64,000 nucleotides of DNA from Bdellovibrionales bacterium (GCA_965217115.1 OZ244239.1:1536001-1600000), one strand, 5' to 3'. Positions 1 to 64,000 are shown, counted from the stretch's first letter. Notes: generated by a model from the sequence alone, not told the origin. Numbers and translations are program-made.

Positions 1-4
1 ATGG

Positions 5-679
5 ATGAGTTCTTTATTTAAAGAGGGGAAAGATAATATTTTTAAAAGTGAGTGGAGAGAGGGAGATTTGGTAGAGATTTTCCGCTCAGATCTAGTACGG
101 GCAGAAGAGATAGAAAAACTTTTAAAAGAGCTGCCTGAATCTGAGATGGGACTTCTTTACGGGATATCTCAGAAAATGTCGAATGGGGGAAGAGCCTATG
201 TGGGCAATAGCATGGCTATTCGGCAGTGGGATATTTTACATCGTTTTAAAAAGAAAAATTATTTGAGCGCAGTAGCGGCCAATCGAGGTGCTAATGGTAT
301 TGATGGGCAGGTGTCGACTTTCTTGGGCTGGGCACAGAGTGGTTGTGAGAACTGGGCCTTTCTTGGGGATTTGACAAGCCTGTATGATCAAAGTGGTTTG
401 TGGGCAGCTCGTTATTCTGATGGTGATTTGCGGCTTGTGGTGATTAATAATAGTGGCGGAAGAATTTTCTCACGTATTTTTTCTAATCCAGCATTTTTGA
501 ATGAGCACGAGATAGAATTCTCTGGATGGGCTAAGATGTGGGGTTTTGATTATCGCTGTTGGGAAAAAATCCCTGGGGATATTTCTGAATTACCGTCTCG
601 AGTGATTATTGAGCTACGGCCTAATTTAGAAGAGACAGAGAAGTTTTGGCAGAGTTACAAGAGGGTTTTTAAAAATTGA
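5..679 (+). CDS. menD: SEPHCHC synthase MenD, C-terminal part (gene starts before the window)
   Basis: GNSMAIR, NRGANGIDG, GDL..LYD and INNSGGRIF ThDP-binding motifs; first gene of the men cluster. Confidence 0.93.
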   Translation: MSSLFKEGKDNIFKSEWREGDLVEIFRSDLVRAEEIEKLLKELPESEMGLLYGISQKMSNGGRAYVGNSMAIRQWDILHRFKKKNYLSAVAANRGANGIDGQVSTFLGWAQSGCENWAFLGDLTSLYDQSGLWAARYSDGDLRLVVINNSGGRIFSRIFSNPAFLNEHEIEFSGWAKMWGFDYRCWEKIPGDISELPSRVIIELRPNLEETEKFWQSYKRVFKN

Positions 680-713
680 TCGGCGGGGGCAATATGGTTT
701 ATTGTAGAAGAGC

Positions 714-1463
714 TTGAAGGAGCTTTTTGCAAGAGATGAAATAAAGTCATCTAAGATATTGGCCTTTCATGGTTTTTTAGGTTGTGATCGAGATTGGAAT
801 CATTTCAAAGACAGTCCTTTGAGGTTGGAGATAGATGCGCCGTCTCTTTTTAGTCCAGAGAGTCAGAGTGTAGAGACAGATGATAAACCAGTGTTTCCAG
901 ATTTTTTAAAACATGGTTCACAGGAGAGTTTGGAGAATTGGGCCAAATTTTTTTTATCGTCATACAACGGGGGTGCAGATGTTTTATTGGGATATTCTAT
1001 GGGTGGGCGCTTGGCGTTGCATCTCTATGAATTAGCCCCTGAACGTTGGCGAGAGGTGATTTTAATTTCAACTCATCTCGGAATAGAAAATAGGATAGAG
1101 AGAGAAAAGCGGGTTTTACATGACCAGAAGTGGGCAGAGAGATTTCGCCGTGATGATTGGCAGAGTTTGTTGAATGACTGGAACGCTCAAGAGGTGTTTG
1201 CAAGAGGTGTGGTCAATGGGGCTCCCGATAGGAGAGAATCCAATTTTGATCGAGAAAAATTAGCTCTAGCCTTGGAAAATTGGTCAACAGGGAGACAAAA
1301 GGATTTCCGTCCGCTATTGACAAAATCAAGCGTCTCTATTGAATATGTCGTTGGAGAGTTGGATGAAAAATATTTACAATTTTCTAAAGAAATTAAACAA
1401 TTAAACCCACGCATTCGTGTGACGGTGGTGCCAAATCAAGGGCACCGAGTGGGGGCTTGGTAA
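714..1463 (+). CDS. menH: SHCHC synthase MenH (alpha/beta hydrolase)
   Basis: HGFLG, GYSMGGRLAL and GELDEKY motifs; lies between menD and menB. Confidence 0.88.
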   Translation: MKELFARDEIKSSKILAFHGFLGCDRDWNHFKDSPLRLEIDAPSLFSPESQSVETDDKPVFPDFLKHGSQESLENWAKFFLSSYNGGADVLLGYSMGGRLALHLYELAPERWREVILISTHLGIENRIEREKRVLHDQKWAERFRRDDWQSLLNDWNAQEVFARGVVNGAPDRRESNFDREKLALALENWSTGRQKDFRPLLTKSSVSIEYVVGELDEKYLQFSKEIKQLNPRIRVTVVPNQGHRVGAW

Positions 1464-1685
1464 ACTGTTATTTCTGAGTTCAGAGCCTAAAAGATTTTAG
1501 TCAGAACAGCCTAGAGGCATCTTATTCGAATTGAGGGTGTTTTTATCAGAAATGAACTGTTTCAGGGCGAATTAATAGCAGCGGTGTGTAACCGTGCAAA
1601 AAGTTGAAATTCGCCTTGTTTTGTGGCAGTCATAGTATCTAGCAAAGAGTGGTATTTTATTTAACAAATAGAGAGGGAGTCCAAG

Positions 1686-2576
1686 ATGGGTATCGACGTT
1701 AATCATACAAATCGATCAAGTAAAACAAACGATAAAACAACAGAGACTCAAATAGTAGAGACTCAATGGCAGTCGATAAAAACCTATGAAGATATTAAAT
1801 TTGAAAAAACCTCTGATGGGATTGCGAAAATCACAATCAATCGTCCAGAAGTTCGTAATGCCTTTAGACCACAAACGGTCCATGAACTTATTGATGCTTT
1901 TAATCTTAGTCGAGAAGATGGATCTATTGGTGTGATTGTTTTAACAGGAGAGGGGAAGGATGCTTTTTGCTCAGGTGGAGATCAAAAGGTTCGAGGACAC
2001 GGAGGTTATATCGGCGGAGATGGAGTGGCCCGCTTAAATATTTTGGATGTGCAAAAACAAATTCGCCATATGCCTAAGCCTGTTGTTGCTATGGTGGCAG
2101 GGTATGCCATTGGTGGTGGACACATACTCCATGTAATTTGTGATTTAACCATAGCTGCTGATAATGCGCGATTTGGTCAAACAGGTGCCAAAGTAGGCTC
2201 CTTTGATGGTGGTTTTGGTAGCAGTTACCTCTCTCGCATCGTTGGACAGAAAAAAGCCCGTGAGATATGGTTTCTCTCCCGTCAATATGATGCTAAACAA
2301 GCTTTGGATATGGGGCTTGTGAATACGGTGGTTCCTTATGAGGAGCTTGAGGCCGAAACTTTAAAGTGGTGTCGTGAAATGTTAGAGATGTCACCAATGG
2401 CTCTGCGCTTGCTGAAATCTTCAATGAACGCTGACTGTGACGGTCAAGTGGGTTTACAAGAATTAGCAGGAAATGCCACGCTTCTTTACTATATGTCAGA
2501 AGAAGCCAAAGAGGGTAAAGATGCATTTATTGAAAAGCGAAAACCCGATTTCAGTAAATTCCCACGACTACCATAA
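1686..2576 (+). CDS. menB: 1,4-dihydroxy-2-naphthoyl-CoA synthase
   Basis: [29 protein letters not shown] and C-terminal [13 protein letters not shown]. Confidence 0.98.
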
Positions 2577-2590
2577 ATAGTAGAGATTTT

Positions 2591-3475
2591 ATGTTAAAGA
2601 TTTATCTCAGAGCATGGACACAAGCTTTTCGTCCAAAAACTTTAACGGCAGCAGTGGTTCCTATTTTTGTAGCGACAGCTTTGGTCTCAGCTGTTGGTAT
2701 ACCCATCAAATGGCATTTGTCTGTTTTTGCGTTGCTATCGTCGTTACTGATTCAAATTGGTACGAATTTATTTAATGATGCCATTGATTTTAAAAAAGGA
2801 GCTGACACAGAAGATCGTCTAGGTCCCAAGAGAATCACACAAAGCGGTCAATTCTCTTCTCAACAAGTGATGTTTGCCGGGGTGATGAGTTTACTTGCAG
2901 CCACGGCCATGGGAGTGCCTTTAATTTTGGAAGGAGGTTGGCCCATATTGATCGTTGGAGTTTTCTCTCTTTTTTTGGCTTACTCTTACACTGGTGGGCC
3001 TTTTCCTTTAGCTTATTTAGGGTTAGGGGACTTATTTGTAATGTTGTTTTTTGGTGTGATCGCTATCGTGGGGCTTTTTTATATTCAAACAAAGGAGATA
3101 TCTCTATGGGCCTTATTGGGAGGTGTGCAGATTGGCTCTCTGGCAACAGTGTTGATTGTCATTAATAATCTTCGTGATAGAGAAGGAGATAAAAAAGTTG
3201 GTAAAAAAACACTGGCCGTGCGTTTTGGAGAAAAATTTTCTAAGCATGAGATGACGATACTGTCTATTTTTCCATTTTTTTTAGGTCTTGTGTGGTGGCA
3301 AGGGGGATTTTTATGGGCGGCTGGTTTACCGGTATTGGTTTTGCCCTTGAGCTGGTTTTTATTGAGGAACATCTATCGCCATTCGCCCAGCGAGATTTAT
3401 AATCAATTTTTGATGCAAGCAGCAGGGGTGCATTTGGTGTTTGGATTACTTTTGAGTTTAGGACTTGTGTTGTGA
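2591..3475 (+). CDS. menA: DHNA octaprenyltransferase
   Basis: [19 protein letters not shown] and [22 protein letters not shown] motifs; multiple TM segments. Confidence 0.95.
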
Positions 3476-3533
3476 ATAATCCAAGCGATTTAAAAAAAAC
3501 ATTATTGATTCAGTGTAGAGATAAGGATTTAAA

Positions 3534-4571
3534 ATGAAAATACAGTTTTCACCCTATGAAATTCAACCTTTAGCCCCTTTAAACAGCCTCTCTCAAATTC
3601 AGGTTAAAAAAACTCACGTAAGAACGGGTGCTCTCCTAAAAATTGAATTTGAAAAGGGAGTCGTGGGGTATGCCGATATTCATCCATGGGTTGAATTGGG
3701 GGATCGGCCATTGGCTGAGCAGCTTTATAGTTTATGTGTAGGAGAGCTGACGGATTTAACACGTAAATCCATTGGTTTTGCTGGTATTGATGCCAAGGCG
3801 AGACAGGAGGGAGTGAATCTTTTAGCAGGAGTTGAAATACCAGAAAGTCACGCTCTGATATTAGAACCATTGGTTCTTAAACTGGAGCATATTGATGCTC
3901 TTTTTCAAAAAGGATATCGTTTTGCTAAGTGTAAGATGGGAGTAGACCTAGAAAAAGAATTGCAGCACTTGAATGATTTGGCCAAGCATGAATGGAAAGA
4001 ACAGTCAGGTGAGAGGTTAAAACTGCGTTTAGATTTTAATGCGAGCCATTCAGCCAAAGATGTTAAAGAAAAATTTATATCAAAAATATCAAATAAATTA
4101 AAAGACAAGATCGATTTTATTGAAGATCCTTGCAAATATGATTTCACATCTTGGCAAGATTTTCGTCAACAGGGTTTTGTTCTTGCTTATGACAGAAAAG
4201 AAGATGGTCTGCCCATTGGTGAAGTGGCAGCAGATATACTGATATATAAGCCAGCGATTGAGGATGGTGCTGAGTTAGAGGAGTATTGTCATCTCCACGG
4301 AAAGAAGATTTTTATAACCTCTTATATGGATCATCCTGTGGGGCAAATGTTTTCAGCCATCGAGGCTGTAAAATATAAAGAGAAAGACCAAGAAAGAAAA
4401 GAAAAAATACTTCATGGTGCAGGGTTGCTGTCTCATCTGGTTTATGAGAAAAATGAATTTTCCTCGTTACTTACAGTACAAGGTTCGAGATTTGTAATAA
4501 ATGACGGATTAGGAATTGGTTTTGATAAATTACTTGAACAGAGAACTTGGCTGGATATAAGTAGGAGATAG
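3534..4571 (+). CDS. menC: o-succinylbenzoate synthase
   Basis: KCKMG (KxK), LRLDFN and FIEDP enolase-superfamily motifs; cluster context. Confidence 0.88.
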   Translation: MKIQFSPYEIQPLAPLNSLSQIQVKKTHVRTGALLKIEFEKGVVGYADIHPWVELGDRPLAEQLYSLCVGELTDLTRKSIGFAGIDAKARQEGVNLLAGVEIPESHALILEPLVLKLEHIDALFQKGYRFAKCKMGVDLEKELQHLNDLAKHEWKEQSGERLKLRLDFNASHSAKDVKEKFISKISNKLKDKIDFIEDPCKYDFTSWQDFRQQGFVLAYDRKEDGLPIGEVAADILIYKPAIEDGAELEEYCHLHGKKIFITSYMDHPVGQMFSAIEAVKYKEKDQERKEKILHGAGLLSHLVYEKNEFSSLLTVQGSRFVINDGLGIGFDKLLEQRTWLDISRR

Positions 4572-4577
4572 TGAGTT

Positions 4578-5741
4578 TTGGTAGGAAAGCATTCTAATCA
4601 GTTTGTAAATAATAGAATTATTGAAAGTAAACCTATCCATTGGGAATCTGAGGAGAGTCATATTCTATTGAACCCGTGTTTAATAGAGACCTTTTTTAAG
4701 GAAGATTCGTCGAAAGAAAATCTTGAGAGGATAGGTCATTTACACGAAGAAGACCCGAAGCTTAGAGGGCATTTGTGGTTTTTAACTTCAGGAACGACAG
4801 GGGGCCCTAAATGGGTGGCTCTGTCTAAGGTGGCTTTTTTAGAAGCAGCTCAGAGTGTGAATGATTATTTAGAAATCGTTAAGGAAGATCGGTTTTTAAA
4901 TGTTCTTCCTGAATTTCATGTAGGGGGTTTGGCAATAGAGGCCAGAGCGTATCTAAGTGGAAGCAGTGTGAATCGAGTGGATGATAATTGGAAATGGAAT
5001 CCTAGTGAGTTTACGCAGAAGATTATTCAAGAAAAAACAACCTTAACATCTTTGGTGCCAACACAGGTTTTTGATTTGGTAACAGATGGGCAAGTTTGTC
5101 CAGGCTCTTTACGAGCTGTTGTTGTGGGAGGAGATAGATTATCCACTAAACTTTATACTAGAGCAAGAGAGCTTGGTTGGCCACTTCTGCCGAGTTACGG
5201 CATGACGGAAACGAGTGCCTTGGTGGCGGGGGCCTCTCTTGATAGCTTGCAAGAAAAAAAATTTCCTAAGGTTGAAATTTTAAGTCATATGCAAATCAAG
5301 GAAGGTTTAAAGGGTTTTCTGTGTTTTAAAGGAAAGGGCCTCTTAACAGGGTATTATTTAGAAGATGGGTTTATAGATCCCAAGAGTGATGGTTGGTTTA
5401 AGTCAGAGGATCGAGGTGTTGTTATGAATGGAGGTGACTTAAGTGTCTTAGGGCGAGGAAATGGATTTTTTAAAATTAAGGGCGAGAATATTAGTCTTTT
5501 TCATTTACGAGAAAAATGGAGTCAGCTATCACTCTCCTTAGAGCATCATTTGTCTGTCACAAATGATGAACGCCAGGGGAAATCTCTGATCTTATTAACT
5601 AAGAACCCTCAAGAGGGTGAAATTTTAAAAAAACAATTTAATAAACAGGTCAATCCTTTTGAAAGAATTGATAAAATTGTCGTTGTTTCTGAAATTCTAA
5701 GAACGGAACTGGGAAAAGTGATTGAGGAAAAGCAAAGGTAA
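4578..5741 (+). CDS. menE: o-succinylbenzoate-CoA ligase
   Basis: TSGTTGGPK, FHVGGL, SLVPTQ and SYGMTET adenylation motifs. Confidence 0.9.
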   Translation: MVGKHSNQFVNNRIIESKPIHWESEESHILLNPCLIETFFKEDSSKENLERIGHLHEEDPKLRGHLWFLTSGTTGGPKWVALSKVAFLEAAQSVNDYLEIVKEDRFLNVLPEFHVGGLAIEARAYLSGSSVNRVDDNWKWNPSEFTQKIIQEKTTLTSLVPTQVFDLVTDGQVCPGSLRAVVVGGDRLSTKLYTRARELGWPLLPSYGMTETSALVAGASLDSLQEKKFPKVEILSHMQIKEGLKGFLCFKGKGLLTGYYLEDGFIDPKSDGWFKSEDRGVVMNGGDLSVLGRGNGFFKIKGENISLFHLREKWSQLSLSLEHHLSVTNDERQGKSLILLTKNPQEGEILKKQFNKQVNPFERIDKIVVVSEILRTELGKVIEEKQR

Positions 5742-5754
5742 TTATTTAAGTGTA

Positions 5755-6153
5755 TTAAAAAAAATCGTTTGCAATGGGAAGTTTATTTTTTGATTTTCGA
5801 TCAATACAGACATGAATGGTTTTTACCTCAGCCATCACTGTGTTTTGTTGATCTGTAAACTTGTAAGTGAATTCTAGAGAACGCTCCCGTTTTTGACTGA
5901 GTTTAACATTCACTTGATAAGTTTGCCCCCCTTCTAAGGGTTTTCTGTATTTAGATTCTGCAGAGAGAATAGGATAGGCTTTCTGTGGGTGATTGAACCA
6001 TTCTTCATACGAAATACCTTGATTTAGTAGGGTTTCTTCGAGTAAATCGTGGCAGAGATCAAAAATATTGGCAAAAAACAAGATACCTGCAGGATCGCAG
6101 TGAGCAAAACGAATGGTGAGCTCTTTTTTTAATAACATGAAAATATTCTCCAT
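5755..6153 (-). CDS. Hotdog-fold acyl-CoA thioesterase (probable DHNA-CoA hydrolase)
   Basis: IRFAHCDPAGILFFAN 4HBT-type motif; convergent on menE. Confidence 0.8.
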   Translation of the reverse strand: MENIFMLLKKELTIRFAHCDPAGILFFANIFDLCHDLLEETLLNQGISYEEWFNHPQKAYPILSAESKYRKPLEGGQTYQVNVKLSQKRERSLEFTYKFTDQQNTVMAEVKTIHVCIDRKSKNKLPIANDFF

Positions 6154-6300
6154 AATAGTTATTCTATTTGAGCTTGTACCTATTATAGTTACTTCTGTCA
6201 GCCCTTTTAAATGGTGCTGAGCGTGTTTATGGCGATAATAATAGGGAAGTGAGTGATTTTCTGAGTGAAATTTCTTTAAAACTTAGTTATAAGTGCATAA

Positions 6301-7239
6301 ATGGAAAAAATTAAAATTTACAGTCCTAATGATTTCCCTGATTATTTGCCTAAACTCAATGATCTCTATGATGATCTTTTTAGTGGGGGCAAGGAGTTTC
6401 GTTCAAAATTAATACAGCAAATATCGAAACATTTAAAGTTAGATAGAAAAACAATAATTCTTTTAAGTCAGACCATTGAATTTATTCATAATGCCTCGCT
6501 ACTCCATGATGATCTAATAGATCAGTCGAATCTGCGGAGGGGCAAGACCACGGCATGGCTAAAATACAGTCCAGAATATGCTGTTCTTGCAGGGGATTAT
6601 TTATTGGCCCGTGTTATTGTGAATCTTTGTGATTTTGGCCAATTACGATTGGTTAAATTTACTGGAGAGACTATTTCTAATTTGTTAGAGGGGGAGTGGC
6701 TTCAAGATTCATTATTGAATCGTTGGAATTTAACTCCAGAGGAATTGGATCGAGTTCATACGTTTAAAACGTCTTCGTTATTTAAGTGGTGCTTGCAGGC
6801 GCCATTTATGGCCAAAGGCCTTTATTCGAAAGATCTACATAACAAGCTTTCAGAGATGGGAGACATATTGGGGCAACTCTTCCAAAGAGGCGATGATCTT
6901 TTAGATTTTGATGTGAGAAATAAAGAGGGCAAACACACTCTGGGAGACTTGAAGTCAGGTTATTTGAATTCATTTGCAACGTTTGTATTGAAAAGATCTA
7001 AGAAGGATATTGAATCTTGGCGACATAGCTCCACTATTGATGAGTTAAAGAGTAATTTAGGGAAAGAGTTTTTTTCTGATTGTTTAAAGGATTTTGACGG
7101 AATCAATGAGAAGATGATTGAGCGTTACGATGCTTTAAACAAGTCTTTGAAAGAGTTACTTCCTTCTGAATCTCAGAGTTTATGTCAGGAGCTTGCTCTG
7201 CTGCCATTTCTTCTTTATTGGCGAGGAGAAGAGAAGTGA
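6301..7239 (+). CDS. Polyprenyl diphosphate synthase
   Basis: ASLLHDDLIDQSNLRRG (first Asp-rich motif) and FQRGDDLLD (second Asp-rich motif). Confidence 0.92.
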   Translation: MEKIKIYSPNDFPDYLPKLNDLYDDLFSGGKEFRSKLIQQISKHLKLDRKTIILLSQTIEFIHNASLLHDDLIDQSNLRRGKTTAWLKYSPEYAVLAGDYLLARVIVNLCDFGQLRLVKFTGETISNLLEGEWLQDSLLNRWNLTPEELDRVHTFKTSSLFKWCLQAPFMAKGLYSKDLHNKLSEMGDILGQLFQRGDDLLDFDVRNKEGKHTLGDLKSGYLNSFATFVLKRSKKDIESWRHSSTIDELKSNLGKEFFSDCLKDFDGINEKMIERYDALNKSLKELLPSESQSLCQELALLPFLLYWRGEEK

Positions 7240-8285
7240 CTGAAACGATAACTCTATTTAAAGAGGATTCTTTATTTAAATCTTACTTGACGGGAGTTTT
7301 CTCAGAGAAGAAAAGAGCAATCCCCGTACAAACATTGAATGCAGGTACGACAGAAGAGAGTGTTACTTTTGAAATAAAAGAGATTCAAGAGATAGACGCG
7401 CCATCGGTATTTTATGTATGTCTAGAGATGGCCCGATTGCAGAGTTTGGGGCTATTGATTCTGATTTCATCCCTTATTCTGTTGTTTTTTAATAAGGAGC
7501 AGATTGTTTGGAACCATCAACTTGCCCTGATAAGCTTTATAGGTTGTCTGTTTATTCACATTGGGTGCAATCTGTTAAATGATTATATCGGCCATATTAA
7601 GGGGGTTGATCGTCAGAGCCCAAGTTCAGGAAGTAGAGTTATTCAAAAGGGTTGGGTGACAGCGATTGTAGTTAAAAGAATAGGATATTTCTGTCTGATT
7701 GTAGGTGGGTTGTTAGGAGTTCCTGCGATGTTAGTTCACCCTGCAGTGATTTATGTTGTGTTATTTGGAGTGTTGATAGCGGCCCTTGTTTTTTTAGCAT
7801 ATAAAATGAATTTGATGCTAAAAGGAGTAGGAGAAACTTTGATATTTGCTTTATCTGGACCTTTAATGGTCAATGGTTTCTCTTTAGCTATTACAGGAAG
7901 AACGAATTTAGAAATTCTGATGTTTAGTGTTTTAGTTGGATGGTCGTCTACTTTGCTTCTGCATATAAAAAACTTGGAGCAAGTGGTGTATAATTCTAAA
8001 AAAAATCATAAAAACTGGGTTGGCCATCTGGGTTTTGAAAAAGGTCGGGTATTAATTTATTTTTGGATAATAGCCCAGGTTTGTCTGGTGACCTTGCAGG
8101 TCAGTTTTTATCAGAAATTTTCGTGGGTGTTATTTAATTCAGTTCTTATTTTAAGTCTGGGGCTATTTTTGAAAATCAAACAATCGAAGCTTGCCCATGT
8201 AAAGGACAAATGGAGTGGCCGTTTTTTTGGTAATACCTATCTTTATTTACTCTATATAGTGCTGTTAGTTTCTTTCCGTATTTAA
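7236..8285 (+). CDS. Second MenA/UbiA-family prenyltransferase-like membrane protein
   Basis: NLLNDYIGHIKGVD..SGSRVIQKG and KGVGE motifs; GTG start overlaps the upstream TGA (GTGA) behind AGGAG. Confidence 0.75.
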   Translation: MTETITLFKEDSLFKSYLTGVFSEKKRAIPVQTLNAGTTEESVTFEIKEIQEIDAPSVFYVCLEMARLQSLGLLILISSLILLFFNKEQIVWNHQLALISFIGCLFIHIGCNLLNDYIGHIKGVDRQSPSSGSRVIQKGWVTAIVVKRIGYFCLIVGGLLGVPAMLVHPAVIYVVLFGVLIAALVFLAYKMNLMLKGVGETLIFALSGPLMVNGFSLAITGRTNLEILMFSVLVGWSSTLLLHIKNLEQVVYNSKKNHKNWVGHLGFEKGRVLIYFWIIAQVCLVTLQVSFYQKFSWVLFNSVLILSLGLFLKIKQSKLAHVKDKWSGRFFGNTYLYLLYIVLLVSFRI

Positions 8286-8295
8286 TGAGAGTGTT

Positions 8296-9054
8296 TTGAA
8301 AATCCTTATTGTCGATAAAAAATCTCAAAAAATAGCAGAAGAAGCCGCAGAAGTAACAGGGCTTGTTTGTACTAAGACAGAGAGAGATGACGCCTATCTT
8401 TTGGCTCAAGAAGGAACTATTCGCTTTATCCCTAGTGATAATCTGTTTAAGCCTGTAACTTTTGGTTGGTTGTCTTTGATGGACAGTTGTGATGTTCGTA
8501 TTTTTCGTACTAAGAAGGACTTACTCTATAGAGCCGTTGGATTAAAAAATGGTTTGAACAGTATTGTGGATGTAACAACAGGAATGGGCTGGGATGCTTT
8601 GAGCTTGTGGTGCATGAATCGTTGGGGAGGCTCTCCATTGACTGTTCATGCTGTGGAGAGGAACCCGATCGTTTACAGCCTTCTTTTGAGTTCTTTTCGA
8701 CAATTGGAAGATCACGGGTATGATTGTTCGGGGTTAGCAATACATTTTTCTGAAGCGAGGGATTTTTTGCTAAAGCATACGCAGGAGAGCAGACCTGATG
8801 TTGTTTTTTTAGATCCGATGTTTACAGAAAAGAAAAAAAAATCTTTGCCGCGTAAAGAGATGCAGGTTTTTAGAGAGATCGTTGGTGATGATCTAGACTC
8901 TGAAGATCTGTTAAATCAGGCTTTGGAGGTGGCAAAGAAGAGAGTCGTGGTGAAAAGACCTATCAAAGCTCCCAGTTTACGATCGAAGGAGGAGCAAGTA
9001 GAACCTCAAAGCATTCAAGGGAAGTTGATTCGTTACGATATTTACATGAAGTAA
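8296..9054 (+). CDS. rsmJ: 16S rRNA m2G1516 methyltransferase RsmJ-like
   Basis: DVTTGMGWD, VERNP, PDVVFLDPMF, RVVVKRP and IRYDIY motifs. Confidence 0.88.
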   Translation: MKILIVDKKSQKIAEEAAEVTGLVCTKTERDDAYLLAQEGTIRFIPSDNLFKPVTFGWLSLMDSCDVRIFRTKKDLLYRAVGLKNGLNSIVDVTTGMGWDALSLWCMNRWGGSPLTVHAVERNPIVYSLLLSSFRQLEDHGYDCSGLAIHFSEARDFLLKHTQESRPDVVFLDPMFTEKKKKSLPRKEMQVFREIVGDDLDSEDLLNQALEVAKKRVVVKRPIKAPSLRSKEEQVEPQSIQGKLIRYDIYMK

Positions 9055-9170
9055 ACTATGAGTAATCATCTGAGCGTCTTTTAAAATGAAATCTTTTAAT
9101 ACCCTTATATGAGCTTGAATTGAACAGGTGTGAATAAGATTTATCTTGTTTTTGGGCAAGATATTGATTT

Positions 9171-9281
9171 GATATTCTGACATAGGTCGAGGCTAGTTTT
9201 TTAAATTGATATCTGTACATGAGTCGAGGCTAATTCCTTAACTTAATATCTTGACATAAGTCGAGACTAGTTCCTCACCAT
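9171..9281. repeat. Three imperfect 37-bp tandem repeats upstream of the phospholipase-like gene
   Basis: GTCGAGRCTA core at 9186, 9223 and 9260, each preceded by ATAT..ACAT. Confidence 0.85.
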
Positions 9282-9360
9282 ATAGCTATAACTACTGTAC
9301 ACTGTTGGTAGGTTTTTTTAGCCTGAATCGCATTAATTATTAGATCGGAGGTAAAGGTTC

Positions 9361-10617
9361 GTGTCACGGTTTTGTCTATTGCTGGTAGTTATTTATGTAA
9401 GTTTTATATCTAGCGCCTATGGAAAAGGGAAGAGTTGTTCTAGTCGAAATTTATATAATCCAAAGTGGCTTGAAGCTGAGCATGAATATTTAGCTAATAA
9501 AGGTTTCTTGGATGCCTGCGCTCAAATGAAATTTTCTAAAAAGAAATGCTTTAAAAATAAAATCCCAAGAAAAGACAAGAAAATTCGCTTAAGCTACGGT
9601 CAGATAGCTCTACTTGGAGACAATTATCTAAAAGAAAATCTTTTATTTGAAGAAGATGGTGAAGGGGAAATCTCTAACGAAGGTATGAAGAAAATTTTCA
9701 AATGTATTAATAGAAGCGGTGAAGTTCATGAAGAGCAAAGAAGAAGGCCAGACGTCAAGTATCCAGATTGTCAGTGGGTCATATTTTTTAATTCGCAAGG
9801 CATGGTAGAAACTATAAGTCACAATACTCATCACTTTGGTTGGTATAATATGAAGGCCTATGTTCGCATACATCAAAAATCTTTAAATGAAGCAAAATTA
9901 TCTGGAGAGTTAAGAAGGCGAGGTTTTATAAGAGAAAGCGATTATTATTTTAGAAAGGCGCTCTATACTAATGGATATGCTGACCATCTTTTGTCTGATG
10001 CCTTCTCGGCTGGGCATATTCGTATTCCAAGAACACAGTTAAAAAAATGGGGTCGAAATAACCTTCGTGGTTTATTAAGAAAATACAAAGGGGACGTTTT
10101 AGCCACCATATTACATAATACCGAAGCTAAAGATAGTTCTGGATCGGAAATTGGTTTTAGTGTAAAAAATTCTGTGGGTAATAAATGGAAAACTCGTTCT
10201 GATTCTAAATTGAACGAATGTCGACAAGAGAGTCATATTGGTATTAGACTGCCTATTGAGGCGATAAAAGCTTCAGTTATAGAGGTATTGCGCGCTTACA
10301 AAACAGGAAAGCAGCCTAAGGGGGTTTTTGCAGCGACCAAATTAGTGCCATTTTCAGATGAGCCGAGTTTCAAAGAAAAATTTGACTCTTTAATTCAAAG
10401 AGAGGGTTTGAGACCTCTAGCAAAACGATTGAGAAAAGCAGCGCCCGTGCCCCTTCGATGGGTGATTACTAAAAGAAATGTCGCTCATATGTTAAATAAC
10501 ATAGAGCCCATTATGTCTAGTTTTAGAGCTGATGTGGGTCTGAATTTAGGAATTAATTCGGAACTTGAACATCGACTTCCCAAAAAATACATAGATGCTT
10601 ATTTAAATGTTCAATAG
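9361..10617 (+). CDS. Secreted zinc-dependent phospholipase C-like protein
   Basis: Signal peptide; HHFGW and ADHLLSDAFSAGHIR resemble the H-x-x-x-D-x-F-x-x-G-H motif of Legionella/Pseudomonas PlcC-type enzymes. Confidence 0.65.
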   Translation: MSRFCLLLVVIYVSFISSAYGKGKSCSSRNLYNPKWLEAEHEYLANKGFLDACAQMKFSKKKCFKNKIPRKDKKIRLSYGQIALLGDNYLKENLLFEEDGEGEISNEGMKKIFKCINRSGEVHEEQRRRPDVKYPDCQWVIFFNSQGMVETISHNTHHFGWYNMKAYVRIHQKSLNEAKLSGELRRRGFIRESDYYFRKALYTNGYADHLLSDAFSAGHIRIPRTQLKKWGRNNLRGLLRKYKGDVLATILHNTEAKDSSGSEIGFSVKNSVGNKWKTRSDSKLNECRQESHIGIRLPIEAIKASVIEVLRAYKTGKQPKGVFAATKLVPFSDEPSFKEKFDSLIQREGLRPLAKRLRKAAPVPLRWVITKRNVAHMLNNIEPIMSSFRADVGLNLGINSELEHRLPKKYIDAYLNVQ

Positions 10618-10659
10618 ATGTATCGAATTACTGTGAAAAGAGTTAAAAAAAAATTGTGT

Positions 10660-11289
10660 TTAAGGGGCATCAGGTTGATTGGCTGGGTGGGCTTTTTGAA
10701 AGGCTTCAAGCTCTTCACAATGGGTGTAAATATTTTTAATGATTGGCAGAGATGACATATTTACATTAAAACGATGTGCATTATAAACCTGTGGAATCAG
10801 ACAAGCGTCTGCAGCGGTGACCGTTCCTCCGAAACAGAAATTTCCAGCTGTATTTTGCAGGGTACTCTCTAAGGCCTTAAGACCCTTTTCAATCCAGTGA
10901 TGGGACCATTTGTTTGGATCGAGTTGATGTTCTCTCTGGATGAACTGCAAAAGAGAGAGGTTTTGTAGAGGTTGAAGTCCACTGTTGATGAGTTCACACA
11001 CCTGCCAAACACGAGCTTTATCTTTAGAGTTTTTAGGGAATAACTGGGGAAGAGAGTGCTTTTCATCGAGGTATTGCAATATAGCCAGAGACTGGCTCAG
11101 TTTAAAATCACCATCTACAAGAGTGGGGACTTGTTCCATGGGGTTGAGTTTTTTGTAGTTTTCAGAGTGTTGTTGCCCTCCATCTTGTACGAGGTGTACA
11201 GAGATGTTCTCAAAAGGTATTTCTTTTAAATGTAAAGCAATGCGAACTCTATAGGAGGCTGAACTGCGAAAGTACCCGTAAAGTTTCAT
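10660..11289 (-). CDS. maiA: Maleylacetoacetate isomerase (GST zeta)
   Basis: MKLYGYFRSSASYRVRIAL, QPLQNL and AHPANQPDAP; start taken at MKLY. Confidence 0.95.
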   Translation of the reverse strand: MKLYGYFRSSASYRVRIALHLKEIPFENISVHLVQDGGQQHSENYKKLNPMEQVPTLVDGDFKLSQSLAILQYLDEKHSLPQLFPKNSKDKARVWQVCELINSGLQPLQNLSLLQFIQREHQLDPNKWSHHWIEKGLKALESTLQNTAGNFCFGGTVTAADACLIPQVYNAHRFNVNMSSLPIIKNIYTHCEELEAFQKAHPANQPDAP

Positions 11290-11572
11290 AGAGGCTCCAT
11301 TATTAAGAATCATATAGAGTATTTAGCAAAAAAATAGTGAAAAGTATATAGATTTTATAGTACCTATAAGGGCACTTGCAAAGAGGCTTCTTTAAAAGAG
11401 GCTTCTTTAAAACATGCTGAGTGCTTACATTAGAAGAGGGCAGAGAAGAAATATGATTTTGAGGGGTTTTGACTTTGCTTTAGAGGTGTGTGTAAGTTTA
11501 GTCGTGATTTAATCCGTAAATAATGATTTTTTATAGAGTGATCGTTTTTTTAAGATAAAGGAGATAGGAATA

Positions 11573-12556
11573 ATGAAATTAGGAACTTTAAAAACAAAGG
11601 GCTGTTTAGATGGAGAATTGGTGGTTGTGAGTCGTGATGGCCGTACGGCGATTAAAGCGCCTGATGTTGCGAGAAATATGCAGACAGTGATGGATAATTG
11701 GGATGAGATGTCGGCTCCATTGGAGAGACTCTATCAAGAGCTTAATGGGAAAAAATTGGATGGGGCATTTGAAGTGGATCAGACAAAGTTTCACTCTCCT
11801 TTGCCGAGGGCGTATCAATTTGCAGATGGTTCGGCTTTTATCCACCATATTCGTTTGGTTAGGATGGCTCGTAATGCTCCTATGCCTGAAAAGTTAGAAA
11901 CGGTGCCGTTAATGTATCAGGGTTTAAGCGATGGTTTTCTTGGGCCATATGATGATATTCCTCAGATAGCGATGGAGCATGGGACAGATTTTGAAGGAGA
12001 GGTGGGGATTATTACTGATTTTGTCCCTATGGGAACGAAAGCTTCTGATGCGATTCAATACATACGCTTACTTGTTTTAATTAATGATGTTTCTCTGCGT
12101 GGTTTAATCCCAGAAGAGTTGAAGACAGGATTTGGTTTTTTTCAGAGTAAACCAGCATCATCATTTTCCCCCTTTGCAGTGACTCCTGATGAGTTGGGAG
12201 ATGCGTGGAAAAAAGGCCGAGTGCATTTACCTCTTCTTGTTGATTATAATGGAGATTTTTTTGGAAATGCTGATGCTGGACACATGCACTTTGACTTTGG
12301 GCAACTGGTTGAGCATGCAGCCAAGACACGGGATTTATCTGCTGGAACAATTATTGGTAGTGGCACTGTCTCGAACGAAGATATGTCTAGAGGTAGCTCT
12401 TGTTTAGCTGAAAAAAGAATGTTGGAAAAAATCCATGACGGGGATTTCAAGACGTCTTTTATGAAGTCAGGAGATAGAGTTAAAATCCGTATGAAGAGCA
12501 CTGAAGGAGAGGATGTTTTTGGCACTATTGAGCAAAAAGTTGTGTCTAGTTTGTAA
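11573..12556 (+). CDS. Fumarylacetoacetate hydrolase family protein
   Basis: SPLPRAYQFADGSAF, DFEGE, NDVSLRGLIP and GFGFFQSKP; divergent from maiA. Confidence 0.92.
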   Translation: MKLGTLKTKGCLDGELVVVSRDGRTAIKAPDVARNMQTVMDNWDEMSAPLERLYQELNGKKLDGAFEVDQTKFHSPLPRAYQFADGSAFIHHIRLVRMARNAPMPEKLETVPLMYQGLSDGFLGPYDDIPQIAMEHGTDFEGEVGIITDFVPMGTKASDAIQYIRLLVLINDVSLRGLIPEELKTGFGFFQSKPASSFSPFAVTPDELGDAWKKGRVHLPLLVDYNGDFFGNADAGHMHFDFGQLVEHAAKTRDLSAGTIIGSGTVSNEDMSRGSSCLAEKRMLEKIHDGDFKTSFMKSGDRVKIRMKSTEGEDVFGTIEQKVVSSL

Positions 12557-15401
12557 AAATAAGTCGAATACTATCGAGCCTTGGTGTGGTTCTCTTTATG
12601 TGGGAGATAATGTCTTTAGCATTGTTTTTTTGATACTCGATATCTTCTGAAGTCACGTTTGGATTTACTTTTTCTAAGTAAATGATTCTCTGAATTTCTT
12701 GATCAAGGGATTTTTGAGTTGTTTCTTCTGACGATAGAACTTCTTGTTCAGCCCATTGGTTAATTTCTATGAGAGCTTCTCTTATAAGTGGTTCTATTAT
12801 GGGGCGGCTATTTTCAAGGTTTTCGGGTCTTTCCTGTTCTCGTAGTTCCTTGAGGAGATCGGGGTTTTCTTTATGGAGGGATTCCTGTATTTTTTCCCCG
12901 AGGTGATTGATTTGAAGTTCTTTTATTTTTGTCGGAAAATAGGTCTCAAGCTCTAGATATCTCGGTCCTAGGGGCTCAATAACGAAGGAGAGTTCTAACA
13001 AAAAGCCTTTTCCCTGTTGAGAATCGGACCACTGGCAAACACTGGCGGCACCTTCATTGCGGTCGAGAAGCATACTCAGGACTTCGTCAGTGATGGGATG
13101 GTCTTGGGTAAGAAAGACAATATCTTCTCTTTTCAGAGCGAGTTGGCGATCAAATGTGAAGAGTGTATTGTCGTGTTTTTTTAGACCAGGAAAATCTTCA
13201 ATGAACATAAGATCGCTGGGACGAATAAGAAGGGTCCCGTGTTCGTCAGGCTCTTCAAAATCAACTCCATAGTGAATAAAGAGATCCTTGAGGAGTAACT
13301 CTAAAGAGGGGTCGTCTTCCATGTCATCGACATGATCGAGTATTTTTTGTGCTGAGGTCTCATTAAAAGAATTCAGATCAATAAGTATATCAATACTTTC
13401 TTTGGTAAGTTTTTTCTGTTCTTTAGCAACTAATTTTGTTTCATTAATAAGTTCCTGTAGTGATTGGTTAAAGTCCTCCTTGTTTAAGGTCATAGAAATA
13501 ACATGGCAAAGTCGACTTTCAAATTGAATGAATATATCTCCTGCGCCATTCCATGATGATTCGAAGGAGTTGAGGCCTTGCTCGTACCATTTAAAGAGAA
13601 TGTGTTCAGGTGAATTAAGTATCCAAGGGAGGTGTATAAAAAGATCTCCTTTTTGTCCTATGCGATCGAGTCGGCCAATTCTCTGTTCAACAATGTCAGG
13701 GTGATTGGGGAGATCGAAGAGAATCATGTTTTGCACAAATTGAAAATTACGTCCTTCGCCACCGATTTCACTACAGATAAGGATTTGGGTGTTTTCTTTT
13801 TGTGCAAAGTTTGCGGCTTGAATATCTCTTTCTACAATTGAAAGGTCTTCATGGAAGATAGCAAAATTAATGGAAGTATTTTTGAGAAAACTTGCTATCT
13901 TTAAGACGGTTTTCTTTGTCGAGCAGAGAAGAAGGACTTGATCATTTTTATGAGTCTCAAGAAACGATTTTAACCAGGAGAGTTTGATGTCCATGGTATT
14001 TTGATTATGGGTAAAATGATAAAAAATTTCTTTTAGAGACCATTTGTCTTGAAGAGAAAACGGGGTGTCGAGCGATTTTTGTACTGGTTGGGGAATGGTG
14101 TGAGAGATGAGGTTTCTTTTTGAGAAGCCTTTAAGTCGTTGTCTTCTGTTGCGGAACAAAACTCTACCCGTGCCATGTCGGTCGATGAGGATGTTTAGCA
14201 GTTCTTCGGGATTGGTTTTATTGAGTGGTGCATCGATTATTTTTTGAATTTCGGAATCGTTGGCGAAAATATTTTTAAGTGCTTTGAGTTGAGATTGATT
14301 GAGATTATTTTCGTAGCATGATTTGGCGATTTTAGCTACTTTCCCCATCTGTTGAGCTTCATTTTTAAAATTTTCGAAATTAGAGAATCGAGAGGAATCA
14401 ACGATATTGAGAAGCCCAAACTGCGATTCTAAACCATGGAGTTGAGGAGTGGCGGTGAGTAGTAGAACTCCGAGGCTTGCTTGACTGAGTTTGTTAACAA
14501 GTGTCCATTCGGGAGAGGGGTCTTCTGATGACCAGTGGAGGTGGTGTGCTTCGTCGATGATGATAAGATCCCATTGTTCAGATAGAGATTGTTCAAAAGC
14601 GTCGGGTGTATTTAAGAGAAAATCAATAGAGCAGATGAATTTTTGATAATTTAAGAAAGGGTTTATTGAGTTTTGATTTTCTTCGCTATAGCGTTCTTCA
14701 TCAAAGACGGTGAAGAGTTCGTTAAAACGTCGAAACATTTCCGAGAGCCATTGGTGTTTAAGACTTTCGGGGGTGATGATGAGCACTCGATGGGCTCGAT
14801 CTGCAGCTTTTAGGGCGCTAAATACAAGTCCTGCTTCAATGGTTTTTCCTAATCCGACTTCATCGGCAAGAAGTACTCGTGGGCGTGGGTATTGTGAAAT
14901 TGTTTTAGCGACATAGAGTTGGTGTGGTAATGGGATGATCTTGGGACTGACGAGCCCCTGTGCGGGGGATTGTTTTGTTGAGCTGCGAATATTCCATGCA
15001 ATTTGACGAAAATCATAGGTTCGATGGTGGGTCCAAAGTCCAGCAAAAAACCGTTCGATGGTTCCAGGGTCTTGTGGCTGATGGCAAAGGTTAGTTTCAA
15101 TGAGTTTTTTTCCTTGGCCGTGGTAGGTGAGTAGCCCCTGTTGTTCTGTGATGGATTCCACGGTTATTTTAGTGGAGGGCTCTGTGTTTTGGTTCGTCTG
15201 AGCGGTGTCTCCAATGGAAAGCTGGAAGCGGTGTAGAGAATTACTATTTAGGGAGTAATGTCTTGAGTTTTTTGTTAAAGGAAAGTGAACTTCGAGGGAA
15301 TTTTGTCCAGGGTCAATATTGATGATAAGTCCAATGCCTAGCTGAGGCTCGGTGCGGGTAACGATTCTTTGATTGATTTTCCACGAGGTTTTTTTTGTCA
15401 T
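12546..15401 (-). CDS. rapA: RNA polymerase-associated SNF2 ATPase RapA
   Basis: PRVLLADEVGLGKTIEAG, HQWLSEMFRRFN, DEAHH, DRHGTGRVLFRN and EQRIGRLDRIGQ. Confidence 0.93.
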   Translation of the reverse strand: MTKKTSWKINQRIVTRTEPQLGIGLIINIDPGQNSLEVHFPLTKNSRHYSLNSNSLHRFQLSIGDTAQTNQNTEPSTKITVESITEQQGLLTYHGQGKKLIETNLCHQPQDPGTIERFFAGLWTHHRTYDFRQIAWNIRSSTKQSPAQGLVSPKIIPLPHQLYVAKTISQYPRPRVLLADEVGLGKTIEAGLVFSALKAADRAHRVLIITPESLKHQWLSEMFRRFNELFTVFDEERYSEENQNSINPFLNYQKFICSIDFLLNTPDAFEQSLSEQWDLIIIDEAHHLHWSSEDPSPEWTLVNKLSQASLGVLLLTATPQLHGLESQFGLLNIVDSSRFSNFENFKNEAQQMGKVAKIAKSCYENNLNQSQLKALKNIFANDSEIQKIIDAPLNKTNPEELLNILIDRHGTGRVLFRNRRQRLKGFSKRNLISHTIPQPVQKSLDTPFSLQDKWSLKEIFYHFTHNQNTMDIKLSWLKSFLETHKNDQVLLLCSTKKTVLKIASFLKNTSINFAIFHEDLSIVERDIQAANFAQKENTQILICSEIGGEGRNFQFVQNMILFDLPNHPDIVEQRIGRLDRIGQKGDLFIHLPWILNSPEHILFKWYEQGLNSFESSWNGAGDIFIQFESRLCHVISMTLNKEDFNQSLQELINETKLVAKEQKKLTKESIDILIDLNSFNETSAQKILDHVDDMEDDPSLELLLKDLFIHYGVDFEEPDEHGTLLIRPSDLMFIEDFPGLKKHDNTLFTFDRQLALKREDIVFLTQDHPITDEVLSMLLDRNEGAASVCQWSDSQQGKGFLLELSFVIEPLGPRYLELETYFPTKIKELQINHLGEKIQESLHKENPDLLKELREQERPENLENSRPIIEPLIREALIEINQWAEQEVLSSEETTQKSLDQEIQRIIYLEKVNPNVTSEDIEYQKNNAKDIISHIKRTTPRLDSIRLIFTN

Positions 15402-15523
15402 GACGTTAGATAATATGCCTGAAAATGGCGGGGAGGTATAGCAGGCTTTTGAAGATCACCTTCTATAATGTGTTGTGTTTTTTTAAATCTTATTTTAGAT
15501 TGAGGCACTGTTTTTGTTCAAAT

Positions 15524-15613
15524 GGAGAGGTGGCCGAGTGGTTGAAGGCGCACGCCTGGAACGCGTGTGTACTGGAAACAGTACCCAGAGTTCGAATCTC
15601 TGTCTCTCCGCCA
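15524..15613 (+). tRNA. tRNA-Ser(GGA)
   Basis: GGAGAGG/TCTCTCC acceptor stem, CACGC-CTGGAAC-GCGTG anticodon arm, long variable arm, GTTCGAATC, encoded CCA. Confidence 0.97.
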
Positions 15614-15834
15614 TTTTAAGTAAACATCTAGAATAACTAGTGTTTAGCCTGTATGAAAGTCCTCTTTCCCCTGTTTTTGAGGAAAAACCCATCAAGTATA
15701 ATTTGTTGCCCTTTCTTCTAGAGTTAATAATATTTTAGGGTTACTATTTAGAAGCAAGAGAATATGGCGGAATTAATTTGTGATTTCATAGGTTTAGTCG
15801 TACCTTGTATCATAAGAATGGCAGGTAAAATTAT

Positions 15835-16521
15835 ATGCTCACAACACGTTTAAAAACTCATCGCTCTCTGCTTTCGTCGCAAAGTGGATTGAGTCTGACT
15901 AAACTCCTTCTTGTTCTGGCTGTGTTGTCCGTGCTTTTTTCTGGGTCAAAGAAAGTTTTTTTACCTACTGCATCCGAAGTTGATAAGCATGCAGCTCTTT
16001 TAAAAGACTTAGTTCAGTCTTTGATCATAAATGAAAAAGCATGGGAGAACACCTTAAAATCTAATATTGAGATGGCTTGTTTGCAAAGTGGAGTCGAGTG
16101 CTCCAGAATTATTTCTTTCGGCACTGAGTTTATTTTAAAAGATGAAAAAAACAGGGCGGTCAATGGCCCAGGACAGGGATTTAAAGAAAATGGCACTCCC
16201 TGTACTGGTTATGTTGATGTGGGTTTTACAGGTAATGATGAGTGTCCTTTCTCCATGGATCTTGAGTTTAAGACGGCCCCTTGCTCAGGTGATTTTTGTG
16301 ATGACTACGATGTTATCATCGAAGGGTATATTGGATACAACCCAAAACGCCCTAACTTGTCTTATAGATCTGTAAGTCCAAATTTTTCTGTGCAAAGGGG
16401 TGGTAAAGGAGAGAGTAAAATGTTGAAAGAGTGCCTTTCAAAAGGCGAAGGGTATCTGTATAATATGTATTCAGGCGAGTGTCTGCAATTTGGAAATGGC
16501 AAGCCGCCAGAGAAAAATTGA
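15835..16521 (+). CDS. Pilin/pseudopilin-like protein
   Basis: SQSGLSLTKLLLVLAVL resembles a degenerate prepilin N-terminus; Cys-paired C-terminal domain. Confidence 0.55.
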   Translation: MLTTRLKTHRSLLSSQSGLSLTKLLLVLAVLSVLFSGSKKVFLPTASEVDKHAALLKDLVQSLIINEKAWENTLKSNIEMACLQSGVECSRIISFGTEFILKDEKNRAVNGPGQGFKENGTPCTGYVDVGFTGNDECPFSMDLEFKTAPCSGDFCDDYDVIIEGYIGYNPKRPNLSYRSVSPNFSVQRGGKGESKMLKECLSKGEGYLYNMYSGECLQFGNGKPPEKN

Positions 16522-16601
16522 AATGTTTAGAGAGAGTGGACTCTTCTCCAGTTAAGAGGAGGGTTTTTGTGGCGACATAGTGATTGCAAATAAGTGACTG
16601 C

Positions 16602-17024
16602 TTAAGCCGCTGAATTTAATTCCTTATGTTTTAAAATCCATTTATTAAGAACTTTTAGCGCGGCAGAAGGTTTTTGGGTGAAGGCTAAACGGTTGGGGTT
16701 GAAAAGGTCACCGACTAATTTGGCGCTGAAAGTAATTCTCTCTTGGGTTTCGGGGTGAATGATTAAGATTTCACAAATGCCGCAAAAACCTTCAGGAACA
16801 GGCTGTTCAAGGAGCATTCCTCCTGTAGAGATATTACGAGATTTATTAGAGTGGGAGCCATTGGGGCCAAACAGCTTAATGTCTAGTTGAAGCTCGTATC
16901 TCTCGCTTTGACGGCGATTCTTCGACTGGTCGAGGGACTGTTCAGTGTTGTCAGAGAATAAATCAGACAAGGTTAACTCGTCTCCGTGAAAGGAGCATTT
17001 GTCTGATTTTAGATGATTCCCCAT
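16602..17024 (-). CDS. PilZ domain protein
   Basis: RRQSER (RxxxR) and NISTGG (D/NxSxxG) c-di-GMP motifs. Confidence 0.88.
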   Translation of the reverse strand: MGNHLKSDKCSFHGDELTLSDLFSDNTEQSLDQSKNRRQSERYELQLDIKLFGPNGSHSNKSRNISTGGMLLEQPVPEGFCGICEILIIHPETQERITFSAKLVGDLFNPNRLAFTQKPSAALKVLNKWILKHKELNSAA

Positions 17025-17062
17025 TTACCCCCCCCTCTCTCTTCTTAGACACTTGCACATAG

Positions 17063-17090
17063 TTATCGGTAAAAAAGCGAAATAGCTTTA
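17063..17090 (-). promoter_or_regulatory. Putative sigma-28 (FliA) promoter of the PilZ gene
   Basis: Minus strand TAAA-N16-ACCGATAA about 40 nt upstream of the start. Confidence 0.6.
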
Positions 17091-17151
17091 AAAGAGTGAG
17101 ACAGCTGGGAGATGACTGGGAAATGACTGGGAGATTATGAATAAATATTAT

Positions 17152-17670
17152 TTAATTCTCTTTTTGAGAATTCCCTTCCCTGAGATTGGCAAAGAAGCTT
17201 CTAAGAAGGCGGGAAGACTCTGAGGCGAGAACTCCAGAGATAACTTCGGGGCTGTGATTGAGTTTTCCGTCCAGGCAAATTTCGTAGACACTGCCTATGG
17301 CCCCTGCTTTGGGGTCTTTGACAGCATAAACGACTCGTTCAATGCGTGAATTAACGATGGCGCCTGCGCACATGCAGCATGGCTCTAGAGTGACATACAG
17401 AGTGCAGTTGATAAGGCGCCATGATTTGAGTTTTTTGGAGGCTCCTTGGATGGCGGTGATTTCAGCGTGCTCTAAGGGGTTTTGACTGGATTCTCGAGTG
17501 TTGTGGGCTTGGGAGATGACTTGGCCGTCTTTGACAATAATAGCGCCAACGGGGACTTCTCCCTGGTTTGCGGCAATTTCTGCCAAATCGAGGGCTTTTT
17601 CCATCCATTTCCGGTGAGAGGAGACGTTTTCCATGGAATAGCTAGTATATGATGTTTGGAAAATAGGCAA
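17152..17670 (-). CDS. tadA: tRNA adenosine(34) deaminase
   Basis: GEVPVGA, HAE and TLEPCCMCAGA; true start may be a few codons downstream. Confidence 0.95.
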   Translation of the reverse strand: MPIFQTSYTSYSMENVSSHRKWMEKALDLAEIAANQGEVPVGAIIVKDGQVISQAHNTRESSQNPLEHAEITAIQGASKKLKSWRLINCTLYVTLEPCCMCAGAIVNSRIERVVYAVKDPKAGAIGSVYEICLDGKLNHSPEVISGVLASESSRLLRSFFANLREGNSQKEN

Positions 17671-17745
17671 ACATGGTTGTCATATTTACTTTATTTTGTT
17701 ATTTATTTCTGCTTGAAATATTTGCCGTGAAGGATGGTGATATAA

Positions 17746-17943
17746 ATGGCAATGGTAAAGGCGCGGGATTCAGAAAGTTTTGATCAGTTGTTTAGACGTT
17801 TTAAGAAGTTATGCGAGAAATCAGGAACTCTTTCAGAGGTGAAGAAACGCGAACATTATGAAAAACCAGGAGTTAAGGCGAAGAAGAAATCAATCGCTGC
17901 AAGAAAGCGACTTGTGAAGAAAGGTCGCGGTGATAGAAGATAA
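17746..17943 (+). CDS. rpsU: 30S ribosomal protein S21
   Basis: [13 protein letters not shown] motif; head of the macromolecular synthesis operon. Confidence 0.96.
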
Positions 17944-17973
17944 CAACAAAAATAAATAAGGTGTTATTGTTAG

Positions 17974-18420
17974 ATGAAAGTTAGAGAGACGATCATGGCT
18001 GACATTAAGTCAGCTATGAAAAACAAAGAAGCAGAGAGATTGTCTGCGCTAAGATTATTGAGTTCTGCGATCAAGAACAAAGAGATCGAAAATCGCCCGA
18101 AAGAACTTACTGATAATGATGTTATCTCTGTGATTAAGAAATCGATAAAGCAGAGAAAAGATTCTATTGAGCAATACGGCAAGGCAAATCGTCAAGACTT
18201 GGTGGACAAGGAAAAAACGGAGTTGCTTGTTTTAGAGGTATATTTGCCTGAGCAGATGAGTAAAGAACAAGTTGTGTTGATCGTGGAAGAAGTGATTGCA
18301 TCCACAGGTGCTCAGACCATGAAAGATATGGGCAAGGTCATGGGGTTGGTTTCCAAGAAAACTGAAGGCAATGCCGACAACAGCATAGTGAGCGAGCTGG
18401 TAAAGACTAGATTGCAGTAG
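17974..18420 (+). CDS. GatB/YqeY domain protein
   Basis: DIKSAMK, KQRKDSIEQY, YLPEQMS and MKDMGKVMG. Confidence 0.93.
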   Translation: MKVRETIMADIKSAMKNKEAERLSALRLLSSAIKNKEIENRPKELTDNDVISVIKKSIKQRKDSIEQYGKANRQDLVDKEKTELLVLEVYLPEQMSKEQVVLIVEEVIASTGAQTMKDMGKVMGLVSKKTEGNADNSIVSELVKTRLQ

Positions 18421-18457
18421 CTTGAGCCATTGTTGTAAAAGATATTTGGAGCATTGA

Positions 18458-20305
18458 TTGCGTTTTTCTTCAGAATTCATTGATAAGGTTTTAGAGGCAA
18501 CAGATATTTACGATCTGATCTCTCAATACACTTCCTTTAAAAAATCATCAGGTCATCGTCATACAGGGCTTTGTCCGTTTCCTGATCATAATGAAAAAAC
18601 TCCAAGTTTCTCTGTGGATGTTGGTAAGCAACTCTATTATTGTTTTGGCTGTAAGAAGGCGGGGAACGGATATAACTTTATTCAAGATTACATGGGTCTG
18701 TCTTTTCCTGAAGCGTTGGAATTTTTGAGTCGTCGTGCAGGAATATCGATGCCAGAGCCTGAGAGAAAAGGAAGGGAAGGTGGAGCTTCTTATGCTGATC
18801 GTAAAAAAAGTTTAATCAATTTGAATCGATTGGCAGAGACTTTTTATTTGGAGTCTTTTAATAAGTTAGAGAAGACCCATCCGGCGAGGGTGTATGCTCA
18901 GAAGAGGGGATTGTCGTCTGAGATCTGTGAGAGATTTAAAATTGGTTATGCTCCCGAAGAGTGGGAGGCGTTGGTGGGTTTTCTCGATACAAAAAAAGCG
19001 TCTCTGTCGTTAGCGGCGGAATTGGGGTTAGTGCGTAGGCGATCTGATGGTAAATCTGGTTGTTATGATATGCAGAGGGGGCGGTTGATTTTTCCTATTC
19101 TATCTACTTTGGGTGAACCCCTGGGGTTTGGTGGTAGAATCATAGGCGAGGGTGAGCCCAAGTATTTGAATAGTCCTGAGTCATTAGTTTTTAAAAAAGG
19201 AAAGCTGCTCTATGGCTTGAATGAAGCGGTGAGAGAAATTCGTAGCCAAGATCGTATTGTGATTGTTGAGGGCTATATGGATGCCATTGCCTTGCACAGT
19301 TCGGGAATCAAAGAAGTGGGAGCTGTTTTAGGGACGGCTTTGACGGAAGATCATGGGCGTTTAATTAAGCGTTATACAAAGAATGTGGTGTTACTTTTTG
19401 ATGGAGATCGGGCTGGATTGGCGGCGGCGGAGAAGAGTTTGCCTGTGTTGTTGACCTCGGGTTTGTTTCCTAAGGCTGTGTTTTTGCCAGATAAGATGGA
19501 TCCAGATGATTATCTTTGTCAACACGGGGAGGCATCCCTACGAGAGAAGTTAGATCGGGCCTCAGATTTGTTTAATTTGGTTGTCGATGGCTGGATGGAG
19601 TCTTATTCGGGGGCGGCTTCGGAAAAAGTAAAACTGGTACAGAAATTGACAGCCATTCTGCCCATGGGGAGCAATAAGAGTTTGATGGGACTTTACTTGG
19701 AGGATGTTTCCCAGAGGCTAGGGGTGTCTCTTCAGTGGTTGGTAGATGCGATTCGTCAAAATCGTGGAGATGAAAAAGGAACGGGGCTGAGGAGAGCTGT
19801 TGCGTCTGAGGAAGAAAAAATAGAAATTGATGGGTCAAATGAAGTTGAGCGAATAGACGTTTCAAAAGCTCCCGTGGAGCAGTTAAAACTGTTGCAGTTG
19901 GCCTGTAAGCGGGAGGAGCTTTTTGCCAGAGTAGAGGGAGAAGATATTTTAAAATATATGAGTCACGAGGGAGTTTTGAAGGTTTTTGAACGTTTGGTGG
20001 ATGCCTATAGACAGACCCCCGAAAAATTTGCTACATTTGGCGCCCTGCTATCCTCTTATGTCCTGGACCCAATGGAGCTGTTGAGTATGGATAAAAATGG
20101 GGAAGAGGTTGATTTAGGTGTGGATTTTCAAGAGTTTGAAGGGTGCGTTAAGAGGTTGAAGCAGAAGAGTTTTCAGGAACAAACATTGCAGTTAAAAAAC
20201 ATGGCCAAGAGTCAGAGCTTGGATGATGACCTCTTGGAGAAATTTATGAAGTTAAAGCGTAGCAAAATGGCTCTGGACAAGGAATCGAATAAGCGAGATG
20301 ATTGA
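18458..20305 (+). CDS. dnaG: DNA primase
   Basis: CPFPDHNEKTPSF..CFGC zinc finger, PKYLNSPES, VEGYMD and FDGDRAG. Confidence 0.98.
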   Translation: MRFSSEFIDKVLEATDIYDLISQYTSFKKSSGHRHTGLCPFPDHNEKTPSFSVDVGKQLYYCFGCKKAGNGYNFIQDYMGLSFPEALEFLSRRAGISMPEPERKGREGGASYADRKKSLINLNRLAETFYLESFNKLEKTHPARVYAQKRGLSSEICERFKIGYAPEEWEALVGFLDTKKASLSLAAELGLVRRRSDGKSGCYDMQRGRLIFPILSTLGEPLGFGGRIIGEGEPKYLNSPESLVFKKGKLLYGLNEAVREIRSQDRIVIVEGYMDAIALHSSGIKEVGAVLGTALTEDHGRLIKRYTKNVVLLFDGDRAGLAAAEKSLPVLLTSGLFPKAVFLPDKMDPDDYLCQHGEASLREKLDRASDLFNLVVDGWMESYSGAASEKVKLVQKLTAILPMGSNKSLMGLYLEDVSQRLGVSLQWLVDAIRQNRGDEKGTGLRRAVASEEEKIEIDGSNEVERIDVSKAPVEQLKLLQLACKREELFARVEGEDILKYMSHEGVLKVFERLVDAYRQTPEKFATFGALLSSYVLDPMELLSMDKNGEEVDLGVDFQEFEGCVKRLKQKSFQEQTLQLKNMAKSQSLDDDLLEKFMKLKRSKMALDKESNKRDD

Positions 20306-20355
20306 CGGAATTTCTTAGATTTATTAAAGTGATGATTAATTCTTAGAGAGGGTTC

Positions 20356-22143
20356 TTGATGGAAGCATTGATGGAAACGACTGTTGAAGAACAAAAAGCG
20401 ATTGTTAAGGTCGAGGTAAAACGTTTTGTTGCTTTAGCCAAAGAGAAAAATCATATTTTTGTTGAGGAGATCAACGATCTTTTGCCAATTGAGGTGATAT
20501 CGATCGAAGCGCTTGATATGTTGATGTTGGCTTTAGAGGTCAATGGTGTTGATGTTAAGTCCTTAGCTCAAATGGAGAATGACAAAGAGGGTTTTCTATC
20601 TGATCCGACAGAAGAAGATGGAGTAGATGCTGAGGATCGAGCTGAAGAAGAGGCAGTGAAGGGCAATGACCCTGTTCGATTGTATTTGCGTAAAATGGGA
20701 AGCGTCTCTCTTTTGACCCGTGAGGGCGAAGTTGAGATTGCTAAAAGAATCGAGAATGGTGAGCGAGAGATTGTGATGGCAATCTTGATGTCTCCCATGG
20801 GAACCACTGAAATTATTCAGCTGGGTGAGAGATTGAATGCGGGAAAGATAAAATTAAAAGCTATCTTTCGTGGAATGGAGGATGAGGAAACTCAGTATAC
20901 TGAAGAGGAGTACTTAGAAAAAATCCATGAATTAATTGGTGAAATTAAAAAATATCAAAAAAAGGCACAACCCTTTTTTAATAAACTTCGTAATGAGTCT
21001 ATTACAACTGAAGAGAAACGAGAGATTCTTAAAAAGGTGGGAGAACAGAATGTCGTTTTGATGAATGGTTTTAATGCGGTTAACTTCAATCGCAAGACGA
21101 TCAATCGTATTGTGATTAAATTTAAAAACCTTGTGTCTCGAATGACGGAATTACGTAAGCGAGTGAATGAGGCGTTGAAAAAAGCATTTGCGAAAGATCT
21201 AGTGGAGATGAGTGCTCGCGTAAAATTAATTGCGAGTAATGAGAAGGAGTTGATTAGGCTAAATCGTGATACGGGTTTAAGTTATGATCAGTACAAGACC
21301 TATTGCTCTAGGGCGGAGGATGCTCAAAAGCGTTTGGCTCATATTCATGATGACACTCAGATGAACTTCTCCTGGATTCGCGACACTTACACGGCGATTT
21401 GGAAGGGTGAACATGCAGCTGATGAAGCTAAATCTGAGTTAGTTGAAGCGAATTTACGTCTAGTGGTCTCCATTGCTAAGAAGTACACAAACCGTGGTTT
21501 GCAGTTTTTGGATCTTATTCAAGAGGGCAACATCGGTTTGATGAAGGCTGTGGATAAATTTGAATATCGTCGTGGTTATAAGTTTTCGACCTATGCAACT
21601 TGGTGGATTCGTCAGGCGATTACGAGAGCTATTGCTGATCAAGCAAGAACGATTCGTATTCCTGTTCATATGATTGAAACAATTAATAAGCTGGTAAGAA
21701 CCTCTCGTTATTTGGTGCAGGAGTTGGGTCGAGAGCCGATGCCTGAGGAGATTGCGGAGAAGATGGATATGCCCGTGGACAAGGTCCGCAAGGTTCTTAA
21801 GATAGCTAAGGAACCAATCAGTCTAGAAACTCCTGTTGGAGAGGAGGAGGATTCTCATCTCGGTGATTTTATTGAAGATAAGAAAGTGATTAATCCTTCT
21901 GAGGCTATTGTAAATATGAATTTGGCGGAGCAAACTCGCCGAGTTTTATCAACGTTGACTCCGCGAGAGGAGAAAGTTTTACGTATGCGTTTTGGGATAG
22001 GTGAAGACAGTGATCACACTTTGGAAGAGGTGGGTCAGGATTTCAATGTAACCCGTGAGCGCATTCGTCAAATTGAAGCAAAGGCTTTAAGAAAATTACG
22101 TCATCCTAGCCGATCAGGTAAATTGAAATCATTTGTTGATTAG
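20356..22143 (+). CDS. rpoD: RNA polymerase sigma factor RpoD
   Basis: [37 protein letters not shown] and [21 protein letters not shown]. Confidence 0.99.
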
Positions 22144-22173
22144 CTACTGAGGACTCAGTGAAATATCTCTAGT

Positions 22174-22250
22174 GGGGGTTTAGCTTAGCTGGTTAAAGCA
22201 TTCGGCTCATAACCGAAGGATCCGGGGTTCGAGTCCCTGAGCCCCTACCA
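22174..22250 (+). tRNA. tRNA with CAT anticodon (probably Ile2/lysidine; elongator Met not excluded)
   Basis: Cloverleaf with TTCGG-CTCATAA-CCGAA arm, GTTCGAGTC and CCA; lacks initiator features; position after rpoD as for ileX. Confidence 0.92.
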
Positions 22251-22461
22251 TTTTATTAGGTCTTTTTAGCTGTAAGTTTAAAACCCAAGTAAGGTTCAAG
22301 TGTTAATAATTTTAATCTGAAGCAGGATTCTTTAGTCTTCTTTCACGAAATTTCAACCTATTTCACAATGTGGAACCTTTTAGTTGTTTGGAGTGTGTTT
22401 TATTTATTCTGTCATGCCATTGGTAGACCTGAAGTCCCTGTGACTTTGATTTGGCGACTTC

Positions 22462-22881
22462 ATCATAAAGTGATGAGTGGTATTGATAAACCTTGGGGTT
22501 GTCCAAGCCCTTTTAATAAAGAGGCTTGCACGAAGTGGAACAAGGTTTCTTCTGCAAAGATAAATCGTCGTGGGGAGGTGAGAGATGGAAATTAATATCT
22601 TAAACTTAAGTCCATCACATTGAGAAGAAGATGTCTGAAAACTCAGAGTCATCTGTCAGGTTTTCGTATCTCTTGCAGACGCTTCTTGAGAATACAGAAG
22701 GTCAAAGGGATAGGTCAGTATGATTGGGACTCCAATGGTTGTAAAAAGTATTGTTGATTCTGGGTTTACGGCTTTTACAAGTACGCTGACTTCAGTGGTG
22801 GCGATGACTATGGTTAGTGTAAAGGCTAAGGCTATGAGCCTTGCAGGGGCTGGAAAAAGAGCTTTTAAAAGATAATCTAAA
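22462..22881 (+). repeat. 420-bp direct repeat, copy 1 (decayed Cys/Trp-rich gene segment)
   Basis: Near-identical to 30310-30729 at a constant offset of 7848. Confidence 0.95.
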
Positions 22882-22943
22882 CATGAAGTCTTTATTTTTA
22901 AAGATGTCATATCCCAATTTTCTAACCACTTGGCCCATTTCAT
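22882..22943 (-). pseudogene. N-terminal stub (MKWAKWLENWDMTSLKIKT) truncated at the 420-bp repeat edge
   Basis: SD-preceded start directly after the DUF3892-like gene; the frame runs into the repeat. Confidence 0.5.
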
Positions 22944-22957
22944 TTATTAACCTTGAG

Positions 22958-23176
22958 TCATCCTAGATTGTTACTATTTTTTTTATCTGGGTTAGAGACT
23001 GGAGTTTTTACTCCATTAATTTCTCGAGTATGATAATCATCATAATTACCTTTATCAATCTTTTTAACAAATTCAGCACGAGTCATTTTAATTCCAGTAC
23101 TCTTATCTCTAAATAGCTGGTTTCTTCCTTTATTGTTTTCTGCTATAGTTTCGACTGTTTTTCCTTTCTTTCCCAT
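22958..23176 (-). CDS. DUF3892-like small protein
   Basis: 72 aa; MTRAEFVKKI and C-terminal SNPDKKNSNNLG; GGAGGA SD. Confidence 0.7.
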   Translation of the reverse strand: MGKKGKTVETIAENNKGRNQLFRDKSTGIKMTRAEFVKKIDKGNYDDYHTREINGVKTPVSNPDKKNSNNLG

Positions 23177-23643
23177 GCAATATCCTCCATTTAGTGTCCA
23201 CCTTCTCCACCAAGTATACTCTGAAAATTAAATCCCTCATCACCTAAAACCAAAGATGTGCCATTTTGCAACAAGTTTAGATGAAGATTTGTAGATTTTT
23301 TGTATGATTTCCTTGAGGATACGGAGAGTTTTTCCTGAAGCACGAGAATTTAGTTCTTGAATCATATTATTCATGGAGTTTTCTTTATAAGTCCAATGAG
23401 CATTATTTTTCAATTTTGACTTGCCTAAGAGCCTTTGGATTGAAGTTGGCAAGCTATTGATTCAAATAATTAACATTGAAGTTCCCTCAAAAAACTGGAG
23501 TGCGTAGCCTGGCTGTGGTGCACTAAATTAATCAATTTTTCTATCCAATAAAAAGCAGAAAGAAACACATTGGCGACATTGTTTAAAATCACAATACTTG
23601 ATGAGTTAAGTGTAGCTTAGTGTCTCTTTTTATTTATAGAAAA

Positions 23644-23669
23644 GTGTCCAGTTTTTTGGGGGAAGTACA
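23644..23669. mobile_element. Orphan IS3-type terminal inverted repeat
   Basis: GTGTCCAGTTTTTTGGGGGAAGTACA, similar to the end of the IS3 at 27440-27464. Confidence 0.55.
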
Positions 23670-23686
23670 TTGTGCCCCCTATCTTC

Positions 23687-24301
23687 TTATTTTTTGAGGC
23701 CCTCTATTGGATATGCGCATAGATATAATCGTTCTATTTGGTCGCAAAGCTGCGTAAATTCATATCCTCCTACTAACAATTCAACATATCCATCTTGGAA
23801 TCCTATTTCTCCATTTTCTCCAGTGATACGAAAGCTTCCATGCGCAATAGAGTTTCTAATGCGGCGACATAATCCAATTGGAAGCTCTGTGCTTATAGTT
23901 TGTTGATTTTCGTCTTTCTCAAATATCTGCTTAAACAAATGTAGTGATGATGATTTATCAATGGAGATCAACTGAGATTCAAGCAAATCATTTCTCATGC
24001 ATATAAAGACAGCGTAGGCCCTTAGGATTACTTGTCCCCAAACAAGACAAAATTTACTAGTGGAATCAGAATAATTATGCTCAAGCACTGGAATTTTCTT
24101 AGCCAAACCGTTTAGCATCAGAGAATTTCTAAAATAAGTTTCTTTCAATTGCGAATCTTGGAGAGTGTCAGCGATATCTTTATTGGGAATATTTTTTAAC
24201 TTTTCAACAATTTTAGATAAGTTGATAGCGGTCAGGTGGAATGATTTGTTAGGCATAGCCTTTCCTTTTTTGGTCTTGAATATGACATTCATGATGAACA
24301 A
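23687..24301 (-). CDS. HEPN-like domain protein
   Basis: RRIRNSIAHG (Rx4H) motif near the C-terminus of an otherwise orphan protein. Confidence 0.55.
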   Translation of the reverse strand: MFIMNVIFKTKKGKAMPNKSFHLTAINLSKIVEKLKNIPNKDIADTLQDSQLKETYFRNSLMLNGLAKKIPVLEHNYSDSTSKFCLVWGQVILRAYAVFICMRNDLLESQLISIDKSSSLHLFKQIFEKDENQQTISTELPIGLCRRIRNSIAHGSFRITGENGEIGFQDGYVELLVGGYEFTQLCDQIERLYLCAYPIEGLKK

Positions 24302-24443
24302 GCCTTACATTGCTTTCTTGGTATCCAAGAAATGCCTCGAACCGATCAAGTTCGGAGCCTTTTTCAATAAGAGATTTTTTACACAAAGCACAAATGCCTT
24401 TTTAATATTTCCACAAAAAAAGCCCAAGGCAGAATACAAATAA

Positions 24444-24477
24444 AAAAAGGCTACAAATTAAATTGTAGCCTTTTTTA
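24444..24477 (-). terminator. Bidirectional intrinsic terminator of paralog 1
   Basis: AAAAAAGGCTACAA-ATTAAA-TTGTAGCCTTTTTT. Confidence 0.85.
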
Positions 24478-24496
24478 GATAGGAAAGTTAATATTT

Positions 24497-25027
24497 TTAA
24501 TAAACTTTTTTAAAGTAATAGCAATTTGCAATAACAGTATGAGTATTCAGATCAAAAACCTGACCCACAAAATAATCTCCATATTTTTTTAATGAGTAGT
24601 GTGTAAATTCATTTGCAGATACTAAAGAGCCCTCCTGTTCCTTGGTGGTAAAGACCTCATTATCGAACATCCGTGTAAGTTCTTTCACATCATTTTTAAA
24701 TTCTGATAAATTATTATCAAAATAGTTCGCTGGTAGGGTTCTTCTATCAGAAACAAATATCATTTGCTGTGCTGTCCTTGGAGGAAAGTCGTTACGATTA
24801 TCTGGATGTATAATTACGCGATATGTTAATAGTCCAGCTTCTGGCTTGCTTGGCTTTCTTGCATTGTAACATCTTCCAGACCACCAACCAAAAATTTCTT
24901 CTTTTGTAGGTAGGGTTCCTTGGTCAAACATCTCTCCGAGTTCTTCAAAATCAGTGGGAAATTCTGATGCTGCATGGACATTGCTAAATGCTAGGCATGA
25001 TAAGAGAACAATAGATAGAAACTTCAT
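24497..25027 (-). CDS. Secreted protein, paralog family copy 1
   Basis: Signal peptide MKFLSIVLLSCLAFSNVHA; GWWSGRCY...ANCYYFKKVY. Confidence 0.9.
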   Translation of the reverse strand: MKFLSIVLLSCLAFSNVHAASEFPTDFEELGEMFDQGTLPTKEEIFGWWSGRCYNARKPSKPEAGLLTYRVIIHPDNRNDFPPRTAQQMIFVSDRRTLPANYFDNNLSEFKNDVKELTRMFDNEVFTTKEQEGSLVSANEFTHYSLKKYGDYFVGQVFDLNTHTVIANCYYFKKVY

Positions 25028-25132
25028 TTCAACTCCTTATTTATATTGCCTACTTAGGCAATGGTTTTGTTACGAGCTTTACCGCTCATAAAGTTATTGT
25101 GCTTTATTTAAAACACACAGCCTATTTAACAG
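25028..25132 (-). promoter_or_regulatory. Shared 5' leader module (truncated by an IS end)
   Basis: ATTGCCTACTTAGGCAAT palindrome, GAGC..GCTC hairpin and TATTTAAAACACACAG. Confidence 0.75.
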
Positions 25133-25133
25133 T

Positions 25134-25182
25134 TCACAGATGGGGCTTTTTATTTTGTGTCCCATTTTTGGGGTACAGATCA
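25134..25182. mobile_element. Solo IS3 left end (49 bp)
   Basis: Identical to 27416-27464; joined to a half terminator TAAATTGTAGCC. Confidence 0.93.
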
Positions 25183-25221
25183 TAAATTGTAGCCTTTTTT
25201 TAGATAAGAAAGTTAATATTT

Positions 25222-25746
25222 TTAATAAACTTTTTTAAAGAAATAGCAATTTGCATAAACACCCCTAAGATAATGAGAAGACTGGCCCACAAAATAATCT
25301 CTATATTTTCTTAGTGAGAAGATTACAGATCCATCTGTAGCTAAAGAACCCTCCTTTTCCTCGGTGATAAATTTCTGATTACCACGGTCCCTTATACGTT
25401 GTGTCACATTACCTTTAAACCTTGATAAATCATTATCAAAAGAGTTCGCTGGTGCTTTTGTTGTTGGACGATGAAACATCATTTGATGTGCTGTCTTTGG
25501 GGGGAAATCGCCACCATTATCTGGGTGTATATTTATGCGAGATGTTAATAGGCCAGCTACTGGTTCGCTTGGCGCTTTTGCTGTGTAACATCTTCCAGAC
25601 CACCAACCAAAAGTTTCTTCTTCTGTAGGTAGGGTTCCTTGGTCAAACATCTCTCCGAGTTCTTCAAAATTAGTGGGAAATTCTGATGCTGCATGGACAT
25701 TGCTAAATGCTAGGCATGATAAGAGAACAATAGATAGAAACTTCAT
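25222..25746 (-). CDS. Secreted protein, paralog family copy 2
   Basis: Same N-terminus and C-terminal NCYFFKKVY as copy 1; divergent middle. Confidence 0.9.
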   Translation of the reverse strand: MKFLSIVLLSCLAFSNVHAASEFPTNFEELGEMFDQGTLPTEEETFGWWSGRCYTAKAPSEPVAGLLTSRINIHPDNGGDFPPKTAHQMMFHRPTTKAPANSFDNDLSRFKGNVTQRIRDRGNQKFITEEKEGSLATDGSVIFSLRKYRDYFVGQSSHYLRGVYANCYFFKKVY

Positions 25747-25986
25747 TTCAACTCCTTATTTATATTGCCTACTTAGGCAATGGTTTTGTTACGAGCTTTA
25801 CTGCTCATATACTTATTGCGTTTTATTTAAAACACACAGTCTATTTAACAGTTTTTCTATAAATGTCTACAATTATAATAATGGATTCACTAGTACCTAA
25901 AAAAAACCTACAATGCAAAAAAACTAAATAAAAACAAATATTTAACCAAGGCCACTCTCTTTTAATAAAACAAAAAGGAGTCAAAA

Positions 25987-26072
25987 ATGCTTCAACAAAC
26001 AGCTAGAAAATACTTTGAAGTCTGGGGAGACACTCAATCTCAAAACACTTTTCTAAAAGGCCTACTCATACT
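25987..26072 (+). pseudogene. Gene stub MLQQTARKYFEVWGDTQSQNTFLKGLLI cut by the IS3 right end
   Basis: AAGGAG SD and an open frame running into the inverted repeat. Confidence 0.5.
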
Positions 26073-26122
26073 TGATCTGTACCCCAAAAATGGGACAGGT
26101 TAATAAAAGGCCCAAGTTAAAA

Positions 26123-27012
26123 ATTAAGATGCCTTCGATATTCACTCGGGGGCATCTTTTTTAGTCCTAACTGTGGACGTCTATGGTTATAATACTTTAT
26201 TTTCTTCGTCACTTCTTTTTTACATCTTCAAGTGTTTTACATTCTTTCAAATCTAGATGATCTTTTAGAAGTCCAAAAAACTTTCTATTGGTGCATTATC
26301 TAAACAATTTCCTTTTCTACTCATTGATTGAGTTACCCCTTTTCTTGCAAGTTTGTCTCTAAAGCTAAAATGAGTAAAGTGGAGTCCTTGATCAGAATGC
26401 ACAACAAGCCCCTCTAAAACCTCCTCTGATAAGTTTTTTAGTGTTTTATCAATCGCTCTATTACTCATCCCCAAATCAATTTTATTAGAAACATCAAAAC
26501 CAACAACCTCCTTTGTCCCAATATCTTTAACAGCTGCAAGGTAAGCTTTTTTATTCTCATATTGAAGGGTCGTTATATCTATTGAATAAATTTGATCTGG
26601 CTTCAAATCTTTAAAGTTTCTATCAACTAAGTTTGCACATGTTTCATGCTCAAGTTTCTTTTTAGAAAAACAACGATGTTTGTTCTTCTTTCTAATCTGA
26701 GTCTCCAATCCAAATTTCTTTTTTATCCGTGCAATTCTTTTATGGTTCAGAACAAGTCCCTCTCCAAGCTCTATAGACATCTTCAATTGCCTTATCCCAT
26801 CTCTACCCTTGCTTTTTTGATAATACTTTTTAATGATTTTAAACAAGTCTTTGTCACGTTTACTCATTTTAAGATTTGTTCGATAGTAATTACTTTTTGA
26901 TATCTTAAATTGATGTAGAAGATAACTTACGCGAATACATTTTCTTTTTATTTTGGCCTTAGCTATTTGTATTTTTAAGATTTCTTTTTCGCTAAGGCCT
27001 TCTTCTTTTTTA
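26123..27012 (-). pseudogene. IS3 OrfB DDE transposase, frameshifted near the C-terminus
   Basis: SIDIT, HSDQG and SMSRKGNCLDNAPIESF; the downstream GLLKDHL and YYNHRRPQ segments need +1 nt in two homopolymers; -1 frame to orfA. Confidence 0.85.
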
Positions 27013-27382
27013 GCTCTTCAATGACTCCTTCTTGAACATCAATAATCGCCAAAAGCTCATCATAACTTAGATTCTCATAATTTATTTTTTTGGGCCTTCC
27101 CGAACTACCAAGCCCTCGATATTCAGTGAAAAATGAGCTTTTCCCTAGGGTTTGATGTTTCTCCCTCCATTTTTTAATGCTGTTTACAGGATAAGTTGAA
27201 ATAAAAAAACTTAAATCAATATCTGCATCTTTAAAAATGAGAACTTGGCTCTTCCCTCTAAAATACTCTTCTACTGCATGAATCTTAAATTCAGGAGTAA
27301 AAACAACGTGCTTTTTAGTTAATTTTTCTACATTAGGGTTCTCAAGAAGCTTTTGCCTTTGAAATTTAGATAGTTTATGCAT
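26975..27382 (-). CDS. IS3 OrfA (HTH)
   Basis: FTPEFKIHAV, GRPKK and ELKKKKAL; CTAAAAAAG slippery site. Confidence 0.9.
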   Translation of the reverse strand: MHKLSKFQRQKLLENPNVEKLTKKHVVFTPEFKIHAVEEYFRGKSQVLIFKDADIDLSFFISTYPVNSIKKWREKHQTLGKSSFFTEYRGLGSSGRPKKINYENLSYDELLAIIDVQEGVIEELKKKKALAKKKS

Positions 27383-27504
27383 TTCTGTACTCCTAAAACA
27401 ATAAACCCCATCATATCACAGATGGGGCTTTTTATTTTGTGTCCCATTTTTGGGGTACAGATCATTAAATTGTAGCCTTTTTTTAGATAGGAAAGTTAAT
27501 ATTT

Positions 27505-28035
27505 TTAATAAACTTTTTTAAAGTAATAGCAATTTGCAATAACAGTATGAGTATTCAGATAAATAATCTGACCCACAAAATAATCTCCATATTTTTTTAA
27601 TGAGTAGTGTGTATATTTATCTGCAGATACTAAAGAGCTCTCCTGTTCCTTGGTGGTAAAGACCTCATTATCGAACATCCGTGTAAGTTTTTTCACACCA
27701 TTTTTAAACTCTGATAAATTATTATCATAATAGTTCGCTGGTGGGGTTCCTGTACTAGAAACAAATATCATTTGCTGTGCTGTCCTTGGAGGAAAGTCGT
27801 TACGATTATCTGGATGTATAATTACGCGATATGTTAATAGTCCAGCTGTTGGCTTGCTTGGCTCTCCTCCTCTGTAACATCTTCCAGACCACCAACCAAA
27901 AGTTTCTTCTTTTGTAGGTAGGGTTCCTTGGTCAAACATCTCTCCGAGTTCTTCAAAATCAGTGGAAAGCTCTGATGCTGCATGGACACTGCTAAATGCT
28001 AGGCATGAGAAGATAACAATAGATAAAAACTTCAT
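27505..28035 (-). CDS. Secreted protein, paralog family copy 3
   Basis: Closest to copy 1 in the core; same flanks. Confidence 0.9.
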   Translation of the reverse strand: MKFLSIVIFSCLAFSSVHAASELSTDFEELGEMFDQGTLPTKEETFGWWSGRCYRGGEPSKPTAGLLTYRVIIHPDNRNDFPPRTAQQMIFVSSTGTPPANYYDNNLSEFKNGVKKLTRMFDNEVFTTKEQESSLVSADKYTHYSLKKYGDYFVGQIIYLNTHTVIANCYYFKKVY

Positions 28036-28305
28036 TACAACTCCTTATTTATATTGCCTATTTAGGCAATGGTTTTATTATGAGGCTTACCGCCCATAAA
28101 TTTATTGCGTTTTATTTAAAACACACAGTTTATTTAACAGTTTTTCTATAAATGTCTACAATTATAATTGTAGCCTCAAATCGTAATAAATTCACCGAAT
28201 TGACTCATAAATAATCAGATCGAAGAGGCCTGGAGTCCTAGAATTAAGATTTGTACTTAGGATTCTAGGTATGTAAAAATTATATTTCCTACGGAAGAAC
28301 AAGTA

Positions 28306-28864
28306 ATGCAGGCTAAGGAGCTTAGAATTTTCTGTCATCAAATTGGACTCAGAGAGGCCAAATTTCATGATCTAAGAGAGACGTATATTACAAATTTACT
28401 GAGTAATGGAGTCGGAATTAGTAAGGTTATGAAGCAAGTAGTTAAAACAGTTTTACAGTATGTGACTGTTGATGAGAAGAGAAAGAAAACACTGGATAAC
28501 TCGCTCCAAGATATTGAGCAAATTTCTGAGAATCTTCTCATTAAATACAGAGAGGATGAGAAAGAAGGATTCGATGACAGTGCTTGTCTTATCTCATTTT
28601 GGGAATCAAAAAAAAATTGAACATAGTGATAGAGGTATAGAATTTACTGAGAGTATAAAATGGAACGATTTAGATAAGATCAAAGAATCTATTGGCCTTA
28701 AAAGAACACTCTCAAACATCATCAACAATGCCGTAGAAGCGGTAGAACCAGGCAATGGGATAGGGCTTTTAAATGCTCAGAAGTATATTGACTCTGTTGG
28801 TGGGACTTTGAGGATTAAAGGTCTAACTAAGAACACAACGATTAAATGCATTGTTCGATCTTGA
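28306..28864 (+). pseudogene. Chimeric remnant: tyrosine-recombinase C-terminal fragment followed by a histidine-kinase HATPase fragment
   Basis: KFHDLRETYITNLLSNG (HxxR box) in one frame; RTLSNIINNAVEA..GNGIGL in the next. Confidence 0.7.
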
Positions 28865-28910
28865 CCTTTATATTTGAATGTGATTGCTTTGGTGGCAAAG
28901 GAGGTTGTTT

Positions 28911-30215
28911 GTGAGTCATGGTAGTCGAATATATAAACTAGAAGAGGTTTTTGTTAAGAGTGGAGTGCCACTTCATACCTTTGTTGATCGAGAAATCTTG
29001 AAGAAAGAATTAGAATCAAATATTACTTTGAGAAGTAACGCGATATTTTTTCTTGGATATTCAAAAAGCGGAAAAACTGTTTTTAGAAAAAAATATTTTG
29101 ATTCCACTAACGAATTTGAAGAATGTCTTTTTCGCTGCTCCAGAGATTCAACAAAGGAGCAGTTATACAATTTTATGGCAAACGAGTTTCAAATACATCC
29201 TCCAAGTTCAACGACAGAAACAAATTCTTCTTCAAATGAAGGGAGAATTTCCTTGGGAATCAGTAATCTCAAGCTATTAGGGAAAAAGAATAACTTAGTC
29301 TCAAAGTCAACGACCTCGCAAAATTTAACTGATAAAATTGATGTTAATTACCTTTGTAAAAGTATACCTAGTAATTCAAAAAAGATAATTGTTCTAGAAG
29401 ATTATCATCTTTTAGACAGAGATTTTACAGAATCTTTTACTGAAGATTTAAAACATTTTTTAGATCAAGAGATTGTTTTTATTATTATAGGAATTCCAAG
29501 TTCTCCAGATAGAACGTTTGCAGCAAACCCTGATTTAACGGGGCGTGTAAAAGGGCTGAATTTTGATTATCTAACAGAGGAAGAGTCAAGAAAACTTATT
29601 AGTAAAGGGGAAAAATGTTTAAATATTCGTATTGATGATGAGTCAAAGAAACAAATTTTTGAAAAATCTTTTGGGAATGCCTATTTGATTCAGTCAATAT
29701 GCCAGGAAGTTTTTAGGAAAAGTAATGTTGAGAGTACATCAGAAATAGAAAAAGTTATTAATGTTTTGGACTCTATAGATACGGCGTGTAGAGAACTGGC
29801 AAGTAGTTTAAAGAATGATTATTCATCTATTATGGAAGTAATAATTAAAGGGGCAAGAAAACAACAGGAGGGAAAAGCTTTTAATCAATATGAGGAAATT
29901 TTAAAATCGATTAAATCTACAGATATAAGTGACTTAGAAAAAGGCTTAAGCCATACTACAATAGCGAGCAATACATGGAGTTCTTTTGGAGAAGAAACCA
30001 TTAATAAATTTGTCAAAAAAGAAAAAAAATATCAAAGTGAAAAGTCATTTAAAGGGTCTGTACAGAGTCAAATAACTTCAGCTTTGAATTCTTTAGAAGA
30101 AAATTTTAAAAAAGCAAATGCAAGAAAGATAATCCATGTATATGAAAAAACTTTATATTTAAGTGATATTGTTTTTAAATTTTATCTTGATTGGAGTGAG
30201 GATAGTGTTTATTGA
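28911..30215 (+). CDS. P-loop NTPase (AAA+/STAND-like) of unknown function
   Basis: Walker A GYSKSGKT and Walker B IIVLEDYH; GTG start behind GGAGG; AT-rich. Confidence 0.8.
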   Translation: MSHGSRIYKLEEVFVKSGVPLHTFVDREILKKELESNITLRSNAIFFLGYSKSGKTVFRKKYFDSTNEFEECLFRCSRDSTKEQLYNFMANEFQIHPPSSTTETNSSSNEGRISLGISNLKLLGKKNNLVSKSTTSQNLTDKIDVNYLCKSIPSNSKKIIVLEDYHLLDRDFTESFTEDLKHFLDQEIVFIIIGIPSSPDRTFAANPDLTGRVKGLNFDYLTEEESRKLISKGEKCLNIRIDDESKKQIFEKSFGNAYLIQSICQEVFRKSNVESTSEIEKVINVLDSIDTACRELASSLKNDYSSIMEVIIKGARKQQEGKAFNQYEEILKSIKSTDISDLEKGLSHTTIASNTWSSFGEETINKFVKKEKKYQSEKSFKGSVQSQITSALNSLEENFKKANARKIIHVYEKTLYLSDIVFKFYLDWSEDSVY

Positions 30216-30309
30216 AGAATAAAACAAATGTAGTTAAATAGTATTCTGTATTAATAAAAAGAAAACGAATTTAGAAATTATGTGACCTATATATGAACTA
30301 TAGTTCAAA

Positions 30310-30729
30310 ATCATAAAGTGATGAGTGGTATTGATAAACCTTGGGGTTGTCCAAGCCCTTTTAATAAAGAGGCTTGCACGAAGTGGAACAAGGTTTCTTC
30401 TGCAAAGATAAATCGTCGTGGGGAGGTGAGAGATGGAAATTAATATCTTAAACTTAAGTCCATCACACTGAGAAGAAGATGTCTGAAAACCCAGAGTTAT
30501 CTGTCAGGTTTTCGTATCTCTTGCAGACGCTTCTTGAGAATACAGAAGGTCAAAGGGATAGGTCAGTATGATTGGGACTCCAATGGTTGTAAAAAGTATT
30601 GTTGGGTCTGGGTTTACGGCTTTTACAAGTACGCTGACTTCAGTGGTGGAGATGACTATGCTTAGTGTAAAGGCTAAGGCTATGAGCCTTGCAGGGGCTG
30701 GAAAAAGGTCTTTTAAAAGACAGTCTAAA
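30310..30729 (+). repeat. 420-bp direct repeat, copy 2
   Basis: Near-identical to 22462-22881. Confidence 0.95.
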
Positions 30730-30831
30730 TAATAGCTACAGTTAAAAAATTACTTACAAAAAATCCAGGCCAGCTTACAAATAAAAAAGGCTACAAATCA
30801 TTAAATTGTAGCCTTTTTTTAGATAGAAAAA

Positions 30832-31371
30832 TTAATACGAATAAACTTTTTTAAAGAAATAGCAATTTGCATAAACGCTAATTGTATGACTTATATCAAG
30901 ACTCTGTCCCACAAAATAATTGTTATATTTTTTTACTGAGAAGACTGTAACTCCATTTGTAGATGCTAAAGAGCCCCATTGTTCCTTGATGGTAAAGGTC
31001 TGATGATCAAGGCTCTTCATATATGCCATCACATTATCCTTAAACTCTGGTAAATTATTGTCATAATAATTCATTGGTAGTTCTGGCCTATTACGAAGAA
31101 ACTTCATGTGATGTGATGTCCTTGGAGGAAGGTTGCCACCATTATTTGGAGCTATATTTATGTGAGATGCTAATAGAACAGATCTTGGCTTGCTTGGCGC
31201 TTTTGCTTTGTAACATCTTCCAGACCACCAACCAAAAATTTCTTCTTCTGTAGGTAGGGTTCCTTGGTCATACATTTCTCCCAGTTCTTCAAAATTAGTG
31301 GGAAACTCTGATGCTGCATGGACATTGCTAAATGCTAGGCATGATAAGATAACAATAGATAAAAACTTCAT
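30832..31371 (-). CDS. Secreted protein, paralog family copy 4
   Basis: Same N- and C-terminal motifs, leader and terminator as copies 1-3. Confidence 0.9.
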   Translation of the reverse strand: MKFLSIVILSCLAFSNVHAASEFPTNFEELGEMYDQGTLPTEEEIFGWWSGRCYKAKAPSKPRSVLLASHINIAPNNGGNLPPRTSHHMKFLRNRPELPMNYYDNNLPEFKDNVMAYMKSLDHQTFTIKEQWGSLASTNGVTVFSVKKYNNYFVGQSLDISHTISVYANCYFFKKVYSY

Positions 31372-31607
31372 TTCAACTCCTTATTTATATTGCCTACTTG
31401 GGCAATGGTTTTGTTACGAGCTTTACCACCCATAAAGTTATTGCACTTTATTTAAAACACAGAGTCTATTTAACAGTTTTTCTATAAATGTCTACAATAA
31501 AGTGTAATAAATTCATGAATTGACTCATAAATAATCACATCGAAAAGGCCTTTCGATAGAACAGTTTTCTTTAATGATATTTCATATTTTAGAGGAAGAA
31601 ATACGAC

Positions 31608-32087
31608 CTATCTCTTCTTTTCACTGGTCACAGAACGCCCCCATAGTCCTTTACGCCATTTCTTTGTATTCATACGAATGTCAAAAATTCGGATTTTTTG
31701 GATTTTACAATATTCTGGTTGTATGGATCTAAGCCATTGAAGCTTACTTGTTGGTTGATTTTTATTCTGAGTATTTATCATTAAAGTAATGTTCTTAAAC
31801 ACTTCGGACGACATAATTTTATCATTCGGGTCACAGTCACCTCTCAAAAATTCAATTGTGATATTAGGTGAAACACCTCTTATTTGGTCTTCAATGAATT
31901 CTAGTGATAAAGGACAGGAGAGTGTTTTTTTAATACCTTTTCTTTTAAACTTTAGAAGTCCGACACCAGTAGAGTCTAACGATATTATACCTGTCCATTG
32001 GTCGTTATTAACCTTGCACTTAACTATTGGTATGTTAGCAAAAGATTTGGTGCAAAATAAAAAAGCTAAAATTGAAATTAGTCTCAC
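31608..32087 (-). CDS. Secreted hypothetical protein coupled to the PAD gene
   Basis: GTGA overlap with the upstream stop; signal peptide; four Cys in the mature part. Confidence 0.75.
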   Translation of the reverse strand: MRLISILAFLFCTKSFANIPIVKCKVNNDQWTGIISLDSTGVGLLKFKRKGIKKTLSCPLSLEFIEDQIRGVSPNITIEFLRGDCDPNDKIMSSEVFKNITLMINTQNKNQPTSKLQWLRSIQPEYCKIQKIRIFDIRMNTKKWRKGLWGRSVTSEKKR

Positions 32088-33616
32088 TTTTTTTCCCTAA
32101 GCTTACAAATGTGAATTGTATGTGTGGCACAATGTAAATTTCCCCTACCCATGTGAGCATAGTCAAATGTATCTACAAAGTCAGGTTTGATACCTCTTTG
32201 TGTGTATTCAGTTGCTATATATTTTTTGAATAAACTATTACCAGGTTCTGGTGTGATAACTGTATTTCCTATAGAAACCGAATTAGTTGGATTTGGTAAA
32301 ATAGAAAGCCCCATTCCTTGAGGGAGCTCATATTTGCTATTTTTTAGATGAACTGGTTCACCTCCAAAGAAGAGATCAGGTACTTCTATAAAATCTGGCT
32401 TACATTGAGGGAGTCTTTCCTGGAGTTTGAGTTTTAGTTTGGATTTAAGGTTGTCCATTTTTTGTTGGATGAGTTCATTATATATTTTAAGACTATCATT
32501 CTCAGATAAAGCTTTTAATACTTGATGATTAGTAATTTCAGAACAATCTATTTGTTTATGCTTTTTCTTATATGAAAGCTGTGCGTGAGCTGAATTTACT
32601 AAAAAATTAATTATCTGAAAATAATATTCTGTAACTCCTTTGGGTTTAATAGGGCTATCTGGTGAATTATATTTATCAGATAGATTAGATATAACTTTAC
32701 ACAATTTTTTTAAACCTCTATGTACTTTGCTGCGAGATATAGCCAGACCTTTGCCCGAGTGAGTTCTATTTTTAGGGAATTCTAAAAAAGATTTAGTAGG
32801 AGCTATTTTTAATAACTCAATTGCTTTTCTAGGGCTGGCTAATGCAATTGAAAAATTACAAGGAGCTTTTAAATTATTATTTTTCACTACTTTCATTATT
32901 TCATCAGTGTGTCCTATAAATAACCAATTAGTAGGGACTTTGATTTTATTTTCAAGGTTGCTTCCACAAAATTGTCTTGTATAGTCACTCCACTCTTGGT
33001 GATTTTTAAAATGATCGTCTCCCAGAAGACAAAAACCTCCAGGAAACCCTTCGATATTCCCCCCCATGTGTCCATTTTTGAGACTTCCAGTTTTTAATGG
33101 AGCCCCTAATTTAAAACCGCATTCTTGAGTTGCTTTAGCAATTTTTTCCAAGAAACCACCAACTCGTGGATACCCTTCAACTGGTCGTAGAACAGGCTGT
33201 CCACTTTGATCCACAAATGCTTCAAAATAATCCTGCTGCCAAGTATAGCTTTGTGCAGGTACTTGTATAAGTTTACTTTTCCACTGTTTTTTTTGTTGAG
33301 GAGAAATATTAAGTGAGTCAATGTGGTTTTTTATCCTAGAAATTGTATTGTCTGATACAGGTAAAACGATTAGAGGAATGTTTTTCGTAGATGAATTCAA
33401 AACTTTTTCGACAAAACTTGGTGTGAAGCTTGGGTCATCGAGGAAGCCTCGGTCAGATACGACGACTGCTGCTGTTGGAAAAATTTCTGGTAGGATAGTG
33501 TTGTCACTAGGGCATTCAGGAAGAGACGTTGAGCGTTTTTTTATCCAATCTGGACATGCGCATATAGCTTGGTGTGAAAATAAGAATATTAACATTAGAA
33601 GAGGTAGTTTTGACAT
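32084..33616 (-). CDS. Secreted protein-arginine deiminase (PAD) family protein
   Basis: WQQDYFE, GGNIEGFP, WLFIGHTDE and GNLHCAT match the PAD catalytic Asp/His/Asp/Cys motifs; signal peptide. Confidence 0.8.
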   Translation of the reverse strand: MSKLPLLMLIFLFSHQAICACPDWIKKRSTSLPECPSDNTILPEIFPTAAVVVSDRGFLDDPSFTPSFVEKVLNSSTKNIPLIVLPVSDNTISRIKNHIDSLNISPQQKKQWKSKLIQVPAQSYTWQQDYFEAFVDQSGQPVLRPVEGYPRVGGFLEKIAKATQECGFKLGAPLKTGSLKNGHMGGNIEGFPGGFCLLGDDHFKNHQEWSDYTRQFCGSNLENKIKVPTNWLFIGHTDEIMKVVKNNNLKAPCNFSIALASPRKAIELLKIAPTKSFLEFPKNRTHSGKGLAISRSKVHRGLKKLCKVISNLSDKYNSPDSPIKPKGVTEYYFQIINFLVNSAHAQLSYKKKHKQIDCSEITNHQVLKALSENDSLKIYNELIQQKMDNLKSKLKLKLQERLPQCKPDFIEVPDLFFGGEPVHLKNSKYELPQGMGLSILPNPTNSVSIGNTVITPEPGNSLFKKYIATEYTQRGIKPDFVDTFDYAHMGRGNLHCATHTIHICKLREKK

Positions 33617-33927
33617 AACTTATTGTATTCTAATTCTAATTCTAATTCTAATCTTGGACTACACGAAAGTCTGTGTGTTTTATGTAAAATATGCTAGATT
33701 TAGGAGCAACATGAATATTTTTATTTCTACACGATTTGGTAGTAATTGAATTTTAATAGTTGTTTATTGTTAAGAAGGTTCTGAGCAATCTGTTCTGCTG
33801 AAAGCCCCTTTTGAGTGTGTAATTTGATAATTTCAGTAGGGCTTTTGTCCAAAGTCACATGCACCAAGTGTCCTCCAATGGGCTATCATGCTATCATTCT
33901 ATCACGATAGCCCATTGGAGGATGATT

Positions 33928-34287
33928 ATGAAAAAGACATTTGTGATATTAATTTTATTTGTTAGTAGTATATCTCAAGCTAACCCCTGTACTAATCTCT
34001 TTAAAGACGTCGGTTTTCTTTTCAAGACTAAAAAAGCAGTACGTGGTGTAGCTCAAGCTGGTAGAGAACTCGATATTATACGTGAGAATATTAAAAATTC
34101 AGATAGTATTTCACGCTTAAGATTCTTATCTGAGTATTTGTTGGATACGACTCAGAAAAGCTCTAGCGATCTGTCTCGAAGCCTTACTGCTATGGCCGCA
34201 GCCATTGAGTCAGGGATAGACCTGAGAAAGTTAAAAGAGAAATGTCGTGATGGTAATGCCTCAGAACTTTTTAATAAGGCAAAGTAA
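33928..34287 (+). CDS. Small secreted hypothetical protein
   Basis: GGAGG SD; MKKTFVILILFVSSISQA signal peptide. Confidence 0.75.
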   Translation: MKKTFVILILFVSSISQANPCTNLFKDVGFLFKTKKAVRGVAQAGRELDIIRENIKNSDSISRLRFLSEYLLDTTQKSSSDLSRSLTAMAAAIESGIDLRKLKEKCRDGNASELFNKAK

Positions 34288-34407
34288 TGGTTTATTTATT
34301 CGATTCGTTTTCATGTTATGGATAAAATAGGTAGATTCTCTAATAGCCAGGAGTTAAGTGTTGTTTCTTGTGATTTGGGTGATATGTCTCAGCCAACAAA
34401 CAAAACT

Positions 34408-34487
34408 CTAGATAAATGATTAATCCTCAGCCGACGAAGCTGAGAGATGGTGAAAAAAGGCGACCTTGGGGTCGCCTTCACTGAGCT
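34408..34487 (+). repeat. Dispersed 3' element, hairpin part (copy A)
   Basis: CTAGATAAAT..CTCAGC-CGACGAA-GCTGAG..AAGGCGACC-TTGG-GGTCGCCTT. Confidence 0.85.
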
Positions 34488-34523
34488 TGTGTGTAAGGTT
34501 TAGTTAATTAAAAACCTAGTTTT

Positions 34524-34874
34524 TTATTTTTGCGGAGAAGGCTGAAAAGCACATGAGTAATAGTATTCAAGCCCATCTTCTGAAACAAATTCTTTTAGAG
34601 TCACATTAAAAACTATTTTTCCTACACGCTGAACTTCAAAACCAGAATCTTTTTGTTTGGAAACGTAGTAGGTATATCCATAGCCCCGACGGCCACTCCA
34701 TTTAGTGGTAGAGCTTATCCAATTTCCAGGCTTTAAAGATTCGACCATTTCTTTCTGACAAAAACGAGACAGATTCGAAAGGGCGTAATTTGCCTCCTGA
34801 CCTAGAACTTCCACACTACTAGCAAATGCGGAAAAGGGAGAGAGAAGCATGCAACTGATAATAAGATTTTTCAT
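34524..34874 (-). CDS. Small secreted hypothetical protein
   Basis: MKNLIISCMLLSPFSAFA signal peptide; preceded by the shared leader. Confidence 0.8.
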   Translation of the reverse strand: MKNLIISCMLLSPFSAFASSVEVLGQEANYALSNLSRFCQKEMVESLKPGNWISSTTKWSGRRGYGYTYYVSKQKDSGFEVQRVGKIVFNVTLKEFVSEDGLEYYYSCAFQPSPQK

Positions 34875-35026
34875 ATTTTCTTCCTATTTGTTGTATTACT
34901 CATTTGAGTAAGAGTTTTATTATAAGATTCTGCTCATAATATTTAGCGTACCATTTAAGACACAGGGTCGAATTAACAGAATCTCTATTAAGTGTCTATA
35001 ATTTATTGCTAGGAGGGTCATTTTTA
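34875..35026 (-). promoter_or_regulatory. Shared 5' leader module
   Basis: TTACTCATTTGAGTAA palindrome; colinear with 25747-25880 and 41123-41275. Confidence 0.7.
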
Positions 35027-35382
35027 TAGCGTATAGAGTTTAAAATTGTAATAAATTCACTAATCTCCAAATAGCTAAAACATCCTCTTTTCCATATGGG
35101 ACTACTGGCGCAATAGACCGCCTGAACCCAACCCAACTTTTCTCTTTTTCGATGACCAGAATGGTGAGACAATAAGTTCCCCTCAGACTGCAAGTAGTTC
35201 AAATCTATTCTATTGATGGTGTTCTTATCCAGAGCAAAATAGTTAGAGTCTGCCGTAACCAGAAGATTTAAAATACACTTTGCAGGAAAACTATCGGTCA
35301 AATTTTCTTAGTTCTGGTAAGCTAGTTATTTATTTAAACCTATGTTTAAATCTAGGAATATTTTGATCCTTAAATGATCGAG

Positions 35383-36234
35383 TTACATCTCAAACTCTAG
35401 AGGTTTGTCAGGGTTGAACCAACATCTCGGTCGAGCAGACTCAATATGGTTTTTTTTCTGAGAGCACACACCATCTTCAATATTTTGGAAGCTGACCTTT
35501 TCAGAAGGAGGAATCGTACATAACGCCGCTGCGACAATCGTATCAAAACGACACTGTGCCGCAGGGTGAAGAGGATAGGTTTTTTCTGGAGTGAGTTTTG
35601 AAGGAGTGGTTATATTGACGTAGAATCTTACTTTATTAGAAAGAAGGCGTATAGCTTCTGAAAAACTTCTCCCTGCAAAAATAGTCCTTCGACATAAAGC
35701 CACATCTTTTCGCGTTTTCCAATGGGTTTGACACTTTTTTAAAGAAATAGGGATAATATCTTTTAAAAAATAATTTTCCGAATTTTTCTTTACGAAGTCT
35801 TTGACAAATTGAACATTGTTTTCGCCCTTGTAAAAAGTTCGGAAACATTTGGATGCAGCCCAATAGTCTGCTTGCCCCTCTATGGACAGATTCGACCTCA
35901 GAAGAACAAAGTTCCCAAAGAGAGGTCCTCCTCCTGCAAGATGTCCCATCTCATGACAAACCAAGAGTACAAAAGCATCTTCGGTCAAATTTCTACTTCT
36001 AAGCAGACCTCCCGAAATGTACAGATAATATGAATCCCCTTCATCTCTAGCCAGAGCATCTAAAGAATCACTCTTCCAATCTCTTGTAACTCCAAGAGGT
36101 TTTCTCAGGTTATCTCCGTAGAGATTAAGTATTTTAGAGGTGATTGAGTAAAACTTTTCTGCAACTGGATCTTTACATTGCCCTTGAATTGGCAATAGTC
36201 CAAAAAATAAAAAAAATAAAATTGCCTCTTTCAT
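35383..36234 (-). CDS. Secreted HExxH metallopeptidase-like protein
   Basis: VCHEMGHLAGG, EGQADY, HPAAQCRFDT and RPRCWF; paralog of the N-domain of 53952-55562. Confidence 0.8.
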   Translation of the reverse strand: MKEAILFFLFFGLLPIQGQCKDPVAEKFYSITSKILNLYGDNLRKPLGVTRDWKSDSLDALARDEGDSYYLYISGGLLRSRNLTEDAFVLLVCHEMGHLAGGGPLFGNFVLLRSNLSIEGQADYWAASKCFRTFYKGENNVQFVKDFVKKNSENYFLKDIIPISLKKCQTHWKTRKDVALCRRTIFAGRSFSEAIRLLSNKVRFYVNITTPSKLTPEKTYPLHPAAQCRFDTIVAAALCTIPPSEKVSFQNIEDGVCSQKKNHIESARPRCWFNPDKPLEFEM

Positions 36235-36256
36235 GCCCTCTCCTTATTGTAATTGC

Positions 36257-36420
36257 TATTATAGACGACTCCGTCCTCAGCGAGGGAGAAATCAGCCCAT
36301 GATGTAAAATTTCCCGATTTTCAAGGGTGACCTTTAAAAAGCGAGTTTTAATCAGCGCAAAGAAGAAGACTTCTCTGCAGTGGCCTCATCATCTCCTGGC
36401 TTTGTCGGCGAGGGCTTATT
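36257..36420 (-). repeat. Dispersed 3' element, near-full copy (J), overlapping a CDS end
   Basis: Colinear with the reverse complement of 39430-39595. Confidence 0.85.
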
Positions 36421-37026
36421 ATATTGATGTAAGAATATATATATTCTACCGCTAGCATCATAAGCAGCTTCTACGACGTAATGTATAAAATGAGAAAGCT
36501 TTTCGCCATACTCTTCACAACTAGACGATTTTTCACCCATTTTTTCGAACACTTTTAGCGCTATCCCAAATGTGTTTTTAGATAGAATTCCACCTATGTG
36601 AGTAACTTTTTCTCCGACGTCTTTAGAAAGTTTTTCCTGACACTCAAGAGCTTCTTCCGGAGTCAGAGAAAAGCTAAGAGTCGATTTTGCAGTGGCCTCA
36701 TCTTCTAGCTTTGTCGGCGAGGGGTTATATTTATTTAAGAATATATATATTCTACTGCTAGCCCCATAAGCAGCTTCTACGACGTAATTTATAAAAAAAG
36801 AAAGATGTTCGCTATACTCTTCACAACTAGACGATTCTTCCCCCATTTTTTCGACCACTATTAGCGCTTTCTCAAATGTGTTTTTAGAGAGAATTTCACC
36901 TATGTGATTCTTTTTTTCTTTGATTTTTTCAGGAAGTTTTTTCTGACATTCAAGAGATTCTTCCGGAGTCAGAGAAAAGCTAAGAGTCGATGTAAGCATA
37001 ATAGCTATAACTAAAACCTTTTTCAT
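36352..37026 (-). CDS. Secreted protein made of two tandem ~100-aa repeats
   Basis: STLSFSLTPEE..YVVEAAY..PSPTK..EATA occurs twice; signal peptide. Confidence 0.85.
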   Translation of the reverse strand: MKKVLVIAIMLTSTLSFSLTPEESLECQKKLPEKIKEKKNHIGEILSKNTFEKALIVVEKMGEESSSCEEYSEHLSFFINYVVEAAYGASSRIYIFLNKYNPSPTKLEDEATAKSTLSFSLTPEEALECQEKLSKDVGEKVTHIGGILSKNTFGIALKVFEKMGEKSSSCEEYGEKLSHFIHYVVEAAYDASGRIYIFLHQYNKPSPTKPGDDEATAEKSSSLR

Positions 37027-37214
37027 TTCTTTTCTCCTTTATTTGTATAGATGCTTGAAATTCACCTATTTAATTTCTGCTTAGTAACCAAATCGTTTAT
37101 TTATTCGATTCGTTTATACTTCCAGTGCGATTATACATAAATTAGAGAGGAAATACTTGAGAATAGGAGTATAGTGTAATTTTTTCCTACTTTTGAGGGA
37201 CAATCTACGCAAGG

Positions 37215-37473
37215 AAAGGGCGACTATCGAGTCGCCTTTTTCTTTGTGTTCGAGAAAGCTTGCTTTTAAAGGCAACCCCTAAAAACTAAAAAACTTTACA
37301 TCATGGCCTAACTTTCTCCTCGCTGGGGCTAAAATCGGCTATAATCGCTCAGGAATTCAAAACGAATCGAATGAATAAGCCATTCCTCAAAAAATATATT
37401 TTTAAGTAAAAAAAGCCATCTCAGTTACAAATAGCTTCAAGATGGGTTATAAATGGCTCGATACTAAAAATTA
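37215..37473 (+). repeat. ~260-bp direct repeat of 39464-39723 (element copy B plus a duplicated 3' end of the App1-like gene)
   Basis: Shared GGCGAC..GTCGCC hairpin through TCAGTTACAAATAG..GGCTCGATA. Confidence 0.9.
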
Positions 37474-37478
37474 AGTCA

Positions 37479-38354
37479 TTAGCCTCTTGACCAGAATATT
37501 AAATACCTCATTAGTTCGCTTTTGAAGTATTCTAGGGCTTCGTTGTTCCTCGTATCCATAAAACACAAGTCAATATAGTGTTTGTCAAAATGGTTGTTCT
37601 TTATGTTCGGATGGTGAAAAGCGGTTAATTTACCTTTTAGAACACCATCTCGGGCAACTTTATGTGGGAGCAGCCCTATACCCATAGATTCTTCTGTTAA
37701 GGCCTTAACAGTTTCAATATTGTCACAACAGATAGATTCAATAAAATGAAACTTTTCAAGAGAGTTTGCGACGTCATTGAGAGAGAAATCAAAATATATA
37801 AGCCTATTTTGAAAACCAGAGTGTTTCAACGGTGATACATAAAGACCAAAAAAGTCTTCGTACACTGATTCATGTTTTATTCCCCGAAAAGAAGAAGCAT
37901 TAACAATGAGACCCAATTGAATTTGACTGTTTTTAAGGTCTTTGACGAGATCACGACTTTTCCCTGTCTTAATGAAAATTTTAAGATCTGGTTGAATTTG
38001 CTTAAAAAACCTTAAAAATTCGGGAAAAAAATAACGAGCAATACTATCATAAGCTCCAATCGTTATCTTTTCGTTGAAAAGACAGCTTTGAGCTTTCATT
38101 TTTAGTTCCAACTCCGAAGCGGTTTTTAAGGTAATTTGAGCATATTGATAGAGCATTTCTCCTTCTCTGGTCATTTGAATACCACTTTTTGATCTTACAA
38201 GAAGCCTGGAGCCAATAGTTTCTTCAAGCTGAAGAATCACCTTTGACATCTGCGCTTGACTCAACAGAGCCTTTAGAGCCCCTCCCTTAATAGTCCCAGC
38301 CTCAATAACCTTAGAGTAATAATCTAATTTATGCAGTTGATCTTTTAGTCTCAT
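37479..38354 (-). CDS. LysR-family transcriptional regulator
   Basis: LSQAQMSKVILQLEETIGSRLLVRSKSGIQMTREG HTH region; 291 aa. Confidence 0.92.
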   Translation of the reverse strand: MRLKDQLHKLDYYSKVIEAGTIKGGALKALLSQAQMSKVILQLEETIGSRLLVRSKSGIQMTREGEMLYQYAQITLKTASELELKMKAQSCLFNEKITIGAYDSIARYFFPEFLRFFKQIQPDLKIFIKTGKSRDLVKDLKNSQIQLGLIVNASSFRGIKHESVYEDFFGLYVSPLKHSGFQNRLIYFDFSLNDVANSLEKFHFIESICCDNIETVKALTEESMGIGLLPHKVARDGVLKGKLTAFHHPNIKNNHFDKHYIDLCFMDTRNNEALEYFKSELMRYLIFWSRG

Positions 38355-38503
38355 TTTCCACCTATTCCAAAAACGAATACACCTATATACATTTAATGCT
38401 TTATTATTGCAAGAAAATACTGCACAACAATCAAATTGAGTCTCTGGAAAAATAGGAACTGGAGGCTTATTAAGGAAACCTAAACTAAAACGAGGAGAAG
38501 AAA

Positions 38504-39400
38504 ATGTTTAAGTATTTAGCAATTATTTTTTTTAGCGTATTACAGGCTCAAGCTGGAACAGTTAATCTAACACTTGAGTTATCAGGCCTTGGTTCAATGC
38601 AAGGACAGCATTATGAAGGGTGGAATATTGTAGCCGGTCAAGCAAAGTCCACAGGGAGATTTTCTATTAATGACAACGGGAACATCTATAGTGTTGATTC
38701 AATGGGCAGAGAACTCAGAAGACTAGGTACAAATAACACTGCAACTTTTATAGTCGATAGTTCTCAGAAGAGTTCAACTCTCTTTGTTTTAACAATTGAA
38801 CCTAATGGTGATGACGACACAGGGCCGAGCAGTGTTCATGTTATGGGTGGAGAGTACTCTTCTGGTGCTGCTACTCTAACGACGTCCCATAAATCAAGTC
38901 TTAAAGTTGACTTCACTTCTGTAACAGGAAGCTTCATTATGGCAGCTCCAACAGGAGGAGAATTTAATCAAGGAGTATGGTTTGTTGATCCTAGTGAGGG
39001 AATTGGGTCTCTAAGTATCCCAACTCTTGCAACTGGATGGGCTTATGAAGGATGGATTGTGAATACCAGTAACGGAAAGAAAATTTCTACGGGGATATTT
39101 TTTGATGCTAATGGAGCTGATTCCGATGCTGCGGGCTATTTAGCTGGCCCTTTGAAACTTTCTTTTCCATCAGTCCCTGGACAAGATATTGTGGAAAGCC
39201 CTGTAACACTCGATGATGGTAAGCATGCCATTGTCGTCTCGGTCGAGCCTTATCCAGATTTTGATCCAGCACCTTATGACATTAAGATTTTTAAGTCTGA
39301 TATTTCTCCAACGGATCCTGGAATGACTCCACTTGAGCTTAATAGAATTAATGTCGTTCCTACAGGCTTGGCGCATATACGAAAGACAATGGAAATTTAA
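38504..39400 (+). CDS. Secreted protein with duplicated YEGW/STG.F/(T,S)(I,V)EP domain (RskA-like 'anti-sigma' family)
   Basis: HYEGW..STGRF..LTIEP and AYEGW..STGIF..VSVEP; signal peptide; divergent from the LysR gene. Confidence 0.65.
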   Translation: MFKYLAIIFFSVLQAQAGTVNLTLELSGLGSMQGQHYEGWNIVAGQAKSTGRFSINDNGNIYSVDSMGRELRRLGTNNTATFIVDSSQKSSTLFVLTIEPNGDDDTGPSSVHVMGGEYSSGAATLTTSHKSSLKVDFTSVTGSFIMAAPTGGEFNQGVWFVDPSEGIGSLSIPTLATGWAYEGWIVNTSNGKKISTGIFFDANGADSDAAGYLAGPLKLSFPSVPGQDIVESPVTLDDGKHAIVVSVEPYPDFDPAPYDIKIFKSDISPTDPGMTPLELNRINVVPTGLAHIRKTMEI

Positions 39401-39418
39401 TGATAAGAAAAACGCCCA

Positions 39419-39633
39419 CTAGGTAAATAGTCATCCCTCAGCCGACAAGGCTAGGAGATGATGAAAAGGCGACCATCGAGTCGCCTTTTTCTTTGGGTTC
39501 GAGAAAGCTTGCTTTTAAAGATAAGCCCTAAAAACTAGAAAACTTTACATCATGGCCTAATTTTTCCCTCGCTGGGACTGAAATCGCCTATAATCGCTCA
39601 GGAATTCAAAATGAATCGAAGAAATAAACCATT
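39419..39633 (+). repeat. Dispersed 3' element, most complete copy (C)
   Basis: CTAGGTAAAT..CAGCCGACAAGGCTAGGAGA..hairpin..CTATAATCGCTCAGGAATTC..AATAAACCATT. Confidence 0.9.
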
Positions 39634-39671
39634 CCTAAAAAAACACCACGCAGACTAAAAAAACCTCTATC

Positions 39672-40544
39672 TCAGTTACAAATAGTTTCAAGATGGGTTA
39701 TAAATGGCTCGATATTAAAATTTAAAATGTTATTGGTCTTATCCTTAAAAGGCCACTTGTTTCCATAGCAGTTCATATATGGATGAAAGAAGTAACCTCC
39801 ATACTCTTCAGAAGAGGTTTCCAAAAACACATCTTTAATTATTTTTAAAATAAACTCCTCAGAACAGACATCTAAATTATATATAGCTAAGGCTATGCAG
39901 ATCTCAACTGGTGTAACAAAATTTACTTGATGAGGCATGAGGTTATCATCAAAGGCTACCGGGTATGTTGTCCTAATAAATTGTAGAATAGTTATTCTAT
40001 GACCATACTCTTGATAAATTTTATCATAAACGTAACTATCCATTTCCCCATTATCACCAATAAGGATTAATCTTTTGGGACTCTTCTTTTCAATGAGCTT
40101 TCGAATTGTTTTTAACTTATGAGTATTCTTACTTTCTGTTTCTCTAAAATATATCTCTCCTTTTGGAAAGTTATTATATTGTATAAAATCTTTATGATGG
40201 CCTTCCATCAGCCATTTAGGTGCATTTGTTAAGTAGACTATTTCTATATTATTATGATGTTGATGATTAACAAGTTGGTCATAAAGTCCGTTCATCCCAG
40301 ATATAAGATTCTCTTCTCTGTGAAAATACCGAATTTTTCCTATAAGGCTTCGAACATGGGAAGCCTTAATTGTATCATCAATATCTGAAATCAGAAGCGT
40401 CTTGTCAATGTCATTAGAATCGGCACGGGAATACACGCTACAAAATAAAATAAAGATCAATGCAAGTTTTCTGCATATTTTACTTGAGTCATAAGTGTTA
40501 ATGTTTTTCATTTGCTTTATCCAATTCGCGAATAACACGACCAA
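39672..40544 (-). CDS. App1-like (DUF2183) HAD phosphatase
   Basis: ISDIDDTIK, YLTNAP, NFPKG and LIGDNGEMD; start probably at MKNIN. Confidence 0.8.
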   Translation of the reverse strand: MVVLFANWIKQMKNINTYDSSKICRKLALIFILFCSVYSRADSNDIDKTLLISDIDDTIKASHVRSLIGKIRYFHREENLISGMNGLYDQLVNHQHHNNIEIVYLTNAPKWLMEGHHKDFIQYNNFPKGEIYFRETESKNTHKLKTIRKLIEKKSPKRLILIGDNGEMDSYVYDKIYQEYGHRITILQFIRTTYPVAFDDNLMPHQVNFVTPVEICIALAIYNLDVCSEEFILKIIKDVFLETSSEEYGGYFFHPYMNCYGNKWPFKDKTNNILNFNIEPFITHLETICN

Positions 40545-40777
40545 CTATTTTTTTTGCATCTCTCAATCTTCTAACAGATTTTTTAAAATACTGAGGACAG
40601 TCTTTAAGATAAGGCTTCCAATCAGGGTCACAAAATGTTTTTAACTGAGTTACAGAACATTTATAATTAATCAAATTAAAATAAATCTCACTTGCATTCG
40701 TCAATTTTCCTACAGCGGCATCTACAGCATATAAATGACCGCTCAATACTCCAACACTTAGGCAGAATTCTTTTTAC

Positions 40778-41122
40778 TTAAAAACAGCCCCAGCATGCTA
40801 GGAAGGAGGTCGTTTTGTAAGTGAAATCAGAAAAAAAACGATTGTTTGTATATTCTCCAGTTGTAATCTGAGGGCAATCATAGCCCTCATTGCGGACATT
40901 TCTCTTGCAGTTTCTGGGGCTAGAATATGCACCCAGATAGTAACATTGTCCCTTTGGTTTTTTTGCCTCATATGTATAAACCGTTCCATGGGAGAAAAGA
41001 CGGTCATTTTGAGATACTATAGTATAGCTATCTTCAACCTCGTATCGACAAGACTCTGCAAAAGATAATTTTGATAATGAAAGTAGTAAGGTTATTCCAA
41101 ATATAACTTTTCTGATAAACAT
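40778..41122 (-). CDS. Small secreted Cys-containing protein
   Basis: AGGAGG SD; signal peptide; six Cys; preceded by the shared leader. Confidence 0.8.
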   Translation of the reverse strand: MFIRKVIFGITLLLSLSKLSFAESCRYEVEDSYTIVSQNDRLFSHGTVYTYEAKKPKGQCYYLGAYSSPRNCKRNVRNEGYDCPQITTGEYTNNRFFSDFTYKTTSFLACWGCF

Positions 41123-41275
41123 AAATTCCTCCTTAATTTTTATTATTCACTTGAGTAATAATTTTATCGTGAGATTTTCTCACAATTTTATTGCGTTCTA
41201 TTTAAAATACATAGTCTAAAATAGCATACTCTATCATAAAGGGTTATAATTTTTTGCTAGGAGGGTAATTTTTTC
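41123..41275 (-). promoter_or_regulatory. Shared 5' leader module
   Basis: TATTATTCACTTGAGTAATA, GTGAGA-TTT-TCTCAC, TTATTGCGTTCTATTTAAAATAC and TATAATTTTTTGCTAGGAGGGT. Confidence 0.7.
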
Positions 41276-41320
41276 ATCCCCCCCCCTCCACCCGAATTGA
41301 CCTAAAGCCGAATATACTGC

Positions 41321-42841
41321 TTATAGAAGGATTTTTTTGTCAAAACTGATATTATCTATAAATGTTTGGTCATGGGAGACAACAATTAAGGCTCCTTCAA
41401 AACTATTGAGGACTCTTTCTAAAAACTCAATAGTTTCAATATCAAGGTTATTTGTTATCTCGTCAAAAAGAATAAACTGGCATACTGGTTCTTGAAATAA
41501 AATTTTTGCAAGACTTAATCTCACCTTTTCTCCTTCACTTAGATTAGAGATGGTTTTGTAGATATCATTTTTTTTAAATAAAAATCCAGCCAGAATATTC
41601 CTTAATTCAGATTGACTCAAAGACGAAGTTTGCTGCATGTTTTCCAAGACTGTTTTTTTGTAACTTAGATGAGAAAAGTCTTGATCTACCCAGCCCTGTG
41701 TGGCCGAGCCCATAGATATCTCTCCTAGTGTTGTTGCATTTAAGATAGGTTTCCCAGCAATAACTCTTAAAAGAGTAGACTTACCAGCCCCATTATTTCC
41801 ACAAAGAACAATTTTTTGTCTTCCGAAAAAACTGAGGTTCAAGTTTTCTTTCCAAAGAAGGCTTTGCTTTTCATCAAATTGAATATTTAAGTTTTCTATT
41901 TGAAATAACTTCTTCGAATTAGGTAGCTTAACCTCTGGCAGAGGAAAACCAATTGATCTAACTTCTTTGACAGTATTTTGAAGTTTGACATACCTCTCAA
42001 TCTTTTCTTTAATACCTCTTTCAGTGGAAGAGCTTATTTTTTTCGCTGTAGTTTCAGCTATTTCTTTCTTTCCTTTAATTTCTACTTTACTAGCCCCTTT
42101 TCTTTTTGCTCTAGCATTTCCGCTAGCTCTCTTTCTTTCTAAAGATTCCTTTGTTTTCTTTGACTCAGACAACACCTTTTTTTTATCTTGTTTTGCTTGC
42201 TTAACTTGTTGAGTTAAGCGGCAGATCTCTTTTGATCGCTCTTGATAATAGAAGTCCCAAGATCCCCCATATATTTGAATTCCAGTTGATGAGAGTTCGA
42301 TAATATTTTGAACTTCTTGGAGGATTTTTCTGTCATGTGAAACAATTAGGCAACCTGCATCCATGTTCTTTATGATATTGGCTAATATTTTTTGTGATCG
42401 TTGGTCTAAATGATTTGTTGGTTCATCTAAAATTACAAATTGAGTGGATGATAAAAAACTATCTATTAATCTTAGACGTGCCCATTCACCTCCACTGAGC
42501 TGAGTACAACAGTGTTCAAGGTCAATTCCATCCAAGAGGTTCTGGTACTCAGGCCTTTCGTAGAAGACTTTATTGTCCCAAAATCTAGAAGCATAATTAT
42601 ACACTGGAACCTTAGGTGGAGACTGACTTTGTTCAAAGAGAGAGTATTGATTTTTTCTTTGTATAACCCCTTCAGTCGGAACTAAATTTCCATGTATAAG
42701 GTTGATAAGAGTTGTCTTGCCAAGACCATTAGCTCCGACAAGGCCATATTTCTCATTTGAATTGATTTTAAAGTGGAGATTTGAAAAAATGGAATCTCCA
42801 TTAGGCCATGAAAAGGCCACGCCATTAAACACAATAGACAT
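41321..42841 (-). CDS. ABC-F family ATPase
   Basis: Two nucleotide-binding domains (GANGLGKT/LSGGE/LDEPTNHLD; GNNGAGKS/LSEGE/FDEITNNLD), charged linker, no TM segments. Confidence 0.92.
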   Translation of the reverse strand: MSIVFNGVAFSWPNGDSIFSNLHFKINSNEKYGLVGANGLGKTTLINLIHGNLVPTEGVIQRKNQYSLFEQSQSPPKVPVYNYASRFWDNKVFYERPEYQNLLDGIDLEHCCTQLSGGEWARLRLIDSFLSSTQFVILDEPTNHLDQRSQKILANIIKNMDAGCLIVSHDRKILQEVQNIIELSSTGIQIYGGSWDFYYQERSKEICRLTQQVKQAKQDKKKVLSESKKTKESLERKRASGNARAKRKGASKVEIKGKKEIAETTAKKISSSTERGIKEKIERYVKLQNTVKEVRSIGFPLPEVKLPNSKKLFQIENLNIQFDEKQSLLWKENLNLSFFGRQKIVLCGNNGAGKSTLLRVIAGKPILNATTLGEISMGSATQGWVDQDFSHLSYKKTVLENMQQTSSLSQSELRNILAGFLFKKNDIYKTISNLSEGEKVRLSLAKILFQEPVCQFILFDEITNNLDIETIEFLERVLNSFEGALIVVSHDQTFIDNISFDKKILL

Positions 42842-42843
42842 AA

Positions 42844-42908
42844 CTACCTCGAATGTCGAAGAAAAAAAGAAATTCTAAAATAGGGTGAGGTAATTATAGT
42901 TTTGTCAT
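42844..42908 (-). promoter_or_regulatory. Putative translational attenuator: uORF MTKL* (42908-42894) with an anti-SD
   Basis: TTACCTC right after the uORF stop is complementary to the SD GAGGTAG. Confidence 0.6.
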
Positions 42909-43144
42909 AGAACCCAGCTTCCGCTGGATTTCCAGTATAACATAGTTGATATTTTAAAACAAACCTGATCTGCCTGACTAAACTTGGGGGAAGTTCACTT
43001 TAAAAACTTAGACATCTCTATTAAAACTTGCTTTTCTTTCTCAGAAGACTCCATAATAATGTGGGTTTTATAGAAAGAAAAACCGGTTTTACTCGTTGAA
43101 TCATGTATTTTATTTAGGCATTTGAGCTTATTTTGGGAGGCAGA

Positions 43145-44341
43145 ATGGTTTATTTTTTTTTATATATGGCTTTGATATTTGGTGGCACTACTCGTGCGGA
43201 TGAACAGCAGCCTCTTGAAGCAAAGCCAAAAATCCTTAGAACTGGTTACACGTCGGGTACATATAACAAGTTATCTTGGGGCGATGATCAACGTCTTGAG
43301 ATTGTCATTGGTGGTAATAAAAAATCATTTTGGTGTTGGCAGGGCTGTGAGAAGTTATCAAATTTAAAAGGTAAGCCTAAGATTGTTGTGTTTTGGCGAG
43401 AAGTGGAATCTTTTATTCCTGAAGCTGGTGAGAAAGTCAAGAGAACCGAGACAACACAAGTTTTCCTTGCTAAAGAAGTAAAAGCTTGTTCGATGTATAA
43501 GAAATTACCTCATTTATCCAAAGGGTGTGAGGGAGAGGCTTGCGGGTTTTTACAATATAAGAAGGCTGTTAAAAGTGTAAGTGTTTATGCTGAACCTGAT
43601 ACAGAGTCAAAAAAAATCGGAACTCTAAATAGATGTCAAAAGATTGATTCTTTTGAAACATACTCGAAGTTAAATGAGTATGGATTTGCTGAAGTGATTA
43701 AACCAAATGAACAACTCAAAAAAATAGGCGTTAAAAAAGGTGATTTAATTACAGTCGTTCGTTATCTAGGAGAGGGTTACCTAGCTGCTTGTGTAGGGAA
43801 AATAAAAATAGATGCAGTTGATTCAAAAAACGATCCTTATGGAAAACAAGCTTCAGTAAAAGTTCTTCAATATAATAAATCGGACGTTTGGGTAAAACTA
43901 AAGCTACAGTCTGGTGTATCTGGATATGTTCCTGATAAAAGTAACTTTTATATGGGATATGCTACTTATTATCCAGAGTATTTTTGTCCAGAAGATCATC
44001 CTTGTGGAAAAGATTTTTTAGAAAAATTAAAATTGATTGAATCAAAGCTAACTGAGTCATTTAATAAATATTGCAGAATAAGAAAAGGTTGTCATAGTTC
44101 TGACCCAAGTATTGAGTGTCAACTTTCTAAAGATGTTTGGAAAGATATTTCACCGCTTATTCCCAAAAATATTCAATGTGCAAACTTTGGCGTTTCTAAA
44201 ACGGCATGTGATAAGGAATGGGGAGGAAGTTTTACTTGTACTTGCCCAAATAAAAAGCAGAGAGGCTATTATTATAGTTACTCATGTAAAAAGGGTAATG
44301 GCGAAGGAGATTGCAGAATGGATTCGCCTTTTAAATTATAA
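43145..44341 (+). CDS. Secreted Cys-rich protein with an SH3b-like segment
   Basis: Signal peptide; VYAEPDTESKKIGTL and WVKLKLQSGVSGYVP; Cys-rich tail. Confidence 0.7.
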   Translation: MVYFFLYMALIFGGTTRADEQQPLEAKPKILRTGYTSGTYNKLSWGDDQRLEIVIGGNKKSFWCWQGCEKLSNLKGKPKIVVFWREVESFIPEAGEKVKRTETTQVFLAKEVKACSMYKKLPHLSKGCEGEACGFLQYKKAVKSVSVYAEPDTESKKIGTLNRCQKIDSFETYSKLNEYGFAEVIKPNEQLKKIGVKKGDLITVVRYLGEGYLAACVGKIKIDAVDSKNDPYGKQASVKVLQYNKSDVWVKLKLQSGVSGYVPDKSNFYMGYATYYPEYFCPEDHPCGKDFLEKLKLIESKLTESFNKYCRIRKGCHSSDPSIECQLSKDVWKDISPLIPKNIQCANFGVSKTACDKEWGGSFTCTCPNKKQRGYYYSYSCKKGNGEGDCRMDSPFKL

Positions 44342-44420
44342 AATTAATGATTTATTTATTCAATTCGTTTACCATTGGGCAAAATAAAAACAGCTATTTT
44401 TAGATTAAAGGAAGGAATGT

Positions 44421-44606
44421 TTACAAGGCTTTACTGTGAGAGCCACCAGGGGGGGGCGACGGAATTACGCCATATACCCAGTTGTGGAGCGTTGAGCGGT
44501 TAATCCCTAGCTTTCGTGCTACAAAGGTGAATGTTTGATTACTTTCAGCCAGAAGAGCTTTTAGGTCAGCAGGAACGCTGTCTGCAAAGACAAGAACTCT
44601 TTGCAA
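44421..44606 (-). pseudogene. HTH regulator fragment
   Basis: FTFVARKLGINRSTLHNWV resembles an HTH; no good start. Confidence 0.4.
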
Positions 44607-44807
44607 AAGATCAAAGGAACAAGGAAAGAGCGGTAAGGCATTAAAATTATTGGGTTTTATCTTTTTTAAAGAAGTGACATAATCACGTTATTTTTTGATA
44701 TTTTGACCTCTTTCAATCCATTAAACCATTAGTAAAAAAACCGATTTTGTGATAGCTATGTGCCAGGTGAAAATTTAATTAACTTGTTCTTATAAAAGAG
44801 GTGTCCA

Positions 44808-45110
44808 ATGAAAAAGAATCTATTACTTCCTTTCTTCATAATCATGCTAATTTCATCTAGCTCTTGGGCTAGTAAGATTTCTCTTAAAGTTACAGACCTA
44901 AAAACAGGTAAAGTAAAAGCTAAAATCACTATGCCAATGTGGGTGGCCAAGATGGGAGGTCATCTAAATAGTACTTTCAGTAGCAAGGAAAGTAATATTG
45001 ATGTGCTCTCTATAATAAAAGAAATTGAGAAAAAAGGATTAAAAAAAGGTCCATTCTTAGAGATTGAAGATCATGCCCAATCTGAAAAAGTTTCGTTCTT
45101 TATCGAATAG
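44808..45110 (+). CDS. Small secreted hypothetical protein
   Basis: GAGGT SD; signal peptide ending SSWA. Confidence 0.8.
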   Translation: MKKNLLLPFFIIMLISSSSWASKISLKVTDLKTGKVKAKITMPMWVAKMGGHLNSTFSSKESNIDVLSIIKEIEKKGLKKGPFLEIEDHAQSEKVSFFIE

Positions 45111-45150
45111 ACTAGGCTAGGCTAGGCTCTAAAAGCGAGCTTGTTCATTT

Positions 45151-45256
45151 AAACTAGGAGATTGCGACGAGGTCACTGTAAAGTGACCTTCTTCTTTGAG
45201 TTCGGAAAACATCGCTTTTAAAATCAACTTCTGAAAATCGAAAAAAAATCACATGA
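45151..45256 (+). repeat. Dispersed 3' element (copy I)
   Basis: CTAGGAGAT..AGGTCACT-GTAA-AGTGACCT..TCTTTGAGTTCG..GCTTTTAAA. Confidence 0.8.
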
Positions 45257-45263
45257 CAAGAAG

Positions 45264-45573
45264 TTAGCCCGAGCAGGTCAAGCTGATGGGATGGGGACTT
45301 TCAACGCCGAAACTGGCATAAGTTGAGGCGTGAGAATTAAGAGTCGTGTGCAGATGAGTGTTATTTTCCAGGCTTTTTGCTTTTATATTATCTTTATATG
45401 AGAATTCAATTTTACCATGATCATTCCCAGACCCATTCACTACACGAATTGTTAACCAATGACTTTCATTCAACTGGGATTTGTGACACGAGGAAATAAT
45501 ATTAATCTCATTAGCGTATGATAGAAGAGAAAAACTGTTTAAAGCCAAAAAAAGTTATCAAAAAAAATCTCAT
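45264..45573 (-). pseudogene. Secreted protein gene frameshifted in a T7 run of its signal peptide
   Basis: GAGG SD and ATG at 45573 (MRFFLIT) are out of frame with LALNSFSLLSYANE. Confidence 0.55.
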
Positions 45574-45946
45574 ATTTGACCTCTCAAAGTTATAATTAAT
45601 AAAGTTTCCACAAGTAAATTACTTCAAAAAGTTTACCAACTTCATATCGTAATCAAAGGTATTTTAGAGAGTGACCTCTGACTAAAAGACAGACAGTGAT
45701 ATTTAAAGTCACTTATGACCGTGACATCTCCATGGAAGCCATCTGTTGGGATGAGAGTTTGTCGTGTATGTGCATTTGAGTAATTTTAGCAGGTATTCGG
45801 TGTGACCTGATTTTGAATCCGGAGTGAATGGGCTGCTAGGTCTTTTGCCCAGATATTTTATCTGATCTAGTCTAAATACTGTATTCAGTAACTAATCTTA
45901 ACAGCTATTGATATTTGTTAAAAAAACAGTGAACATATTAACCAAT

Positions 45947-48826
45947 ATGAAAAAACAAAAAAACATCCTAATAGCCCTTTTTAGCGTAATTGCAATCAGC
46001 TCTGTTTGTTACTTATTTTCTAATCAGGAAGAGACTAAAAAAAGGAAGCCTGCCAACGTAATTTCTGGAGTGGAGAGCGTAACTAATCTATTTGGACTCT
46101 CTATTGAAGGTTTATTTGAGAATATCTATAGCGTAGGAAAAAATATAGGGTCGGTGCCTTATGAGGCGATTAAACAAGTCATTATTGATCATAAGCTTGT
46201 TGCTTTTATAAAAGAAAGAAAATTAGACACTGAGGTGGAAGCTAGGATTTTAAAAAGATTAGATGATGAAAAATATGTTGCTCGTCTCGTCTCTTTCTTG
46301 TTAAATATAAAGCAGAATTACGTAGATAAAGACAAAGAAGAGCTTGTTAGCTTTAAAGGCTTTGTTAAAAAACAAGACTCTAGCTTTTTATCCAAAGGCT
46401 CAACTCACAGTTTATTTACAATTGAAGATCATGTTCCTAATCAAAAAAAAGAACAAAGTAGTACAAAGGCCCTCCCTTATGATGATTTGATTATTGCAGG
46501 AATAAAACTTTATGACGTATTGTTTATACAAAATGAATCTATAATAAAGAGCCAAGAGGATAATGGCTTTTCATATAAACGTCTTACGGAAAAAGACCAA
46601 GACATAGTTGATCAAGCAAAACCCATCATACGAAAGTTACTTCAAAGTATAGTTGAAGGAGCGGAAGAAGGAGATATAAAAAACACTCTTTCGATGATTC
46701 TGTCGACTGATTACAAACTAGAGGCTGCGACGGTCAGTCTTATAGATTTTGCAAGAGGGCTGGTTAATAAGTATTATTATGCTTTTATTAGTCAGTTTCA
46801 AAGAAAAGAGGAATTAGCTAGGTGGATGCTTTTATCTTACGATGAAAAACCAAAAGACTTAATGGCTTATCTAGAGCTTTCCCTGCAAAGAAAATATGCT
46901 GTACATATTGTGGTGGATGGCTTGCAAGGGCATTTATTAAAAAACTTAAGTAAGAATCATGAAGGTTCTAAATTTATAAAGCAAGTTTATGCAGATCATT
47001 TAAATGCCAAAGACTTCAAACCAAAGAATACCCCCACTATTTCACCTAAGCATATAACGTCATTAGAGTTTTTAAAAGAAATTCAAAATTCACCCTTTGA
47101 GAATAAAGAATATTTATCTTTTTTTAAAACATTATACGAAGAATACCCAAATAGCATAGCGCAACAAGGGGTGTCGAGTACCCCTACGATTAGCGTTCGT
47201 AATTTGCCCTTAATTGAAACAGGGGCTGGAGTGGCGGGAGAAGGCTCCACTGGGGTTCCTAATTTTCATTTTTATGATAGGAAAAAGCAGAGAGCTTTTT
47301 ATTTTTTTGGAAACGATGCTTTATTGTTAAGTGATTTAACTAAAGAATCTGGAATGAAGAATATGTTCAGTAGGCTTCCTAGAAAGGGGACTTTTAATTG
47401 TAATGCAATATATGACGATCTAGCCAAGCAAACTTATGATGGTCTTATTAATTTAGCTGTTGGCGAGAAAGTAAGAGATTTTGGTGAAAAATTATGTTTT
47501 AAAAATTTAAAAGCCAGAGCTAAAGTTGAAAAACAGCTAAGAGTTTTAAAAGAGAAGCTCTTAAAAAATCTAGGAAATGGCGGTATTATGAACAGCCTGG
47601 TGGGGTGGCTTCCTGTCATAGGTTCTGGAAAAAGGAATAGGCAGCTGATAGCAAGCATTGCAGAACTTGAGGATCAGGGCATGCCGCAATACTTGTTATA
47701 CTACAACCCATGGCCTGATCACTTTGCTCACTTTAAAGGTCCATTTAGTGATGAGATTATCTCCTCTACAGGGGAGCTTCCTAGATTAGATTACTGGCTC
47801 TCTCAACTTAATAGTATTTATGAAGAGTCTGGCGTTCTAAATAGAACACTCTTTGCCATGGCTGGAGATCATGGGTTGGCCCCTATATTCTTCGCTTTAA
47901 ATCCTGAGAGGCTTTTTGATAAACTGAATAAGAAGAATAGTAGAGCTATTATTGTAAAAAAGATATCCTCTGATGAAGGAGAGGGTGCAAAAATTAATCA
48001 CTCTTATAAAACTAAAAATATACACCCTGTAGATGTAATTGTTGCATCCACAGCTGGTGGTAATTATATGATGGATTTCTTTGCGGGGTTATCAAAAAAA
48101 GAGCGGGAAAGACAGGTCTATTACTCTGATTTAATTAATTGGAAGCCCCTAGACAATAGGGGTGAAATAAACATCATTTCATTTTTGGCTAAAGAATTGC
48201 GAGAAACTTTGGATTACTTAGTTGTGAGGGAGGCTAGGAGTAATTTAAAAGAAAGTCACACTCGCGTCATCGCTTATAGAAATAATCAGATGCACAATGA
48301 GTTAATAATAAGAAAAGGGAATAGAATTTATTACGAAATGAGTGATGGTGATTTACTAGATATCTATAGTGATCTTCTTTATAGAGAAGAATTAACTCAA
48401 GAAGAAGCAACACTGAAGGAGTCGAAGATAAAAGAGTGTTTGCTTCAGGCTAAAAAAGAAGACATTCACTCATGGTGTTCAGAAAAAGACTGGAGAGCAT
48501 TGACTTCTTTAACAGCTAGGCCAGATTCTGTAGTTCAATTAAGCCATTTATACGATTTAAAAAGAGCTGGTAGTGTTAATTTATTCCCCAAAGCAGGCAT
48601 TGGATATAATACAAAAGTACCGGGGAGACATGCCGGGGAATCCTTTCATGAGAAAGATGCATTTGTTGGCTTTTGGGGGGTTCCTGTGAAAGACTCTAAA
48701 GTGGTTGGTACTGTAGACAATGGCATCTTGGCTCCCACGATATATGAGTATTTAACCGGCAAAAAAGCTCTTAAGGGCAAGGATGGCTGGGGTTACCCCT
48801 CTATTTTAGAAACATTAACTCCTTAA
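45947..48826 (+). CDS. Alkaline phosphatase / nucleotide pyrophosphatase superfamily protein
   Basis: IVVDGL, STPTISVRN, DHFAH, AGDHG and GRHAG metal-binding motifs; N-terminal anchor. Confidence 0.85.
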   Translation: MKKQKNILIALFSVIAISSVCYLFSNQEETKKRKPANVISGVESVTNLFGLSIEGLFENIYSVGKNIGSVPYEAIKQVIIDHKLVAFIKERKLDTEVEARILKRLDDEKYVARLVSFLLNIKQNYVDKDKEELVSFKGFVKKQDSSFLSKGSTHSLFTIEDHVPNQKKEQSSTKALPYDDLIIAGIKLYDVLFIQNESIIKSQEDNGFSYKRLTEKDQDIVDQAKPIIRKLLQSIVEGAEEGDIKNTLSMILSTDYKLEAATVSLIDFARGLVNKYYYAFISQFQRKEELARWMLLSYDEKPKDLMAYLELSLQRKYAVHIVVDGLQGHLLKNLSKNHEGSKFIKQVYADHLNAKDFKPKNTPTISPKHITSLEFLKEIQNSPFENKEYLSFFKTLYEEYPNSIAQQGVSSTPTISVRNLPLIETGAGVAGEGSTGVPNFHFYDRKKQRAFYFFGNDALLLSDLTKESGMKNMFSRLPRKGTFNCNAIYDDLAKQTYDGLINLAVGEKVRDFGEKLCFKNLKARAKVEKQLRVLKEKLLKNLGNGGIMNSLVGWLPVIGSGKRNRQLIASIAELEDQGMPQYLLYYNPWPDHFAHFKGPFSDEIISSTGELPRLDYWLSQLNSIYEESGVLNRTLFAMAGDHGLAPIFFALNPERLFDKLNKKNSRAIIVKKISSDEGEGAKINHSYKTKNIHPVDVIVASTAGGNYMMDFFAGLSKKERERQVYYSDLINWKPLDNRGEINIISFLAKELRETLDYLVVREARSNLKESHTRVIAYRNNQMHNELIIRKGNRIYYEMSDGDLLDIYSDLLYREELTQEEATLKESKIKECLLQAKKEDIHSWCSEKDWRALTSLTARPDSVVQLSHLYDLKRAGSVNLFPKAGIGYNTKVPGRHAGESFHEKDAFVGFWGVPVKDSKVVGTVDNGILAPTIYEYLTGKKALKGKDGWGYPSILETLTP

Positions 48827-49091
48827 TTATTATTATTATTTATTTCAATTAAAGAATCAGTGAAAAGAGAACGATTTCGTTATTAAGTAAAGTTTAATTG
48901 CAGAAAAGGTGATTTTATTCGCTAAATCGACCCTGCCCCATTAAGCAACAGGGCGGTGTTGAGCAGAAGGTTTTGAGTAGCCAAGAGAGGCCGAGAGTCT
49001 TCTTAGTGAAGCTCAGAATAGCAGCCACGAGTTTTTTCAAGTTTGGGCATTTGCTCTTATGACAGGAATGGGGTCGAGTTATACGTACTAA

Positions 49092-49124
49092 AAAAAAATG
49101 GCTAGTCATCGACTGGCCATTTTT
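49092..49124. terminator. Bidirectional terminator
   Basis: AAAAATGGCTAGTC-ATC-GACTGGCCATTTTT. Confidence 0.75.
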
Positions 49125-49183
49125 TAATTATCAAGTTTTCATTAAATTTTCACTGTCTCTCTGAGTAGATGTTGGTCATCTAC

Positions 49184-49606
49184 CTAGTGACTGAACTCTG
49201 ATTTTAAATAGTAAGTAATAGGTTGAGGGACTTTTATCGACAAAGAATCACATCTCTGGAATTGGACAGTTATTCTTAGGCTCAAAGTCCCCTTTTCCAT
49301 ACCGCTATGCTGTCTTACATTAAGTATACAATTTAATTTACCATCAGAAACATCAATAGTTAATTCCCTCGCATCTCCATGCTGGTAAAGGCCCGCATAG
49401 TAAGGATTTATAAAAGACTCTGGAATTCCAATATCCACCTGAGATTCCTCTAAATTTAGAGAAGGATTGGAATGATTGACCTTTTCAACAACAATGTTCT
49501 TAAGAGTTGTATCACTAAGAATTACCGGCTGTATCACCCCCGCTATTGACGATGTCGCCGCTAAAAAAATTAATCCAAATAAAATATTTTTCATAAATGA
49601 CCTCAC
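49184..49606 (-). CDS. Small secreted hypothetical protein
   Basis: MKNILFGLIFLAATSSIA signal peptide; start probably at MKN. Confidence 0.75.
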   Translation of the reverse strand: MRSFMKNILFGLIFLAATSSIAGVIQPVILSDTTLKNIVVEKVNHSNPSLNLEESQVDIGIPESFINPYYAGLYQHGDARELTIDVSDGKLNCILNVRQHSGMEKGTLSLRITVQFQRCDSLSIKVPQPITYYLKSEFSH

Positions 49607-49658
49607 ATAAAATAGGTAGCTTTATTGCTACTATTGCTACTATTGCTACTATTGCTGT

Positions 49659-49675
49659 TGCTACTGCTATGCCAA
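49659..49675 (-). promoter_or_regulatory. Putative sigma-54 promoter
   Basis: TTGGCATAGCAGTAGCA: GG-N10-GC with TGGCA. Confidence 0.5.
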
Positions 49676-49977
49676 TCTCAAGTCGAAAATTAAAGGACTT
49701 CAGCCTTTATGGCTGTCTTTATTTTGAACAGTTTTTCTAATAAAACATGAAAAATGTAGTTAATTCAAATACTTACAGATTTAACTCCGTTGATTTCGAG
49801 AGTGACAAAAAAGGGGACTGAGTCCAGGGAGTCATACAGTCCATCCCTTTATGGAGGGGGACGTGATCTCATTAGCTCTTGTGCCTCTTCTTTGGCGGTA
49901 AGATTCCCGCTAGTGAGATACAAAGTTACTTCTCATATATGAAGGACATTAAAAAAAACTTTCTTCGCTTGAATACT

Positions 49978-50181
49978 ATGTCACTCAGGAAAATGGAACA
50001 GAATAGCCTCTTTACGAAGCGAGTTGAAGTTCGCTCAAAATATGAAAATCCTCACCTTTGTTATATTCCCAGCTCACGTCTTCCGAGATGGCCCAATGCC
50101 GACAGAATTACGTTACTGCATTAACTCAGCATCACTTAAGACTCATTCCTCTCGCTCAGCTAGAGAGAATGGGATATGGGC
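49978..50181 (+). pseudogene. msrB: Methionine sulfoxide reductase B remnant
   Basis: [15 protein letters not shown] and [17 protein letters not shown] spread over several frames, with a stop and deletions. Confidence 0.8.
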
Positions 50182-50252
50182 GATAGAAATTCCTTTTTTA
50201 GGGTTTTTATTAATCGACGACTCCATATAAATGTGTAAATATATGATTAATT

Positions 50253-50528
50253 ATGAAGAGATATTTATCACTAGCTGTTCTATTGTCGCTGTTTTTAATT
50301 CAGATCCATGGAGTCAACCACTCTGAATCTGATCAGAGTGATCGAGATCATCATTGTACAGTTTGTAAAACAGTATCTCATCAGCCGAGCCTTACCCCCG
50401 CAGGTATAGGTATGAATCTTACTCCCGATCTAGCTTTAGCAGTGACACATCTTGTTGCTGAGAATGATTTTACACCGAAAGCCTTTATTTTTAAAATCAT
50501 TAACCCTCGGGCGCCTCCAAGTATTTAA
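50253..50528 (+). CDS. DUF2946-like leader protein with CxxC and RAPP
   Basis: Hydrophobic N-terminus, HHCTVC, C-terminal PRAPPSI. Confidence 0.75.
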   Translation: MKRYLSLAVLLSLFLIQIHGVNHSESDQSDRDHHCTVCKTVSHQPSLTPAGIGMNLTPDLALAVTHLVAENDFTPKAFIFKIINPRAPPSI

Positions 50529-50615
50529 CAACAATCTATTTTATTTTTGGAAGACCTCTGCATATTTGTGGAAGTCAGTTGTTTTATTTAAATAATTTTA
50601 ATTGGAGTTGAAACC

Positions 50616-51647
50616 ATGAAATCATTTTATATATTGTTAATTTTATTATTGAGCACAAGCGCTAACGCACTGAAATCAAAATCGAGAGGTAATTCATTTA
50701 ATCCAGATATTGGAGTCAACATACTCTTTTTAAACCAAAATTCAGATCGAGACAGTGATGGGGATGGGATGGATTTGCAAGAAACTGAACTTCAATTTAG
50801 CTCCGACGTGGACACATATTTTACTGCGACAGCTCTTTTGGCTGTCGCTAAAGAAGATGGCGCCTATGGGATAGAGCCAGAAGAGGTCTATGCCGAAACA
50901 GTTGCACTTCCTTACGTAACACTGAGAGTTGGAAAATCAAAGATGCCATTAGGTAAACATAATCAACTTCACACTCATGCCTACCCATTTATTAACGCCC
51001 CCCTGATGAATGAAACAATTTTAGGTGATGAGGGATTAAATGAAACCGGGATTGGGGCAAGTGCATTGCTTCCATTACCATGGTTTAGTGAGCTGAACCT
51101 GAATTATACACAAGGCGAAAGCGAGGACTTATTTAATAGTGACAGCGATGATAACAAAGCAATTGTTGCGAGATTTAAAAATCTTTGGGACTTATCCGAT
51201 GCCACAACTCTCGAACTAGGTTTTTCAGGTGCAGAAGGAGAGAATGCAGACGATCAAGAGACCACTCTTTACGGAGCAGACCTAACTCTTAAGTGGAGAC
51301 CAACAGATGGCGGAAAGTATCGCTCTTTTGAGTGGACCAGTGAATTTCTACAGAAAGATAGAAAGGGCGCTGCTGATGGCAAATTATCAGGAGTTGTCAG
51401 TCATTTAAAATATCAGATGGCTCAAAGATGGTATGCTCAATATCGTTACGATTACCTCGGCCTGAATGACCCAGAAAACATAGCTCCAAGTAAAAGGCAC
51501 ACGGGACTGATTGCCTTTCTTCCATCTGAGTTTAGTAGCGTAAGACTACAATATGAAACGATTGATGATGGACAGGCTGAAGATGAAAAACGCCTTAGTC
51601 TACAATTAAATATAAGTATTGGTGCTCACCCTGCACACACATATTAA
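50616..51647 (+). CDS. Outer-membrane beta-barrel of a metal-uptake operon
   Basis: FNPDIG, GKHNQLHTHAYPF, SEFS and C-terminal IGAHPAHTY. Confidence 0.75.
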   Translation: MKSFYILLILLLSTSANALKSKSRGNSFNPDIGVNILFLNQNSDRDSDGDGMDLQETELQFSSDVDTYFTATALLAVAKEDGAYGIEPEEVYAETVALPYVTLRVGKSKMPLGKHNQLHTHAYPFINAPLMNETILGDEGLNETGIGASALLPLPWFSELNLNYTQGESEDLFNSDSDDNKAIVARFKNLWDLSDATTLELGFSGAEGENADDQETTLYGADLTLKWRPTDGGKYRSFEWTSEFLQKDRKGAADGKLSGVVSHLKYQMAQRWYAQYRYDYLGLNDPENIAPSKRHTGLIAFLPSEFSSVRLQYETIDDGQAEDEKRLSLQLNISIGAHPAHTY

Positions 51648-51658
51648 AGGGGGGGGCA

Positions 51659-52558
51659 ATGAAAAGACACATTGAGATACCAATTATTATACTTATTTGC
51701 TTATTGCCCTTTACTGGGCATGCAAAGCTGAAAATTTTAACGACAACGAAAAATCTTGAGAATTTAGTTGAGATGGTTGCAGGCAATAAAGTCGAAGTGG
51801 AGTCCTTTTCTAAAGGGACGCAAGACCCTCACTATATAGAAGCAAAACCCTCATACATGCTAAAGGCATCCAGGGCTGATTTACTAGTCTCAATTGGTTT
51901 GGAGTTAGAAGTTGGCTGGCTTCCTCTTATCTTAAGAGGGGCCCGAAATCCTAAATTAAGAGAAGGCGGGGAGGGAAGCTTTATTGCTGGTGACTTTATC
52001 GAAACACTAGAGAAGCCAACCGCTGCCATATCAAGGGCCGACGGAGATGTTCATCCAGAAGGAAACCCACATTTTTTACTCGATCCTTTTAATGCTCTAA
52101 AAATTGCTGAAAAGTTAAAAGAAAAACTCAAAAAGCTTGATCCCAAGAATTCCAGTGAATATGAGAGCAATTTTAGAAAGTTCTCAAGTACTTTGACCTT
52201 AAAAGTAAAGCAGTGGAAAAAAAGAGTAAAAATTGGAACAAAGGTGATCACCTACCATAAGACATTGACTTATTTCTACAATCGCTTTGGTATTAAAAAT
52301 GTGTCACTGCTTGAGCCCAAACCCGGAGTTCCACCATCAGCAGGACACATCCTAGGGGTGATGAAAAAGGCGAGAAGTGAGGGAGTTAAACTAGCTATTG
52401 TTGAAAATTACTTTGATCCAGCCGTTGCCAACAGAGTTTCAAAAGATGTTAGTGGACTAAAGGTTCATCTCGTACCTGTTTCAGTTTCTGGCGAGTCCAA
52501 AATTTTAAATTTGTTTGATCTATATGAGAGGTTAGTGTCCTCCGTTGAGGAAAAGTAG
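51659..52558 (+). CDS. Zn/Mn ABC substrate-binding protein (ZnuA-like)
   Basis: QDPHYIEAKPS, GDVHPEGNPH, YH and EPKPGVPPS. Confidence 0.92.
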   Translation: MKRHIEIPIIILICLLPFTGHAKLKILTTTKNLENLVEMVAGNKVEVESFSKGTQDPHYIEAKPSYMLKASRADLLVSIGLELEVGWLPLILRGARNPKLREGGEGSFIAGDFIETLEKPTAAISRADGDVHPEGNPHFLLDPFNALKIAEKLKEKLKKLDPKNSSEYESNFRKFSSTLTLKVKQWKKRVKIGTKVITYHKTLTYFYNRFGIKNVSLLEPKPGVPPSAGHILGVMKKARSEGVKLAIVENYFDPAVANRVSKDVSGLKVHLVPVSVSGESKILNLFDLYERLVSSVEEK

Positions 52559-52560
52559 AC

Positions 52561-53358
52561 ATGGAAGTATTGACGTTCTTTCTCCCTCCTTTTTTTATGT
52601 GTCTTATTTTAGTGGGTATCCATTGTTATATGGGACTACATGTATTGAAAAGAGGAGTTATATTTGTTGATCTAAGCTTGGCACAAGTGGCAGGGCTTGG
52701 ATCGACCGTGGCACTTCTTTTTGAAATTGAACATCATTCAACAGGTAGTTACTTTATTTCTTTAGGACATACATTTGCAGTTGCGGCTCTATTTTCATGG
52801 GCCAGAAGGGTTGAGAGTAAAATTTCTCAAGAAATATTAATTGGTATCGTTTATGCGCTGGCCTCAGCACTTGTGATCTTAGTTGTTAATAACCTCTCTC
52901 ACGGTGCTGAGCATATTAAAGAAATATTAGTTGGAAGAATTCTATGGGTGTCGTGGAATGATGTGATAAAAATTGGGGTCATATATTCTATTGTCGCAGG
53001 AGTTCATTATTATTTTAGGAAACAAATCATTGCAGTGAGCTTTGGAGGCAACGTTTCCAATAGAGCATTCTGGGATTTTATTTTCTTTGCTCTTTTTGGA
53101 ATAGTCATAACTTCCTCCGTAGGTGTTGCTGGAATATTGTTAGTTTTTTCATTTTTAATAGTTCCAGCATTAATAAGCACATTTTTTAGAAAAGGAATAA
53201 AAGCTCAACTTGTATTTGGCTGGGCTTTTGGCTTTTTCATTTGTATCCTCGGTATGATCCTTAGCTACAAATTGGATTTGCCAGCAGGAGCTATCCTCGT
53301 TGTTTGTTTTACGACTGTTCCAATCTTAATGCTTCCCTTCTTGAACAGAATTAAATGA
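52561..53358 (+). CDS. Zn/Mn ABC permease (ZnuB-like)
   Basis: GLHVLKRGVIFVDLSLAQ, GILLVFSFLIVPA and SYKLDLPAG. Confidence 0.9.
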   Translation: MEVLTFFLPPFFMCLILVGIHCYMGLHVLKRGVIFVDLSLAQVAGLGSTVALLFEIEHHSTGSYFISLGHTFAVAALFSWARRVESKISQEILIGIVYALASALVILVVNNLSHGAEHIKEILVGRILWVSWNDVIKIGVIYSIVAGVHYYFRKQIIAVSFGGNVSNRAFWDFIFFALFGIVITSSVGVAGILLVFSFLIVPALISTFFRKGIKAQLVFGWAFGFFICILGMILSYKLDLPAGAILVVCFTTVPILMLPFLNRIK

Positions 53359-53481
53359 TCCAAGACCACTTAGATTTAGCTCCCTAGCATAGATTGTCAG
53401 TTTGGAGTTTTAAAAGGGTTCTTTGTGATAAATAGTGGCGCTGTTCCCAAGAGATCCATTGACTCATTGATTGAATAGGGC

Positions 53482-53635
53482 ATTTTTTTCTAGAGTATCT
53501 CCCAAAAGAATCCAGTTCTTTTCGGCGAGTTTGGCTTGGCGACTTCCATTGCATTTTTCTGCAATGGAAGGTGACAAACGAATGTTTGAGCAAGAAAAGG
53601 GCTGGATTCTTTTGGGAGAGACTCTAGAAAAAAAA
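53482..53635. repeat. Long imperfect inverted repeat (foldback)
   Basis: TTTTTTTCTAGAGT.TCTCCCAAAAGAATCCAG outer arms plus an inner CTTCCATTGCA/TGCAATGGAAG stem. Confidence 0.88.
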
Positions 53636-53951
53636 CGGATCATCAGAAAAAAACTCACTCCACTATTGTTTGTCATAAAGAATCTAAAATTAACCCCCTA
53701 TAATCGTGCTGTTAGAACGTCTTGCGTCAAATGAGCAAATACGGCTGAGATCGAATTTACTCACCATAGAGCCGTTTATTATAAGGGGAAATCTTAAGTG
53801 TCATTAGGGAATCTAATCTTCCCCCTAGGACTTAGGGCTGGTTAAAAAAAAGTGCAAAATATTATTTACCCCTGTCCTTATTTTTTGTGATTGAATTATT
53901 TCAATAGAGAGATTTAGGAATAATCTATTTTAAATACCAACGGAGGGTAGA

Positions 53952-55562
53952 ATGAGTTTTAAATTATCAGTATTAATCATGTTCCTGCTAAATAGTTCAT
54001 TAACTTGGGCAACGATATTGCCGCCCAATGATTTGCACTTGCAAGATAATCTATTCACAGAAGAGTCAAATATAACGGAGGAGATGTTCAATCAGATTAT
54101 TACCCAAGCTGAGGATATCTATGCTCCGATCATTGAGAGCCACGGCGCGACTTTAAAATTCAACCGTCTTTGGGAGAATTCAACAGTTAATGCCAGTGCC
54201 AGCCAGGCTAATGGTACATGGATCGTTAATATGTACGGTGGTTTTGCTCGACGTCCAGAAGTCACTCCAGATGGTTTTGCTCTGGTTGTTTGTCATGAAC
54301 TGGGTCATCACTTAGGGGGGTATCCATTCTACCAGAGAGGCTCTGGTAATTGGGCCGCCAATGAGGGACAGTCTGATTACTTTGCCACGCAGTCCTGTGC
54401 CCATAAGCTTTGGAGCGGTGAGGAAGATAAAAACCGTCTCTCCCGTGAAACGGTTGACCCAGCAGCCAAAGAGGGTTGTGACTCTGCTTGGAGCACTGAA
54501 AAAGCTCAGAACCTCTGTTATCGAACGGCGATGGGTGGTCACTCGTTAGCGACTTTGTTAGGTTCTTTAAGAAACACAACGGTGGATTTTGCCACTCCCA
54601 GTGAAGCGGAAGTTCTCAAGACAAGTGATTCACATCCTCAAGCACAATGTCGCTTGGATACCTATTTCCATGGAGCACTTTGTAGTGTTGACTTTGATTC
54701 AAATATTATCCCAGGTCGTAGACACAGTGATGGTCAACGATCAGAAGCGGCCGAAGGAGTTGCTGTTGAGAATTCCTGTGCAAGGGAGGTGTTTTTTCCT
54801 GCAGGTAACCGTCCTCTGTGTTGGTATAAACCTTTACGGTCAGTTCAGATGAATTTAACGGATGCTATTTGGGAGCAAATATCTGGTAATGGTGATGATG
54901 CGCTTCAACCTGGTGAGACGTTTGGTGTGAAATCCTCACTGGTTAATGGAACGGGACGGTCATTTGAAGATGCTAAAGTTCAGCTGGAAACAGGAAATGA
55001 TTCTGTGATCATTGAAAAAGGAACCGTTCAGTTTCCCGATTCTCTTCCTGGCACGACAGTGGAGCAAGAGGAACCTTTTGTGATTAAAATAAGAGAGAAC
55101 GCTGCTTGTGGACAATTTATTGATCTGGACTTGAGTATGATTATCTCAGGAGCCGTCGCTCATAAACAGAGCACACGTAAGAGATTAGGCCAAGTTGTAG
55201 GATCTGTTCCCTATAAAGAAGTAACAAGTGTTTCCATTCCTGATAATAACTCAACTGGGATTTCACAGCTGATTTCTGTTGCTGGGTCGACAGGGGTTGT
55301 CTCTGTTAAATTTAAGGCGAATATAACTCATCCCTACTCTGGTGATTTAATCATTCGGTTGATTTCTCCAGATGGAAGAGAAATGTTTCTTCGTGAGAAG
55401 CAGGGTGGAAGTGAGGACAATGTTATTCTAGACGAAGAGTTGGCCATAGATGCTGGGGATATCCAAGGAGATTGGACATTAAAAATAAGAGATGCTGGTC
55501 CTCGTGATATCGGAACTCTCGATAGCTGGTCTCTTGAGTTCACCAAAGTTAGCTGCGAATAA
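53952..55562 (+). CDS. Secreted HExxH metallopeptidase-like protein with a C-terminal proprotein-convertase P domain
   Basis: VCHELGHHLGG and NEGQSDY; IPDNN, ITHPYSGDL..L.SPDG, GDWTLKIRD and GTLDSWSLEF. Confidence 0.88.
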   Translation: MSFKLSVLIMFLLNSSLTWATILPPNDLHLQDNLFTEESNITEEMFNQIITQAEDIYAPIIESHGATLKFNRLWENSTVNASASQANGTWIVNMYGGFARRPEVTPDGFALVVCHELGHHLGGYPFYQRGSGNWAANEGQSDYFATQSCAHKLWSGEEDKNRLSRETVDPAAKEGCDSAWSTEKAQNLCYRTAMGGHSLATLLGSLRNTTVDFATPSEAEVLKTSDSHPQAQCRLDTYFHGALCSVDFDSNIIPGRRHSDGQRSEAAEGVAVENSCAREVFFPAGNRPLCWYKPLRSVQMNLTDAIWEQISGNGDDALQPGETFGVKSSLVNGTGRSFEDAKVQLETGNDSVIIEKGTVQFPDSLPGTTVEQEEPFVIKIRENAACGQFIDLDLSMIISGAVAHKQSTRKRLGQVVGSVPYKEVTSVSIPDNNSTGISQLISVAGSTGVVSVKFKANITHPYSGDLIIRLISPDGREMFLREKQGGSEDNVILDEELAIDAGDIQGDWTLKIRDAGPRDIGTLDSWSLEFTKVSCE

Positions 55563-55648
55563 AAACAGCTCCATAGTATAGAGAGAAATATTTTACTATT
55601 AATAAGAAGAGAGGGGAGAGAACTCCCCTTTTTTTATTTTAATGACTG

Positions 55649-55715
55649 CCCTGCTGGGTCTGAAATCGCCTATAATCGCTCAGGAATTCAAAACGAATCG
55701 AATAAATAAACCATT
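55649..55715 (+). repeat. Dispersed element, terminal part (copy D)
   Basis: CTGAAATCGCCTATAATCGCTCAGGAATTCAAAACGAATCGAATAAATAAACCATT. Confidence 0.9.
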
Positions 55716-55792
55716 AAGTTTAATCGTTTTGATTTTAGACAGTTGAAGTTAATTCCCATCAGTCACTTACAAAATACATGGGTCCAAATAAC

Positions 55793-55927
55793 TTAAGTCA
55801 GGTTGTAAGTTTTTCCAGTTTGCTTTTAAAAGGGGAGTCTTCTGAGCTTTAAAGAAAAAGACCACTTGTGGGAGAGTGGCCTTGTCAAAATCTCCTAGCT
55901 TTGTCGGCTGGGGATCAATTATTTAGT
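55793..55927 (-). repeat. Dispersed 3' element (copy E)
   Basis: Reverse complement ATCCCCAGCCGACAAAGCTAGGAGA..AAGGCCACT..AGTGGTCTT. Confidence 0.85.
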
Positions 55928-55947
55928 TAGTGACAGAAATTAACCAA

Positions 55948-56325
55948 TTAAGACTGATGTTTTAATTTGCAAAAAAATAGATTCTCATTTTTGCTGTATT
56001 CGAATGTCCTGATATTATTTAATTTGTGTCCACCTATTGCTTTCTCTAGTGCAACTTTAACAGTAACATAAAAACGACACGCTTTATATTCTCCTTCAGT
56101 GACATCAGGCTGTAAGGTCATTGAAAGAACCTTAACATCCCCTTCTGTTATAGCCTGATGAGTTAGCAATATAGATCGTAGGTTATCAGACTGAGCAAGG
56201 ACCTTAGCAAAGTCTTCTTTTGCAATAGAAGTTGAAGCAGGGTTCTTTATTTTTTTATTTTTTACTGTACTTGAAAATGATGTCAAAAAGAAAAAAAATG
56301 CTAAAAAAAAGGGTAAAAACCTCAT
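55948..56325 (-). CDS. Small secreted hypothetical protein
   Basis: GGAGG SD; hydrophobic signal peptide. Confidence 0.75.
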   Translation of the reverse strand: MRFLPFFLAFFFFLTSFSSTVKNKKIKNPASTSIAKEDFAKVLAQSDNLRSILLTHQAITEGDVKVLSMTLQPDVTEGEYKACRFYVTVKVALEKAIGGHKLNNIRTFEYSKNENLFFCKLKHQS

Positions 56326-56486
56326 TTAACAGCCTCCATAGTTGTTTTGCTGTATTTCTATCGGAGAGTTAACTTCTATTAATGAGTAAACAATAAAACC
56401 CTGGCTTAATGTCTAGGGTATGTGTAAGCACCAATTTGCTCTTAAAAGGGGTGTCTTCTGAGCTTTTTATAGAGGTTAGGTGGATT

Positions 56487-57629
56487 TTAGAGTGATTCCA
56501 CAGGCTCTGTCAGAAGACTGTAAATATCTAAATAACCAGATGCCGTGTATTTCTCTAATTTCCCACTGCGGACAGCTGTTTTCATCAGGTGTTTTCGCAC
56601 TTGATGGGGAGTTAAATCAGGATACTTAAGAAAGAGGAGGGCTGCTGCTGCAGACACTAAAGGAGTTGAATAAGAGGTTCCAGAAGCCACAGTGTAAGTT
56701 CCCTCTTGAGACCTAATCATAATAGGTACCCCCTCTCTCCACCGTCCCGAACTTTTCAGAGAACAAGCCAAACTCAAGATATCTTTGCCTGGAGCAAGAA
56801 TGTCCACTGTCTTCTTTCCATAATGACTAAAAGAAGCCAAATCTCCATATTTATCAATCGCTCCAACAGAGACAATATTGTCCAGATCAAAGTTTGCTGG
56901 GTATATCATAAACTCATCATTGTTGTGATTCGTCTCCGAAGAAAGACTATTGCCAGCCGCAGTGACAACAAGGACTCCTGCTTCTCCAGCCTCTTTAATT
57001 GCTTTCTTAAGATAGGGAAAAAATACAGGTCCTCCCGAAGAGAGGTTTATAACCTTAGCCCCCATTTTCACAGCATATTTAATAGCAGGGACCAGATTTT
57101 TTTCATAATTGTCCATTGTAAAAAGCACATTTCCCACTTTAAGGGGCATGACTTTTATCTTACCTGCACCAACTCCATCAATTCCCAAATCATTGTGGGA
57201 GGCCGCAATTAAGCCAGTAACAATAGTTCCATGGGTGAGATGTTCGCCGAAGAGCCTAGAAAAAGTTCCATCCATAGGGTCTGCATCTTGAAAAGCAAAG
57301 TCGTAACCACGAATATCATCAACAAAACCATTGCCATCGTCATCGATACCTTCAACTCCATCCCTCTCTACCTCATTAATCCACATATTATCCCTTAAAT
57401 CCTCGTGGAGATAATCAGCCCCCGTATCTAAAACAGCAACAATCACCTCTCCTGGCAGGCGCTCCAATAATCCCTCTTCCCAAACTCGAGTAATATTAAT
57501 ATCAGGCCCTTCAGAGTTCTTCACAGCCCACTGTACAAAATTTTCAGGTTTTACCAGAATTGTATATCCAAAAACAGAAGATAGCCCTATTTGGAAGGTG
57601 ATAATAATTAATAGCCACAGTTTCATCAT
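56487..57629 (-). CDS. Subtilisin-like S8 serine protease
   Basis: VAVLDTG, HGT, AAGN and SGTSYSTP catalytic motifs. Confidence 0.93.
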   Translation of the reverse strand: MMKLWLLIIITFQIGLSSVFGYTILVKPENFVQWAVKNSEGPDINITRVWEEGLLERLPGEVIVAVLDTGADYLHEDLRDNMWINEVERDGVEGIDDDGNGFVDDIRGYDFAFQDADPMDGTFSRLFGEHLTHGTIVTGLIAASHNDLGIDGVGAGKIKVMPLKVGNVLFTMDNYEKNLVPAIKYAVKMGAKVINLSSGGPVFFPYLKKAIKEAGEAGVLVVTAAGNSLSSETNHNNDEFMIYPANFDLDNIVSVGAIDKYGDLASFSHYGKKTVDILAPGKDILSLACSLKSSGRWREGVPIMIRSQEGTYTVASGTSYSTPLVSAAAALLFLKYPDLTPHQVRKHLMKTAVRSGKLEKYTASGYLDIYSLLTEPVESL

Positions 57630-57817
57630 TAGGTCCCCACATGATTAAATGTTAAAATTCTCAATTCGTTCTCAATTCCCAACCGGGTTATAACCAATGC
57701 CAGACACTCTGGGGAGAAGATTCAGTCCACAATGTAATATTTTTTCAATTATTAGCTATTTATAAGAAAAATTAATCACAAATATTAGTTTAGGCTAGAA
57801 TCAAAACCTGTTACCTG

Positions 57818-57892
57818 GCAGTACCTCGTCATTCTCTCCTGCCTCTCCTGCCTCTCCTGGCCCTCCTGGCTGGGGATGAGTCATTTACCTAG
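57818..57892 (-). repeat. Dispersed 3' element (copy H) with an internal 9-bp expansion
   Basis: Reverse complement CTAGGTAAATGACTCATCCCCAGCC..(GGCAGGAGA)n..GACGAGGTACTGC. Confidence 0.75.
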
Positions 57893-58288
57893 AGGAAGAA
57901 GTACTCAGAGGGTTTTGCCACACTTTTAGGACTTCTATACTTCTATCCTCCAACGGAGACAAAGAATGGGTCTTATTATTATTCAGGATGACTTCTTTCA
58001 AGCGATAGGATGATCTGAATTATTTTCAATATATAAAGAATCTAGCTGAGGCAGTCCTTTTAAGTCCGTCAAGTTATTGTCTGGCAGTTTTAATGAAACA
58101 AGTTGTGTCTTCTCCGGTAATCCAGGTACAGACCCCAAAGGATCAATTGGCTCTGTCAGAATGGATTTAAACGGGTCTTTTGTTGAGTCTTTTTTAAAGA
58201 AAAGGTTATTTTCACCGATAAATTTAGAGAACACTATTTTTGCAAAAGATTCTTTTGTCTTATTGGGAGATAGCTCATGAGATGTCAT
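57885..58288 (-). pseudogene. Leucine-rich-repeat protein remnant
   Basis: LVSLKLPDNNLTDLKGL in one frame, then LKEVILNNNKTHSLSPL and IEVLKVWQNPL in another; stop coincides with the start of element H. Confidence 0.6.
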
Positions 58289-59002
58289 TTTTTATTATTT
58301 GTGATCATTTTTTATCATTTTCTATCATTATTTATCTTTGAAGTTAGCTTTGCTCTTGTCTGTGATTCTTCGCTACCTGAAATTGAAAGGTTAGCAAAGA
58401 ATGTAGAAAATATTTTGTCAGATCCAAATATCCAAAGAATTAATGGTTGTAGTCCAATTGAGCGTAGCGTTTATAACAAGAGTTTATCTCATATTACTTC
58501 CCGAGCAAAAAACATTTTATCTGAAGTAGAAAAAGTTTTAAATTCTACAAACGAGAAGAGTAGATTATATAGTAAAATGCAGAGCATTAAGGAAGTTTTA
58601 GAGTGTATTCCACAAAAAGTTCCAAAAATTAAAATGCATTGTAATAAGGGATGTGAGAATGGTGCCAACATGTATATAAATGAAAGAAGAACAGTTTTTG
58701 TTGGTTTCACTGTGTTTAAAGATGTTTCCGACGATTTATTTATGTGTACAGATACAATAAATCGTCTTAAGGATATCAAAAAGCTTAATCTGGAGTCATC
58801 AATATTCCATGAAATTTCTCACATGTGTGGAACAGTTGATCTTGCCTATGTGAGGGGGGTCGATACCTCAGATTCTTCTAAATGGAAGTTATCCTCAAGA
58901 TCACGAGTATTTGAGTGGCACAGAAATGCATCTCATTACCAATATTGGTATCTTTTTGGATTCTGCACTCCATATAAAGATTGTAAAGCAATAAACTTCT
59001 AG
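58277..59002 (+). CDS. Secreted aspzincin/M35-like metallopeptidase
   Basis: IFHEISHMCGTVD (HExxH plus GTxD) and downstream NA; signal peptide. Confidence 0.7.
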   Translation: MRCHFLLFVIIFYHFLSLFIFEVSFALVCDSSLPEIERLAKNVENILSDPNIQRINGCSPIERSVYNKSLSHITSRAKNILSEVEKVLNSTNEKSRLYSKMQSIKEVLECIPQKVPKIKMHCNKGCENGANMYINERRTVFVGFTVFKDVSDDLFMCTDTINRLKDIKKLNLESSIFHEISHMCGTVDLAYVRGVDTSDSSKWKLSSRSRVFEWHRNASHYQYWYLFGFCTPYKDCKAINF

Positions 59003-59010
59003 ACTCCTGG

Positions 59011-59097
59011 ATTTGCTTTTAAGAGTGATGTTTCTTGAATTAAAAAAAACCTCGGCAGTGGCTTCGTCAGAAATTCCTAGCTTTGTCGGTTGATTGA
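59011..59097 (-). repeat. Dispersed 3' element (copy F)
   Basis: Reverse complement ACCGACAAAGCTAGGAA..GACGAAGCCACTGC..CTTAAAAGCAAA. Confidence 0.75.
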
Positions 59098-59119
59098 GAT
59101 GTACAAAAGTGACAAAAAC

Positions 59120-59143
59120 AAAAGGGCCCCTAGAGGCCCTTTT
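59120..59143. terminator. Bidirectional terminator
   Basis: AAAAGGGCC-CCTAGA-GGCCCTTTT. Confidence 0.75.
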
Positions 59144-59183
59144 GTTCAACAAAAATCTATCGTAGAATTGACTCTACAAAATC

Positions 59184-59660
59184 TTATTTTTGAGCTTCTT
59201 CACAAAGTTTCTGGTCTGCAAAAATCGAAAGGAACAGAGAAGTGCCAAAGATCAAAAATCCTGATCCAAAAGAAATACCAAACTTCCATACATTAGCAAG
59301 ATTAGCTATTCCAGAAACAATCACAGCAGTTCCCGTCGGTTGAGCACACGCGAAGTCAGCTGTCCAGCTTGGCCAGTTTAAATCAAAATCATTTTCTTCC
59401 ATCATTCTATCTTGGTAATCAGAAAACTCTGCGGATGTCATTCCGTTAAGATGAGAGAATTCTTCAGCGACCAATCCAGCATTCTTTGAGTCGTTAGTAG
59501 CTTCAAAATGCTTTTTTAATTCTAAAAGAGTAAAGAGAACCTCTCCCTTTGAGGGTTTAGTATATTGGTAATAGTCATCACCTGCACCATCTGCATACGG
59601 GTTATCTGAATGAGCCTGAAGTCCTAATAAAAAAATACCTACTAATATGATCGTTTTCAT
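59184..59660 (-). CDS. Secreted hypothetical protein with a hydrophobic C-terminal region
   Basis: AAGGAG SD; MKTIILVGIFLLGLQAHS signal peptide. Confidence 0.8.
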   Translation of the reverse strand: MKTIILVGIFLLGLQAHSDNPYADGAGDDYYQYTKPSKGEVLFTLLELKKHFEATNDSKNAGLVAEEFSHLNGMTSAEFSDYQDRMMEENDFDLNWPSWTADFACAQPTGTAVIVSGIANLANVWKFGISFGSGFLIFGTSLFLSIFADQKLCEEAQK

Positions 59661-60060
59661 GCGTGTCTCCTTGTTCTATTGTTTGATTGTAAGCTTTACC
59701 TATAAAAGTTGTTGATGAGCACATCATTATAGCTCAATGCGTTATCAGAAAGCAATAGATCTTCTTTCTTTGGAAATATTTACAAATTCCACCGTCAATG
59801 AATAAAGAAAAGAGGCTACAAGGAAGAGTTCCTCTGTTATTGACTCGATTTGTACAGAGAAAAACCTACAATACGAGATGATTCCCTTCTCCCTAGGAGT
59901 GCAGAAATTGACTATAATCGCCCAAGAATTTAGAACAGAGAACGAGAAACAGGCCATTGCTTAAAGGAATAGGAAGGTTATTATGAAAAAAGCTATATTG
60001 AGGGGTTATGTTAGAAATTAACTTTCTTAAAATCGTTGAATTAATAAAAAAGAATTAATA

Positions 60061-60633
60061 ATGAGAGTGATCGGCGGTCGTTATCGAGGGCATCAATTAG
60101 TTAATTTTAAGGCTGAGCATATTCGCCCAACAACAGATCGGGTTAAAGAGACGATATTTAATATGTTAATGAATGAGATTGAGGAATCTGTTGTTCTTGA
60201 TCTTTTTGCTGGTACAGGAAATTTGGGAATTGAAGCTCTTTCAAGGGGGGCAAAGGAAGTGACCTTTGTTGAGAATAATAGTAAGTCATTAAATATTATA
60301 CAGAAAAATTTGGATAAATTAAAAATTGATCGTGGTTATCACACTGTTTCTCAAGAGGTTCAGCGGTTTCTGCAGAGATCAGATAAGTCTTTTGATATCA
60401 TTTTTGCAGATCCTCCTTTCACGAAGAAAATGGCCCATGGGGTTATGGAGAGGGTGTCTAAGAGTCGGGTTTGGAATAATAAAACTGTCGTTGTCATTGA
60501 ATCGGCATCCTCTGAGAGGATAGAAGATTCTTATGGTTCACTCTTTCGTTTTAAAAACAAGGATTTTGGTGATAAAGTACTTTCAATGTTTCGTTCTTCT
60601 AAAACTTATGATGGGAGTTTAGAATGTCTGTAG
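60061..60633 (+). CDS. rsmD: 16S rRNA m2G966 methyltransferase
   Basis: MRVIGG, IRPTTDRVKE, LDLFAGTG and FADPPF. Confidence 0.95.
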   Translation: MRVIGGRYRGHQLVNFKAEHIRPTTDRVKETIFNMLMNEIEESVVLDLFAGTGNLGIEALSRGAKEVTFVENNSKSLNIIQKNLDKLKIDRGYHTVSQEVQRFLQRSDKSFDIIFADPPFTKKMAHGVMERVSKSRVWNNKTVVVIESASSERIEDSYGSLFRFKNKDFGDKVLSMFRSSKTYDGSLECL

Positions 60634-61103
60634 TTGTCTATCCAGGGAGTTTTGATCCAATAACGATGGGACACATTGATATTATTCAAAGAATTTCCCA
60701 ACAATTCTCTGAAGTGATTGTATTGGTAGCCCATTCGGCGGAAAAAAAATATTTATTTTCATCTGATGAAAGAGTGTCTTTGGCAGAGGAATGCCTCTCT
60801 CATTTGACTAATGTAAAAATTGATATCCACGAAGGGTTGACGATAGATTATATGCAAAAGAGAGGAGCAAAGACCATTGTGCGTGGTTTGCGTGCGGTCG
60901 TTGATTTTGAATATGAATTGGCAATGGCAAATTTAAATAAAAAATTAGCCAACAACATAGAGACGTTGTTGGTTTTTGCAAGTCCAGAGTATTACTATGT
61001 TTCGTCTAAGGGTGTAAAGGAAGTCGCGACATTTGATGGAGATTTAAAAGGGTTGGTTCCCAATCATGTTATTGGCCCCTTAAAAGAGAAGTTACAAAAA
61101 TAA
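60624..61103 (+). CDS. coaD: Pantetheine-phosphate adenylyltransferase
   Basis: YPGSFDPITMGH and RGLRAVVDFEYE. Confidence 0.97.
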   Translation: MSVVVYPGSFDPITMGHIDIIQRISQQFSEVIVLVAHSAEKKYLFSSDERVSLAEECLSHLTNVKIDIHEGLTIDYMQKRGAKTIVRGLRAVVDFEYELAMANLNKKLANNIETLLVFASPEYYYVSSKGVKEVATFDGDLKGLVPNHVIGPLKEKLQK

Positions 61104-61119
61104 AAGGCGGGATACAGAT

Positions 61120-62316
61120 ATGTTATCTAAACGAGGAAAATCACTAAAACCTTCTCCGACATTGGTTTTGGCAGCAAGAGCTAAAGAACTTAAAGCAGAG
61201 GGAAAGGATGTCATCTCTCTTTCTGTGGGTGAGCCAGATTGGGATACCCCTGAAAATATAAAGAACAAGGGTGTAGATGCGATATCCATGGGTGAAACGA
61301 AGTACACTCCTGCGGCGGGAACAGTTTCTTTGAGGAGAGCGATTGCTCAGGTATTGCATAAAAATCATGGTTTACAATACTCTGCGAAGGATGAAGTGAC
61401 TGTGGCGACAGGGGCAAAGTATGTTATTTTTTCTGCCTTGCAGACGATTTTAGATGCAGGAGATGAGGTGATTATTCCTGCCCCCTACTGGGTGAGTTAC
61501 CCAGACATGGTTGAAATATCGGGTGGGAAGCCTGTTGTTGTTACCTGTGATAAGAGTTCTCGTTTTAAACTAACCATAGAAAATTTAGAGAAAAACATTA
61601 ATAGTAAAACAAAGTTGTTGATGCTGAATTCACCAAGTAATCCTACGGGCGAAGTTTATAGCGCTGAGGAATTAAATAAAATAGCTGAGGTGTTACGTCA
61701 AAAACCCCATGTTTATGTGTTGAGTGATGATATTTATGGTCGCTTGGTTTTTGGGCAAACGATAGCAGATCATCTTTTAGTGGTGGCACCAGACCTGAAA
61801 GATCGAGTTTTATTGGTCAATGGAGCTTCAAAAGCCTATTCGATGACGGGTTGGAGGATCGGTTGGGCAGCGGGCCCTAAACAGTGGATAAAGGCTATGT
61901 CGAGTTTTCAGAGTCAATCAACGGGGTGCCCTTGTTCAATATCGCAAATGGCGGCTGAGGAGGCTTTGCTTAATGGGGATGCTCATATTGAAAAAGCGGT
62001 GGAGTTGTTACGAGACCGTCGAGACTTTGCTATTGAGAGATTAAATAAGATACCAGGTTTATCGGCACAGAAACCTCAAGGTGCATTTTACATATGGCTA
62101 GAGATAAGTGATCTGTTAGGCCGTTCCTATAAAGGGAAAACCGTTAAATCTTCCCGTGATTTTTGTCAGTTGTTACTGGATGAAAAAATGGTGGTGGTGG
62201 TTCCTGGAGTGGACTTTGGACTAGAGGGGTATTTGCGTATGAGTTACGCTTTGGCTAAAGAGAGAATGGGAGAGGCTTTTGAACGTGTTGAAAATTTCGT
62301 GAATGAATTGATGTAG
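61120..62316 (+). CDS. Class I PLP-dependent (aspartate) aminotransferase
   Basis: GEPD, PYWVSY, NSPSNPTG, SDDIY and SKAYSMTGWRIG. Confidence 0.93.
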   Translation: MLSKRGKSLKPSPTLVLAARAKELKAEGKDVISLSVGEPDWDTPENIKNKGVDAISMGETKYTPAAGTVSLRRAIAQVLHKNHGLQYSAKDEVTVATGAKYVIFSALQTILDAGDEVIIPAPYWVSYPDMVEISGGKPVVVTCDKSSRFKLTIENLEKNINSKTKLLMLNSPSNPTGEVYSAEELNKIAEVLRQKPHVYVLSDDIYGRLVFGQTIADHLLVVAPDLKDRVLLVNGASKAYSMTGWRIGWAAGPKQWIKAMSSFQSQSTGCPCSISQMAAEEALLNGDAHIEKAVELLRDRRDFAIERLNKIPGLSAQKPQGAFYIWLEISDLLGRSYKGKTVKSSRDFCQLLLDEKMVVVVPGVDFGLEGYLRMSYALAKERMGEAFERVENFVNELM

Positions 62317-62431
62317 CTTCACGTTGGTCTGTATTTTTAGGAAAAACTATTTTTTTAGAGGCTAAGGAATTAAAATTAGATGAGAGGAGAGTTTTTTGTT
62401 AACGTCATTTAATGAATTCTAGGAGAAAAGA

Positions 62432-63280
62432 TTGAGTGTTTGGTCTGTTATTCAGGTTTGTATTGAGCTTATTCTTTTAGTTTCTGTTTTTATTTTGTGG
62501 GTAAGAGCATTACGTTCACCCAAAGAGGACCCCCGTTTGAGTCGTGGTTTGCAGCTTTTACAGAGTAAGATCGCTGTTTTGGAGGACTTATCAGATCGAA
62601 CGGACCAGCAGTCTGAGCAATTGATAGCATTGATTGAAAAAAAATGTATTGAGATTCAAAAGAAGATCGAGCTTGCAGAGTCTCAGGTAGAGTCTGTAAA
62701 TCTCTCTATAGAAAAAAGTCGTGAAGTGGCAAATATTTTTCAGGATAAGATTCCCCACGAAGAAATTATTAAAAGACAGAAGACAATTGAAATGGTTAAA
62801 GCAGCTCGTTTGTCTAATCAAGGTGTGAGTTTTGATGAAATATCTCAACAGGTGGATTTGCCTCAAGGGGAATTGGAATTTGTTGTGAAGGTTAATCGAG
62901 ATCAATTGATTTTTAATGAAGACCTTCTTCCCTCTTGGGCCTATGAGAAAGAATCATCTTCTTCTGATGACAAAACTCCATCTCTTGACTTCAGTCATGT
63001 TTTTGATGTGCCAGAGGGAGACAAGAATTCTCTTAAGGTGTTGGGAGATAAATTTCGTCAAGCCTGCCGTGATCAAGAGAAAGAGGATAGATTCAATGAA
63101 GAACCTGTGACTAAGAAGGTGGGAATAAAGGCTAAGGAAGCTGTCAATCAAGTGGGTCAAAAGATTGAAGAAATTGCCGATTCAATACTAAACGCTGATT
63201 TTAAGAATGAGCCCCAAGAAGAGGATGATGAAGTGTTGAAATCCACAGGAAATGATAGCAACCGCGGCTTTGGTATATAA
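62432..63280 (+). CDS. Membrane-anchored coiled-coil protein with a DUF2802-like HTH
   Basis: N-terminal TM, coiled coil and AARL..GVSFDEISQQVDLPQGELE. Confidence 0.65.
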   Translation: MSVWSVIQVCIELILLVSVFILWVRALRSPKEDPRLSRGLQLLQSKIAVLEDLSDRTDQQSEQLIALIEKKCIEIQKKIELAESQVESVNLSIEKSREVANIFQDKIPHEEIIKRQKTIEMVKAARLSNQGVSFDEISQQVDLPQGELEFVVKVNRDQLIFNEDLLPSWAYEKESSSSDDKTPSLDFSHVFDVPEGDKNSLKVLGDKFRQACRDQEKEDRFNEEPVTKKVGIKAKEAVNQVGQKIEEIADSILNADFKNEPQEEDDEVLKSTGNDSNRGFGI

Positions 63281-63357
63281 TCTATTTTTTTTAGTGAAAG
63301 CAGGGGCTATTAACCGTTTAGGCGATTCGCACGTCAGTAAAGTATTTTAGATTTAAT

Positions 63358-63858
63358 TCAGCGGACACTTTTTGTCAGAAAATTTGTTATATAGTGGTGG
63401 ACGAGTTTTTCAATCTTAACTTCTAGGCCTTTGTAGTTCCATGTAATAGCGTTAAAGGCCCCCCAGGATGCTTCAAAAATATTCTCAGAGGCTTCCTTAT
63501 TCTCTTGTTTTTCTGAGTTGTTAGCTAGAGGAACCGATTTGTTATCGGTGAATTGGAATTTTACGGCAATTTTACCAGGCTCTCTAAGACTAAAGATTAA
63601 TCTATAGCCATTGCGAAAAATCATGAAATCACATTCAGTGCCAGAGATATCGTAAATTTTTAGTTGTCCTACCGAAGAGTTCTTAAGTTCGTTAAATGCT
63701 GTGAGAACGTCGATAATTTCCATTTTTATTTCAGTGAGAAAATTAACTGACTCTTCCCGGAGAATTTGTTCTCTATCGATGCTTGTACTGATGAGCCCCG
63801 ATTCTTCTAAAAGAGCTTCATCATCCACTAATCCTTGAATCCAAGAGAATTTTTCCAT
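63358..63858 (-). CDS. Hypothetical protein
   Basis: AGGAGG SD; 166-aa ORF; possible sigma-28 site upstream (63925-63951). Confidence 0.75.
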   Translation of the reverse strand: MEKFSWIQGLVDDEALLEESGLISTSIDREQILREESVNFLTEIKMEIIDVLTAFNELKNSSVGQLKIYDISGTECDFMIFRNGYRLIFSLREPGKIAVKFQFTDNKSVPLANNSEKQENKEASENIFEASWGAFNAITWNYKGLEVKIEKLVHHYITNFLTKSVR

Positions 63859-64000
63859 AAAACACCCCTCCTTTAGTCTTGAATTCTAATCATTAAGTCT
63901 ATGATACGATAAGTCAAGTATCTGTTATCGAAGTGGTTGATTAGAGTTTAAAGCCGAGGAAGGTTTTAAACCCTCCATGGGCTTTATCAGTGAGGCCGTA

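Follow-up and report, generated by a model that had tools for sequence, protein, structure and literature searches.

A 216-nt intergenic repeat with terminator-like and promoter-like halves flanks secreted ORFans in a Bdellovibrionales bacterium

Promoter-early stem-loop elements (PeSLs) are repeated units in the variable regions of T4-like phages, in which a stem-loop terminator and a sigma-70-like promoter lie together between co-oriented ORFans (Arbiol 2010, PMC2839356; Comeau 2014, PMC4122927). PeSLs give insulated units and are proposed as the point of exchange between unrelated genes, and the responsible enzyme is left open (PMC2839356; PMC4122927). Here we describe a repeat of related layout, the linker, in a window of 64,000 nt from a Bdellovibrionales bacterium (GCA_965217115.1, OZ244239.1:1536001-1600000). 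Judged by sequence and position, the linker is a repeated intergenic unit that joins a terminator to a promoter-like module between ORFs of the same orientation and, like a PeSL, flanks ORFans in variable regions. It differs in lying on a bacterial chromosome, in many islets and with mostly secreted cargo, and in its 216-nt length, its extra hairpin, its upstream TTACA site and its lack of a consensus -35. Nor is there sequence kinship: matches to phage records are confined to a generic 29-nt terminator stem. For PeSLs, circles and breakpoints have been demonstrated (PMC2839356; PMC4122927). A literature search that left subscription journals mostly out of reach found no report of PeSL-type shuffling in this group or on any bacterial chromosome.

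Other described systems share parts of this layout. Integron arrays consist of unrelated genes, each with an attC site just past its stop codon, and combine a constant first motif and a variable middle with cargo common to several lineages. The linker resembles them in all of these respects, but each site has its own terminator and promoter-like part, no integron integrase was recognized by eye among the three tyrosine recombinases of the genome, and the attC cores RYYYAAC/GTTRRRY were found on neither strand of the window copies searched (0/6), in agreement with the first-pass annotation. MITEs are short, non-coding, multi-copy and sharp-ended, and can lend promoters or terminators to genes. 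The linker is likewise short, non-coding, multi-copy and sharp-ended, but it keeps a strict polarity to genes, its terminal inverted repeats are no better than in shuffles in 8/8 two-ended copies (p 0.24-1.0), and no target-site duplication was seen by eye in the 14-nt flanks of 8 two-ended copies. In Borrelia, the erp upstream homology box equips unrelated exported proteins with a common promoter, leader and signal-peptide front end; the linker set differs in having a 3′ module to match, and junctions at which terminator and promoter are fused. GTAG- and CGTC-tagged REPs, which go with RAYT transposases, are described as units of 20-40 nt with a four-base tag at the hairpin foot, just downstream of coding regions (PMC3733652). 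The linker also has a four-base tag near a hairpin just 3′ of genes, but the tag is CTAG, the unit spans 36-217 nt in fixed orientation, and no Y1 transposase was found in the source genome or in the carrier genomes G077 and G093.

A profile of the repeat gave 54 matches at E<=0.05 in the source genome and 0 in the reversed-genome control. The linker is 216 nt long, with three complete copies of 216-217 nt, and runs from half A (CTAG, a loose hairpin, then a terminator hairpin with T-run) through a middle to half B (TTACA, TATAAT, AAACCATT). Its right end is sharp (T95, T95, after which the consensus drops to 33%; 21 copies aligned), as is its left end (C62 N38 C86 T83 A86 G79, preceded by flank columns of 28-59%; 29 copies), and both ends are also kept in copies from another family. 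Half A alone or half B alone is about as frequent as the two joined, and the points where halves begin or end are scattered over the linker middle with no single site. Identity between most copies is only 45-75% per segment, and one internal-deletion variant is present at two loci 90 kb apart, each between unrelated genes. Intergenic self-BLAST also recovered another large repeat family in the source genome.

The features of the window are listed in Table 1. The first-pass annotation had claimed a dozen-odd copies or pieces, and those at 34408, 37214, 39417, 45122, 55642 and 59857 on the plus strand and at 36230, 36669, 55791, 57639 and 58997 on the minus strand were recovered, as were the isolated ends at 34286, 37091 and 44346. 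Two features lie outside the profile matches: by eye, 56435 is a middle piece of ~40 nt and 44346 an end of ~26 nt. The sharp right end that the first-pass annotation described is evident from column conservation, and the left end is sharp as well. Its unit of ~200 bp holds for three window copies nearing full length (39417, 36440 and the degenerate 57894), but the rest are A-halves or B-halves. The window flanks (1-22 kb and 60-64 kb) hold no copy, as that annotation stated, but the repeat is not island-specific: the window has 13 of the 54 profile matches, and the other 41 form clusters in the rest of the genome.

Table 1. Linker copies, partial copies and related features of the window
Feature	Position	Strand	Remarks
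tRNA-Met behind rpoD, left edge of accessory region	22174..22250	+	
Leader (AAACCATT + hairpin + ribosome site), one of four	25030..25075	-	before 174-179-aa paralogues at 24.5-31.4 kb
Isolated right end of B	34286..34313	-	
A-half, start to terminator hairpin	34406..34479	+	121 nt past stop of gene 33859-34287
Sister module type A5	34460..34521	-	CTAG start 5 nt past stop of gene 34524-34874
Near-complete linker	36230..36440	-	half A contains stop of ORF 36352-37026; half B enters ribosome site of gene 35383-36234
Hairpin-1 piece	36669..36743	-	product of 306-nt tandem duplication within ORF 36352-37026
B-half subtype	37086..37189	-	points toward ORF 36352-37026 start; 37214 copy lies back to back with it
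Copy, terminator hairpin to end	37214..37384	+	90% identical to 39417 copy over 181 nt
Complete 217-nt linker	39417..39633	+	CACTAG, hairpin 1, terminator hairpin/T-run 39463-39490, middle, TTACA, TATAAT, AAACCATT
Isolated right end of B	44346..44371	-	by eye, outside profile matches
A-half subtype A2 + middle	45122..45261	+	12 nt past stop of gene 44808-45110
Sister module type A4	49100..49189	-	CTAG includes stop codon of gene 49184-49606
Putative core-promoter part of B	55642..55715	+	behind a different terminator
A-half + shortened middle	55791..55936	-	start ~12 nt past stop of gene 55948-56325
Middle piece only	56430..56470	-	close to middle of 55936 copy; by eye
Degenerate full linker	57639..57894	-	half B ends 10 nt before subtilase gene 56487-57629
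A-half without start	58997..59093	-	behind another terminator, after gene 59184-59660
B-half, right edge of island	59857..59960	+	~100 nt before core methyltransferase gene 60061-60633

Half A is tied to the ends of genes. Its start lies <=40 nt from a same-strand stop codon in 18/29 cases (null 5.1%, p 1e-16); the secreted-type gene 38504-39400, for example, is followed 17 nt past its stop by the 39417 linker. A copy claimed to supply a stop codon, the first-pass copy H, does not do so if it is 55793(-), a letter mapping that we assumed, as the TAA at 55948-55950 stands ~12 nt before the element; the copy at 36354-36438, however, supplies the stop of ORF 36352-37026. The pairing of hairpin 2 was correctly described as outlasting changes in its sequence, with 89.8% of cells paired and double changes in 4/9 pairs, and this hairpin is flagged by a terminator scan. 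Hairpin 1 is present but looser (69.8% of cells paired), and its supposedly conserved loop is absent in one subtype. Half A is predicted to terminate transcription. The A5 module at 34460..34521 (-) and the A-half at 34406..34479 (+), on opposite strands, share one terminator hairpin.

The first-pass annotation missed that the 3′ half points at the start of the following gene, and this promoter-like module is the key to the layout. The end of half B lies <=70 nt from a same-strand start in 15/29 cases (null 12.6%, p 4e-7). Across 25 aligned B-halves the TTACA-TATAAT spacing is nearly free of indels; TATAAT is present, a consensus -35 is absent, and a sigma-70 promoter scan makes no call. We infer that half B may be an active promoter, probably one that depends on an activator. 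In 3/29 cases the B end is <=70 nt from the stop of a convergent gene, and these include the best-kept copy, 39417, whose half B can drive no gene. The 37214 and 39417 copies share an additional 67-nt block downstream, and a 2.28-kb duplication, 96% identical to its other copy at 12.6-14.9 kb of the genome, has the 55642..55715 piece as its right edge. Between the B-half at 59857..59960 and the methyltransferase gene is a stub of a signal-peptide-like frame. AAACCATT also serves as leader start behind other promoters: the four paralogue leaders at 24.5-31.4 kb carry the right-end motif of the linker with a different promoter block. A sigma-28 promoter reading of GCCGAYAA was rejected, as the spacing is wrong and flagellin is absent from the genome, and a literature search on this motif found nothing. 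TTACTCA-NN-TGAGTAA was considered as a protein operator or serine-recombinase core, but its arms covary (three variants) around a variable center, and a 5′ RNA hairpin fits better.

The flanking genes are mostly unrelated secreted ORFans, and most have no Pfam family. Signal-peptide-like starts were found in 18/22 and 15/19 neighbors, compared to 31% of 1920 ORFs, and among 19 genes with a similar signal peptide the mature parts are homologous in only 1 pair. Five genes have half B before and half A after them, and B-gene-A units lie at genome 775968-776741, 1455304-1455636 and 593625-594419. Searched against 383 other genomes of the order, with 2 candidates scored per genome, the window island gave almost no matches. 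Full linker copies are present in two genomes of another family; within genus g46, 2/5 genomes gave strong matches to the model, and a search of 151 genomes gave none in any other genus. Of 37 best matches between the source genome and g46 loci, two cargo proteins rank closest (77.5% and 74.7%; next 69.8%); their genes are 83-85% alike in DNA, and in either genome each has a linker start behind it. In a third lineage, G317, a sister promoter (B′) with leader occurs twice at the same rpoD-tRNA-Met site, before a homolog of the window's paralogues (E 7e-34) and before an unrelated gene. By blastn, the 39415-39641 copy gave one weak 32-nt terminator match in 40 relatives, a set outside the genus of the g46-type copies. 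Exact-motif scans gave 2 matches in genome contigs and 16 in metagenome contigs, none of the 18 extending past the motif; four motif or protein scans of viral contigs gave 0 matches, plasmids held no match to the linker, and the A-start motif in G123 and G167 was at control level.

Linkers are also mosaic. Five types of module differ in their middles but share a CTAG start near stop codons (37 regex matches vs 1.7 in shuffles), and in a five-gene array adjoining a tRNA (genome 592.9-598 kb) a module lies behind each of the first four genes. Elsewhere in the genome, an A4 start is fused to B (596218), an A1 start to an A4-type terminator (1627967), A3 to the B end at a common CTCAGGA (918599), and A to B′ (1718852 and 776733).

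The repeat most likely consists of two functional halves rather than one folded RNA. We give about even odds to a terminator-promoter linker of PeSL type that recombination has spread and reshuffled together with its cargo; by analogy with the T4-like phage repeat, its probable role is that of a swap point for gene modules. The linker would end transcription of the preceding gene and begin the promoter and leader of the following one, so that between co-oriented genes each small secreted-protein gene would be an insulated expression unit; lone halves would persist where a single job suffices. Because the linker recurs around unrelated genes, exchange of whole units is possible, and host recombination (RecA-type or short-homology) between copies may delete, duplicate, reorder and import units with expression intact. 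Crossovers would fall within the linker, and a dedicated enzyme would not be needed. Copies mostly 45-75% alike per segment are, for that reason, poor RecA substrates today, and homologous exchange leaves unexplained how new genes first acquire a CACTAG module within ~30 nt of the stop. No significant recombination emerged from a PHI-type test of 11 long copies (p 0.09, 0.48 and 0.67), and contigs from four runs of one sample, which drop rare forms, held no joints at a linker over 36150-56140. The sole empty site, a 2-kb islet of G077 missing from G093 and G151, breaks away from the linker ends, and neither a clean empty site nor an excision joint was found. Contig loose ends at 38327 and 43595 are absent from the source genome, and one at 44541 belongs to another locus.

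An alternative, to our minds unlikely, is an orphaned site-specific cassette system analogous to integrons, with gene cassettes from the TT-leader to the stop-proximal CA, linkers from CTAG to AAACCA, and a recombinase that is absent from the genome or brought by a visiting element and joins at a short CA-containing core. The five module types, the five-gene array, the constant length of complete copies and the ends kept in another family all fit such a system. CA precedes CTAG in 18/39 sites (5% background, p 2e-13) but is absent before 21/39, and the AAA(C/T)CATT end common to linkers of 36, 69, 82, 83, 164 and 214-215 nt from CTAG (15/39 vs 73/624 control windows) is a post hoc pattern with at least 2 spurious matches; AAACCATT, moreover, is simply a leader start behind other promoters too. 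What the first-pass annotation called a cassette-type site is supported as architecture, by the stop-codon link, the runs of unrelated genes and the passage of cargo from one family to another. A dedicated recombination site is not supported: no attC core, no fitting recombinase and no clean empty site was found. The three tyrosine recombinases of the source genome (PF00589) look, by eye and neighborhood, like XerC, XerD and an ICE integrase, and the sole resolvase match is a truncated relic, although it abuts a decayed A-half. The dif candidate of the genome lies at 184774; dif likeness of linkers is at chance level, with only 1 of the sites of >=16/22 arm matches within a linker copy. The broader version, a cassette-exchange system of predatory-type bacteria in which genes sit between an AAACCA/TT leader and a CA/CTAG site, linkers are spliced by an unknown enzyme and cassettes cross families, we regard as unlikely.

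We are similarly doubtful of a non-autonomous mobile element that had HUH- or IS110-type ends and no inverted repeats, inserted as a unit, lost its mover and was kept where its hairpin or outward TATAAT served the neighbors. This idea, also raised in the first-pass annotation, accommodates the sharp ends, constant length, distant deletion-variant loci and patchy spread, and the genome does hold another large repeat family; it is weakened by the missing inverted repeats, target duplications and mover. Searches of the source genome gave no Y1, TnpB, IS110 or DDE_Tnp_1 match, including 0 for the IS110 DEDD recombinase (PF02371), with positive controls; a Y2 transposase search also gave 0, with its control silent as well. 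A single Y1/TnpB match in G152 has no linker nearby. Random insertion followed by selection fits poorly with stop-proximal starts and co-moving cargo, and sister linkers have common ends with different middles. Also discarded were minus-strand ends with the geometry of Helitrons or IS605, as the guide-pairing rule is not satisfied, and a link to the reverse transcriptase at 1868366-1869313, which has no linker copy within 140 kb. Finally, it is very improbable that the whole 216 nt form a structured non-coding RNA or 3′-UTR element family, as had been suggested. The copy at 39419-39633 does fold better than 200/200 shuffles (z -3.25) and hairpin 1 is partly paired, but the RNAalifold consensus of 12 long copies retains 8 pairs, all in the terminator, with no consensus structure in half B; the terminator sits one third into the element, lone halves are about as frequent as joined ones, and Rfam, a check proposed in the first-pass annotation, found only two tRNAs in the window and no linker match.

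If the end motifs were enzyme-cut sites, the linker would represent a new cassette system, bearing on how genes become cassettes, and a cassette-exchange system would be an integron analogue with its own on/off signals at each junction. Under the terminator-promoter linker reading that we prefer, a gene landing between two linkers would be at once expressed, insulated and exchangeable. Genomes of this group contain many small secreted ORFans, and the linker may offer a concrete route to their so far unexplained origin and turnover.

The closed genome of this Bdellovibrionales bacterium (2.17 Mb, 39.6% G+C; complete, with no match to flagellin) carries an accessory region between a tRNA-Met and a methyltransferase gene, where G+C is lower, skew is weak and many genes lack a Pfam family (see the table). 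The ~200-bp repeat described there by the first-pass annotation, here called the linker, is genuine and spread across the genome: searching with an iterated profile yielded 54 matches at E ≤ 0.05, against none when the same models were run on the reversed genome. The supposed restriction to the island did not hold, as only 13 matches lie in the window and 41 lie outside it in clusters, several of which adjoin tRNA or tmRNA genes. Intact two-ended linkers measure 216–217 nt (n = 3), and both ends are sharp. None of eight two-ended linkers has a terminal inverted repeat or, by eye, a target duplication; the attC core is absent from all six linkers examined, as the earlier reading had it, and an Rfam search gave no match.

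We modelled the two halves separately, obtaining 35 matches to half A and 29 to half B. Half A runs from CTAG through a loose hairpin (pairing in 69.8% of cells) and a GC stem to a T-run, and by pattern is a putative intrinsic terminator. The GC stem is paired in 89.8% of cells with double changes at four pairs, confirming the first-pass observation that the second hairpin keeps pairing while its sequence changes. Half B has a nearly constant distance between TTACA and TATAAT, no consensus −35, and the right end AATAAACCATT. Six of the 35 A-matches lack an intact start and were excluded; of the other 29, 18 start no more than 40 nt from a stop codon on their own strand, against a null rate of 5.1%. 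Half B ends no more than 70 nt from a start codon on its own strand in 15 of 29 matches, against a null rate of 12.6%. The adjoining genes look secreted in 18/22 (A) and 15/19 (B) cases versus 31% of 1920 ORFs, all these counts resting on simple ad hoc ORF and signal-peptide rules. Five genes have B upstream and A downstream. Since A lies near stops and B near starts, the linker can be read as the interval from one gene's stop to the next gene's leader.

The halves are part of a wider set of modules. The right-end motif also opens a leader (AAACCA, a 7-bp hairpin whose arms co-vary in step, and a ribosome site) that occurs ten times in the genome by one pattern. It precedes four paralogues at window 24.5–31.4 kb, which use another promoter block; this second terminator-promoter block separates the paralogues and has that AAACCATT-hairpin leader at its end. 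The left-end motif heads five module types with different middles, A1 to A5 (37 matches versus 1.7 in shuffles), and CTAG is preceded by CA at 18 of 39 sites versus 5% in the background. Both end motifs are found on linkers of 36 to 215 nt, and at 15 of 39 sites versus 12% of control windows, by a pattern chosen post hoc with at least two spurious matches. Hybrids combine an A4 start with B, an A1 start with an A4 terminator, A3 with a B end, and A with a sister promoter block, B′; among 11 long copies, formal testing gave no significant sign of recombination. A similar signal peptide is common to 19 genes whose mature parts are unrelated (one homologous pair). A distinct long-hairpin repeat of a much larger family (~70 copies) interrupts one A-half, and borders on the left, with a B end on the right, a recent 2.28-kb duplication (96%) of a gene for a 536-aa secreted P-domain protein.

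Coordinates of features in the window, the source genome and two fetched loci
Feature	Position	Remarks
Core genes	window 1–22 kb, 60–64 kb	
tRNA-Met	window 22174–22250	behind rpoD; left border of accessory region
Secreted paralogue family, 174–182 aa	window 24497–31371 (four genes); genome 428–430 kb, 753.5 kb	
IS3-type transposase remnant	window 26265–26867	rve, HTH_21 domains
Secreted-type protein, 510 aa	window 32084–33616	protein-arginine deiminase domain
306-nt tandem duplication	window 36419–36991	within ORF 36352–37026; draws piece of half A into coding sequence
Short helix-turn-helix-like relic	window 44470–44545	repeated at genome 1815312, 1816445 beside CTAG-type start
Long-hairpin repeat	window 53449–53690; genome 370998	second position is the interrupted A-half
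2.28-kb duplication	window 53449–55725; genome 12620–14894	
Methyltransferase gene	window 60061	right border of accessory region
dif candidate	genome 184747–184774	near GC-skew turn
Integrative element	genome 743313–763000	integrase, type IV secretion-like genes; flanked by lone B-halves (736.9, 768.1 kb)
Reverse transcriptase, 315 aa	genome 1868366–1869599	behind small helix-turn-helix gene; inserted in ribosomal-protein region, beside restriction-modification cluster
Islets stacked at tRNA-Leu (G093)	L088 3539–7050	two decayed tRNA-end copies, each then a 70-nt repeat; linker begins directly after one of these
Different ~110-nt repeat (G077)	L092 2754–2880	~20 copies in G077; upstream of both shared cargo genes

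A sequence-model search of 151 genomes of the order, with 14 candidates scored in each, found strong matches solely in two members of genus g46, which belongs to another family: G077 had five and G093 a single full copy (E 5e-28). Weak partial matches (E 1e-4 to 9e-4) came from eight further genomes, the remaining three g46 genomes gave weak matches only, and the lone same-family genome searched gave none. The g46 linkers retain both ends and both A subtypes. Among the 37 best protein matches between the source genome and the fetched g46 loci, two linker-adjacent genes are the closest (77.5% and 74.7%), followed by a protein that we take to be RecA-like (69.8%). These two genes are 83–85% alike in DNA, and in both genomes a linker start comes after each of them; judged by these alignments, the linker crosses lineages together with cargo genes. 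In G317, of a third genus, B′ with its leader occurs twice in tandem at the same rpoD–tRNA-Met site, one copy preceding an unrelated gene and the other a homologue of the window paralogues (37%, E 7e-34). The single clear empty site is a 2-kb G077 islet absent from G093 and a further relative, G151, with breakpoints off the linker ends. Across window 36150–56140, no joint at a linker appears in contigs from four runs of a single sample. At window 38327 and 43595, contigs of three runs continue for at least 255 letters absent from the source genome, representing either a strain variant or another organism.

Profile searches of the genome for Y1, TnpB, IS110 and DDE_Tnp_1 gave no match; a Y2 search matched nothing, its positive control included. 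The genome has three tyrosine recombinases, which look like XerC, XerD and an ICE integrase; the reverse transcriptase is distant from every linker copy, and a truncated resolvase adjoins one decayed A-half near tmRNA, a single case. It is doubtful that the linkers are sites of an orphaned site-specific cassette system, and unlikely that they are a non-autonomous element whose mover was lost. Both readings keep some weight because two end motifs are common to unrelated middles, and because the gain of a CACTAG module near the stops of new genes is hard to explain by homologous exchange. A structured RNA spanning the whole length is very improbable, as a consensus structure computed from 12 long copies retains the GC stem alone.

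The best-fitting reading, whose chance we put at about even, is that the linker is a terminator-promoter unit resembling the promoter-early stem-loop (PeSL) cassettes of T4-like phages. Its observed basis is where the halves lie, the paired stem, the sharp ends, the hybrids and the cargo shared across lineages; how new genes acquire the CACTAG module so near their stop is its weak point. In those phages, stem-loop terminator and promoter cassettes lie between ORFans, and recombination between them yields circles (PMC2839356); Arbiol et al. leave the role of a dedicated enzyme undecided there, and Comeau et al. (PMC4122927) extend the picture. The linker would work alike, placing a terminator and promoter between genes, but it has no kinship to PeSLs, lacks a −35 and is not phage-borne, and hence is no PeSL member. 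Within the literature covered, largely outside subscription journals, no such linker is described in bacterial chromosomes or in this group. If half A terminates and half B promotes transcription, as their patterns suggest, a crossover anywhere in the linker, presumably independent of a dedicated enzyme, would leave a functional terminator and promoter. Each gene unit would then be insulated by its linkers, the logic of PeSLs moved to a chromosome.
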